A DNA stretch of 64,000 nt. It comes from Adineta vaga (lineage: Eukaryota; Animalia; Rotifera). Positions 1-64,000 of the stretch are shown piece by piece. The stretch spans positions 15,686,001 to 15,750,000 of the forward strand of contig CP075492.1 of the NCBI GenBank assembly GCA_021613535.1. The letters are read 5' to 3'. A program made the translations under genes and the position numbers. A model generated the notes under the pieces. It was given only the letters and a program-made list of their open reading frames with translations. It was not told the DNA's origin and made no database searches. Position 1 is the first letter of the stretch, and every line of letters begins with the position of its first letter.

Positions 1-3000
1 AAATGTAAACTATTCATTATTAAATCAAAACTTTTTATAATCGATGAATATTCTACAATACACCAAATTCGTTGTTGTTCATCATTATATTCTCGAAATA
101 AACGTCGATAGATTGGATCATGAATAGTTGTACAAATAATAAGGATTATAAAAGTTGAAATGATCCATTTCGCTATTGATTTTGTTCGTTTCTTATTAAA
201 ATTTACTCCTTTAATAACTATAAATGTTCGTTCAATACTCACACATGCAGTTAACCATTGATTCATTGTTAAACAAAATCGAAGAAGAAAATCCATTGAA
301 TAACATTGCAAATTTAAAAACAACTCATTTTCAATCAATTGCATTTGTGAAAATAAAAGTATAGAAAATTTCAATGGAAATAGAAATATAATTATCATAC
401 TTAAAATTGATGAACATAAAAGATAAATTCCACAACCAGTTTCACAAATGTTTTCCTCTTTAAATGTAATTAATGATAACACACCATTGATGAAACCGAC
501 AATTACTATAAAAATAGTTATAATTATCATTAGAAGAACAATATATGATTGATTTGATAAACTATATTTCGGTTGTATATGAAAACCAAGAATTGCATCG
601 AGAGAAAGGCTAAAACTATGCGTATTTAATTGACATTGTGCACCATAATAACAGACAGGACATATACATATAGATGTTGATGGACATGCTAAATTATCTT
701 GATAACAAGTTCCATCATTGATACAAGCACTTTTACCTAAACAATTGATTTTTTTCTTATGTTCAAATTCGAAACAATTCGCAACAGATTGACTTTGATG
801 ATTTTGACATAAACATAAATGCATCTCATCATAAAAACATGGAATATTTTGAGAATTATTTCTTTGACATAGAACATGATAATATTTAATACGATGAAGA
901 AGATGATAATTTAAAATTCCTTCATCCATTAATTCTTTTATATGAAAACAACGATCAGATAAATGAATCGTTCGTTCAATACTCATCGATTGATTGTGTT
1001 GATTTTGTACCAGAGTTAGATAATAATTTTCATTCCGTTCAATAAAAACAAGATGAAATTTATACGACCAATAGATTGTCATCGAACGTTGACCATATGG
1101 AATCATTCGATAACTGACTGTATGTGCAGGATGTTTACGTGGATCAAGTTCAATAAAATGTATATGTATTCCAGTTGGTAGAATGATATTCGTATCGAAT
1201 GAAATAAGAAGTCTTGCTTGAGGTATTTCACATTTTTCTCCAGTAAAATTTTTTGGGCAAATACAAAGATTTTGTCGATATTTTGTTCGATATTCATCGA
1301 TAATTAAACATTGACCACCATTTAAACATATATGATTTTGATTATTTTCACATAAAAATGTATTTTTAAGGAAACATCGACTACCCAGTTTATTTAAAGG
1401 ACAAATACATATTGATCGATTCGTTGGTAATTTACCAAGACATAATGAATCTGATGAACATGTACAATCATATGGTATATGGCAATATCGACCAGACCAT
1501 CCGGAATTACATTGACAAAATGTTCGAAATTCCGGATCATGAAAATATTTTCGACATTTTCCATTTCTACATTGATTATCTGAACAAAACTCTGGTTTAT
1601 CATGAATACTTGGTATAGCCAATTGAAATGCTAGACGATAAACAGGTAAGAATGGGAATAAAATTTTTTTAATTGTACTTCCACGATAATTTAATGATTT
1701 TCTTTCATAAATATCAATATGAATAAAATATTGTTGACTTTCATTTTTCGGTCGAGTAGAATATAATAAATAGAAATTGAATTTTTTTTGACAATATTTT
1801 TTTGATAAATAAGTTATTTGTTCATAAGAATGAATCATTCGTTGATCACTATCATCAATTAACGAGATGATGATAATAATTGGTATTTCAATTGTATCTG
1901 ATGAGACAAGAAATTGCATTGTGATACTAATTCGTTGATTTTGATATTGACAAAAATTACCATAGAAACTCGGAGGACAAAAACATACTAATTTTGTAAG
2001 ATTGTTTGCTTTATCTAACCAAACTTGTGATTCAAGACCTCGATGACAACGTTGTTGTTGTTGTTGTTCGTCTTCTTCTTCATATATATTTTTAATAACT
2101 AATTCATTCTTGATAAGATTTGTTTGAGATGAATCGGTAATTTCAGCAAGTTTGAAATAATTGAAATTAAAATGATTACCACTTAGTTCATGAAAAGGTT
2201 TACAAAACACTTCTGCAGCAGGAGAATTCATCGAAGTAGAACCATAATAACAAAATAATTCCGATGGTTCATCATTATTAATACTACTGCATATTTTTTC
2301 ATCATCTCCATGTTCACATTGTGTTTTTCCATCGCAAATAGTTTGCCATGATATACAATATCGACGACTATCATTCACACAATGAAATGATTTATATACA
2401 CCTGTCGGTTGTTCCATTCGACAACGAATTGGTTCATCCGTACCACCGATACAATCAACAATACCATCATTCGCTTTTTCAATAGGTAAACACATGAGTT
2501 CATTGGTTTTTAATGAACCACATATGTGATTATTTGATGGACATTGTAAGATTGGTGATGAATCACAATTAAGTTCATCGGCACCATTTGGACAATTCCA
2601 AAAGTCATTACAACGTGTATAAACATTGTTACATGGCCATAAATCACAATCAGTTTCATCGGTTTGATTTCGATTATCGATTAATTTGGGAAATAAATGT
2701 ATAAAACCATCGCAAATTGTTGTAAAATAAATTTTCATTCGAGTTTTGGAGTCGCGAGAGGATTCATCATCACAATTCTTCGCATCATATTTTGTACAAT
2801 GACATATATTATCGGCAAATAAACGACGTGGAATACATTCATTAGTTGTTTCACATTTAAATGAATTCAAATTTTCTTGTGTTGAACAATTTTTATTCAA
2901 CGTAGAAATATCTTCATCATCATTATAAAAACAATCTTGAATACTATCCATCAAACGATATTTTGATATACATTTACTTGAGTTCATACATTGATACATC

Positions 3001-4394
3001 GTTGTATTATTACATAACATTGAATTATTATAGATCCACGATGTCCAGAGTTGTAACCATCGATATAATGGATGAATGTATGATTCAATCCATCCTCGTT
3101 CGAGGTCATCACCGACAATGATAGATGTATTATAAAAACGACATGTTAGATTATCCAAACGCATCGTTATTTCATTATTAGAAGGTAAATAAAGCAGTGT
3201 ATCGTTATAACAAACATAAGTTGGTTGAGGAATTGTAGTTTCCTTATATTTTAAATGATTATTTGCATATAAAACAAAAATATGACCTAATACAATAGGA
3301 AATGCTGTTGTGTAAACAAGATATGGACAAGTATCTCTAACGATATTATCACATGTTTTCTTACGACAAAGATTTCGACAAAATACTTCATTGGAAATCG
3401 GCATATGAATAATACATTTAACCACTGTCCAACATTGATCCGATGTGATACTTTTTGGTTTAATTGAATATAATGTTTCGGATAATAGTTCACCACGTTT
3501 TAATACACAAGAACTTGAAATACGTTCCAAACGAGAATCAGCAATGTGTATACATGAAACATCTTCCATTCCAAATGTTGGTTCTCCAAGAAATTTGTTT
3601 ACAAAAGACGATAATATTGAAAAAAATACTGTAGCATCCGATATATCAAGACAATCAACATGAGATTGTTCCTCTCGAAGAAATGTTAATGGTATACATT
3701 GTCCATCTAAACAACGAAATTCATCTTCATTACATTCGTTTATTTCAGTTTTCCAACAATATTTTTCATCGAGTCCATCGTTAAAACAATCAATTTTTCC
3801 ATCACATATATCAGTCCAATCAAGACAAGACGGCAATGGACCTCGATCACATTCTAAATGTTCATAACATGTGAGAGTTTTCGGTTCATATTTATTGGCC
3901 TTGTAGTAATTATTAACAATTTCATCTAAGAATAATTGATCAAATTTATAAGCCAATAAACTATATTCACAAAATGGACCAAAATCTGGTAAAGTACAAT
4001 TGTAGAAATATTCTTCGGCAAGTAGTTTTGTTGCAGAATTTGGTGACTCATCAAGATAGGATTGATAATGTTGAATAGTATCCATCGGTGCCGACCAAAG
4101 ATATAATTGTTCACTTGTAATATTGGCTGATGCTAATTGAGCAAAAGTAAATTTTGAATCGGTATTATTAGTTTGTATCTTCCATGTTGATGACCATTCC
4201 CCTAAACAATAAGGAATAATTTGATAAGGTTCACGATCGAAACGTCTTGCAGAAGTAGCATAGAGACAATCGTGTAATAGACCATTATAATTTTGATCAC
4301 TGCTTGTCCTATCCGTTAGATAGAGATTGATTTGAAGTTCACTATGAATTACATATGAGCTTAGACTGTAAAATAATATTTTAATGAGCAACAT
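1..4394 (-). CDS. Large secreted-ectodomain GPCR (LDL-receptor class A repeats + EGF-like repeats + rhodopsin-like 7TM); 3' end runs off the window
   Basis: ATG at 4394 gives MLLIKILFYSLSSYVIHSELQINLYLTD (signal-like). Spot translations show LDLa motifs (CLDWTDICDGKIDC, ECNEDEFRCLDGQCIP), EGF-like Cys motifs and TM segments with CVSIERT. The same frame reads WCIVEYSSIIKSFDLIMNSLH at the window edge. Missing from the ORF track, presumably because there is no stop in the window; not every codon was checked. Confidence 0.8.
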   Translation of the reverse strand, partial: MLLIKILFYSLSSYVIHSELQINLYLTDRTSSDQNYNGLLHDCLYATSARRFDREPYQIIPYCLGEWSSTWKIQTNNTDSKFTFAQLASANITSEQLYLWSAPMDTIQHYQSYLDESPNSATKLLAEEYFYNCTLPDFGPFCEYSLLAYKFDQLFLDEIVNNYYKANKYEPKTLTCYEHLECDRGPLPSCLDWTDICDGKIDCFNDGLDEKYCWKTEINECNEDEFRCLDGQCIPLTFLREEQSHVDCLDISDATVFFSILSSFVNKFLGEPTFGMEDVSCIHIADSRLERISSSCVLKRGELLSETLYSIKPKSITSDQCWTVVKCIIHMPISNEVFCRNLCRKKTCDNIVRDTCPYLVYTTAFPIVLGHIFVLYANNHLKYKETTIPQPTYVCYNDTLLYLPSNNEITMRLDNLTCRFYNTSIIVGDDLERGWIESYIHPLYRWLQLWTSWIYNNSMLCNNTTMYQCMNSSKCISKYRLMDSIQDCFYNDDEDISTLNKNCSTQENLNSFKCETTNECIPRRLFADNICHCTKYDAKNCDDESSRDSKTRMKIYFTTICDGFIHLFPKLIDNRNQTDETDCDLWPCNNVYTRCNDFWNCPNGADELNCDSSPILQCPSNNHICGSLKTNELMCLPIEKANDGIVDCIGGTDEPIRCRMEQPTGVYKSFHCVNDSRRYCISWQTICDGKTQCEHGDDEKICSSINNDEPSELFCYYGSTSMNSPAAEVFCKPFHELSGNHFNFNYFKLAEITDSSQTNLIKNELVIKNIYEEEDEQQQQQRCHRGLESQVWLDKANNLTKLVCFCPPSFYGNFCQYQNQRISITMQFLVSSDTIEIPIIIIISLIDDSDQRMIHSYEQITYLSKKYCQKKFNFYLLYSTRPKNESQQYFIHIDIYERKSLNYRGSTIKKILFPFLPVYRLAFQLAIPSIHDKPEFCSDNQCRNGKCRKYFHDPEFRTFCQCNSGWSGRYCHIPYDCTCSSDSLCLGKLPTNRSICICPLNKLGSRCFLKNTFLCENNQNHICLNGGQCLIIDEYRTKYRQNLCICPKNFTGEKCEIPQARLLISFDTNIILPTGIHIHFIELDPRKHPAHTVSYRMIPYGQRSMTIYWSYKFHLVFIERNENYYLTLVQNQHNQSMSIERTIHLSDRCFHIKELMDEGILNYHLLHRIKYYHVLCQRNNSQNIPCFYDEMHLCLCQNHQSQSVANCFEFEHKKKINCLGKSACINDGTCYQDNLACPSTSICICPVCYYGAQCQLNTHSFSLSLDAILGFHIQPKYSLSNQSYIVLLMIIITIFIVIVGFINGVLSLITFKEENICETGCGIYLLCSSILSMIIIFLFPLKFSILLFSQMQLIENELFLNLQCYSMDFLLRFCLTMNQWLTACVSIERTFIVIKGVNFNKKRTKSIAKWIISTFIILIICTTIHDPIYRRLFREYNDEQQRIWCIVEYSSIIKSFDLIMNSLH

Positions 4395-4759
4395 ATCGCA
4401 ACAATAAAACGATTTTAACTAACGATCATCTGTGCTATATGAAGTGAAAGCTTTAAGTTAAATAGTTCTTTTTTTCTATACTGAAAATGATAACAGATGT
4501 TACAATATTTTCCAACAGAAAGCATTTTGTTAATCATATGAGTTTAACTAAACGTTTTTTCTCTACAGAAAAACGACTTTAACGAACGATTAGAATAGAA
4601 TAGAATAGAAACAACGTAATTATAGCTAGCTAAACGTGAGTATGAGTAACGCTCGATAACAATAAAGAGATATCCTCACCAACACTATCAAGATTTGTTT
4701 TAAAGAAAAACTTGCATTTTATTGAAAAAATACGATGTTTAAATGTCTATGTACATCAT

Positions 4760-5287
4760 TTAAAATCGGTATGTGTAAATGGGAAAGAAATAAGATAATG
4801 ATGATTTTTGTTCATTGGTTGGTTTTTTCGGTGCTGAGAATTTAGTTGCATCAGCAGGTAACAGATTACCACATTGATAGCAAAAACATCGTTGATGTGG
4901 AGCATCATTCATGATATGTCCATACTTGCCAGTAAAAACATCGACCAAAAATTTTGGTTTGTGAACTCGAAGACCAGTTGCTACGACATCCAAGAAATTG
5001 TTCTGACGATAACAATGAGGACAATATTCACATTTTGTTTTAATCATATATGGAGTTGAAAAGAAGCCTTTTGGTGTTTCAAGTAATTCTTCGATTTTAT
5101 TCATATCGTCGGCTGATGTTTCAACCATAAGATAACCATCATCGGAATTCGTTAAAAATTCCTCGACCTGTTCATGCCATTGTTTTTCAGGTATTGCTTT
5201 TGGAAACATTTGTTTAGCAATGATATCAACAGGAATCGTTGCAATATCAACAGCTTTTCGTAATACTTCAATTGCAGCAGTAGCCAT
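4760..5287 (-). CDS. Intronless 175-aa protein of unknown function with two Cys clusters (possible Zn-binding)
   Basis: Clean ORF with CEYCPHC and CFCYQC motifs; TATA-like tatataaa about 60 nt upstream. Confidence 0.7.
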   Translation of the reverse strand: MATAAIEVLRKAVDIATIPVDIIAKQMFPKAIPEKQWHEQVEEFLTNSDDGYLMVETSADDMNKIEELLETPKGFFSTPYMIKTKCEYCPHCYRQNNFLDVVATGLRVHKPKFLVDVFTGKYGHIMNDAPHQRCFCYQCGNLLPADATKFSAPKKPTNEQKSSLSYFFPIYTYRF

Positions 5288-5665
5288 GATTTGATTTGGA
5301 TTGAATTCGTTGAGAAATATGAAAAAATCTAAGAGAAAGTGTAGCTCTTTATATAGTATAACGTCGATGCGTAATTTTCTATAAATAATATTTTTTAAAA
5401 CGTAGTTAATCTTTTTTTAGGAAGTACGCAGTTCATCTAGTCTGTCATGAAATTTCGTTGTTTCAAAAAGAATAAGGAAAAAAGAGTAAACTGCGCATAT
5501 GACTCATTTTGTCGCTGTGGCTTCCCCATGTTCTGCATTATGCGAAAAGAACGAAAAGTGAAGTCTGAATTCGTAGCATAAGAAAAGTTTGTTGTCGATA
5601 AGATACGTATTGTAACATGCAAATACTAAAAGCAGTCATCAATATACATATCTATTAGTCGATTG

Positions 5666-7165
5666 TCATAACCACAATGAAATTTGACAAACAAAATCAC
5701 TTGAACACATTTGATGAAAATTTGTATTTATAGTAAGAAATTGTTTATATTTAAGTGACATTTTTGAACAAGAACATTGTAATGAATTCGAATATTGTTG
5801 AAATAAATGTTTATAGAACGATACTGATGATTTTTTCACTTCGATAATAATTGATTGAGAAGTAAAGGCAAACAACATATAGAAAATATATAACATTATT
5901 AAAATAAGGAAGATATGTAATCGACGAATTATAATGAAATCTTTCAATAAAACGAAGTCCAATTAAAATAATTAATTTCAATCCAAGTGATATTCCACCG
6001 AAAAGACTAATTATAAGTGTAATTACAAAAAAAATATCATGTTGACATTGATATTCAAATGTACATAATGATGATGAACATTGTTTATAATATGATGAAA
6101 AAGAAACATTTGTTGACCAAGAATTAACCATTCATTGTTTTATTTGGATTATTAAGTGATGCGTTAAGTGATGAAAAATGAAATAAAACTTCAATAGCAT
6201 AACAACCCATGAAAAAATGTGGAATTAAATTTGTAATAATAACTGTTTGATTATTTATTTTTATTACACGTCTTGTATTATTATAGACTCCTATATTCAT
6301 ATTTCGATAATTAGTAAGTTGATTACCTTGTGTAGTTATATTCGAATGAAATCAAGAGTACGCGTACATATTGAGGTTTAATTGTAAGAAATGTTGAACA
6401 AGGAATTGAAATATATTTACATGGACATACAAGTTTATGAGGATAAGTTTCTTCTACTTGGATATTCGCTATTGGTTTAATTAATAAAGTAAAGATTTTT
6501 CGACCATTAAAACATCAATCATCGATTTTATCGTCATATTTATGTTAAGACGACTTTTTTCATCGATATTCATTGCTGTAAATCTTCCAGATTGTGGAAG
6601 ATACGTAATAAGTTTTTCTAAACATGTCTGATTGTATAGAAACATTCAAGTACTGCTCCAAGAACTGAATTAACTGGTAAACAACCAGACTGAATACCAG
6701 AAATGGTCCATTCTTCATATTTTCTCTCACTATAACTATAAACGACGGAGTTCTACAATCAATATAGACATCACAATTGCATTTTAAAGCATATTCATTT
6801 GAAGGCTGGTACACTGCTACTATATAAGTCGTTCCGTAATAAAAACCATCAAATTCAAAAACAAATATGCCAATACATGTCTGTAATGCAGAAAGTAATA
6901 TGATTTCCTCTTGAAATATCGCGTATTAATTGTAATTGTAATCGAAAAGCATTTGCTATGAATGATTGAATGCTGATTCTACATAAGTTTCTAGAAATGC
7001 TTTATTTAACACGTTTGGACTTAACAATTTACTTATTTCAAATGAAGTAGTACTATGTTCGATAAGAGATTTTGATAAAGAACAAAAACTAGGCAGAGCT
7101 TGAAATTGAACATTGCCATACAATTGAAAATCAAAAGATATGAAAAGAAAGAGAAATACAAACAT
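5666..7165 (-). pseudogene. Decayed remnant of a large Cys-containing multi-TM protein gene
   Basis: Same-strand fragments in shifting frames (FQALPSFCSLSK; CNCDVYIDC; SFSSYYKQCSSSLCTFEY + TM; LQCSCSK...FHQMCSSDF) broken by stops and frameshifts. Confidence 0.45.
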
Positions 7166-7255
7166 AACAATTCTAGAGGAAACTAAACAATGAAATGATA
7201 TTCAACAAAATATTTTTATTCTTGTAAAGTATAGCAGTCACTTTGAAAAAAAACA

Positions 7256-8627
7256 ATGTTGACTCAATCATCGTTGATCACTACGATTCTTACCGAAAAA
7301 AATCGTCGATATTCTCAGCCAGATTTACCTTTACCAGAGAAACATATCTATCATGATTGGTATTCTGATCTTCCACAGAAACAACTATCAACAACTGGAA
7401 AATCTCGACGTGTTATTCATATAAGAATTCAATCACCAAAACACGATGAGCGTCGTACAAAAGAAAATCAATCGATGAATCTTAACAATGATATACACTC
7501 AGTAAGATATTTTTATGGATAACTTCAGCTAAAACCAATTCATTTTTTGATTCACAAAGCTCTCAACGATTCCTATAGGTCATTTTCGACAAAATAAAGT
7601 AGACGTTGCAAACTCAGTACAAAATTCCACTGAGCAGGTACAAAGTGCGCAACATCGGTCACGATTACCGGTAGGAACTAATTCATTTTATATGTTCTTT
7701 GCCAAATGTTTCGTTTTCTTTCTACGATAGTGGAATAGCAGTATTGGAAGCGTTTTAGAAAAACACGACAATTCATTCGGATCAAGTGATGTAAACTCTA
7801 GTTTTCTATTATTAAGGCAAAAATCAATTTGAATTTTAATAGAGTTTCAATCACAATCGCACCACTATAGCCATAGCACACGTGAGTAATTACATACATT
7901 CAATGGCTTATGTAGCATAAATAAGAAAATATTTTTCTGCAACAATAGCAACAACAGTTGCATTTACTAGTACAACCATGGCCACGGGTGAGTGATTATT
8001 TTTCTTTTAAAATACGAATCCAGAAATCCATACATCGACTTGATTATATTCTGTTAGCGATTTAGTCACCAACACAACATTGACCTCCACTTCTACTATC
8101 TCTCCATTGATTACTACGACAAGTAAATATTACTTCTGAAAGTTCTTTGATCATCATAATTACTTTCCTCAGCTATCACATCGACGTCTTGTACTACACC
8201 AAACAATACGAATGGTTATTATACCAGTGTCAACGGCACTTATACAACAGAAACATTTACATATGTTGCCTCGTCCACAGGCAGTCGTATCTTGGAATTT
8301 GGATTTACACAGGCTCAGCTAAATTTGGTTATTTAGATGTTGTCAGTATTGTGGGCACGAATGCATCAAATGCTCGTCAATGATGGTTTTGAAGATGGTA
8401 CTCTTGCTGAATGGCAACTTTTATGCACTTCTAGGTGCGGATCGGATCCTGGTATGCTGACAAGTACATCATGTAATACAGGCTCATTTTGCCTTATCGA
8501 TGGATGTAAAGGTGGACCTGATTTCTTACGACAATCATTCAGTACAATTATGAGTCATATTTATACAGTTACTTTCTTCTCAAAAATTACTAATAGCAAT
8601 CATGACGCTTTTGTTCGAATCTTCTAG
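7256..8627 (+). pseudogene. Multi-exon gene with Thr-rich micro-exons and a C-terminal jelly-roll/CBM-like domain, frameshifted
   Basis: Several GT-AG micro-introns at 7.5-8.17 kb. The last exon reads TFTYVASSTGSRILEFGF / YLDVVSIVGTNASN / MLVNDGFEDGTLAEWQLLC in three different frames. Confidence 0.4.
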
Positions 8628-9686
8628 AAATGTATAATAATCAATCTAACAATTTTCGCTTTGATAAATTAATAAACGCACCGTATAGAAAACTAATAGA
8701 AAGGATAAATGGAGAGTCTACATGTCGATTTAAATCATTACTATACACATAGCTTGCGTTTACTATTTGCTACTAGCAGTAGATGCTCTTCAGATTAGAA
8801 AGTTAGGATACGTTGAATATGAATATAGATCAATATAAGACTGACTCATTTATATTGGTCTAATATTATTATTTTTCTACATTAAAATCGAAAGTAGGTA
8901 TTGATAGAAAAAAATTTTGTTTTTCAAAATCTAATAACAAACCTCTAGGGTATACAGAAAAGAAAAAAATCTTGTTTCTCAACACTTCTCTATATGTTAA
9001 TCGATTCAGAATAGATTCGATTATTCAATAAGCTTGATTCTGAATGTTTTTTTTCTCCTATCTGAATGGTTTACCGGGTATTTTTAAGGGTAATAATGTG
9101 AGTGAAAGTATCATCGAAATAGACTATGCTCACTATCATTGATACTCTGATCTTCTCTTTCACTTCAACAAAAGAATTGATTGATAAAGAAGGAAAAGTT
9201 AAGAAACAGCAGAAAGAATTTGTCTTTCGTGAAGTTAGATAGGTTAGTCTGTTTTTTAATTTATTTGTTTCATCTGCACATTTACCATCTTGGGAATCAG
9301 AGTGTGAGATGAATATTCGTGTTAGTACATCTTATGTCAGTCGTTTACATATATCCACACACCCTATACATCCTGTGTGGAAATATAAATCACATCTAGA
9401 TCCATCCTGAATCATTTCAAATCCTCCGCCATACACCTATCGTGACCAGTATACTGATTTAAAATCAACACACGAACAATTTGTGGTGCACCGATAATTC
9501 TCCTCAGATGTATATAGTTAATGAAAAAACCTTTGTGCCCTAAGACACTTATACATGTATAGCATATTTTATAAATATTCATGATTAAGTATTTTATTAT
9601 AAGAAATTAGCATATAACGATAAAACTGGCCATAATAATATTTTTAAGCAGTTAAAGTTATATATTACTAATTATTCTTAGTGTAA

Positions 9687-10253
9687 TCAAAAGAATTGAT
9701 TAACGAATCCTTCAAGAGTAAGATCACAGTTGGCTCCACCTCCAAACCATGGAGCATTCTTAGCTGTAGCAGTTAACTTGGCGCTATCTTTGTTAGCTGC
9801 TACACGAAGATTCTGTACGTGTTGTTGTTTCATTGACTGGATTAGAGTTGCTGCTGCTTTGTACTTTGCTTCGGCAGCCAAATTGATTGCCGCTTCGTAC
9901 TGGTTGGCAATAGCATTTTCATAGCTAAGCATTGTACCCGATGCATAAAACTCGTTATTGTATGAGCAACGAGAATTCGGTCCGTTTTCTTTTACTCGTA
10001 GCTCTTTGATAGTTCCATGAGCCGTATAAGTACATGTCTGTGTGACTGGATTTTCTCCGAGGTTATTATTTGCCTCTGCTTTGACTTCACATAATGACAT
10101 CCATCGATAACCTGTTCCATTAGGTGATATTGTTACATTGACTTGGGCCAAAAACTTCTTCGCCTGATTTAGAACGGTATCTTCAGCAGCTTGACTATGG
10201 TTTGTTAGTGTGATAGTAACAAGAGCACTAAGTATAAATGTAAAGCAATACAT
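9687..10253 (-). CDS. Secreted 188-aa protein of unknown function
   Basis: Intronless ORF with a hydrophobic signal peptide (MYCFTFILSALVTITLTNHSQA), 4 Cys in the mature part and an Ala-rich helix; TATA-like element upstream. Confidence 0.7.
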   Translation of the reverse strand: MYCFTFILSALVTITLTNHSQAAEDTVLNQAKKFLAQVNVTISPNGTGYRWMSLCEVKAEANNNLGENPVTQTCTYTAHGTIKELRVKENGPNSRCSYNNEFYASGTMLSYENAIANQYEAAINLAAEAKYKAAATLIQSMKQQHVQNLRVAANKDSAKLTATAKNAPWFGGGANCDLTLEGFVNQFF

Positions 10254-10897
10254 ATTCTTACTTTTTCAACAAATACCAATAAATAAAAACGAGTATTGGT
10301 ACTGATGCCGGTTATATAGTAGTTTCAGTAAAAACAGAGGTTATATAATTTATTTAAATAATATTGAGTGGATAAATCAGTTATTTACACCAAAATTAAT
10401 GAAGCATATTTTCTTGTGAAATCGATTTATTGCTCTGTTAGTAAATGACAATTGAAGCATTCATCTGATCACTCTTTCATCTTCATTCTCAAACAAGGAG
10501 AACCATCAGAATTATTATGGATATTTCTCATTCAAGAGCAAAAACGTTGTCGTTCTTCTGATAGAACACACAGAAAAAAAGCAATTCTACGAAATCACTC
10601 TCTTTTCCGCGACAAAAATGAGTTATACATTGTTCGAATATTCGACTTGCAGTGCATAGAGTCCGTCTATCGACGTTATCTAGAGGGTAAGTGAGTAAAG
10701 ACATGTTTGTGACTGTGGAGGTAAAGCAAGACTGAACAATTTTTAATTGCACCGTTTACATCCTCATACTTTCATTGTTCTATCTCTTCTATATTTTACT
10801 GATTATATATGTATGAATCCATTTAATCTTATAACAGAGTAAGTTAATTCGAAGAAAAAAATCATCAATATTGGTTTTTAAGAATACTTCATTAGCA

Positions 10898-11884
10898 TCA
10901 TCGAGCTGTGTGAGTTCCTTGACGATCGCTATTAGTGTCTACATGAATTTGTTGTCGTCGCCATACGAATTTCATTCTTATTTCCTTACATAATTCTGGC
11001 AATGAACCTAAGCACGCAAATGGTATGAGAAAGATAAATAAGTATCCAGCAAAATATAAATACTGTTGTGCTTGTGCACCGTATTCGTCAGGTAAACCAC
11101 ATAAATGGGCAAGTGCAAGAAGATTGAGTAGTAGAACAAAGATTAAATTAAGTGTTGAAATAGATAATAATTGTATTGTCATTTTACGATGTTTACGCCA
11201 TTGAATCGGTTGATTCAAAAGTTGTTTCTGACGAATAACTCGAATCAAAAGAGCTATACTAAAAAAAGCCACTATGAATCCTGGTAAAACATTATTTCCA
11301 ATGAAGTCCCATCTACCAAATACTGGATCATCCTGATAACAAGGATATGCATTACACACTGGTAAATCATAATCATATGTATTTTCACATGGAAATATAA
11401 AAAGAACATAAATGTAGAAAATCAATAAATACGAAAGAATAAAAATCAATGGTAAATAATGGGCGAGAAACCGACCACGTTTTGTTGCTAACCATCGATC
11501 ATTGAAGATTAAAATATGTCGTTCAATTGCTGCCCATGCCATCAAAATTTGTTCGCCATTATATAATGCAAATGCGATAAACCACCAAATAAGACATACT
11601 GTTGGAATAGAAGGTTGTACAATACCATCATTGATGATAAATGCCAGATAAAAAGGGACATCAATTAATTGAGTTCCTAAACCGAATATGATTAAAATGA
11701 TAATTACATGATTATTTAAGGCTTGTCGAGCTGTTCGATTACGAAATAAATGAATTAATAGAATAAAACTACAGATAATCGATGGAAAATCAGTTAGAAG
11801 TAAAAACCAAAAACTAAATGGACGTGGTAATGATATTTCTAACGTGTGGAATGCTTCTTCGGGAATGCTTTCGTTCGTTGTCAT
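10898..11884 (-). CDS. Rhodopsin-like (class A) orphan GPCR
   Basis: Seven hydrophobic segments, WAAIERH (DRY equivalent), KMTIQLL before TM6; probable start MTTNES at 11884. Confidence 0.85.
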   Translation of the reverse strand: MTTNESIPEEAFHTLEISLPRPFSFWFLLLTDFPSIICSFILLIHLFRNRTARQALNNHVIIILIIFGLGTQLIDVPFYLAFIINDGIVQPSIPTVCLIWWFIAFALYNGEQILMAWAAIERHILIFNDRWLATKRGRFLAHYLPLIFILSYLLIFYIYVLFIFPCENTYDYDLPVCNAYPCYQDDPVFGRWDFIGNNVLPGFIVAFFSIALLIRVIRQKQLLNQPIQWRKHRKMTIQLLSISTLNLIFVLLLNLLALAHLCGLPDEYGAQAQQYLYFAGYLFIFLIPFACLGSLPELCKEIRMKFVWRRQQIHVDTNSDRQGTHTAR

Positions 11885-13078
11885 TTTGAGAAAAAGAAAT
11901 GCAAATTTTGAGTCATCCAGCAATAGAAATTTTCTAATATGTTTTTTACAGATCATTGAAATAATTTCATCTGACGGACATTTTTTGATGACGCAAATCC
12001 TGGATTAAACTAAACGCAATATCTTGTCATATATCGGATGTACATAAATAAGTAAATAGAAATAAACTTCTCAAATGAGTTTGTTCAAGGAGAAAAAGAA
12101 ATGATCGATACTTCTGACAGGTTTAATATGAACTTAGGGTGTTGATAATACGTCCAAAGAGATCTTTATCCATTGTAATTTGTCAAGTGGAAGCAGAAGA
12201 AAATATTTAATATCTGGTCGTTTTTTAACGCTACAAAAAATCGTACATTGAGTTATCAAAATAGCAGACGATATCTGATGACTGTTTAGTACAAAATATA
12301 TGAGTTGGAGAAAAAAATTGTTAATTCAATTCGTATAGTTCAACGAAACTGAACTACATTTTTGGTCCTATCCAGCAAAATTGAAAGAGTATTTTATCGA
12401 AGGAAATATTCAAATCTGCGATTAAAATGTTGATAAGGGTATTAGTTATTCTTTCAAGAACTTGATTTTCAATCGAGTCAGCTTAGATGTAAGAGTATTT
12501 AATACTGGAAAGATAGAAATAATCTTCTAGTTCAATAAAGACTCGACAGTCTCTTTATCTGTATTTGATCATTGTACAGAATGACAACGCAACGAAAACA
12601 ATCAATGGACTTATGGTTGACGACTTTGAAAATATATTTATTTCTTGTATGCTTAACTTTGAGTAAAAACAAGAAAAAAAGTTTTTTAACGTAGAAAGTA
12701 GAATCTTGAAGGTGTGGATAAGAGTTGAGAGAAAATGACTACCCTCACTTACATTTTGTTCATTTCACTTAATCATTCTCACACAAACAATATCAGCGTC
12801 ATCAGTTTTTCTTTTGACTTATTCACATCGATCTTTTCAAAATTGCAGAGCCACTTATTTCAGATGGCAATATTTGTTATCTCTTTTCTCTCTCTCTCTC
12901 TATTCATATTGATAAAGCGAAAAGAAAACAGAGGCAATAATATACAGTATGATATCGATTCTCTTATCGGAATCGTGTGACTAAACAGGAAAAAAATCTT
13001 TATATGTAAGTGGTAGCGATAGCTATCATTACAGTTAGTATCAGATTCTCTTCGACTACGTCAAGAAGTATATCGATA

Positions 13079-14327
13079 ATGAAATCTTTAATTCTTTTAT
13101 GTGTTATTCTTATAAGTGTGCATTGTTTCCCAACGTCGAATGAATCTTGGTCTTTATTCAAACGTGTTTTTGAAAAAGAATATTCTTCCAAGGAAGAAGA
13201 AATAAATCGGATTGTTAAAATTTTAATTGAAAAGAAAAAAGAAAGTTAATAAAGATGTATTGTATCAATAGTCGTCAAATTTGGGAAGAAAATTCGGCTA
13301 TGGTTCACAACATAATCTTGAATTTGATCTTGGTCGTCATAGTTATACACTTAAGATGAATCGATTTGGTGATATGGTAAATATATATAAAATGTAAATA
13401 GACAAAATCGTTTTCTCTTTGACTTTTTTTTTCGAAAAGACCAATGAAGAATTTCGAAAACAAATGAATGGATATAAAATGATTGCAGAGAATGAATTAA
13501 ATTCTATGAATTATGAAACATTTTCAGCATCAGCAAATCTTGTTTTACCAGATAGTGTTGGTAAATGAGTTCTTTTTGTTACTATTATTATTATTATTAT
13601 TATTATCATATTTGATGTATTGCTTACTTAAAAATATAGATTGGCGTACAAAAGGTTATGTAACATATGTCAAAGATCAAAGTCAATGTGGTTCATGTTG
13701 GGCTTTTTCAACAACTAGTGCACTTGAAGGACAACATTTTGCAAAAACATCAAAACTTGCTTGGCTTTCCGAACAAAATTTAGTTGATTGTTCACTATTG
13801 AATTTTGGATGTAATGGTGGTAATCCAGATCTTGCCTTTGATTATATTAAAGTCCATCATGGAATTGATACTGAACAGAGTTATCCATATGTAGCTCAAC
13901 GTCAATTATGTCAATCTCATAAAAAAGAAATTGGTGCTAATTTAACGGTAAAAATTTTATTTCTAAGATGAAAATAAACGATTATTTGTTTCTGATTTAT
14001 TTTTAGAGTTATACTAAAATAGAAAAACATAATGAAGCAGATCTTCAAGCTGCAATTGCTACAGTTGGCCCAATATCAGTGGCTATCGATGCTTCACAAG
14101 GCTCATTTCAATTTTATTTTGGAGTCTATGATGAACCTAATTGTTCAACGAAAAGACTCGATCATGCTGTTTTAGCGGTCGGATATGGAACATTGAATTC
14201 TACAGATTATTATATTGTTAAAAACTCGTGGGGTTCCAACTGGGGAATGCAAGGTTACATACTAATGAGTCGAAACAAACAAAATCAATGCGACATTGCC
14301 ACGTCTGCTCTTTATCCGCTTGTTTAA
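13079..14327 (+). CDS. CTSL: Cathepsin L-like papain-family cysteine protease, 5 exons
   Basis: Signal [16 protein letters not shown]; I29 propeptide (MNRFGDMTNEEF); [25 protein letters not shown]. Exons about 13079-13213, 13272-13376, 13440-13560, 13640-13947, 14007-14327. Confidence 0.88.
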
Positions 14328-14517
14328 TCGTGACTTTCTTCTTCTTTGTTTTTGAAATAAAGTCGTGAGGGTATGGGTGAGCGATTCCTCTCACATCCAT
14401 ACTATTTTTGAAAAATTATTGTTTCTTTCACAAAATAAGATGGATATTTTTTGCCCGGGTTTATTCTATATTCTACTCAGTTAGTTTGCAGAAAAATGAG
14501 AAAAAAAATTGTCCATG

Positions 14518-14760
14518 TTAGCAGCAGCAAGGATCGACACAACATTTGCGAACAACGCATGTTTTCTTCACAACTCTGACGACGGGTCGGTAGCAGACAG
14601 TCTTAGTGACGACAGTTTTCTTAACACAAGGACTACAGCAAGAATCGACACAGCATGATCCACAACCAGAACCGCAACATGAACCACATCCAGAGCCACA
14701 GCATGGATCACAGCATGAGCTGCCACAGCCAACACGGCATGATGATGAACAACAAGGCAT
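14518..14760 (-). CDS. 80-aa ultra-Cys-rich protein, copy 1
   Basis: MPCCSSSC...CCVDPCCC, 24 Cys; TATA at 14841-14848; AATAAA in the 3' UTR; seven copies differing mostly at synonymous sites. Confidence 0.85.
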   Translation of the reverse strand: MPCCSSSCRVGCGSSCCDPCCGSGCGSCCGSGCGSCCVDSCCSPCVKKTVVTKTVCYRPVVRVVKKTCVVRKCCVDPCCC

Positions 14761-14840
14761 ATTGAGATTGGTAGTGGGATGTGAAGTGAAACTAGAAGAC
14801 GATGAGAAGCAATTGATGGAAGTATGAGGAAACGTCTGCC

Positions 14841-14848
14841 TATATATA
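14841..14848 (-). promoter_or_regulatory. TATA box of Cys-rich gene copy 1 (conserved upstream of all copies)
   Basis: TATATATAGGCAGAC-like block about 80 nt upstream of the ATG in all seven copies. Confidence 0.65.
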
Positions 14849-15632
14849 CAAGAAAAGAGTAACGAAGAGAGTTGTTTTTTATTGACGAAAACAAACAATT
14901 ATTGCCCTGTTATGACGGTACTTAACATGCACATATCAGGCAAAAATATATGAGGAGAAAAAAATGTTTTGTTTCGCTCTATACAATACATCACACATCG
15001 ACCACTATGGCATATTATTATTTACTCATGCCTATTATCGATGATAGATCTTTGATGTGTGAGGGTGTGACAAAACATGGAAATTTAATTACAATAACTT
15101 CAACAGAACATCTCTGAAAGGATAAAATTCATGTGATGCATATTACGTTCGATAGTAAACGTTGTAACATTATCAAATTACGTGAATACCATAATGGAAC
15201 ACAAAAAGACATCGAGAACATGTGTAATATGCGGATAGAAGAAGAACATTGAGTGAACGTTTGAATAATGCAAAAACCGCGCATAAGTGAATGCACTGAT
15301 AGATTTTATTGGTTTAATGATCTTTGAATACCATGATTGAAGAAATATTCATACTTTCATCTACTCTCAAGATGCAAAATAAATACTCGACAATTCTACT
15401 TAGCATCTTATCTATAACAGTTAATTTTCATGATCTCTGTAGGGAGTCGAAAACTAGCAATCTTCTTCTCTTGTGTTACTTGTATTTATAGTTCATATCA
15501 TAAAATGTTCCTTTCATAAAATTCATACATCTACTTTTCGATACTAAACAATATTGATATTTTTTTGCCCGGGGTTTATTTCATGTTATGTAAAGTCAGT
15601 TTACAAAAAAATGAGAAAAAAAATTGTCCATG

Positions 15633-15874
15633 TTAGCAGCAGCAAGGATCGACGCAACATTTGCGAACAACGCATGTTTTCTTCACAACTCTGACGACGG
15701 GTCGGTAGCAGACAGTCTTAGTGACGACAGTTTTCTTAACACAAGGACTACAGCAAGAATCGACACAGCATGATCCACAACCCGAACTGCAACATGAACC
15801 ACAACCAGAGCCACAACATGGATCACAGCTGAGCTACCACAGCCAACACGACATGATGATGAACAACAGGGCAT
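15633..15874 (-). pseudogene. 80-aa ultra-Cys-rich protein, copy 2, frameshifted
   Basis: 242 nt versus 243 nt in the others; 1-nt deletion at about 15829 (gatcacagctgagc vs gatcacagcatgagc) turns GSSCC into GSSAV. Confidence 0.8.
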
Positions 15875-16989
15875 ATTGAGAATAGTAATGTAGTGTAGTA
15901 TAAAACTGGATGATGATGAGAAGTGGTTGATGAAACTGTGAGAATACGTCTGCCTATATATACATACTGAGACCGAGTAGCAAAGGTTTGTTTTCCTTTG
16001 ACAAAAAAATAATTTAATTATTACCGTATCATAAGATACCAAGCATGAACGAGTCATGCTTTATTCAGTACACCAAACAGGAACCACTATGACACATGAC
16101 TTTTCATCCATGCTTATTCGGAACGTGTTTCTTCTGGTTTTGTACAGTAGTGTAACAAAACATCGAGATTTGATTATACGTTGACTTCAACATAACAAGT
16201 CTGAAAAGTAAGAGTCATGTGATTTAGTTTTAGATTAAAAATATTGTTTACTATATTCTGCAGTACAACACAAAGACGCGTCTGAAAAGAATCGTAATAT
16301 TTCGATGGGAAAACAATCACGAAAACAATGTTGAATGAAGGTTTTGGTGATGAATGATGGCGAAGAGATGAACACACTATCATGTTCTTTTTGTTTTGAC
16401 TGAGTGTGTGTATTATCTCCTTACTTATGAAAAGGCAGATTACATGCAAAAAGTAAATCAAATTAATAAAATAACGTCGTACGAAAAGATAATTATTATT
16501 ACATAACATATTTTTTCATTGATAAATAATCAAGTAAACTATAATCACGGTGTGTTTTCGTCGATGTGACGAGTATTCTCATTCTGAAATTTCACTTATT
16601 ATTTCGTGAACAGTTGATTCTATACTTTCATATTTCCAAATAATTCCTATTACTAAAATCAACCATATTTCGTATGTAAAAGACGAGAAACTTAATTAAT
16701 CAAAGCTCGTGCAAGAATAAGTTTGTCGCATTGAACCAGTTTCTTAATGACAATAGACTCCAAAGACTCGGTGAAATTTAATAATTATACCCACTCTTTA
16801 GAAGTATTTCTATTAGTTATCGTGTTTTTTGATGGCGTGGGTGGACAGAATTTATTCTCGTCCGTACTTCACACTTTGCATAAACGATTCACTTCATATA
16901 TATTCTAGAAAATGATATTTTTCGCCCAGGTTTATTTTATATTCTACTGTGAGTTAGTTTACAGAAAAATGAGAAAAAAATTGTTCATA

Positions 16990-17232
16990 TTAGCAGCAGC
17001 AAGGATCGACACAACATTTGCGAACAACGCATGTCTTCTTCACAACTCTGACGACGGGTCGATAGCAGACTGTCTTAGTGACGACAGTTTTCTTAACACA
17101 AGGACTACAGCAAGAATCGACGCAGCATGATCCACAACCGGAACCGCAACATGAACCACAACCAGAGCCACAACATGGGTCACAGCATGAGCTACCACAG
17201 CCAACACGGCATGATGATGAACAACAAGGCAT
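16990..17232 (-). CDS. 80-aa ultra-Cys-rich protein, copy 3
   Basis: Protein identical to copy 1. Confidence 0.85.
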   Translation of the reverse strand: MPCCSSSCRVGCGSSCCDPCCGSGCGSCCGSGCGSCCVDSCCSPCVKKTVVTKTVCYRPVVRVVKKTCVVRKCCVDPCCC

Positions 17233-19164
17233 ATTGAGAGTAGTAATGGAATGTAGAGTAAAACTAGATGATGATGAGAAGTGGTTGATGAAAGTATGAG
17301 GAAACGTCTGTCTATTTATACAAGAAAAGAGAAACGAAGAAAGTTGTTTTGCGTTTGCGAAAATATATGATTAGAAAAAAGTTACGCTTCATTCAGTGCA
17401 TCAAGTACCAACCACTATCACACATTAATTTCAACTCATGCCTATTACAGCGTTTCTTCTCTGATTTGTTTGATCGTGTGAGAAACCATGGAAACGTGAT
17501 TACACATTAACTGCAACACAACAACTCTGAAGTGGCAAAAGTTATCTGATACGCTTCGTGATGAAAAATATTTCTTTTTACGTTCTATATTACAATACTG
17601 TAACTTCACCAAATTGAGAGTGTAGATGCCTCTTCTATTTCCTCACTCATCTCTATACACAATCCGCGAATTCAAATCTTCGATTTTATCATATTTTAGT
17701 TTTTTTTGTTCGGATAAAGCTTTAAGTACGTCTACGTACTTCCAAAGACATTAGTGACCTTGAAAAATATTGATAATCTTTGTGAACATGGATGTCTGTT
17801 TCTTCTCTGTCGACTTTTGTTGGAAAAAATGAGCTTATAAGTTGAATCTTCTTAGTTTCACATTGTTCAAGTTCTAAAGCTTGTTGCGCAATTTGGAGAA
17901 CTTCTTCTTCATATTATGCAGATGCATCGTATTTTTCGAGGCACGTGAATATTTCTGCTAAATTAATATAGGTATTAATTAAATCTGGATGATTATGTGG
18001 AAGATGTTTTTTCTAAATATCAAGTGCCTTCTGATTATTCAAAAATGCATCGTAATCTTTTGATTGTCAACGAATCCTGATACAATCAAAGAGACAGAAT
18101 TAGAACCGATCGCAAGTCTGTATAGAGTTTCAATTAGCAGTAAAGTGAAGTGAGAATGTCATGTAAGCGTTCTCTATTCTGTAATCAATATACGTCAACC
18201 TTTTCATAATAAAACAAGATTTTAAAAATACTTACTCTTATACTAATCTTAAAAGAAACATTTTGTTTACGTGATATTATGAATTTTGACCTCTCCTGTG
18301 TTGTTTTTCCGATAGAGATTAATTCGTACACATCCGTATTGAAACCCATATCTTCGAAGAATACGAGATATTCACACAGCACACTCTCGATGAGCAAAGT
18401 AAGGATTGCTTGACTAGACGAGCAAATAGGGATACAATAAAGAAATCTTTTTTGTTTCATTCCAAAGAAGTTCTAAAAGGCAGTCTAAATGAAGATAGAA
18501 GACGATCAAAATAAATATTCAAAAGCTTTAATTCTACGCAATGGAATTGGTCTCTTTTAGCTATGCTTGTCATCATTAGTTAGTTTGTGTGGAAGAAACT
18601 TTTCTTGTAAAAGCTTTTCTAATTCTTCTTTTAATGTCACAAAATATCTTGTCTTTTCAAAGCATTCGTAGGTTGAAAAATTGAAGTTAAACACTGTTTT
18701 TTCAAAGAAGTTGTAACTATAAGACCTATATCAGATAGAATATTATCATTCTAAAGACTAAAAGTGTAGATGGTCGAACCTCTTATAAGATTTGACGACG
18801 AACGTACAGAAATAGGAAAGAATTTTTCAGAATCTTTCCATTCTCATTCATCATTAACGGGTCAATGGATGAACTTTAGCTAGAATATGCTAAGAATAAT
18901 AAGAGGGTGTGGGTAAATGTAGTAATTCATTTTTCCTCACATCCACACCATCCCCACAGTAACCTGTTGATGATCACAATGCCAAGTCGAAAGCTCCTTA
19001 TATTCTTCTAGTGTTACTTCGGAATTCTCGATCATAGGAAAAAATGATTTTTACACCATTTCGATACTTCATATATATTCTAGAAAATGATATTTTTCGC
19101 CCGGGTTTATTTTATATTCTACTGTGAGTTAGTTTACAGAAAAATGAGAAAAAAATTGTTCATG

Positions 19165-19407
19165 TTAGCAGCAGCAAGGATCGACACAACATTTGCGAAC
19201 GACGCATGTCTTCTTCACAACTCTGACGACTGGTCGGTAGCAGACTGTCTTAGTGACGACAGTTTTCTTAACACAAGGACTACAGCAAGAATCGACGCAA
19301 CATGAACCACAACCGGAACCGCAACATGAACCACAACCAGAGCCACAACATGGATCACAACATGAGCTGCCACAGCCAACACGGCATGATGATGAACAAC
19401 AAGGCAT
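19165..19407 (-). CDS. 80-aa ultra-Cys-rich protein, copy 4
   Basis: Protein identical to copy 1, with synonymous differences. Confidence 0.85.
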   Translation of the reverse strand: MPCCSSSCRVGCGSSCCDPCCGSGCGSCCGSGCGSCCVDSCCSPCVKKTVVTKTVCYRPVVRVVKKTCVVRKCCVDPCCC

Positions 19408-20423
19408 ATTGAGAGTAGTAATGGAATGTAGAGTAAAACTAGATGATGATGAGAATTGGTTGATGAAAGTATGAGGAAACGTCTGCCTATATATACAAGA
19501 AAAGAGCACCGAAGAAAGTTGTTTCATGTTGACAAAAACAAATAATTATAACCCTGTTACGATAGTTCTTAACATACAAATGGCATGGAGAAACATGATG
19601 AGAACAGTTACACTTCATGTGGTGCATTACATCTCGATATACATGATGCATCACTTTTCACAGATGCCGGTTAATAATACCATAATTTTTACTTGTATGC
19701 GAGTGTAACAAAACATTGAAATTTGATTATACTAGAACTTTGAAAGGGTAAAAGTCATATGATGCACTTTTGATTGAAATTATTAAATTTTACGGTCTAT
19801 AATACAACGTTGTAACATTAGCAAATTATACGAATACCAGAACGTAAAACCCAAATGTATTAATAGAAAAATGTAATATATGAATATAAGGACAGCATGG
19901 AATAAATATTTTGATGATGGAAAGATGTGTAGAGATGATAGAGAATGAAATCATCAGTTTTACAACATTATGGTTCAAGAATATGATCTTACCGGTGAGA
20001 GTACTAATGATTCGTGGAGGTGTAAGGTGTAACACCGACCCTTTCTATCAAAAGAGATGATATTGATGTGTGGAAGGTAAAGAAAACACATCTAGTGGTT
20101 TTACAATTCGAATGAAAGTTAATTCCGTATGCTTAAAATACGTCGAAGAAAATTGATAACAATTAAATGTCAGTCACTCGATTGAATTAGATAGAGAGAA
20201 TTTGAAAATTTTATTTGTTGAAATATTATTTGCCACACTTGATCATTGACAAATATTTGTCTTTGCTATTCGAATTATATTCATACAATCAATTTTAACA
20301 AATTGAACGAATACCTATGTCTATTTGTATATATAAACAAGTTGAATATTTTTTGCCCGGGTTTTATTTTATATTCTATTGTGAGTCAGTTTACAGAAAT
20401 ATGAGAAAAAAAGAATGTTCTTC

Positions 20424-20666
20424 TTAGCAGCAGCAAGGATCGACACAACATTTGCGAACAACGCATGTCTTCTTCACAACTCTGACGACGGGTCGATAGC
20501 AGACTGTCTTAGTGACGACAGTTTTCTTAACACAAGGACTACAGCAAGAATCGACGCAGCATGATCCACAACCCGAACTGCAACATGAACCACAACCAGA
20601 GCCACAGCATGGATCACAACATGAGCTGCCACAGCCAACACGACATGATGATGAACAACAAGGCAT
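20424..20666 (-). CDS. 80-aa ultra-Cys-rich protein, copy 5
   Basis: G30S relative to copy 1. Confidence 0.85.
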   Translation of the reverse strand: MPCCSSSCRVGCGSSCCDPCCGSGCGSCCSSGCGSCCVDSCCSPCVKKTVVTKTVCYRPVVRVVKKTCVVRKCCVDPCCC

Positions 20667-22513
20667 ATTGAGAGTAGTAATGTAGTATAGTATAAAACTA
20701 GATGATGATGATGAGAAGTGGTTGATGAAAATATGAGAACAAGTCTGCCTATATATACAAGAAAAGAGCACCAAAGAAAGTTGTTTCATGTTGACAAAAA
20801 CAAATAATTTACGCTGTTATAATGGTACTTAAAATATACAGACGATGAAGAAACATATAAAGTATGATACATTATTTCTCACTCATGTTTATTTAGTAAC
20901 GTCTGTCCTTTGATTCGTATGATATAGTGTGAGGGAGTATCAAAATTTGATAACACATTAACTTTCACACCACAATTCGAAAGGGGTAAAAGTTATATTA
21001 TAACTTTTGATGAAAAATATTGTTCACCACGTTCCATAGTACAAAACAGTAACACTCTGAAATTGCATTGATATCATGGTGCAAAACAAAACAGCATCGA
21101 GAAAAATATGTAGTATATGGATACAAAGACAGCATAGAATGAATGTTTGACTGATGTAGAGGGGAATTCTTGAGGGTGGGTGTGGATGTGGGTCTATCAT
21201 TCATATTCCTTTGAGAACAGAAAAAGTATCTTATTTATCTGTCAACTGATAATATGTTGATATTTTCTATTTCAGGTGAAGGTATGTCAAAGACCAGATC
21301 TGTTGCTACTCATTGAATAGACTCTATAATCTAGTGTTGATCAATGGAAATCAAACATGGAAATCTCAATGAAGAATTATGAATGAATATGATGTTTGTT
21401 GTCCAGAAACAGAGATTGAATTGGACATAGTGTTACGTTGTGTATTCGAACATAACTGTAGATCCACACAAAATATTAATCAAAGTTAATAACGTTAGAG
21501 ATTTTTGTTTTATAAAACGTTCGGGTCATCTATACTTAGACGAATGACAATTAATGGCAGTTATGTTAATGAAATATTTCGTACAAAATTGTGGTGAAAT
21601 AAAATAAGAATAAACGAAAAAGAGTCGATGAAACTATGAATTAAAATGCGTGCATTTCTTATTTAATAACAATTCTAATTAAAATGTTTTATATAAAATA
21701 AATTCTACAATCTGGACTATATCTTTATCAACATTCTCAAATAATCCTATTTTATCTCAGGAAAAAACAAAAGCTCATCTATACAATCCGTATCACAATG
21801 AAGAATACTCAGCAGCATCTCGTATCCGTTGAGTAAGGCATTTGCTCATATATGAATTAGATAGTTTTAGGGAAAAAAATCAATCAATCAAAAGATTTTA
21901 AATGAGAATGATTTTTATCAAATTGACCTTTACATTTCGTATTTGATAAATACATCAGAAATGTTGTCACTATATGTTAATTTTTAGTAAAATACTACGA
22001 AGGTAAAACTACACTTTAAAAATCATATTGTAATTTTTTACTTCTCTACGTTAGTTTATCAACGAAAACGAATGGGTATAGTTGTTGATAGAATTGAAAT
22101 GTTCATTCTGGTATTATCAGTATCATCACATATTTGAGTATAATAATGGTCGCTTATTCTAAACCAATGAATAATGTCTTGACACTCATTAAATTACCAA
22201 CAATCTGCCAGGGTAATTTCTATTGGATTAAAATATGATAAAGTGCTTAGCTGCGTTGTAAATCAAGTTTTGTAGAAAAAGCAATTTGTTTTTCAAAATC
22301 CTGATATCATGTTTCCGGACTGAATTAGATAAGATCGGTACGACGAAGATATATCTCAGGGTAGTTTTATAGTTTGTATAGAAGACTTATGATAGTCGTT
22401 TTCAATGATAATTCATCAAGATATCCTTTTAAAATTGGTTAAGTTTTGAACAAAAATAATCAGAAGAATGTGTAATCTTTGAGTTAAGATGTTTGATCTT
22501 ATCATTTTTTTAG

Positions 22514-23653
22514 AGGTGTTTCTTTACGACGACGAAAATTAGCACTCATTGGTGATGTTCTCGGCATTATCATTGTAGGTTTAATTATTGCCGTCCTAGT
22601 TGTCAATTTTGTCGGTGCGTAGGAATAAATTCCATGGTCAAAAGGTTGTCTACATTCTCTTCTTTAATTTTCTTCAGTGATTAAAAAAGACAATTCAACG
22701 TGTAATGTAAAGGTTCCATATACGCCAAAAATGCTTACAACGGCTGTAGATAATACAATATCAGATTCACAAAGTGAGATGTGTGAGTATTATTTTGACT
22801 TTGAATATTATTCATTCGTTAAACATGTATAAATGAAGTAAGACGAAACTTCACGAAGCATGATTTCTCGAAGAAGTTTGAGACATACCAAATTTATCTT
22901 CAAAATCTATTTAGCAACACAATCAACAGCAACGAGAAATACCAATCGAAGTAATAGTTTTACTATTTTTATTCTTTTGATCATAGTGTAAACAAATTAC
23001 ATTCCTCTTCTTTGCTTTGAGAAAAATTTAGACACAATAGATATTTTCGTATCGTACTATACTATAATATGAAGATTAAATAAAGAACCGAACTGTGAAT
23101 TGAATCGAAGACTAACGATATATAGATAACAAGTCGTTGTGAAAATATTATAGAACAATTTTATCTAAATTTAGATATCAGTTATGGACACATAGATGGA
23201 AGTGACTTTTATGGAGGGACTGGATTGAATTCAGTACTCCTATTCAACTCGCAGGATCATTCTAACGTTGCAGGTTATATAAATAGTGTTAACGTACGAT
23301 TTTCCGAGACATTTAAAACGGAATTCACAAGAGATGGTTCTCTTTGGTTTTTCATTACGGATGGTATTAGTAAGATTAAAGGCAGATATCCAGTTATACC
23401 ATCAAACATATCATTGATTCAATCATTTTCAATACCACAACATGCATTATTTATGGAACCAAGTGATCACTCGGCAGTCTGTGCATTATCAATTAGTTCA
23501 GATTCAGATAAACTTAATAGAATAGGTTTGCAAAGAATTGGAAATTATTTTTGGAGTCCAATTAGTAGTATAACTGAAAATATACTGACACATCCAACCA
23601 TACTCGAGAGAATTAGTTTAACAGTAAGCTATGTTGTTACTTACAAATTGTAA
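22514..23653 (+). CDS. Putative multi-exon single-pass membrane protein; 5' end unresolved
   Basis: Exon at about 22514-22614 reads RRRKLALIGDVLGIIIVGLIIAVLVVNFV, followed by short exons and a ~480-nt open terminal exon ending at 23653. Confidence 0.3.
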
Positions 23654-24174
23654 ATCATTTCTTTTTCTGTTACACATCATTAAAATGCTTATAGTTATTT
23701 TTTGTGTGTCGTGGCAAATATTTCTCTATAAGTTTTCTGTAATTCTCGCTTTAAATATTTTATTTAATATATCAATTTACTTCGATTTTCATTCAAATTT
23801 TAAAAATAAATCTTCAACATTTACAGTGTCATTTTGTGTTTTTGAATCAGGTGAATTATTTTTCTAGATCGATTACAGCATATATTTTACAATGGATCCG
23901 TTCATATTCTAATTCAACCTTCAAGATTCATGTTTTTTGAGTTTTCTTATGGTTAAAAAAGATCTTATTGAGATGCCATGGTAGTTAATACTCTTTGACG
24001 ATATCTGAATGGATATAGTGAGAGAACGACAAAATTCAGAGCTGAGTGAAATCCTCATATGCGCACTCGCACTCAACCAAATATATATGTCCAGCTGTGC
24101 GATAAATGCGAATGTGAAACTGAAAGAGTGTATTAAAAAGATTACGAATAAAGCATATAAATCTATACAGCAAG

Positions 24175-24600
24175 ATGATAGAAACGCTGGTAGTGATGCT
24201 ATTAGTATCACTGATTATGGCAGTCATCAAAGCGAGTAATAGTTCACTGATAGTTCAAACACAACAAGGTATCTATATTGGTGGTCAGATAGTAATAAAT
24301 GGTACGAATGTGAATTATTGGTTTGACATACCTTATGCTCAACAACCTATCAGAAATCTTAGGTCGATGCTTTCACAATCTCCTGCTACCGCAAATAAAA
24401 CGAAATAAGCATATAATTCCAATTCTTGTCTTGAACGTATACACTCCAGAAAATGCAAATAGTTTGCCTGTTTATGTTTGAATTGATTGAGGTGGTTTCA
24501 ATGCCGGTTCTTCTATGCAGTATTATTAACTCGATCCCTATTATCATCATTACGATCAACTATCGGCATGACCTATTCGGTTTTCTAGTTGATGAAGAAT
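24175..24600 (+). pseudogene. Type-B carboxylesterase 5' remnant
   Basis: Signal peptide, VQTQQG, DIPYAQQPIRNLR, then NVYTPENANSLPVYV*ID*GGFNAGSS and ITINYR..LFGFL with stops and deletions. Confidence 0.7.
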
Positions 24601-25057
24601 CTATATGATGTTCCATGCAGTACTTTCACATCGTTTGCAAATACATATACCGGTAAATATCAATATTTATTTCAGCTTTTAATTATTTATTGAATTTTTA
24701 TTATATTGAATTCTTAAATTCTGTCTTCTCCATTCAATTCTTTACTCATGTTCTAATTGGTAATATTCATCAAATTGAGAATATGAACGTACGTATTTCT
24801 TCCTTGGTCCACATTCCCACTCTATTAAAACAAAACAAAATCAAATCAAACATATTTTGTATAAGACAACAAAATCATATTAACAAGGTTATATCACATA
24901 AGAGTTGAGGAACTCAGCAGATGCAGACAGTGACATAAAAAAAAACAGCATTCGGCACGACACTGAACTCTTTATATCAGATGCTATACTCAGATTGAAA
25001 TAAAACCAGAGACAAAAGTTTTTTTCTCAGCAAAATAATCCTCTTAGTAATAAGATA

Positions 25058-26733
25058 TTATAAAATGTGCATTAATGATCTGAGAACTGGTACCAATCCA
25101 TTAATATCATCTGGTGATAATGTTCGAAATACATCATTGCGCATTTCTTGATGAATCATCTGCCATGAAATAACATCACCAATGAGTTGGCTAAATAGAT
25201 TAACTGCTTTTTCATATCCATGCGTTACTTGAATATATTTCCACAGTAATTCTATATAACAAGTTTGTGCACGATAGACAGACATTTCATCATTGAGGAT
25301 TTGTTTTTCATAATGATTCGGTACTGAAATACCTTTTGTAAGAATAAGTATAATCAATATTAATTCGATGATTTTTCGATCATATTTTCCTAGTTGTAAA
25401 AATGAACGAAAGATCTTTCCTGATCGCATACACATTTTATAACCGTGAAGTATTGGAAAGAACTGCATGTTCACTGGCACATCAGATGTACTTTCAATGA
25501 TTTGACCAGTTTCTGTATTGTATGAAAGTGCACAATATATACCAAGAATTGTTATAAGATTAGATTTAACTAAGGTTACTTTATCATCAGAATTTAATTG
25601 ATTAAATTCAGGTATTTGCTTGAAGAATGATAAAAGTCGTATGGCTGATACTGATTGCCTATTGAGTACTTGTAAAAAAGTGTTTGCATGTACTGACGGA
25701 TCCCATGGAAGACCATCACGAGCCGCTAAGATGTAAACATAGTAAGATGAAGAGAGAAATGATCAAGAAAAATATTTGTTTACCAAACTCAATACGCTTT
25801 TGATAAAAAAGTGATACATTTTCTACACGTTGCAAATCTTCAGGACTGAGAAGTATCTGTTGTGGTTGAGGTGGTAGAAGATAAGTGGAGTCAGTGAGAA
25901 GAATATCTGTATCTATCGATGTAGATAACTGAGAATAATACAAGAGTACATAAATGAAATTATATTTTTCTTTTTTTCAAATATTCTTACATCGTCCAAT
26001 AACGTAGACGGTGACGATTGATACTCTTGTTTATTTGTTTTCGAATTCGAATTGACTGTTAAACTTCGATTTTCTTCTATTTGACGTTGTCTTGATGCTT
26101 TTTGTGCCTCCTAAAATCTAGCTTTTATGAAATATTTTTCTTCTCTTTTACTGTTACTGTAGAGATTCGATCACGTTGCATTCCAATGTTAAAACATTTA
26201 GCTAAACGACAGGCCACACAAGCACGACGTGTTTCTGATGTTATTCGACAATCACCTTTCTTGTTACACGGAAGAGTATTCTAGAAAGAACAAACAAAAC
26301 ATTAGAATCTTGAGACATGAGAACGTGGGAATTTTTCATCTAAACATCACAAGTATGATGTAGTATTTTCAGGAACTTACAAGATCTTTTCGAGCATTAC
26401 GACGAAAGAAAGCTTTACAACTTTCACATGTAATTGAACCAAAATTGTAGCCATAGGCTGATGATCCACAAACGACACAGATTAAAGACCTATCCTTAGA
26501 TTTAGTCTTCTTATGTGAAGGTTGGATCTTGTTCTGAATAAAACATATTCTTTTTTCTTCTATCAAAATAATCTAACACTCACCTGTTCATCAAACCTTT
26601 CACTATTATTCCCATCGGATGGAAGAACAATTTGTTTTAATATTGATACACTGCTATTATTTTCAAATTGATCAATGATACTATCATCATCAATAATAAT
26701 CATGATTTTCTGTCGTTTTGGCTCTGATGTCAT
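25058..26733 (-). CDS. Nuclear receptor of NR1J (HR96/DAF-12-like) type, multi-exon
   Basis: Zn finger CVVCGSSAYGYNFGSITCESCKAFFRRNA (P-box CESCKA, typical of NR1J); second finger CNKKGDC...RRACVACRLAKCFNIGM; LBD exons end at VLRSLMHIL*. Exon 1 26733-26584, exon 2 26533-26381. Confidence 0.85.
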
Positions 26734-28458
26734 GATTCAAAGAGTGCAGTTTTATTTTTCTAAAACGACATAAGTTTCAAGAATTTAAGACTTTTTTAAG
26801 ACAAGAAAGGATATGAGTGAGGAATACATAATTATTAAAAAATAGACTAATGACTTTACATCGGTTACTAATAAAGATGTTTTTACTTGAACTATTCTCT
26901 CTTTCCAGTGTTTTGTAACTTTAACTCAGAGAAAGAAAAGAAAAAGAAATGTTTTTTTATTAACATTCTATCGAGCAGTCAGAAAAATAAATGTGACGAG
27001 GAGAAATGCGCACAAAAAGAAAGGTTCGGTAAAAAACAAAAACTTAATGATGCCTGAAACCATGTGTTTTTTTTTCTTTGACTCGTCTACTCTTCTTGTT
27101 TATTATTTTTTATATATGTATATTACTAATAGATACTAAGATAAAGGTTATATAATAAATTTTATTCATAAAATTGCTATTCATAGTAACGACGTAAACT
27201 TGACATGTGAGAAGAGTTTGGTTGAAGGAAAGAAAACATTAATTTCAACCGGTTACTTGTGTTTTTTCTAAGTCGTACTGTTCGAATAAAAGGAAGTTTT
27301 TAGAATACGATAAATTACTTTAGTTGATATAAAGAAAAAAGTAACGACAACAGTGTACGCAAAGAGAGGAAAGAAAAAAATAAAACGGTGAAAAAAGTGA
27401 GACGAAGAAAATATAGTCAACGATGAGTCACATCAGAAAAGGATAAAATATACAGAATGAAAAGAAAATCAAAATCTGGTGTATTTACATTCTATCTATA
27501 TTTTTTTAATAAAAATCGACCGAATCTTTCAATGTACCTAATATCTTAATTACATGTATTCACTGCAGATTATAAATAAACCATCAAAACACACATTGCG
27601 CAGTTAATTTCTATTGACATGCTTTGATTCTTACTACGACATATGTATAGCTAATAGTAGAGCATGAACAAAATCATAATGGAATATGACCGTCTTAATA
27701 AATATTTTCAGATTTATTTCTATCTCGTCTAACAATGTATCGCCATTAAATTACTCAAAAAAATATTGAAAAAATCTCGTCAAGTATGTTCAAACGGTTG
27801 TATATATGCATTAGAAACTATTTTAAAAATCGCTTCAATTACGCTGCAACTCGATCGTTATTTCAACTAAAATATGTGCCTCGCAATCGAGTTCAAACAT
27901 TTAGTTGTAGTTCTAACTCTAGTATCACTTAGCAAAGCAAATGTTAACTAGAAAGCAAGCTACACGATACTGTGTCTACCATGTAGATATAACTGAGCAT
28001 GTGATAAAGAATGGTGCTGATTTTGAGTATGTGGACAGCTTTCTCTCATCATACTCCAGGCAATGTAAAATTCTAGTGAAATTTGTTTCTGCTTTTTTGT
28101 ACATGAATTGATAGAGCGTGAGTTATTGATCATAATTAACTGCTTTTCGCCTTTTTTTAAACTGTTTTCTGGTCAAAATCATGAAAAACTTCAACTTTTT
28201 CCTCAATCACTGCTTTCTACTTTTCACGAAAGGTTTGATAAGTCTATCTAGCAAACCTATCTAGTTTTTGAAGGGAAGCGAAAGAGCCATTTTTTTATGT
28301 CGTCGCAAAACTCTCTTTCAAATTTGATTTATAAGCATATATCGTAAGTTCGTTTATATTTCCTTTCCATAATTCTTCTTATAATTTTCACTTTTCGTTA
28401 GATTATGAGGCGATTGTATTCGTTGTGCAACTCTAGATCACTTGTTCGCACTTTACAT

Positions 28459-28520
28459 GGAGGTGGGTGTGGGTGAGGGTGAGGGTAGCATATTTGCACG
28501 TTAAACCTAGCCACATTCAC
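28459..28520. repeat. Telomere-like G-rich/C-rich short element (G4-capable)
   Basis: GGGTGTGGGTGAGGGTGAGGG followed by a degenerate C-rich arm. Confidence 0.55.
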
Positions 28521-29510
28521 ATCATCAAGATGATTGATATTTTTCAAAGAACAGTAAAATAGAAAAGGCATCATTCACTTATATATTCTTTTACTATTCT
28601 TTTCTGAATAAGAATTTCTCTTGAAATATATGCACAAGATGAATTGGAAAATTAATTTCATGAAATGAATTTTCAAAATCATAGAGATCTATTATACTAA
28701 CTAATGGATAGTTTATTCAACTGCGGTACCTTCTCGAAGTAATGTATTAAGTTTTGTTTTTCAATAATACCATTTGTCCTCATTCTAATTACAACTTGAA
28801 TATCTAGTGTATATTGACTGATAATTTTCTTTGCAGGTCATATATCTCGGTACTCTAAATTGACAAGATTTCAAACTTAAAATATTATATAGGGATTTTA
28901 ATATGCAAAATATTTCTTCCTCGAGCGAATAAGCAGAAACTCAAAGTTCAGCTTTTACCAGTGGTTAATAATAAACTAAGATTTTGATGAATATATAAAC
29001 TGTCAAATATAAGATGCTTAGTGACCCACGGAATAATATTGGTTCTTTCCTTCTCAAAGTTAACTCAATTATGTGAGTGATAAGGATATTTTACACAGAA
29101 AAGATCAATTTATTTGTCATAGAGTACGAAATGTTTTTTTCTATGATGAATTCGTTTCTTTAGCTAGAAAAATATACAAATAATTCTTGTTACTTTTGTT
29201 AATTGCGAATTCATGATAATTCTGTAATCAAAGAAATCGTTTCACTGTATTTTTAACATCTAATAACTGAGTGAACGATTTTCTTAAAAAAAATTTCATC
29301 AGTTGTCTCTCTCTCTCTCTCTATGTTTCTTCTCCTCCGGATAATTTGAATCTGACAGAATCTTATTTGGAAACTAATATATAATGATGAGAAATAAGAC
29401 CTGTTCATGTCAAAACTTTTCATTCCGGACAAGAAGACTTATTTATTTTCAATATATCATTGTGCTTTATACATATATATTGCGAACTTTACCTAATTCA
29501 AATTGATATC

Positions 29511-30569
29511 ATGTCATCTGCGGATATTTTAATTCAACAATTAAATACAGCAAGCACAGTTATACTTATGACCGTTTCAATAATCAACTTTGTCTCAGGT
29601 ATTGTTGGTCTCACCCTCAATGTATTTATTTTTACTCGATCAAATCTACGTCATCAACCATGTTCATTCTATTTCTTATCTTCAACATATGTGAATTACT
29701 TTGTTATATTAATCATTATTCCAGTTCGTATTCTTACGAATATTTATAATATTGATATAACTGATTATAACCTTAGTATATGTAAAATACAAGAATATTC
29801 ATTTTATGTTGCACGTACAATATCGTGTTGGTTAATTACTTTGGCAATTATCGATCGTTATTTACATAGTTCCTCTGATGCATCACTTCGTCGAAAGAGT
29901 TCAATAAAAATAGCAAAAATAGCAACGGGAATAATTATACTTCTTATTTTTGTCGTATATAGTCATATGATTGTTTATTTCGAGATTAGTTATACGTATG
30001 ATCAATTTGGTGGAGTAGTGACACGATGTGATGGTCAACAAGGTACTTATCGTATATTTTTTGGTCTTTGGTATATGATTTTCTACTCACTTGCGCCATC
30101 ATCTTTAATGCTTCTCTTTGGATTTTTAACAATAAAAAATCTTCGTCAACGTCGACAGATTATCCCAACAATAGCTTCTGAAAACACTCATAAGAGAAAA
30201 CGAACAAATTTACAACTTTTACGCATGTTAATAACCCAAGTTCTAGTCGTCATTATTAGTACTTTACCATTCTCAGCCTATCGACTATATGCAGCATTAA
30301 CGGTCAGTGTAACTAAAACTACTCTTCGACTTGCTCAAGAAAATTTAGTCGCTCAAATTGTTACTGGATTGGCTTATTTATCACATTCATGTAGTTTTTA
30401 TATGTTTACACTCTCTGGAACGATGTTTCAAAAGGAACTTAAGGAAATAATTAGACGTTATTGGCGTCCTAATCGAAATCAAATACACAGTGTTGCTGCT
30501 GTCAACACACAAACAACATCACATTTGCGAGCCAATCAAAAAATTACCGTTCAGAATAACTTAGTTTAG
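29511..30569 (+). CDS. Rhodopsin-like orphan GPCR
   Basis: Intronless 7TM, LAIIDRY, QPCSFYFL, FYMFTLSGTMFQKEL; probable start MSSADIL at 29511. Confidence 0.88.
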   Translation: MSSADILIQQLNTASTVILMTVSIINFVSGIVGLTLNVFIFTRSNLRHQPCSFYFLSSTYVNYFVILIIIPVRILTNIYNIDITDYNLSICKIQEYSFYVARTISCWLITLAIIDRYLHSSSDASLRRKSSIKIAKIATGIIILLIFVVYSHMIVYFEISYTYDQFGGVVTRCDGQQGTYRIFFGLWYMIFYSLAPSSLMLLFGFLTIKNLRQRRQIIPTIASENTHKRKRTNLQLLRMLITQVLVVIISTLPFSAYRLYAALTVSVTKTTLRLAQENLVAQIVTGLAYLSHSCSFYMFTLSGTMFQKELKEIIRRYWRPNRNQIHSVAAVNTQTTSHLRANQKITVQNNLV

Positions 30570-31157
30570 ATTGAAATTTAGTTTTCATTTATGTCGAGTA
30601 TTTTTCACATTTTACAATAAAACTATTTCCTCTATCCAGTATACATAAAGACTATCATCGATATCAGATGCTAAAAAATCTCTACGAACGTGTAACTGGT
30701 TCCATTCTGTTTTCCTTTTGTGGATGTGAATAAAACTGGCAGAAAAGAAATCATACACATTCCATCTGAAAACTATTTCTACATCCATACTCATATTCAT
30801 ATTAGATATTCTTCAACTAAGATCTTGCTTATTAAAAGAAAAGGTGCAATGAGATTAGAAAAAACATCATCTTAAAGTCAAGTTTCTTTTGTGACATGAA
30901 AAATCTTTGTATTTGATCGTATACGAGTTTATAAAAAGTTCTCTGCCAGAATGCTTAAAATATTATTATTTGAAAGTAATTGTTATACTATATTTGCTTA
31001 TCAACTTGTTGTTGAAGCGTATGCAGATTTTTCATTTCCATAGTTTCGCTCGATGTTCTTTGAAAACATGAATAATATGAGATAATGAATTATCTGTTCA
31101 TTTATATGCATGTTGTCAGAAGAAACTTTCATTAAGTTAAACAAAACGAGCATAGAC

Positions 31158-32120
31158 ATGTCAACTTCATATTTACTTCTTACTCAAGTTAATCTTACTC
31201 GATATGGTATGACAGTGTGTTTAGTTTTGGGTAATATTGGTAATTTCCTAGTCACTTATTTTTTTCAAAAATAGCGTGAGAGCAAATGCTCAACATATTT
31301 ATCTTATACTGCTGGTATGAGCATTATTTTTCTTACATTTAATGTTCCTCTTCTTGTCTACGGTTCCATTTACGTTGATCAAGCTGCACAATCAATAATA
31401 TTTTGTAAAATTCGTCACTATTTACCCCATGTAGCCGGTCAAATAGCGAGATATCTTCTTGTCTTGACATGTATTGGTCGTTTCGTATTAACTAGTTATC
31501 ATGGTCGTTTTCGAAATTTATTTCAATCGATTACAGCGAGAAAACTTCTCAGTATAACAATTTTACTTTGGTTCTTAATGTCTGTTCATATACCAATATT
31601 TTCAACAGTCAAAAATGGTCCATGTGGTTAGTTTCCTCCTTATTATATCTTTTACCTTAGTTATGTTATCATTTTTGTTTGTACACTTCCTCCAGTAATC
31701 ATGACTATCTTTGGATATCTTACCTATCGAAATCTTCGACATATACGATTACGAATACGACCTGTTGAAAATACAGTAGCCGATAATAGTCATAATCTCG
31801 GAATTCATCAACGTGATCAAGACTTATTGTCAATGGTATTAGCTGAAGTTATTGTTTATGTTATAAAAATGAGTTTTTATCCAATAATTTTGACAGAAAT
31901 TGCAATTACCAATCATTTAAATATTGTAAAAAGTACACAATATTTGGCAATTGAGAATTTTGTAGTATTTATCGCTACCATGGCTGGCTATATCAATAGT
32001 GCCGTATCATTTTATATTTATTTTATTGCATGCAAAACATATCGTCAAACTGCACTCAAATTTTTTAAACATTCAACACATAGAATAGTTGAACACTTAC
32101 AAACAAATTTTACACATTAA
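31158..32120 (+). pseudogene. Rhodopsin-like GPCR with two in-frame TAG stops
   Basis: One frame from ATG 31158 to TAA 32120, interrupted by TAG at 31272 and 31629; the DRY position reads GRF. Confidence 0.75.
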
Positions 32121-32279
32121 ACAAAACATACAAGACAAGTACTGAAGACTTCTTCAAAACTATTCGAAAGAACTAATTATTACGTATATCTATATCTATA
32201 TTTATAAATGTTGTCACACTACTATTGTACTGAGTTTATTTTCTCATTGAAATTAAAATATGTAAACGTATATTTTATG

Positions 32280-32338
32280 TTGAAGGGTGGCTATGGTAGG
32301 CTTGCTTCTTTAGATAGTCACACACCCACACCCTTCAT
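32280..32338. repeat. Telomere-like palindromic short element
   Basis: TGAAGGGTGG ... CACACCCACACCCTTCA inverted arms. Confidence 0.55.
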
Positions 32339-32347
32339 TTTGATATA

Positions 32348-33157
32348 TTATTGACAAACTGTCAACAGAATAACAATAAGCCAAACAGAGAGTTTTATAA
32401 ATTGTGAATCATTATTTAATCGTCCGTCGGGTGTTTTTGTTAGACGATACTTGAATAGGATGTCCTTCACAGCTTTTAGTGTTGAGTGTTCATTACATAA
32501 GGATCGATTACAATGAACATCAAATGTAGCATGGCTACCTGAATCAGAAATATTTAAATATCCCAACTTGGCCTGCGGGCCATTATCACAATAACGAATT
32601 ATTTCGTTTTCTGTTAATTTATCCGAAATGAAGCATGAGCCAGGGTTAGTTCGATTAGCACATTGATGTAGATTTTCTTTCGAGTCGAAACAGATAAGAT
32701 TCGAATTGTTCGGTGATTGTGGATCAACTGACACTAACGGTCTAAGTTCACTTACAACAGAAAGATAATTAATTTGACGCGCAAGCATTTCAGTTATTGT
32801 TATTCGTGCAAAATCTTGAACACAATCACTTCTCTCCGTGCACGCGTAATGTATGGCATACTTAAAGTAGTAAGAAGTGGTTGGAAGTATATTAATCACG
32901 ATATTATGTTGATTATCCGCACTAATGATGGTATTCGACGGCTCAGCTTTGAATGCTACGACATATTCTTGAAGATAGTACCAGAAAATAATATCCAAAC
33001 GGCATTTGTTGGCGGACACCATTTGGTTACATTGACTTGGTACATTGAATGGTGTATCAAAACTGAATGTATGCGAACAATTAGTTATACAATGAAGAGC
33101 GTTACATGTCAAGAAACAACAGCAGATAAGAAGAATAAAACGTTGAAAGAGTAACAT
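32348..33157 (-). CDS. Cys-rich cell-surface protein, probably GPI-anchored, Ly6/three-finger-like
   Basis: Signal peptide, LHCITNC start, terminal CNRSLCN motif, C-terminal hydrophobic tail. Confidence 0.7.
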   Translation of the reverse strand: MLLFQRFILLICCCFLTCNALHCITNCSHTFSFDTPFNVPSQCNQMVSANKCRLDIIFWYYLQEYVVAFKAEPSNTIISADNQHNIVINILPTTSYYFKYAIHYACTERSDCVQDFARITITEMLARQINYLSVVSELRPLVSVDPQSPNNSNLICFDSKENLHQCANRTNPGSCFISDKLTENEIIRYCDNGPQAKLGYLNISDSGSHATFDVHCNRSLCNEHSTLKAVKDILFKYRLTKTPDGRLNNDSQFIKLSVWLIVILLTVCQ

Positions 33158-33582
33158 GATGACAAAGAATGATAAATATGTGTTTATTTAGAAATGCTCC
33201 CAATACGCTGTTATATATGCTATTTTATTCGCTTCGTATATTATTACTATGCATTATAAAGTCATATTTACTTAGAAACTAGAAATGATATGATATAGTG
33301 ATGATGAAACAGTTCTGGACTATATGTGTCAATGTTTTCATACTAGAGATACCTGACAAAACACGCACCTTATTGAAAGTGTGGATATGGTTAGGGTGTG
33401 AGTGATTATTGTTTTCTCACCCATCCTCAAATTACTCGAATTATTTATACTTCTTCTTTAATGAGAAAAAGAAAATGATTGGAGATTTTTTTAACCAATG
33501 AAATACGTTTTGTTTCTTACGGTAAATATAAAATATATCTTATGATTGTTTTCTTTTCTTTTTTGTTATTTAATATTTGAAA

Positions 33583-34653
33583 ATGACATTGAAATTATCA
33601 TGTTTATCAAAACAACGAAAATCTTTTCCGAAAAAGAAAATCAATGAATATCAAACATTATTTGATGATTTAACAAATGAAATTTATTATGAAATATTCG
33701 ATTATTTAACATATAATGACATTATAAAATCATTTTTTAACTTAAATTCTCGTTTTATAAGATTAATTGAAAATTATCCACATTGTATACGTCTTGAAAT
33801 AGATAAAAAATTACCCAAATTGATTCGTTCATTAAAAATAACATTAAATTCTCAATTATATTTATTTAATTCATTAGAATTGAATCAATTTACATCACTT
33901 CGTTCAATATCAATATCAAATTTACGTTATAATGAAATCAGTCATATATTACATATAATTCCAACTAAACAATTAGAATATATTTATATTGGAATATGTG
34001 TTAATGATCAAAAAGAGAATTTTCCAAAAATTTTATCTTTAATACAAATACAAATTCTTAATTTAACTCAATATCGATTAAAATCTTGTCGATTTAAAGA
34101 TCAATTTTCTATTCTCATTCAAGATTTACCTGAACAATTTTCTCAATTAGAACATTTACAAATCAAATCATGTGAAAATTTTTCTTATCTTTCACAAATT
34201 CTTCATCGAACACCTAAACTTCGATCACTTGATGTTTCAATAAATGAATCTTGTGAGCAAATCTTAATCAAATCAAATCAATATTATTTAACACATCTTA
34301 TTCTTCGTCCATCTCATGAATCTACCATCGATGAATTAAATCATTTTATTAAACAATGTTGTTTTTATTTAAAAAAATTAATCATTCAATTATATATATA
34401 TAAAAGTAGTCAACTAAAATTACTTAATGTTAATAAATATCAATGGATAAATATATTTCCAAAACAATTAAACTATTTTTACTTAAAATCAATTCCAAAT
34501 GCATCAATTCATCTGAAAAGATCTTTTCCACATGACCATTTACAAAAACCTTTATATGAGAATTTCAATTTAATATCTGATCAAGATCAACAACATATTT
34601 GTCAAATTATAATTGATGGAATTTTAATTAAATATTGGAATAAAGATATTTAA
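33583..34653 (+). CDS. F-box / LRR-like protein
   Basis: FDDLTNEIYYEIFDYL...FFNLNSRF F-box followed by LxxLxI repeats. Confidence 0.8.
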   Translation: MTLKLSCLSKQRKSFPKKKINEYQTLFDDLTNEIYYEIFDYLTYNDIIKSFFNLNSRFIRLIENYPHCIRLEIDKKLPKLIRSLKITLNSQLYLFNSLELNQFTSLRSISISNLRYNEISHILHIIPTKQLEYIYIGICVNDQKENFPKILSLIQIQILNLTQYRLKSCRFKDQFSILIQDLPEQFSQLEHLQIKSCENFSYLSQILHRTPKLRSLDVSINESCEQILIKSNQYYLTHLILRPSHESTIDELNHFIKQCCFYLKKLIIQLYIYKSSQLKLLNVNKYQWINIFPKQLNYFYLKSIPNASIHLKRSFPHDHLQKPLYENFNLISDQDQQHICQIIIDGILIKYWNKDI

Positions 34654-34740
34654 TTTCTCTGTTTAATTATATAAATCCATATGAATATATCGAAAAGCGA
34701 CATCTATTTTTTGAACATATTTCTTTATTTCCAATAAATT

Positions 34741-35699
34741 TCATTTATTCGAAATCAATCCATTCACGCCCTCAAGATATTTTCTATTGCTTTCAGATGA
34801 ATATAGTTTCAACAGTTCTTTTCGAAAAATAGCTGCCGAAAGAATATAGAGAAAAAAACGAAAGAAAAAAAAGTGCCTTGTTGCCGGATAATAGATAAAG
34901 TTCGAAGTCCAATAACAAATGGTGTAACTATTGAAGGTACAAATGTTGTCACTGTATAAGTAACAGCAGTTGGTAACGAGAAGATTAAATGTATTACAAT
35001 TTGAATAATGAATATTCGAGTTAGCTGACGTTCTGTACGACGTTGATTTCGACTAACTAATGGTACTACACGACGTGCATGACTTCGAATATTATTAATC
35101 GTTAATAAACCAAATATCGTCATAATTATTGGTGCAATTATATAATATAAAATAATTCGACTGCAAAGATATATGGTAATAATTATTGTTGAATCTTGTG
35201 TACATCGATTGATATTATAATTCCAATAGGGAATGACAATGAATGGAGTCATATAAATTATAAGTGATATAGTTACAGTGATGATCACTCGTTGTGCTAC
35301 TTGTACATTACTAAAATGAAGTAACCATACTGATGATGAACTAATAGAAAAACGATCAATCGACGAACATACTAACATCAGTGTTGCGAAGAATGATGAG
35401 GAAAAAATGAAAAATTGATATACTCGACAACCGATTGGTGAGAAAATGATTGATATCCCAAAATGAGCAACAAACATATTTGCCGGTGAGAAAATCATGT
35501 AGACTAAACTGGCTATAGGCAATGCGAGAAAATAATGAGTACATGCTGATAATCGAAGACATCGACGAGATAATACTAGAATATTTATTATATTAGTTAA
35601 CAGTATCAATACTATTGCAATAGGCCATATATACACGCTAACTCGATTGATTTCGTTATTAAAATTGTTTACCACTAATGATGATGTTGTGTTATTCAT
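34741..35699 (-). CDS. Rhodopsin-like orphan GPCR with a frameshift in a T-run in TM7 (lesion or assembly error)
   Basis: CSSIDRF motif. After the homopolymer at about 34865-34872 the family-typical tail LSFFLYILSAAIFRKELLKL continues in another frame to TGA at 34741. Confidence 0.75.
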
Positions 35700-35984
35700 A
35701 ACTTTTTTAAAAATTTAATGGAATAACATCAGAAATTTTTCAGAAAAAAAGTACTCACTTCCCACAGGTACATATTACAAGATATATCTCACTATCATTC
35801 GCTCGAAGCGCATTTAATTTGTTGAGTACTCTTAGAAAAATCAACAGAGTTTAGAAAATAAAAAGAAAAGATTACACTTGAAATTAATTAGTAGAAACAG
35901 AAATCCATTAACAATTTCTTCATAATTACGATTCTCTATCTAAAGTAATTGCTAAACTTTCTTTTTCTACTAAATATACTATGT

Positions 35985-36047
35985 TCTGAGGGTAGGTGTA
36001 AGTGTGGATAATTAATCAACACAGACACCCACACCCACATCCACAAG
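35985..36047. repeat. Telomere-like palindromic short element
   Basis: GAGGGTAGGTGTAAGTGTGG ... CACCCACACCCACATCCAC. Confidence 0.55.
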
Positions 36048-36118
36048 ATCCGATCCTGACATGATAAAATTCACTCCAGTTTTATTTCTAATTATATATT
36101 TGCTAATGTTTAATACTA

Positions 36119-37603
36119 TTAAAAAAGCATAGAACACACGGCAACAATACCACTACAGCATATCAGAAGACCAATCAGGGAGTATTGTACAAGTAGTAAT
36201 CCAAACGCGAACTTATATAGATTTTCTCGACAATAGTGTGCTTCATTAGGTTGATCGTATTGAACTTTCGATCTTGCAGGAAATACCCATACGCTTCCCT
36301 ATTAAAATCAAAATAATATTCATGATAGTGACATGTTTTATGCATTTTACTGTTATTAGCCATGCGAGAAAAAAGAACACTAATAAACATGTGATACAGC
36401 CACTAATAGAACTTCCGATGGTAATGTCATCGGAGCAACGTTTAAACGTTATGAACATCTACAAACAGCGTGTACTTCTTAGAAATAAATAAATCACAAA
36501 ATCTTACTATAATGAAAATTAAAGGAAAGGTACTTAAACCCACAGCACCAAAAACAGTCATCCATCGTGGAATCCATGGTTGAATAGGACAATCATTTTT
36601 ATATATTTGACCAATGATTAGAGTAGTTAATGGCAGAAAGGTTGCTATGGCTAGCATAATGAATAATGCTATTTTCTTTTTTGACATTGACTTTTGAACA
36701 ACTTCATTCACAATTGGTAATGATGCAGGTTCTGAATTTGATATGTTCTCAACTTTTGATGTGCCTACTGACAGTTTCTCTGGAATTGCTATTGGCACAT
36801 ATGTTGTACCTATCCAACAGTAAAACTTTTAAAATTTAAATAATCCCAAAAAATTCTTAATTTTATAAATTAAATGGAATCGATTTTCACATACTTTGTG
36901 TGTTACTTATTTGTTGGTATTGAAGTGAATTCGAAGGATCATCATTCTCGTAACATCGTTTTATCTCAAGTAGTACTCCATAGATCATGACGCTAGAGCG
37001 ATGTTTCGTCTTCCATTCTAATGCATTATTTGGAATAAAAGAACATATTCGTATTCCTTGTTGGTCTGCTTTGACTGTTTCCCCTTGAACAATAATTGAA
37101 TCAGGTTTTTGTTTACATTGCAATGCCACTTTTATACTATAGAGCTGCAAATTATAAGGTGACCTAAAGTCATATTTATGAGCATAATAATCAAGTGCAG
37201 CATAATTGATGGATGGTGTTGTAAAAGCAAAGTGTTCTCCTGGAATATGACCTTTTCGTATTTCTAATTTTTTCCCATGCATAGTAGTATCATTAGGTAA
37301 AAGAAGAGTTCGATGTTCAACACATGATATGGCATTCTCAATAGTTGTTCCATGATAACAATTAAGCCATGTATCCCATACTTTGTGATGGTTGAAAAAG
37401 CTTTCATCAACCGATACAGCAAAGCGAGTCCATCCACGGGGAATGACATATGTGTAACCAGCTACAGTGAGTGTATCTGCAAGATTAGATGAATAACATC
37501 GATTACAATAGCATCGATCATGAGCTTTTTGACGAAATGCAGAGGGCCACGAAACGCTTTTTAAGAATTCTCCACCAACGCGTAAGTGCTCACATTCAGC
37601 CAT
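36119..37603 (-). CDS. NEURL4-like ADP-ribosyltransferase domain fused to a TMEM272-like 4-TM domain, 4 exons
   Basis: CYCNRC, YVIPRGW, CYHGT, FTTPSINYA, LQCKQKP, ALEWK. Phase-compatible introns (36894-36810, 36507-36459 and a third) join CPIQPWIPRWM, FFLAWLITGSVWVF and YCRENLYKFAF, ending at TAA 36119. Confidence 0.75.
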
Positions 37604-38055
37604 TGCAACATATACAATAATAAAAAGATTGTGAAAAGATTCAAGTAAGTGAAAGTCGTTATCTCTTAAAAGTATTTTGATGTGAATAAATATTTGCTTT
37701 CGATTATTTCTCCGAAGTATACAGGTGAATATAGAAAATAACAGCAAAACTCAAGGAAGACGAATATTCCTCTCATATCATCTAATTTCGAGTTTTACAA
37801 TCGTTTTTACAATCTTTTATATATAACTGGATAAAAATTACAGTTACTCAAGTTACTACTGTCGTTTTCACTTATCTTCGTAATTGGCAAATATAACTAT
37901 ATCGTAAATAATTTATATTTGAGCAAATTCAAAAAAAACGTCGGTAGTACAATGAATTCAAAAGTCATGATTACAATTTAAATCAAGTTGAAAATCTCTG
38001 ATTTGTCATCCTAAATTGTTAGAAGATAAGTGATTATATAAAAACACGAATCATA

Positions 38056-38415
38056 CAGGGTGACCCAAAAGTTACGATACCAGAATAAAAAAATTGGATA
38101 TCTTCTTTATGGCTATACCAAAGAAGCTGATTTCTTTACCACATATAGAGGCGTGTTCATACTCGAAATTCATATAGACAAGATTAGTGAGAACCTGTGT
38201 TAAGCATATTGCTTTTTTTTCTATGTATGATCAAGTAAAAAATTTCTTGTTCTGGTCAATAGTGATACCTAACAAAGGTTCTTACTAATCTTGTCCACAT
38301 AAATTTCGAATATTAACATACCTCTATATGTGGTAAGGAAATCAGCTTCTTTGGTCCAACCATAAGGAAGATATCCAATTTTTTATTTCGGTATCGTGAC
38401 TTTTGAGCCACCCTG
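38056..38415. mobile_element. Tc1/mariner-type MITE (360 bp, ~150-bp imperfect TIRs, TA target duplication)
   Basis: TA|CAGGGTGACCCAAAAG ... CTTTTGAGCCACCCTG|TA with long complementary arms and no transposase ORF. Confidence 0.85.
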
Positions 38416-38609
38416 TATATGTATGTGTCAGCTTGACAGATAGAGAGACGGAGAGAAAGAAGAGGAAAGAAAAATAGTGGAATAGAGATGGTTTCATTCC
38501 CTAACACTTTGATTCTTTAGCAGTAAATAGCAGGGTGTATGGAGGTTCTTCTGATCCGTACACTCACCCACATCCACATTCTGATGAGTATCGAACTGAA
38601 AATTCATAA

Positions 38610-38680
38610 GCCACTGTAGTACAATGGTAGTATCACGGTTTGTCTAACCGAAGGCCAGGGTTCAATTCCCTGCAGTGGCG
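38610..38680 (+). tRNA. tRNA-Asp(GTC)-like, with an atypical anticodon arm
   Basis: Acceptor GCCACTG/CAGTGGC, D arm GTAC/GTAT, loop TTGTCTA (anticodon 38642-38644), T arm CAGGG-TTCAATT-CCCTG, G73, downstream T-run terminator. Confidence 0.75.
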
Positions 38681-38969
38681 AAATACTTTTTTTTGATTTC
38701 ATCATAATAAAGTTATTTGCAAGAAGATGATTGCATCAGACCACATTCATAGAACGAAAATATTTCTTCTCATATTTACCTTTGTATAGGTGTATTGATA
38801 AACACGGAATATGTTATTTATTCCTAGTTTTTTCAGACATTTCTTTACAAGTGGATGTAAGTTTTCTTTTATTTTCATAAAAACACTGACACTCTCAGAT
38901 ACATCACCGAGCATGAAAACAAAATAAAATAAAAGAACAAAGAAATACGATGAGTCTTTTTTAGAAAGT

Positions 38970-39930
38970 TTACGCTTCAAAGTCTAACGCAGATGGATAG
39001 AGTTGAAGAGCATAATTAAACATAGCTTGAGCAAACCAATGCATACCATCATGTATATTTTCAGATTGTTTATTCTCGTTAGATGAGAATAGCGACATCA
39101 GTTTTGAACCGGTGTAATACCAACGCACTGGTGTCATCGCTACTTGTGCCGCTGTATGACTATAAACGTGAGCAAAGACGCTAGCTAAAACATCATTGAC
39201 AAACAGTGTACCTATAAAAAATAAAATCAAGACACAATCGATATGCAATTAGATTTACCTGTCATTGTTAATGGAGCGGCATATCCTGTTTTTATTTCAT
39301 ATGTTACCTGAATGACAGGCGATCTTATCAACATTCCATTCGCAGCTATGACATAGAGAGAATCACGATTGGTACGAACATGCTTTGCGGCGATGTATTT
39401 CATCGATCCTTCTTCGGTGGCTACAGCAATCAAATGTTCACCGGTTAAACTGATAGTATGATTAGACTTAGTTTGAAGAGTATAGAAGAGAGCTAAACAA
39501 AATCAACATGAACAAAATGTAATGATATCAAGAACAATGATAGGCTTACCTTCATTGCGTGTGCTCTTATGGAGCATCAAAATCATTTCGCTATAGAGGA
39601 AATTCGAACTATCATAAGTTAAGATCTTTTCTCCAGGTTGCAATTGACCAATATTTTGTCGTTGACCATCTGCCAGTTTCACCCAGCTGTCACTTGAAAA
39701 ACATTTTGGTGCTTTTTGGAACAAGCTAACTTGTGCTAAAGAAAGAAAAAAAATGAACTCTAATGTTCATGTATGTCGAGTTATGTTTTCGATTACGTAC
39801 GACAAAAACCAACACACACCAGAGCTTTTTCACTGCTGGAATTAGTGCTATTAGAACTCATATTCAGTGAAGTAGCACTGTTAATATGAGTTAGACATAT
39901 AATTGCCAGAAGATTGTAGTATACGAGCAT
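38970..39930 (-). CDS. Hedgehog-related Hog-domain (Hint + SRR) protein with a very short secreted N-terminus, 4 exons
   Basis: Signal MLVYYNLLAIICLTHINSA; K|CFSSDSWV, LQPGEKIL, YSEMILMLH, LTGEHLI, GYAAPLTMTGTLFVNDVLAS, GMHWFA. Exons 39930-39801, 39735-39550, 39492-39259, 39211-38970. Confidence 0.85.
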
Positions 39931-40603
39931 GCTGACAGGCATTGTATTAGTTCTCAACATTACAAAAATATTATACGCCGATTCCTATTCAAACCCGATG
40001 CTTTTATGCGCAACTATTGATTGTTTGTTACATAGTAGACTAGCAACCATGAGTTCCGTTGGAAACTACCAAGTAGGAAATGATTACTATTATTCATTAT
40101 TTAAACAAAGAAGCACACGCTCTTGGTTAAAAACTCTTCTATTGTACATACAGGTATGAAGCCAAATAAATATATGGGAAAGAAAAGAGAATGATTTTAT
40201 GACAACTCTTGAGTTTTGCCGACTTACAAGAGAAAAAGTCATTTAACAAATATTTGTTTGACTACCACTGCATATGAAAACGTGTAGTGTGGAACATCAA
40301 TTACAAATTTCATAGCTGATAAGGCGAAGACACTATGTATAGTTGTCGAATGCACTTTAAATATATTTATATTGTATAATGATATTTTTCTTTAATAACA
40401 AAGATGGATATCAATGAAAGAAAGAATGAACTGAAAAGAACATCGTCCTTTTTACGTCCCGAAGGTGCGCGCAGCGCACTTTAAAGTTTGATGTCATCAT
40501 ACGCACTTCATACCTTAAAAGAAAACAATCGAGAGAAAAGGTAACATACGCATTCACCTATATAAAGACAGGTAATCTTTCTTTTTAATATCATCTAAAT
40601 ACA

Positions 40604-42501
40604 ATGTTACCTTTATCAATAATTTTGGTTCTCATATGCATTGGTCTAGCGACTTATTACTTTTTTCTTTTACATCAACGTTATCAATACTTTGATCGAC
40701 TTGGTATTCCCACACCACCTTTTCATTTCTTTTTTGGTCATTTTAAAACTTTATGGAATAGTGAATCATTTCATCGTCAATTTCAAAGCTGGACAAAAGA
40801 ATATGGCAAGATCTACGGCATTTATCAAGGAACTGTTCCTACTTTTGTTGTCAGTGATCTTGATTTTCTTCAAGAAGTCTTCGTCAAACAATTTGGCGTT
40901 TTTTCGGGACGAAATGAGCTGTTCGGAGGTGGTAAAATACAAAATGTCTTTACTTCATCGGGGCCAAAATGGCGTCGACATCGTCATGTATTAAATCCAA
41001 CCTTTTCTGCAGCTAAATTAAAACTAATGAGTCCTCTAATTAATGGATGTATTACTAATGCCATGGAAAAAATAGGTAATCATGTCACATGCGACAATGA
41101 ATTTAACATCTACACATATTATAAACGCATGACAATGGACGTCATATGTAAGCATATTCTCACATCTTCCAAACGATTGTTATTTCTAGTATGGTTTAGG
41201 TCGATGTGCATTTGGACTCGATACTGATTTACAGAATAATCCAAACAACGTATATTTTAAGAAAGTGGAAGCGATCTTTAATTCTGGTGTTAAATCGAGT
41301 CTTATTTTCAAACTTCTTCAACTTGTGCCTCAGACGCGACCCATTTTGCTAAAAATCTTCGATGTCATCAATACCATTCGGGCGTTCATCAATATTCGCC
41401 TTTTAGGTTCGGTGTCAACGAGACAATTGCACGAACATCCAGTTGAATGGCTTCATAATCGACTACACCCAATTCTCGAGCAACGTCAGCAGACACCAAC
41501 CTCACGAGTTGATCTTTTGCAATTGATGCTTGAAGTGATTACAGACGAACAAAATAATGTAAGTCGAGTACAATTACACATGTTGATGTGATGGTTACAT
41601 TCACTTCTATTCAATGAAGTGAAAGCAATAACGAGTCCATCTGAAAAATACAATTCTCTTTTAGGATGAAGTGCAAGATGGTAGCAAAGCAAATTATCGA
41701 CTTACTCGAGAAGAAATCATCAGTAACATATTTATCTTCATGATAGCAGGATACGAAACAACATCAACTGTTTTGGCTTGTGCAACATACGAACTTGCCC
41801 GACATCAAGAAGTTCTTCAGAAGCTTCAAGATGAAATCGATCAACTCTCATTGACCACGAATGATACAGTCGATGAAGAAACGAAAAAATATCCCGATTA
41901 TGATATAGTGGCGCAGATGTCCTATATGGACATGTTCCTGTCGGAAGTCTTGAGAATGTATCCCATTGCAAATCAAGCCATTCAAAGACGTGCTTCCGAG
42001 GATACAATCATACAAGGAATTAAAATTGCCAAAGGTAATTATGTAATTTCATGTCATGAAACACTTTAATCTTTTGTAAACCATCGGAAAATCTATTAGA
42101 ATTGTATTTCTATATGAAGAACGTTGTTCATCTTTATGACAATCATATATTAAATGATAGATGTTTTTGTTTTATCTTTTTAAGGTGCCTTAGTGTATGC
42201 TGATATCTATTCCATTCATTACGATCCGGAACTGTGGGGTTCTGAAGATCCACACATCTTCTTTCCCGAACGTCATGAAAGAAGACGTCATCCACTAGCT
42301 TATCTACCATTCGGAGCAGGACCACGACATTGCATTGGCATGCGCTTTGCATTGATCGAAATGAAAATTCTACTAGTGCGATTGTTGAGCGAATACTCCA
42401 TTCTGCCTGGCGAACATCTCGAAACCAAATTCAATCTTCGTGAACGAACAGTTCTTGCACCAGAAGCAGTTTGGGTTAAATTAGCGAAAAGAAATATTTG
42501 A
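40604..42501 (+). CDS. Cytochrome P450, clan 3 (CYP3-like), 4 exons, 529 aa
   Basis: N-terminal TM + PTPP, WRRHR, AGYETTS, EVLR, PER, PFGAGPRHCIG. Exons 40604-41147, 41200-41558, 41665-42034, 42185-42501 add up in frame. Confidence 0.93.
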
Positions 42502-43112
42502 AAGACAATCATATCATACTTACAAATCAAAAACATTACTTTTGTAGATATAATTTTTCAATAAACACCCAGGAAACATAATGCACTTATCTCGAGAATA
42601 TTTTGAGGGTGGTTATGGGTGTGCATTTGTTAACCGAACTCTGAAGATTTTTGGACTAGAATCCGGCCACACTATATATTCCTCGTTCAATATGTAGTAC
42701 TCGGAACATTTGATCAAGGAGCAAGATTATGTGTTAACGAGGGAACCACACGAGATGATACCTTCCGTCTGCGCTGATATTTTGGTTATAGATATAGCTC
42801 ATAGTATAGATAAAAATCCTATACCGGTTCGTTCCCAAACTCTATTATTGTTGAGATATTGTATCTTTCGGGTATGAAAAAGTCTCATTTTCGAATTTCG
42901 TCTAAACAATTTTGTACACGGGTCGTTCTCTTGTTAGTTAATGTTTTGAATACAAAAAGAAACATTATTCATATAGAAAAAAGACGAAAATCATGTTCTT
43001 TTCTTTTGAAATATAAAATCAGTTCCGTTTTTTCTTTCATGATTTTTGTCAACAAATCTGACAATTTTTTTGTTGGTTGTGTTCTCGTTCGTCTATATAT
43101 TTCATTGTTGAC

Positions 43113-44806
43113 ATGTCAAAACAACAAACATTATTTATGAAACTTCCAAACGAAATTATTTTTTATATCTTTGAATTCTTAACACCATCTGATATTCTTC
43201 GAGCTTTTGCACATCTCAATTACCGATGTGATACTCTCATTCAATCACATATCAAAGCTCTCGATTTAACTGATGGTTGGAATGGAAATCGAGAAGATTT
43301 GCACGGATTATGTGAACAAATTGCAAGACTTAAGATTAATGATTTAAATATTGACTTGTTAAATGATTGTGAATTTCCAAAGCTACAATCACTTTATCTT
43401 CACGATATTTATAGATATGGAGAACTTATAACTAAAATGAATCTGAAAAGTCTCAATCTTTTTTCGACAATGATTGGTCTTCTGTTCGTATTCAAACAAA
43501 TATTCCACAAACAGTGATTCGTTTGTGCACAAATGTTCAAGTATATCCAGGAGCACTACACGCAAATCTCATTGATTTGAATCTAGTAATTCAATCAATG
43601 AGACACCTTATTGAATGTATTGAACAAACACCTCATGTTCGACGTCTATCAGTTACTTTCGGTCAAGCTTTTGATAGATATTACCGCGGAGAAGATAATG
43701 ATTATGATTATCTTCGAGCAATGATAAGCAAATTACGACCATTGAACAAATTGAATCATCTTTCTTTCTCTACGAAACAAACCAGTATGCACGAGAACAA
43801 TGAATATTTACCATTTGAGGAAATTCAACGTTTTATCGATCAATGTTGTTCAGATAAGAAGATTTTGAAGAGAATCATAATGGAATTCTATCGAATCAAA
43901 TTTAATAAAAACATGTGGTCAACTATTGAACTATATAGAAATACATTTGATCGTTTTGATTTTTATGGTTTAGTTGCAGCTGATAATGAAATCATTGAAA
44001 AGATACAACTGTCATTGAATGATAAACATTTTGATTATCATACCGAAGAAAATACATCCTCAATTTGTTCGGACTGTTATATACACATCTATACATTACC
44101 ATTTTGTTTTGAGAAATTACATGGTTTTGAATCTTGTTCTAAACTCAGTTCTCGTCTATCGTTTTCAAGCGTTCGTCATCTTTATTTCAATGAATCTTAT
44201 GGAAGTCATTTAATATCATTCGAATCATTAACAAAACGTATGCCTAATCTTGTTTCAATCAACTGTAATCTTCATATTCATCATGAATACAATATTTCTA
44301 CTCAAGAAATTATTGTTGACGAAGATATTTTCTGTCATGTTCGTTTTCTTAGTTTTGAAATGCGTGGCAATCATAAATCATGTACTTGTCAAAAACTTCT
44401 TCGTCATTTACTTGATCGAATGCCATATTTGGAATGTTTGAAAACATCAGAAGTTGATTTTCTTTCTGAAAATCATTCATTTCCATCTATTAAACGGTTC
44501 ATTCGACCAGGATGTGATTTACAGTTAATTGATCCATTGGCACGAGGTTTACCTCATTTGACAATTTTATCGCTTAGTGGCTTGCCTGTATATCCAAAAC
44601 AGATATCGAATGTTGTTGGTCCACTCTTTATTCGTCTTCCATTGCTCAAATCAATTTCTTTTTCTTACGGTTCGTTTTGTGGTAATGATCACACACCTTA
44701 TAGAAAATATATTGAAGAGGCATTAATACTTATTCAAAACATGAGTGATTCTCTTTGCCATGTAAAACTCAATGAGATTTATCGAGGAGCAAGATTTTAT
44801 CGCTAG
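43113..44806 (+). CDS. F-box protein (array member A) with a frameshift in a T6 run at about 43460
   Basis: MSKQQTLFMKLPNEIIFYIFEFL; the two track ORFs join into a full paralog of 53665-55344 if one base is restored. Confidence 0.75.
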
Positions 44807-44913
44807 AACTCTTATCCTACAATTTACTATGTATCTCACACGTGTAAAGATTAAATATCCCTAGTTCACACACCCAACCTGGGAGTAACTGATCTTTATT
44901 GTGAAAAAAATAG

Positions 44914-47264
44914 TTATTTTTTTACATCCGATGTAATACGATGATATCCAGTAATTTTGTAGCCACAATCGGCAGAATTGTCACTAGAAGTTGGCAATCG
45001 TTTCACTCTTAACGGAACTTCTGATCCCGTGACACGACTTTCATTGTCATGCTGATCCTTAGAGAAAAAGAGTACAAATTTATCATTGATCTTTTCTCTC
45101 TCTTCCTTACTTTCACATTTTCACTCTGACGATCCTCATCGAAGACAATATTATCATCATCATCGTGATAATCAAAGATCTATATGAGAAAAGATTAGAC
45201 AGAAATATATTTCATTGATTAGTTCAGTAGATATAGCATTGCTATTATCTTCGAACTCCAGAACTTACCTGGATATTCTTTTGTTCTCGGACAATTTTGA
45301 TAGAACCAGCAGCAGACGATGCACGTTTCGTCTTTGAACTAGATATATTCACTATAGAAGATATATTGAGATAAATAAAAACAAACTTACGTTTTTACTT
45401 GTGTTGTTGATCGAGGTACAGGATCTGGTAATGGATCAAGTCCTATCACGAGAAATAACTTTTTATCGACTCATTTCTAGTCAGTGTCAGATACAAACTA
45501 ATATTTCGAAATTTTGTTGGTAATATCGATTGATCAATAGGTTCCTCTGTTTCGGATTGTCGTGTTGGGACAGTTGAATGGCGTTCGGACAGGTGTCTGG
45601 GACTGGGCCCAGTTTCGGTAGTAGAGAATGGTTCATGATTTAATGGCAGTGGTTTTCTACGATTTATGTCCCTTTTCAATCTATCTTCAGATTCATTGGA
45701 GTTTGAGTCGCTATCATCTTCATCAATCGCTTTTTTCTATGGTCACAAAAGCAAAGAAGAGTCCTAAATACAAAGAGATACATTTTCAATTGATGCTTAC
45801 TCCACTTGGATGTGATATAGGTTTTTTATTGCTTTCTACATTTTCCAATTTAGGAGTAGATGATTGATAACGTGTCTCACGTCTCTCCATATACCACCCA
45901 TAATCACTAAATGCTTTATTCAATCGATCATTACATCGTAGAAAATCCACTATAATAACAATCGATCTGAAAACATTTTGAAATGCATTGCATCTTGTCC
46001 TACCGGCAATATCATCGATCGCAACAATCGAGAGTAAACTGACTAGTCGTGCTTGCATCTTTTTGCATGTTTTATACAGATCCTAGTATACGACAAAAGA
46101 ATGGAGAAAACTTCATAATCGAAACTAATTCTACACACTGTAAATAATTGCCAGTCCTCTGAATGTTCTTGGCCTGGTTCTAGGTTTGCAATCATTTCTT
46201 CGAATACATCCAAATTAACGTGAACAAGATCGAGTTCACTGCGAAGCTTAGCAATATGTTCATCGGGTAAATGTCGAATAACTGGTGGAGTGTTCGTATT
46301 CTCTGGAAGTACATTTTCATCGACAGAATTGTTTCGACGATAGGATGGCATCGAAGTTTTCTATAGAATTTAAACTGAAATGTGATTTGCTATTTCTTCT
46401 CTATAGCTCTTACTGGACGAGCCATAGTCTTCACTGATGATTGAGACTGTAAATAGGAAGAACATAGTAAAAGATATGCATTGAAAAATATAGATCGTAC
46501 CCTTGTTCGAGAGAGTGCTGTTGCATGTTTTGCTGGAACCTGTTAGACAATATAGTGACGAAAAAATCACAACAGACTAAATTACTTTAGTTGACAATAA
46601 TGTGTGAATCACATCTTGTCTGTCAGCAGGTGGGAATTTAAAACGTTGTTCTCTGCATTCTTGATATAATTCTCGAATAATCTCAAAACCAGGTTCATCT
46701 CCAAATGCAAACGTCCAATACTAGCAATAGTATCATAGTGACAGAAAATACATATTTGGATCGAATAAGACAAGCAAAAGTAGACTCTTACTTGTATCAT
46801 GCCGAGAACTTGTTGTTCGATATATATAGGTGGATCATTTTTCGGAGCAATGATTGCTTTTAATGCTCGAAGAAAATTTTCATTGGCTAGTTGAATATGT
46901 AGTATGTAGCCACAGTTTTTGACTAAAGCCTCCAATAACTATTCAAATGAGAATAGGATATCATCACCATCAACATTTTCTTAACATACGGTTAATGTTA
47001 ATGCGATCAATCGCCATTCTGGATTATTTAGATTTAACTGGAGATTTTCTTTGATCACTTGTATCGCTTCTTCTGCGCTGTAAGAAACAATGTCTTTCGT
47101 TCAATAAGATAGAAAAAAAATGTATACCTCTCTTCATGAATGGCTACCTGATCACAGATTTTCATGATTAAAGACCAATCTTCTGCTGTTTGAGTAGGAC
47201 TGGTTACTTGTTCAATAGCTTGTAGAAGCCATGATGTTGAGTCAGTGACTGATGTACGTTGCAT
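44914..47264 (-). CDS. TOM1/TOM1L-like VHS-GAT endosomal adaptor, many exons
   Basis: VHS: AIEQVTSPTQTAEDWSLIMKICD, LEALVKNCG, QVLGMIQ. GAT: KLRSELDLVHVNL, CKKMQARL, LRCNDRLN. The last exon ends ITSDVKK* at 44914. Confidence 0.8.
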
Positions 47265-47786
47265 CACTGTCTAATTGGTTTCTTTGTTATGATACTTTCT
47301 TATCGATATCTTTAAAGTTAGAAATTCATTGCACTAGAATGACGTTTAATGTAAAAAAAAACAAACAGAAGCATGACAATGGCTCATATGAATGAATACG
47401 TAAAGAAAGTTTTTTTTCTCTCGAAAAAATGCCGACAAAAACGCCTAGTCAATGTCAGCGACAGAAAGAAAAAGAAAAGAAAGACTCCATTGAAATGTTA
47501 CTCTGATGAAGCATTTTATATTGCACTGCGCATCTGATTAGTGCCGAACTAGATGAACAGAGGTCATTAGTGTTCATCACATACAATGGATAAAATTCCT
47601 CTCATTTATGAATCTGATTTAAAAACTTAGCAAGACTCCACTATATTCTCATGGAATTAGAAGAGTTAGAATAAATAAGAAAAAAAATGATTAAGATTAT
47701 CATTCGTAATGGTAAAAAGTGGAAAAGTAAACAATACATTATTTCTTCTCTTTTCTATTTCCTTCGTAGTAGGCAGTATACATAAC

Positions 47787-47863
47787 ATCTTGAGGGTGGG
47801 TGTGGGTGTATTGGCATCGTATTTTAACAATATTCATACTCATTCTTACCCAGAACCACATCC
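47787..47863. repeat. Telomere-like palindromic short element abutting an F-box fragment
   Basis: ATCTTGAGGGTGGGTGTGGGTG ... CCCAGAACCACATCC. Confidence 0.55.
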
Positions 47864-47866
47864 AAA

Positions 47867-47938
47867 CTCCCTTTGCCATGTAAAATTCGACTGGATTTCT
47901 AGAGGGGCAAGATTTTATCGTTAAAACTCCTATTCTAC
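47867..47938 (+). pseudogene. Isolated 3' tip of an F-box array gene
   Basis: SLCHVKFDWISRGARFYR* matches the end of 43113-44806 (SLCHVKLNEIYRGARFYR*) plus its UTR. Confidence 0.7.
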
Positions 47939-48170
47939 GAGGTACTCTACAACGGGTACATTTTGAAATGTGATGCTTAATAGTATTTAACGTATTGTTA
48001 CTCGAGATATTCTAATTTTAAGTAATACAAATTCTTACATATTGAAACTGACATTTTCAATGAAAAACGACGTGTTTTATCGGTTCGATAATGAATGTCA
48101 ACAAACATCGCATTTTTTCTTCGTCTCCTACTACTCTAGTTATAGTGAAGTCACTTATTTTGCTTCAGTG

Positions 48171-49590
48171 CTTGTCGCATCAGCAAACATTATTTGTGAT
48201 ACTTCCAAATGAGATCATCTATTCTATTTTCGAATTTCTAACATCTTGATTTAACTCATGACTGGAATGAAAATCAACAAGATATACAATGGATTTCTTC
48301 ACTGATTGAACGATTCAATATTTATTGAATAGCTGATTGCCAATTTCCTCGCCTTCATTCATTATCACTTCAAAATATCTTTGAATGGAATACATTGATA
48401 TAGCGAATATAAACTTGAAAAATCCTACTCTTTACTTCGACGATGATCGAAAAGCTTCTTTTGATTCGAATATTGTTATACCTGAAGCAGTCATTCAATT
48501 CTCTGCCAATTGTAAACTACCCATCAAAGTTTATCCTCAAAATCTGATCGGATTAAAGTTATGTATTGCATTAATGGTTGATCTTGTTCAAATTGTCAAA
48601 CGGACTCCGTTTCTTCAACGTTTATCGGTCACTTTCACAGAAGACTTTTATATTTTTGAATATGAAGAAGAATGGTGTTCTGATTATTTGCAAAAGATGA
48701 TTAGCAATTTTCAATTATCGAACAAATTAAATTATCTTTCTTTTTCTATTGACAGTAGTCATATAGATAGAATAGAAGAAAGATTCACTAATAGTACACA
48801 ATTCGTTCATAATATTTGAAAAGAAAGTTGATTGTTGGTAGAAAGTTATAATATATTTTATATTTATTTATTACCAGTTCGTTCCGATAATTTGTATCAC
48901 TTGAATTTGTGTTTAATACACAATGATCATATTTCATTCTCTAATATTTGCTATCTTCACATCGTCGATAGTGATGCCAGTTATACAATTATCATTTCGT
49001 TCAATAGCGAAACATATGCCAAGTCTGATTTCAATCCATTGTAATATTGGTTCTCTTCATAATAATAATATCTTCATTCCTGAGATTGTTCTTGATGAAG
49101 ATATATTTCATTATATTCGTTTTCTCCATTTGCCTTTAACTTGTCACTATAATGGATGTGTTTGTGGAAATCTTGTTTCTCGTTTACTTGATCGAACGCC
49201 AAAATTGGAATGTCTCAATACTACAAATGATGGCTTTCTTTTTGAACAACTTCAATTTCCATCTATTAAACAATTTATTTATCGCAAATACAAACCAATA
49301 TCAATCAATATGATAATAAAATGTTTACCAAATCTGACAACACTTTCTGTTGAACATTTTGGGATATCTGTAAACAAGATATCAACATTTATTAGTTCAT
49401 TTTTCCTTGCTCTTCCTTCGTTCAAATCAATTTCCTCTCATCATGGTACAAGATGTATTAAGGGTAAAACATCTTACGAAAAATATATGCAAGAAGCACT
49501 AGCACTTATACAAAATATGAATCATTCTCTTCGTCATATAATAGTTGATTTCAAATGTTGAGTAGCAACATTTTATCGTCGAAACTTCTA
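48171..49590 (+). pseudogene. F-box array pseudogene B
   Basis: QTLFVILPNEIIYSIFEFL without an ATG; deletions and frameshifts; homologous to 53665-55344. Confidence 0.75.
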
Positions 49591-50027
49591 GACGACCATC
49601 AACATGAGTACGATCTACGATTTGTTTATTATCTTTCAAAAATACATACAAAGAAATTTTTAGATGTTGGATAGAAAATATTTTGAGAGTTTGTATAAAT
49701 ATACATGTAACACTTGCATGTACTCATTCGCACATATTAGTATTTGTCTTGATTTAAAAATAATAAACGAGCGACAGATGATATTATTCTCTTGATGATA
49801 AAATTATAAGTCAATAACCACCCGAAATAGCTTGATAGCTTAACTTTCGGCGAAATCAAGTTTGGAGAAAACTTTTTTCCAGTGGAAGAAAACCATCAAG
49901 ATTAATTTCCACCTTTCTTACTTCCTCCGCAATCCATGTCATATAAAATCGTGAGGCACTTATAGAAATTTACACTATTAATATATTTTGGTACATCCAA
50001 CTTGTGTTAAACAATCCGAAGGTGATC

Positions 50028-50210
50028 ATGCAAAAAATAAACCAGTTGATATTGTTGGTTATGTTTGTTCTTCTCCTTGCAACATTCTGCATGACAAAAG
50101 CAGTTGGAGATCAAGTTGAAAATAGTCATTCAATTAGCAAGCGTGAGTGTGGTTGGTTTTGGCCTGCTTGTTGTCGTTATACATGCTGTATTTTCCAAGG
50201 CCAATGTTGA
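50028..50210 (+). CDS. Small secreted 6-Cys peptide precursor (signal-pro-KR-mature)
   Basis: MQKINQLILLVMFVLLLATFCMTKA-VGDQVENSHSISKR-ECGWFWPACCRYTCCIFQGQC*; TATAAAA at about 49942, AATAAA at about 50237. Confidence 0.8.
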   Translation: MQKINQLILLVMFVLLLATFCMTKAVGDQVENSHSISKRECGWFWPACCRYTCCIFQGQC

Positions 50211-50924
50211 CAATCGTCACTCTAATGAGACTATAGAATAAAATGATATTCGTATTATTCTTTATTACATTTTTTCTTCTTATTTAATCCTGATTTAAAA
50301 TATAAAATATTTCATTATTCATTTGATTTTTTACGTAAAAGAAAACAACAAGAATTAATTTAATATGTCAACGAAGCACATTAAGAGTGACAGATGCACA
50401 TGCATCATTACTTTTATGATTATACCTTCTCTGCACATAGGAACTGGAAATCTACAGGTACCTTTTTCATCTTCGCTTTTTCTGAATAAATGAATGACTG
50501 AAAGGAAGGAAAAAAATCGTAATAAAAGCCATCTGGCATTCGATAAAATGCAAACAAATCAAACTCAACGTTTGATTTCTTCGCTTAGTCATAGAACGTG
50601 ATTTTTTTATGGACTTTTACATACATTGTGGTAATCATTTCTTTTTCAAACATTCTAATTTTGTCTCGATGTACTTTTTCTTGATGAAAATAACTTGGTA
50701 AAGAGAAATACAATTAAGCAGCGTTACGTACGGTAAATGCGTTGCTTTCAATAGAATGTCAGGTATAATATAGGAAATGTACTATTTGAGTTCAATCAAC
50801 ATAATTCAAATCAATGTCCTTTTTCTCGCAAAAAATACGTATAAAAGATAGAGAATCGATCAGAAGATACCCACAATATTTCTTCTAAGCTTTCCATATT
50901 TAACTATAAATTCAAGATTTCTAA

Positions 50925-51271
50925 ATGCAAACCGGTTGCGTTTTAGTATTGGTGAGTTAATTAAACGTGAAGATAAATATACCTCTGTTTGTCTTTACAT
51001 GGTAATAACTAATCAAAATATTATTGCTCAACATTTTCAGGTCGTTTTCTTGGCAATTACTACCAACTTAATTCTTGGTCACCCATCAAATCGTGATGGT
51101 TCTCGTGGACGTGCACCAGAAAATAACGGCAATGGAACATACACCATTGGTCCTCCACCAGGTAATATTACTGGTCAACCGTTTCCATCAGGTAACGGAA
51201 CAGATCCTGGTGAATTACGACCATCTTTCAATGGTACACGGCCGTCAGGTCCACGTCAACCGCCTTTTTGA
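50925..51271 (+). CDS. Small secreted Gly/Pro/Asn-rich glycopeptide, 85 aa, 2 exons
   Basis: Exon 50925-50951, intron GTGAGT...TTTCAG (50952-51040), exon 51041-51271; signal MQTGCVLVLVVFLAITTNLILG; four N-x-T sequons; TATAAAA at about 50840. Confidence 0.7.
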
Positions 51272-52092
51272 AATAACTGAGAACAATAATTAAGAGACAG
51301 TTTCATATTAACAACGATGTTTATGACCTTTGACTAATCAGTTTCACTGCTGCTTCTGTTACTAACATTTTTTTCTGCATACAAAATATACAATTATTAA
51401 TATGAACTGACATAGTTTTGCTCAGAAAAACTCATCATATGTCAAAATGGACAACACTACTGATATCTTGGTCGCATCAAATATGATTTACAAAGTTTGC
51501 CTATCACATGAAAAAAGAGTAATAAAAACGATGATCTTGTTCGATCATGTATCAGATTCAAATGTATTACACAATCTTATCGATAAAAGTCAAGACGGCT
51601 TGTATAGAAATAGTTGTAACTTTTTCTCCAATACAATAAAAGATTGTTAAGATCAGAAGTTCATGTATTTATTGTGTGAGGGTGTGGATGTGAGTGTCAT
51701 ACATCTACTCACTAGTGTCCTGCAGGAACAACTTTTTCCCTATTTTCTCATTCCCAATTTGGATTTAGGGAATGGAAACGGAGCTAAAAATTCATGTTCC
51801 CTAAATTTTGTTCATCTTATTTTTTTATATATACACATACTTCTATCTTGTAGCTGTTTTTTTTTTAAATTTTCTTTTTTTATACATAATTAACAGAAAA
51901 TAATAAATTTGCACCAAAAAATTAGACTATTGGTTGATTTTTAACGCTATAATAATTGAATCATCACAATCACCCACAATAAAAATCAATACCAGCAGTA
52001 GTAGTAGGTGCTTCTTGGATTGCGTAAGAAATATGTCTGAATATTCGATGACCATCAGTTTCATTGGGAATTTTATTTCTAATACTAAAGAC

Positions 52093-52146
52093 ATCTTGAG
52101 GGTGTGGGTACTTCATCTATCTAACACCTGCACCCACCCTCAAGAT
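52093..52146. repeat. Telomere-like palindromic short element (best-preserved termini)
   Basis: Perfect 12-bp terminal inverted repeat ATCTTGAGGGTG ... CACCCTCAAGAT. Confidence 0.7.
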
Positions 52147-52357
52147 TTTATTCTATAAATTACTCGACATCGAATATGTTTAAACATTGATGCATGATGT
52201 ATTGTTATTCTAGATGCTCTAATAATGAATAATAAAAAAATTTACATATAAAAACAGCATGTTCTATCTGGGCAGTAATATATGCCAATAAATATCACGC
52301 TTTTCTTGTTCGTCACTTATTTCATGTATAATGTCGTCAGTTATTTTGCTTCGGCGC

Positions 52358-53497
52358 ATGTCACAACATCAAGCATTATTTGTGATACTTCCAAATGAAA
52401 TTATCGATATAACACTCTCGTTCAATCGTATATTACAAGTCTTGATTTAATTCATGATTGGAATGGAAATCAACAAGATATACAATGGATTTCTTCACTG
52501 TTTGAACCATTGAAAATTGATCGATTTAATGTTATGTATTAAATCCATGGGTGATCTAATACAAATTGTCAAACAAACACCAATTCTTCAACATTTATGG
52601 ATCGCTTTTGCTAGAAATCTAGAAATGTCTGACGTTGCCGATTTTTGTAAAATAATTTCCATCCATTAAACAAATTAAATTATTTTTCTGTCTCTACGCC
52701 AGAAGAAGCGGATAAATTTCGTGAAATTCAAATTTTTATCGATCAATGTTGTTCAAATAACAAAGTTTTAAAAATAATCAGTATAAAATTGTATTCGATC
52801 GATTTCAATGAATTTTGATGAATTTTCAAATGAAATGAAAAATAAACATGTCAACCGTACACAGTTTATTTATCATATTATTAAACAAGGAGATCTATTA
52901 GAACCAACGGATCATTATTTCCATATGTATTCATTACCATTTCGTTCAATAGCACAACATATGCTGTATCTTATTTCAATCAATTGGAACTTTAATTGTT
53001 TTCATGAAATCAATATCATTCTTCCAGATACTATTCTTGATGAAGATATATTTCATCATCTTCGCTTTCTCCATTTTCAATCAACTTACTATTGTCCACG
53101 ATGTACTTATCTAAATCTTCTTTCGCGCTTGCTTAATCGAATGCCGAAATTGGAATATCTCATTACTTCAGATGATAATTTTCTTTCTGAACAACGACAA
53201 TACCCGTCTATTAAACAATTCATTTCCCGTAAATTCAACTTGAAATCAATTGACACGAAAATAAAATGTTTCCCAAAATTAACAACACTTTCTCATGATC
53301 ATCTTGGGATATATTCACACAAAATCTCAACATTTGTTAGCTCATTTTTCTTTTCTCTTTCTTCATTCAAATCAATTTCCTCTCATTATGGTTCAAGAAG
53401 TAGTTATACTTATGCAAAATATGCACTCTATTCTCTTCGTCATATAATACTCGATTTGGAATGTGGTATAGCAACATTTAATCGTCGCAATTTCTAA
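52358..53497 (+). pseudogene. F-box array pseudogene C
   Basis: MSQHQALFVILPNEII start with internal deletions and stops; close paralog of 48171-49590 including upstream DNA. Confidence 0.75.
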
Positions 53498-53664
53498 CTA
53501 AATCATCCATTTTCACCATGTTTTGTGTCAATAAATAAATTCCAACATACGAATTCCTCACGAACATGATTCATAGTAATAATCCGACCCAAAGCAGTAT
53601 TTGTTTTCGTCGTCTCGTGAAAACATTTCTTTCTGTTGTTCGATTGCATTTTATTTTCAACAAA

Positions 53665-55344
53665 ATGTCCCGACAACGAACGTTATTTACAATACTTCCC
53701 AACGAAATTATTTATGATATTTTCTGTTTTCTATCAACAAATGATATCGTTCGAGCGTTTAGTAATCTCAATAATCGATACAATGCTCTTATTCGAGCAC
53801 ATGTAAAGAGTATCGATTTAACTGTTGGTTGGAGAGGAACTCGACAAGATTTACAATGGATTTGTGAAACGATTCAAATTTTGAAAATTAATCAGTTACA
53901 TCTTTGGTTAGTAGATCACTGTCAGTTTTTTCAACTTCATTCACTTGAACTCCAAAACGTACTGAAATGGAATAATTTCATCTCGACAATGAATTTAACA
54001 AGCTTGTCTCTTCAATTCAATAATAAACTTCATTCTGATCGTGATGAAATTACAATTCCTCTTGATGTAATTCGATTTTGTGTCAATAGTAATATAGATA
54101 CATTACATAGAAATCTTATTGATTTGAATATTGAAGTTGGTTCAATGGTTTCACTTCTTGGAATTATCAAACATACACCTCTTCTCGAACGTTTATCAGT
54201 CACTTTCGCAGGAAGATTTACCAATCACGATCAAAGACATATGGATTTAATGGTTGAAGACTTCCAACCATTGAACAAATTAAATCATCTTTCTCTTTCA
54301 ACAAAACCAACAAGTACGACATTTATGAATGGTCATTTATCATTTCAGCATATACAACTATTTGTAAATATATATTGTCCAAATGAAAAGATTTTGAAAA
54401 GAATTATTCTTCAACTATATCATATCGACATTGAAGAAGAAATGTGGTCAACCATTGAACGATATAAAAATACATTTGATCGCTTTGATTTCTATGGTTT
54501 ATTTAATATGAATGAACAAATTATTCAATTGGTAGAAGAATTAGTACGCACAACATATTTCGATTATTACAATCAAACAGCTGATCAATTATATGGAGAA
54601 TATCGTTTAGTTCATGTCTATTCTTTACCATTTCGTTTTGATAAAATCTATAATTTTACTTCTTGTTCGGAACTTAATCCTCACACATCATTTGCCAGTG
54701 TTCGTCATCTTTATTTTAGTGAAAGTTATAAAAACCATTTGATATCATTTCAATCTTTATCTGAACGTATGCCAAATCTTATTTCAATTAATTGCCATGT
54801 TAACGTTGATCACGATGTTAATATCATTGTTCCAAAGTTGATTATAGATGGAAATCTATTTTCTAGTGTTCGTTCTCTTCGATTTATCGCTATTTGTACT
54901 GGTGAGAAATGTAATTGTTATAGTCTTCTTGGTCGATTACTTGATCATATGCCATGTTTGGAAGATTTAAAAACATCGGAAGGCGTTTGTCTTCTTGAAC
55001 ATAAACCGATATTAATCCTCAAACGATTAATTAAATCAAGATGTGATTTAAGATGTGTTCATACATTAGTAAAATATTTACCCCGTTTGAAAATCTTATC
55101 AATTGGTCGATTACGAGGATCTCCGAAAGAAATATCAAAATATATAGCTCCACTTTTCATTCGATTATCATCTTTCATGTCGATTTTCTTCGAATTTGTT
55201 ATACTAAATAAGTTTTATCCAACAACTAATAAAATCAACATCGAAGAAACGTTGACACTTATGAAACGAAAATATCATTCACTTAACTATATAAAATTCG
55301 AGTTGATTGGAACCGTAGTTCGATTTTATCGTGTTAACTCTTAA
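53665..55344 (+). CDS. F-box protein (array member D, intact)
   Basis: MSRQRTLFTILPNEIIYDIFCFL...AFSNLNNRY, LRR-like repeats, HVYSLPFRF motif. Confidence 0.85.
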   Translation: MSRQRTLFTILPNEIIYDIFCFLSTNDIVRAFSNLNNRYNALIRAHVKSIDLTVGWRGTRQDLQWICETIQILKINQLHLWLVDHCQFFQLHSLELQNVLKWNNFISTMNLTSLSLQFNNKLHSDRDEITIPLDVIRFCVNSNIDTLHRNLIDLNIEVGSMVSLLGIIKHTPLLERLSVTFAGRFTNHDQRHMDLMVEDFQPLNKLNHLSLSTKPTSTTFMNGHLSFQHIQLFVNIYCPNEKILKRIILQLYHIDIEEEMWSTIERYKNTFDRFDFYGLFNMNEQIIQLVEELVRTTYFDYYNQTADQLYGEYRLVHVYSLPFRFDKIYNFTSCSELNPHTSFASVRHLYFSESYKNHLISFQSLSERMPNLISINCHVNVDHDVNIIVPKLIIDGNLFSSVRSLRFIAICTGEKCNCYSLLGRLLDHMPCLEDLKTSEGVCLLEHKPILILKRLIKSRCDLRCVHTLVKYLPRLKILSIGRLRGSPKEISKYIAPLFIRLSSFMSIFFEFVILNKFYPTTNKINIEETLTLMKRKYHSLNYIKFELIGTVVRFYRVNS

Positions 55345-56186
55345 ATATTATTATATCCTCATCGAATAATGAAAGAATCATCAATAATGCAGAGTCAATT
55401 TGATGTTGTGGACACATTCTACTTACTCTTGATATTTTATTGCACTTAATAAAGAGATAAACGAAATAATTTTTAGTAAATATCCAATTATGAAAATCTT
55501 GGGAGTGGGTATGAAAAGAAAAGAATTATCTCATTTACATGCTCATGTCTTCGCCTATTTCACTCATATTCCATTATTTTTCAAATGATCTCGAGAGTAT
55601 GTGGATATAGATTTGCGTTTGTGTAGGATAGCCTTCTTTTCATTCATTTCACATCCACACCGTCAGGAATGATAGGAATAATTTACGGCGCATGTTATAT
55701 ATAATTCTCAGCACTTATTCACTCATACTTCTGCGTGCCTCTGTATCATCGACACATTCATACAATGCTGTTGTTATTGGACTTTCATTCATATACCTTT
55801 TGTTTACACTATGTTATGATTATAACGTAGAACGCCGCAAACAATATTTTCCATCTAAACATGTATGAAATGACTGTTACCTTTTCAGAGTTGTCATGTT
55901 CAAATTAAGGTACAGTCAAGTTGCGATGTTTTTCACAGTATCATACAGATCAGAGGAGAGACGTTGTAATTGGCATGAGCGAGAAATAATGTGTCATGTA
56001 GTAGTCGATACTTGATACGCTGAATGACGCATTACTTTTTGCTCATTACATGTTTTTTCAAGATGGGAAACCACTTTCTTCGTTGCCCTGTCCTAGTAAA
56101 TATATAGGCAGTCATTTTCTCATACTTTCATCAATTGCTTCTCATCGTCTTCTAGTTTTATTCTATAGTACATTATCACTATCAAT

Positions 56187-56429
56187 ATGCCTTGTTGTTC
56201 ATCATCATGTCGTGTTAGCTGTGGCAGCTCATGCTGTGATCCATGCTGTGGCTCTGGTTGTGGTTCATGTTGCAGTTCGGGTTGTGGATCATGCTGTGTC
56301 GATTCTTGCTGTAGTCCTTGTGTTAAGAAAACTGTCGTCACTAAGACTGTCTGCTATCGACCAGTGGTCAAAGTTGTGAAGAAGACATGCGTTGTTCGCA
56401 AATGCTGTGTCGATCCTTGCTGCTGCTAA
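56187..56429 (+). CDS. 80-aa ultra-Cys-rich protein, copy 6
   Basis: G11S, G30S and R62K relative to copy 1; TATA at about 56097-56107. Confidence 0.85.
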   Translation: MPCCSSSCRVSCGSSCCDPCCGSGCGSCCSSGCGSCCVDSCCSPCVKKTVVTKTVCYRPVVKVVKKTCVVRKCCVDPCCC

Positions 56430-56743
56430 TATGGATATTTCTTCTCATTTTTCTATAAACTGACTGGCAGTAAAATGTGAAATAAACCCGCACAAACGAT
56501 ACCTACTCTGTTTTATGTGCTAAAGAATATAATTTTCTAGAATATATAAAATTTAGAAATGATGTGTGTGTGGGTGTGAGTGTGAGAAAAAGATGAATTA
56601 TTTCACCTCCACACACCATGACTCCTCACTCTACAGCAACACCGGACTACCTTGAATAGAAACTATAATATGTCACAAATATTTTACTTTTGCTTCGATA
56701 TATACGTTACTTTTTTCGCTGAAATATTGACTTATAACATTAC

Positions 56744-56889
56744 AGCTTTTTTTATTACTCAAAATACTCTACAGTATTGTAAAAGTCTTATCTTCGTCAG
56801 TATTTTCGCTGACATTCATCCTTAGAAAACGATAAGATATTTTTGATTCAGACAAGGGATTTAAGACTTATCTGCATTTCGGACTCAAA
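56744..56889 (+). repeat. 146-bp direct repeat, left copy (partner 61295-61440)
   Basis: One mismatch seen between the copies; offset 4551 bp. Confidence 0.85.
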
Positions 56890-57623
56890 TGATTATATAT
56901 ATATACCTTCTTTCCTGCCCTGCCTTAGCTAGTGTAACTCTTCAGGTCGCCACTCAGCTCGAGTTACCTGTCTTTCACACGTCTTTCTCCTCCGTACCGA
57001 GACCCTTCCTGTATCCCTGTTCGCGTCATGCATCCGGTGTTTTTTTCAGAACTTTCCACATCTCTTCATTAATTCTTTCCTACTGGTCGTGTTTCGCTAT
57101 GCATACAACACACAGCTCTGTTCCTTTTAAATCCACTCCTATTGTCCCGCTGCAACTCCCACCCCTCGATAGATCTGCTTATTCTCAGACGCTCACTGCA
57201 AGTCATTCTCTAGTTTATAACCTTCACTTCGACTCCATACAGTTAGAGTAGTCATTTCCCTCCAGATTCAGTTTTTTCTGAGAACCCACCCATGCATTGT
57301 AGTTGTCCATTTTGGATGCAGACACCAACGCCCCTACCCCCACCCCTGATGACCATTCTAACCCCATGTCGACCTTCCTCTGTACTTAGGGAAGCACTGT
57401 GAAAAGTTTCGGAATGTTATCTATCACGGAACTGCCTGGGTGAAGTTTCACCTACGGCCCTAATCCCCACTCTCACCCCCAATGACCATTCTAACCCCAT
57501 GGCGACCTTCCTCTGGATCTAAGGAACTTTTGTGGAAAGTTTGGCGACATTAGCTACTACAGGGACTGAATGCACAGCGAAGAGAGAAACAAACAAACAA
57601 ACTTTCTTCTTTATAAATATAGA
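56890..57623 (-). mobile_element. Non-autonomous Helitron-like fragment
   Basis: The minus strand starts A|TCTATATTTATAAAGAAGAAAGTTTGTTTGTTTG (Helitron-like 5' end with microsatellite). Body is GC-richer with a 133-bp-period repeat (57349/57482). Hairpin GTAACTC..GAGTTAC precedes CTAG near 56930, but the 3' end is not canonical. Confidence 0.45.
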
Positions 57624-57654
57624 TAATCATATTTTTAGCTGGCTTATTTGATTG

Positions 57655-57772
57655 TTGAGGGTGGGTGTGGGTGTGGGTAGGTGCGAGTGTGGATTTAGAT
57701 CTGAAGATGTAGGTATATCTTCTTCACTGACATCTTCACCCCACACCCACGTCCACCCACCCACACCCTCAC
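57655..57772. repeat. Telomere-like palindromic short element (G4-capable)
   Basis: TGAGGGTGGGTGTGGGTGTGGG ... CCCACACCCACGTCCACCCACCCACACCCTCA. Confidence 0.7.
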
Positions 57773-59063
57773 AATCCATTGCATTTAACATTAATGCAAA
57801 TTTCACTGTAATTCTTCATACTTCATGTGGGAAAAAGACCGAATGGCAACAAGCTGAAAGAATGCTGAAACGAAAAAGCAACTATTCAATCTAAATATTA
57901 TGTTGGTATTGCGATGTAAATAGAAGAAATCATTCATTCGAACACACACAAGTGACAGAACAGTCAAGAAAAGTAGGTGGTTACATTTTAAGAAAATATT
58001 CAATGATTTACCCAAGCGCTTTTTGTACAAGAATTTAATTATAGATCATTGAATATGAAGATGATTGTTACATGATCTCGACTAGGAATGAGACCCTAGT
58101 TTGTGAAGACAACGGTTCAGCGTGCGTGTGAGTGAAGGCAAGGATGAGAATGCCCGCAAATATCGATCGAATTGATAAGTCTCAATAGATTCTTAGTATA
58201 GAAATAAAAATTCTTTGGGAAAATAGATTTCAAAAAGTTCTAGCAATCCCTTTTGCTGAATGCGTTTTGTAAACCTAAATAACTTTTTCTATTCATTATA
58301 TAATTTGTCTTGTCATTGTTTAAAAAATTTCTATTACAACATACTGAAGTTTTCATATAAGCTAAGCTACGTGCCATTTTCAATCCTGCATGAGCCTACA
58401 GGTCAATTCTATCTTAGTTGCTAGCATCTATATAACGCTGAGAATACTTTCTATTCAGGGATGTTGATCATCGCGGAGTAGGATGACTACTCAGAACTCG
58501 ATGGATAAAAATTTCCAGAATGTTCCAGAAAATGATACTCGGGCCTTTGCAGAGTCTTCTGAACTAATCCTGAATTCTCTAAGAATATGATGAGTGAGTC
58601 TGCAAAGAAAATTTTCAGCACTTAAATCTCTTTACAACTCTCTATAGTACTTCAAAAAGCTTTTAGAACCTACGAAAGATTTTGGAATTTTATATTATCA
58701 TTCTGAAGCCTCAAATCTCCTAGACGATTTCAGATATAAGTAGTTTTCAAACGACTTAGAAAAGTATCTAAAATTACTGAGATTCAATCGGATCAGGAAT
58801 TGCAATGATTGAAAACACAATCGCCATAGACTTCGCACTGATGGTGAGATAACGAGGTAACGAAGCGATGAAACAGCGAGGGTTCAATGGCTGAAGAGTC
58901 ATGCGACTTATTAATTCGCGTATGTTAGAGTCATAGCGATTGCGCCGTATGTCCTAACAAACACTCATTTACACCTATCCATCGTAGAAATTAGATCGTT
59001 TTAGCTATTATTACAAAGGTGTTATTGTAGAATATAATGGGAACTATAGTTAAAAACATCATT

Positions 59064-60921
59064 ATGGAATTTCACGGCCAACTAAATTCATTATTGTATG
59101 ATAAGGGAACAAACTCGTTTTGGAGTTTTCTGGAACGGAAGACAAACTTAAAACGTGATCATATTGCTTTAGGTATATTGTAATGATTTTATTCCTTACC
59201 ATGTTCATCATTTTGTTTCTTGAGGTTTGTTTGGATTTCTTGCTGTATATTTATTATTTTGTTGGGGCAATGATTTTCTTTGTAATATCATCGGAATTGT
59301 CTATCCAGCATATGCTTCGTAAGTTTACGTTTTCTCTCAATAAATCTTTTTATAGGAACTTTTATACGGTGAAAACGAACCGCTTTACAAATTTTCACTA
59401 TCGACTTCGACTTCATTTACATTATTTAGGATATTAACTACAGAACTAGGTGCATCTAATGATAAGAGGAAGTGGCTCATATACTGGCTTATTTATTCAA
59501 CACTTTTCTTGGCTGAATATTGGAAACATACTTTTAAACACTCACTACCATTTTATTGGTTAATCAAATGTATATTTCTTATTTGGTTGATGATATCAAA
59601 ACAAACGATCAACATTTGTCAGCAACTCATTCGTCGATTTGTTCCTTTACATTCATCGGTAAGAATTTAGAACTATAACGATAATGTTGATAATAAAGGA
59701 TTACGATGTGGAAAATATGTTTTGAAATTTAATACTACTATAGATATGAGAAAAGCGAGTCTTTCATTGCATTTGAATATATTGTTATGTAAAAGATATT
59801 TTCTTGTATAACGCTCGTCTGGGCAGCCTTTAAATATACTAGTACATATAAATTGTCTTCTTTAGCCCCAATCAATAAAAACCAGACTTATACTCAATCC
59901 GCCCAATGAAAACATCGAATTACATATTAAAAAAGTTGGTAACGCTGCAGTAACTAATCGTCTTCAACCTGATGCGCAGGGCGTTGTTGGTCTCGATTCT
60001 CTTGGCAACGGAAGTTTTAACGTAGAAGCTTTTTCTTTGCAAATGACGCCATTGCTATTACTGCATAGATTTCAAATTACAGTATATAATTCTGCTGTAA
60101 ATGTACAAGCTGTCGATCTACAAACGACGATTCTTCATTCTACTTTTCAGAAAAGTGATAAACCATTTGACGGAGCTCAAGTTCGAGGTAAATTTACCTG
60201 TAAGCAAGGTCATACCTACAATTTGAATGGTCAAACTAATAATGAAGGTATTATCACTATTGTCCTTCCAGAAGGCACCGTTGACAGTTTTACAGCAGAA
60301 AAAGACAAGATTGGAGTTTCAAAACAAGGAAACATCGCTATTCCACCACCAGCACCTACACCAGTTACTGTTCCACGGCCACCGAAATACATCATCATTG
60401 ATCTTAATTCATCAAGCTTTAGTTCGTCGATAAATCCTACAGAGAAAGATGCGCGTGTCGTTATTCTCGGTGATATATCGGGATCTATGGGAGCAGAAAC
60501 ACAGATGGACATACTACGTCGCTCATTTCAGGAAATTTTTGATAAATGCCAAAAGAACAAATGGAGTGTATCATTAGCTGCGTGGAATGATAAAATAGAC
60601 TGGTGCACTGAGACATGGATTCAGTCGAGCCAAGCCCAGGCCGTCAAATCATGGATTGGTTGTCAGCGGGCTCGCGGGGGGAACGACATGCGAAGAGCAA
60701 TCGAAGACTGTATGAAGCGTTATTCAAGTGCCACTGATGTGTATGTCATGTGTGATGGTGATATAACTCCATTCGCGAATCCCGAAGTAGACTGGCGTAA
60801 TTTTCGTAATCAATTTTTAAAAACAAAATTTCATTTTATTGCACTTGGAGCTCATGCTGCATACGCACCGATGGAGACCATGGCTACAATCGGTGGTGGC
60901 ACATTTACTCATACTACTTAA
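59064..60921 (+). CDS. Predicted REEP (TB2/DP1/HVA22) - beta-rich linker - vWA fusion, 4 exons, 495 aa
   Basis: Exons 59064-59172, 59225-59318 and 59430-59658 give FLCNIIGIVYPAYAS, KWLIYWLIYS and PFYWLIKCIFLIWL. A phase-0 intron 59659-59865 joins an exon with vWA motifs DISGSM, GGND and MCDG. Confidence 0.65.
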
Positions 60922-61294
60922 GGAAAGATGATGAAACTATGCATATGCGCTATCAATTTAACTGAGAAACAAGAAGAAATGAGATATTCTAGAATTTTTA
61001 TAAAAAAATATATTCTATACCAGATCATTTTAATCAATTGATCCAGCTTATTTAAAATGCTGATAATAAATTAACGTAATGAAATAATAAATAATAAATT
61101 CTGTCGAAGATGATATCACATAAGATGCTACAAATCTTCTAGTCATAAATATCATAAAAAGAAAATGATGCCAGTTAATAAAACCATTATGTCAAGAAAC
61201 GGTTACTCGGATAAAACCTATAGTATATTACCAATATGTTATTTTTCGACGTATGTGTTAAAATTTTCACCCAAATATTCACTTATAGCATTAT

Positions 61295-61440
61295 AGCTTT
61301 TTTTATTACTCAAAATACTCTACAGTATTGTAAAAGTCTTATCTTCGTCAGTATTTTCGCTGACATTCATCCTTAGAAAACGATAAGATATTTTTGATTC
61401 AGACAAGGGATTTAAGACTTATCTGCATTTCCGACTCAAA
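61295..61440 (+). repeat. 146-bp direct repeat, right copy
   Basis: Near-identical to 56744-56889. Confidence 0.85.
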
Positions 61441-61572
61441 CTATAAATATTTGTATAGAACGTATATCTTCATCTTTCTTTACTAAACAATACATAAACA
61501 AGCTATTCTTATCAACGACAAAATACTGAAAGAGAACGGATATATCTATCTCACTTAATCGCTTCGCAAATA

Positions 61573-62005
61573 ATGTCTAAACAAGCAGATACGAAATTGG
61601 ATGTGCCAGATTTTCCATCAGAGTGGAGCTGTATGTACAATACTTGCCAGTTTTTTCACTTCAACCTTTCTATTTATAACATTTGATTGGTTTGATGACA
61701 CCAATATTTGCCTCTATGGTCTTTTCTACCCATCTTGTCTGTTTGGAGATAATGTTAAGATTAAGAGGACAAAAAGTGTCATTACATTCAGCTGTCCCTG
61801 CTTTTGGTATGGACTGAATCTACTGTGTTTAAATTGTTGGTATTTTCATAAAAGGCAACGATTCAATTTGCGATATATTTACGGTCTTCTATCAGGATGT
61901 GGTGATTGTTCTACTACAACATTTGGTGGACCTTGCGCTTTATGTCAAGAAGCAAGAGATCTGAATGCTTTCCTATTTCTGTACGTTCTTCGTCAAATCT
62001 TATAA
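61573..62005 (+). pseudogene. PLAC8/cornifelin-like Cys-rich protein, probably degenerate
   Basis: FDDTNICLYGLFYPSCLFGDN, RFNLRYIYGL, GDC, PCALCQEARDL. First exon MSKQADTKLDVPDFPSEWS|gtatgt has no clear AG acceptor; several family Cys are substituted. Confidence 0.6.
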
Positions 62006-62894
62006 GAGGTTCAACCATCTACACTTTTAGTCTTCAGGAATGATATATATTCTATTTAATATACATCTCATGACTAAAACTTCTTTGGAAAAACAGTGTT
62101 TAACCTCGATTTACAACATACATAGCAATTACAAGCTTTGCCAATAAAGATCAATTTTGTCATGCAAAACTAATGTTTGTAACATTTTCTCCTAGATATC
62201 TTAAACATTTACATTTGTTTATATACTTTTTTTTCGAATGACTTTGACGGTATGTGGATATTAGTTTGAGTTTGTACAGTTGTCTCCTTTTCTTAAATTC
62301 ACCATCCACATCCTCAATCCAATCAAACAAACATTTAAAATTGTCCATACACTCAAGTTTAACGGGATGAATGTTGAGACTACTAGGGACAACTTAAGGT
62401 CTATGTTCGCGTGCATGTTTTTGTATCATCAGCATGTTCATTCAATACTGTTGTTATTGACTTTTCATCCATGTATTTTTTGTTTGTATTATTTTAGGGT
62501 TATGATGTATTTTGATAATGTTACAGTGCTGTAATGTAGAACATAACAAAACAATATTTTCTATCAAAAACTGTATCAGGTGACTTCTACCCTTTCAGAG
62601 TTGTTGTGTTGAAGTCAATGTATAATCAAATTGCCATGCTTTATTATACAGTAACCAATACTTCATGTATTGAATACACCGTAACTTTTTTCTCATTATA
62701 TGTATTCTTCATGACATGTGTAAGTTAAGTACCATCGTAGCAGGGTACTGATAATTGTTTTTCTCAACAGAGACCAACTTTATTCATTACTCTGTTCTCC
62801 TATATATATATATAGCCAGACGTTTCCTCATACTTTCATCAGTTGCTTCTCATCGTCTTCTAGTTTCACTTCACATTCCACTACCAATCTCAAT

Positions 62895-63137
62895 ATGCCT
62901 TGTTGTTCATCATCATGTCGTGTCAGCTGTGCCAGCTCATGCTGTGATCCATGCTGTGGCTCTGGTTGTGGTTCATGTTGCGGTTCCGGTTGTGGATCAT
63001 GCTGTGTCGACTCTTGCTGTAGTCCTTGTGTTAAGAAATGTGTCGTCACTAAGACTGTTTGCTACCGACCAGTGGTCAAAGTTGTGAAGAAGACATGCGT
63101 TGTTCGCAAATGCTGTGTCGATCCTTGCTGCTGCTAA
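62895..63137 (+). CDS. 80-aa ultra-Cys-rich protein, copy 7
   Basis: G11S, G13A, T49C and R62K relative to copy 1; TATA run at 62801-62813. Confidence 0.85.
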   Translation: MPCCSSSCRVSCASSCCDPCCGSGCGSCCGSGCGSCCVDSCCSPCVKKCVVTKTVCYRPVVKVVKKTCVVRKCCVDPCCC

Positions 63138-63626
63138 GATGAACATTCTTTTTTTCTCATATTTCTGTAAACTGACTCACAATAGAATATAAAATAAAAC
63201 CCGGGCAAAAAATATCATTTTCTAGAATATATATGAAGTGAATCATTTATGCAAAGTGTGAAGTACGGACGAGAATAAATTCTGTCCACCCACGCCATCA
63301 AAAAACACGATAACTAATAGAAATACTTCTAAAGAGTGGGTATAATCATTAGAAATCACCATGTCATTTGAGTATATGTTTACTAGCAAACTGGTTCAAT
63401 GTGATAAGCTTATTCGTACGTGAGCATCAATTGATCAAGATTCTCAACATCCAGAAATCTAATTTTGCTAGCTGATTTCTATTCAATGATTAAGAAGATC
63501 GCAGCCCTCGAAAATAGAAGCGCCCTGTTTTGTTTGTCTTCATTCGAGTGATAGAAAAAGTAAATTGTGTGTATGTGTGTGCTGTTTAAAAGACATAATC
63601 TATTCTTTATTCAATTGATCATATGA

Positions 63627-64000
63627 CTAAAACAAAAAAAGAATGATAATTCTACCAAAATTAGTTTTATCACGATGAATTTCTCGCATTTTGCATCTGA
63701 CAAGTGGGTGCTTTGAGTTGCACGAATTATTTGGAATTATAGAAAAAATAGCATTAACTGTTCCCGAATTAATAAGTGAGATTTTAGAGTACAAATTTTC
63801 ATCATAACTACTAATATACCTCACATATCCGGATATTTCATAAAATGAGATAACAACGAATAAATTACCACAATCAATTGATAATGGATATCTTTTCTTG
63901 AAGCAGAATACTGCAAAACTGACGATATTTAAAAGCAATCAAACAAATAAAACATTTATGTGTATTCACCTCTTCACAACTCTCCATTACTGATATGTCT
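63627..64000 (-). CDS. Possible terminal part of a gene continuing beyond the window
   Basis: ORF of more than 100 codons near the edge; no recognisable motif. Confidence 0.2.

Follow-up and report, generated by a model that had tools for sequence, protein, structure and literature searches.

A family of small, cysteine-rich genes in the bdelloid rotifer Adineta vaga appears to encode protein under purifying selection. On the genomic DNA this conclusion is well supported, because the copies showed a dN/dS of 0.06, a shared TATA box, a common Kozak context, a family-specific 3' element, and signs of gene conversion. Evenly balanced, in our judgment, is the further proposition that the family cross-links by disulfide bonds inside cells, at a dosage raised by gene amplification, and resembles the KRTAP and EDCRP proteins by convergence without belonging to them. 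Seven copies were found in the window (the whole 64,000-nt stretch of DNA analyzed) at the positions given by the first-pass annotation, five on the minus strand and two on the plus strand, with one frameshifted. The features are as follows:

14518..14760, minus strand: copy 1, intact single-exon coding sequence, 80 amino acids, 24 cysteines
14626..14760, minus strand: copy 1 residues 1 to 45, Cys/Gly/Ser arm of mostly 4-residue units, disordered in the AlphaFold model
14545..14625, minus strand: copy 1 residues 46 to 72, basic Val/Thr/Lys core conserved across species
14761..15200, minus strand: copy 1 shared 5' UTR and promoter, TATA box at 14843-14848
14449..14465, minus strand: copy 1 poly(A) signal fused to a CCCGGG element
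15633..15874, minus strand: copy 2, with a 1-nt deletion at base 46 of the coding sequence, outside any homopolymer, that shifts the frame; a pseudogene or an assembly error
16990..17232, minus strand: copy 3, intact, encoding the same protein as copy 1, TATA box at 17315-17320
19165..19407, minus strand: copy 4, intact, encoding the same protein as copy 1, TATA box at 19490-19495
20424..20666, minus strand: copy 5, intact, G30S, TATA box at 20752-20757
56187..56429, plus strand: copy 6, intact, G11S, G30S, and R62K, TATA-like box at 56101-56106
62895..63137, plus strand: copy 7, intact, G11S, G13A, T49C, and R62K

The family is larger than the seven members first counted. A genome-wide search of A. 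vaga placed 18 copies on contig 3 (two of them frameshifted). Contig 1 carries one intact copy and one remnant, and contig 5 a paralog of 118 amino acids that has diverged. Near-identical copies numbered 19 across the genome, and the 17 intact ones agree with the dosage amplification proposed at first pass. About 18 intact genes of a strongly selected family, nearly all of them without annotation, were apparently missed by gene annotation in a much-studied model. Twelve copies run along the plus strand from copy 7 onward, past the end of the window, to G000:C3:15773554. The contig-1 copy was considered as a homeolog and rejected, being a 1.7-kb segmental duplicate of copies 7 and 8 with 87% identity. 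An origin by retrocopying was also rejected, since the likeness between copies reaches about 400 bp upstream, beyond the TATA box; in some copy pairs the similarity also runs well beyond the A-run, which argues in the same direction.

Selection was measured among the copies themselves. The dN/dS ratio was 0.057 over the 17 intact copies and 0.041 for the C-terminal 44 residues, far from the value near 1 that would have spoken against a coding function. The gap-free set of 13 copies held 42 alleles that are synonymous and 10 that are nonsynonymous, against 54 and 186 sites, respectively (binomial P ~ 1e-18), which bears out the initial impression of a nearly invariant protein with differing synonymous sites. 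Only the cysteine frame is free of stops, and the other reading frames were rejected because all of them contain stops. Longer products of 120 amino acids from upstream starts were likewise rejected: only 4 of 19 copies have an in-frame ATG further upstream, and there it precedes the TATA box. Single-exon status was taken from DNA rather than from transcripts. Copies appear to have exchanged sequence, a sign of gene conversion between paralogs within an asexual genome.

The flanking DNA is also shared. The TATA box and AATAAA signal noted at first pass are both present, the TATA-like box about 88 nt ahead of the ATG and the AATAAA 40 to 55 nt past the stop, and the Kozak context is common to the family copies. 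The shared upstream DNA, initially put at about 500 bp, was real but shorter, spanning about 400 to 450 bp by BLAST; the proximal 330 bp had a mean identity of 72%. The poly(A)/CCCGGG element is largely confined to the family, with 12 of its 13 exact genome-wide matches at family genes, and it recurs in Adineta steineri and, in a looser form, in a metagenome ortholog. A match to this element on contig 4 was rejected as a family gene, as there is no Cys-rich open reading frame there.

The reference protein has 24 cysteines in 80 residues (30%), 13 valines, and a net charge of +7. It lacks His, Phe, Trp, Leu, Glu, Gln, and Asn, and its only aromatic residue is one Tyr. No hydrophobic leader was found, the best 9-residue Kyte-Doolittle window scoring 0.8; the original description of a protein with about 30% cysteine and neither histidine nor signal peptide was thus accurate. 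Residues 46 to 72 carry nine Lys/Arg and no acidic residue, and every family member terminates in CC or CCC. The length of the cysteine arm varies between copies and between species. CCGPCC units occur in 4 of the 19 A. vaga copies (one of the four broken) and in the metagenome ortholog, and the contig-5 paralog has a C-x-P-x periodicity. A CCDPC motif is present, followed by Cys, and the seven members examined contain one Gln in total. For the copy 1 protein, AlphaFold predicted a beta-hairpin with strands at residues 42 to 57 and 60 to 75 and a pLDDT of about 80 over residues 51 to 70; this model was the best of five, with a mean pLDDT of 52 versus 36 to 44. A prediction for the A. steineri protein yielded no structure. 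A beta-hairpin in the core is therefore weakly predicted: the beta-prone Val/Lys segment noted earlier formed one in a single model, and a second prediction failed to reproduce it.

Relatives were found only in A. steineri, which has two tandem copies within the 20 kb read, and on one metagenome contig. A single-sequence search of 5.8 billion proteins and a search of JGI metagenomes returned no homologs, phmmer over 1.84 billion proteins returned one, and profile searches returned two. Two pattern matches were rejected as chance, lying in stop-riddled frames. Members range from 59 to 118 amino acids and from 11 to 32 cysteines, with a cysteine fraction of 19 to 24% in A. steineri and the contig-5 paralog. 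The columns that never change between the two Adineta species and the metagenome ortholog are concentrated in the Val/Thr/Lys core and the terminal CC. Family members had no Pfam match, and nothing meaningful emerged from sequence and fold searches of the PDB or from an Atlas fold search; the best Atlas look-alikes, SCYGR-, KAP3-, and KAP16-like clusters at 0.79 to 0.82, are leads only.

The first-pass annotation had offered two interpretations, a keratin-associated-protein analog and a self-assembling metal/redox sponge. The coding status, purifying selection, amplification, absence of a leader, and KAP-like architecture (high cysteine, short CC-containing repeats) were all supported, and this structural interpretation is favored over a metallothionein because the Cys-poor core is conserved and the cysteine count varies from 11 to 32. 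The sponge found no positive evidence in this analysis. As a cross-linker, the family would use its many copies to reach high expression in a burst. Its core, folded as a beta-hairpin, would either self-associate or attach to an acidic partner, cytoplasmic intermediate filaments being one example; the CC pairs would then oxidize to intermolecular disulfides that harden the assembly, acting like KRTAP and EDCRP proteins from an independent origin. The A. vaga genome has many intermediate-filament loci, which are possible partners. Counting against a cross-linker, living cells maintain a reducing cytosol, whereas KRTAPs are cross-linked in keratinocytes that are dying. Just two A. steineri copies were present in the 20 kb of sequence read. 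The searches also turned up no relative in monogononts, although the lamina is thickest in the loricate members of that group; this blank is weak, because annotation often overlooks small genes with a single exon.

The intracytoplasmic lamina, which in rotifers lies inside the epidermis, is the skeletal character that defines rotifers and acanthocephalans. In Brachionus it is reportedly keratin-like and disulfide-linked, as Bender and Kleinow are said to have described, and a secondary source carries a statement to this effect. The family is a candidate component of this tough internal skin layer. It is conceivable, if rather doubtful, that it is the disulfide cross-linker of the lamina, an independently evolved invertebrate cornification-type protein with a self-assembling beta-hairpin core and a KRTAP-like arm, working in a living syncytium with cross-links that perhaps change on drying and rehydration. 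To our knowledge, no lamina protein has yet been identified at the sequence level, and the family offers a concrete, cheaply testable candidate. If true, convergent Cys-rich cornification, as in hair KRTAPs, feather EDCRP, and lamprey teeth, would reach an invertebrate in which a layer within living cells is hardened.

Several known systems share parts of this plan. Sauropsid corneous beta-proteins and silkmoth high-cysteine chorion place flexible flanks rich in Cys and Gly around a short core that forms beta structure; however, neither Pfam nor the PDB sequence and fold searches linked them to the rotifer family, chorion is secreted, and the rotifer core is strongly basic. KRTAPs are single-exon, TATA-driven, and clustered (PMC4423139), and KRTAP-like proteins of independent origin occur in lampreys (PMC12101200). 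Mammalian KRTAPs of the KRTAP5/SCYGR type resemble the rotifer family in being small, leaderless, and single-exon, with about 30% cysteine, CC pairs with Gly/Ser spacers, TATA boxes, and tandem clusters. They differ in that there is no HMMER/Pfam homology, and the rotifer family has a conserved basic Val/Thr/Lys core and belongs to an invertebrate whose epidermis is a living syncytium. No KRTAP appeared in the homolog searches, and a PF13885 genome scan missed the family loci; its contig-1 matches were a Thr/Pro/Gly/Gln repeat without cysteines. Avian EDCRP has CCDPC-core repeats, 29 to 38% cysteine, a variable repeat number, and fixed ends (PMC4423139), and the rotifer family shares the motif, the approximate cysteine content, and the variable repeats between fixed termini. 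In contrast, EDCRP is built on a CCDPCQ core, rich in Gln and Lys and suited to transglutamination, whereas the rotifer family is essentially Gln-free, consists of much shorter proteins, and lacks an EDC locus.

An atypical metallothionein or thiol buffer, whose arm and tail would bind Zn, Cd, or Cu or scavenge oxidants during desiccation with the copies serving dosage, is unlikely. Its cysteine content, 8-kDa size, lack of a leader, single aromatic residue, and tandem amplification are metallothionein traits; the arm is disordered in the AlphaFold model like apo-thioneins, CC-rich metallothioneins exist in ciliates, and any 24-Cys chain binds some soft metal in vitro. However, Cys-X-Cys was absent from all six Adineta members examined (two occur in the metagenome ortholog), no member matched a Pfam metallothionein at E values up to 10, and the cysteine number is unfixed beside an invariant Cys-poor core. 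An MRE was present in 1 of 19 promoters versus 1.8 expected by chance, although MREs are not universal in metallothionein genes and Caenorhabditis elegans promoters also lack them. The variable arm, the missing Cys-X-Cys in Adineta, the lack of MRE enrichment, and the absent Pfam match together argue against a metallothionein, as do the lack of introns and the three phytochelatin synthase loci in the A. vaga genome.

Less probable still is a membrane-tethered cortical skeleton protein, in which the terminal cysteines would be S-acylated and the Val/Lys core would polymerize beneath the plasma membrane in the manner of articulins and alveolins. The CC or CCC ends, the basic, Val-rich core, and the location of the lamina inside the epidermis fit this idea, and the epiplasm proteins of protists combine a high Val content with Cys motifs at their ends. 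Against it, no member has a CaaX motif (position -4 is never Cys) or a myristoylation Gly, the cysteines far exceed anchoring needs, and the alternation of acidic residues with Lys in alveolin repeats is absent. This alternative overlaps the cross-linker in location, not in chemistry.

We would be similarly surprised by a ciliary or axonemal accessory-fiber protein of the Mst(3)CGP/ODF1/SMCP type, stiffening coronal cilia or rootlets. The CCGPCC units and the C-x-P-x periodicity of the contig-5 paralog point that way, and both groups comprise small, clustered, intracellular Cys-rich structural proteins with CGPC units in some rotifer copies. We know of no Val/Lys core in the Mst(3)CGP family. 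Only a minority of the rotifer copies carry CGP, the known proteins of this type are confined to sperm although males are absent in bdelloids, and the homolog searches gave no match to Mst(3)CGP, ODF1, or SMCP. In Drosophila, the clustered Cys-Gly-Pro family Mst(3)CGP is required in axoneme assembly (PMC10645079).

A cationic beta-hairpin defense peptide exported by a leaderless route, or a protectant binding polyanions such as nucleic acid, would suit the basic core and a predicted hairpin with possible cross-strand cysteines, but is very improbable given that leader and pro-region are both absent, neither hairpin face is purely hydrophobic in the inferred register, and the copies are homogenized (dN/dS 0.06) where most defense-peptide families diversify.

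The copies form a real gene family under strong selection. Across the 17 intact copies, the mean dS was 0.345 and the mean dN was 0.020, and the resulting ratio of 0.057 is far below 1, which favors coding function and agrees with the first-pass description of a nearly invariant protein with differing synonymous sites. The ratio fell to 0.041 over the last 44 residues, an allele count gave 42 synonymous over 54 sites versus 10 nonsynonymous over 186 sites (p about 1e-18), and the only stop-free reading frame was the Cys frame. The seven copies claimed for the window were located exactly at their positions, five on the minus strand (14518-20666) and two on the plus strand (56187-56429 and 62895-63137), and the frameshift claimed for one minus-strand copy corresponds to the loss of one base at CDS position 46 of the copy at 15633-15874. 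The 80-residue protein is the same in three of the minus-strand copies, and the remaining window copies differ from it by 1 to 4 residues. The protein is built from only eleven amino acids (including 24 Cys, 13 Val, 11 Ser, 8 Gly, 6 Lys, and 4 Arg), has a net charge of +7, and lacks a hydrophobic leader, as expected from the earlier claim that a signal peptide is absent.

Seven is the copy number of the window but not the family size. In the searched genome of 100.8 Mb in six contigs, 18 copies, two of them frameshifted, were found on contig 3 at 15.700 to 15.774 Mb, and others were found elsewhere. The contig 3 copies are arranged as five minus-strand copies, a 35-kb gap with unrelated genes, and thirteen plus-strand copies. 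Contig 1 carries an intact 82-aa copy inside a 1.7-kb duplicate of copies 7 and 8. Contig 1 also carries an internally deleted, in-frame remnant of 20 codons (position 471-533 of the contig 1 stretch L038; G000:C1 near 13254470) with a retained TATA box and 5' UTR. A divergent, single-copy gene on contig 5 (L037:2447-2803; G000:C5:4979446-4979802), first seen as a weak match (E = 2), encodes 118 aa with CAPT/CDPC/CAPK-type tetrapeptide repeats. Its core and 3' element are those of the other members, its upstream DNA is similar to theirs (BLAST E 5e-11), and, judged by sequence, it is a true paralog. A profile search of the genome returned no further A. vaga members. Because none of the A. vaga family proteins looked up were present in a 15-billion-protein collection, while a neighboring gene is present there, annotation seems to have missed them.

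The TATA box and AATAAA attributed to each copy were confirmed as a TATA-like box near -88 and an AATAAA 40 to 55 nt past the stop. The copies also share a similar 5' UTR, CAAT preceding the ATG, and a CCCGGG-like element 3' of AATAAA, the strict form of which matches 13 sites exactly in 100 Mb; 12 of these lie at family genes (control pattern, 0). The mean identity among copies was 92.5% in coding regions and 72% in upstream regions. The coding and upstream distance matrices showed no correlation (rho 0.06, p 0.43). Of 528 pairs of informative sites, 292 failed the four-gamete test. These two results point to gene conversion between copies, with a possible contribution of recurrent mutation at saturated synonymous sites.

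One ortholog, of 95 aa (P0001:65-159), comes from an ENA metagenome contig whose source we read as a rotifer; its promoter and 3' DNA are recognizably similar. Adineta steineri has a 71-aa member (P0003) under an NCBI record without a name. A second member, of 59 aa, lies 3.7 kb downstream and has a stop and poly(A) element of its own. The NCBI gene model at 13732-16591 of the A. steineri stretch L042, which joins the complete 59-aa member (13732-13911) to downstream NHL-repeat exons, is probably a mis-model. Protein and metagenome searches, where small single-exon genes are often unannotated, gave no relatives beyond A. vaga, A. steineri, and this one contig. In the alignment of members, invariant columns were concentrated in the Thr-Val-Cys...Pro...Val-x-Val-x-Lys-Lys-Thr core and the terminal CC. 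The Cys arm was variable, within A. vaga mostly in four-residue steps (72, 80, 84, and 88 aa; one of 82), and across members the total length ranged from 59 to 118 and the Cys count from 11 to 32.

AlphaFold with a shallow alignment predicted a long hairpin with strands at 42-57 and 60-75 (pLDDT about 80 over 51-70) and left the arm disordered; the remaining four models had lower overall scores, and no confident model was obtained for the A. steineri protein. In each of the seven members examined, the core exceeded the rest of the protein in Chou-Fasman beta propensity. A hairpin in the core is thus far a plausible but weak prediction. If its register follows the strand limits, the T49C variant, which involves two base changes and occurs in five copies, would face Cys68. 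Fold searches returned no match.

Assignment of the family to the KRTAPs, EDCRP, corneous beta-proteins, or metallothioneins is not warranted, because each fails a sequence-level test. By analogy, it most likely works like KRTAP and EDCRP, and a convergent Cys-rich structural protein is an already known kind of system, with separate origins in mammals, birds, and lampreys (PMC4423139, PMC12101200). KRTAP genes likewise consist of a single exon, are TATA-driven, and lie in clusters, and avian EDCRP tolerates length variation as the arm does (PMC4423139). A literature search found no paper on this sequence family, which has no name.

The analysis established amplification, selection, and shared regulatory DNA, and a leaderless protein in which the basic core is fixed and the Cys arm elastic. 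We give a role as an intracellular disulfide cross-linker roughly even chances. The protein would be mass-produced in one cell type, the core would mediate assembly or partner binding, and the CC pairs would be oxidized into a network. The length of the arm appears immaterial, which suits a cross-linking matrix. Placement in the rotifer lamina is more doubtful. The Brachionus lorica reportedly requires a reducing agent for dissolution, and the A. vaga genome has many intermediate-filament loci. An electron-dense internal lamina lies inside the rotifer epidermis (PMC13403294), and the shell is described as keratin and chitin in a statement that cites others (PMC7926626). This real, strongly selected, and apparently unannotated family is readily testable, with structural function and location as candidates.

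Any such Cys-rich chain can bind soft metals, but we consider a metallothionein role unlikely, as Cys-X-Cys is absent from Adineta members, the Cys count is not fixed, and there is no Pfam match. MREs were at background level in the promoters, which is weak evidence because nematode metallothionein genes also lack them (PMC4101491). In addition, the A. vaga genome has three phytochelatin synthase (PF05023) loci:

G000:C4:6925383-6926076, phytochelatin synthase
G000:C6:2046894-2047460, phytochelatin synthase
G000:C3:14991455-14992003, phytochelatin synthase

Less likely still are an acylated cortical skeleton protein and a ciliary accessory fiber of the Mst(3)CGP kind, both improbable, and a cationic defense peptide, which is highly improbable.

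Other features of the window are as follows:

9687-10253, NCBI-annotated ORF of 188 aa with what looks like an N-terminal leader; no family matched above cut-off
17800-18800, minus strand, broken ORF fragments between copies 3 and 4 that look like a decayed TPR-type gene
38610-38680, single tRNA gene (Rfam RF00005, 60.5 bits)
43113-55344, divergent F-box/LRR-like ORFs in tandem, several of them broken
60043-60921, vWA-domain exon (PF13768), between copies 6 and 7 (stretch 59064-62005)
61601-62005, PLAC8-family ORF (PF04749), in the same stretch

PLAC8 proteins are Cys-rich and are tied to cadmium resistance in plants. The region at 56900-58200 is GC-rich with GT-type microsatellites, and 56906-57333, possibly a small repeat element, matches DNA about 47 kb beyond it (G000:C3 near 15790200) at 88% identity. 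On contig 1, long open frames in G000:C1:3802000-3819000 (L044-L051) hold about 15 kb of mucin-like, cysteine-free Thr/Pro/Gly/Gln pentapeptide repeats.
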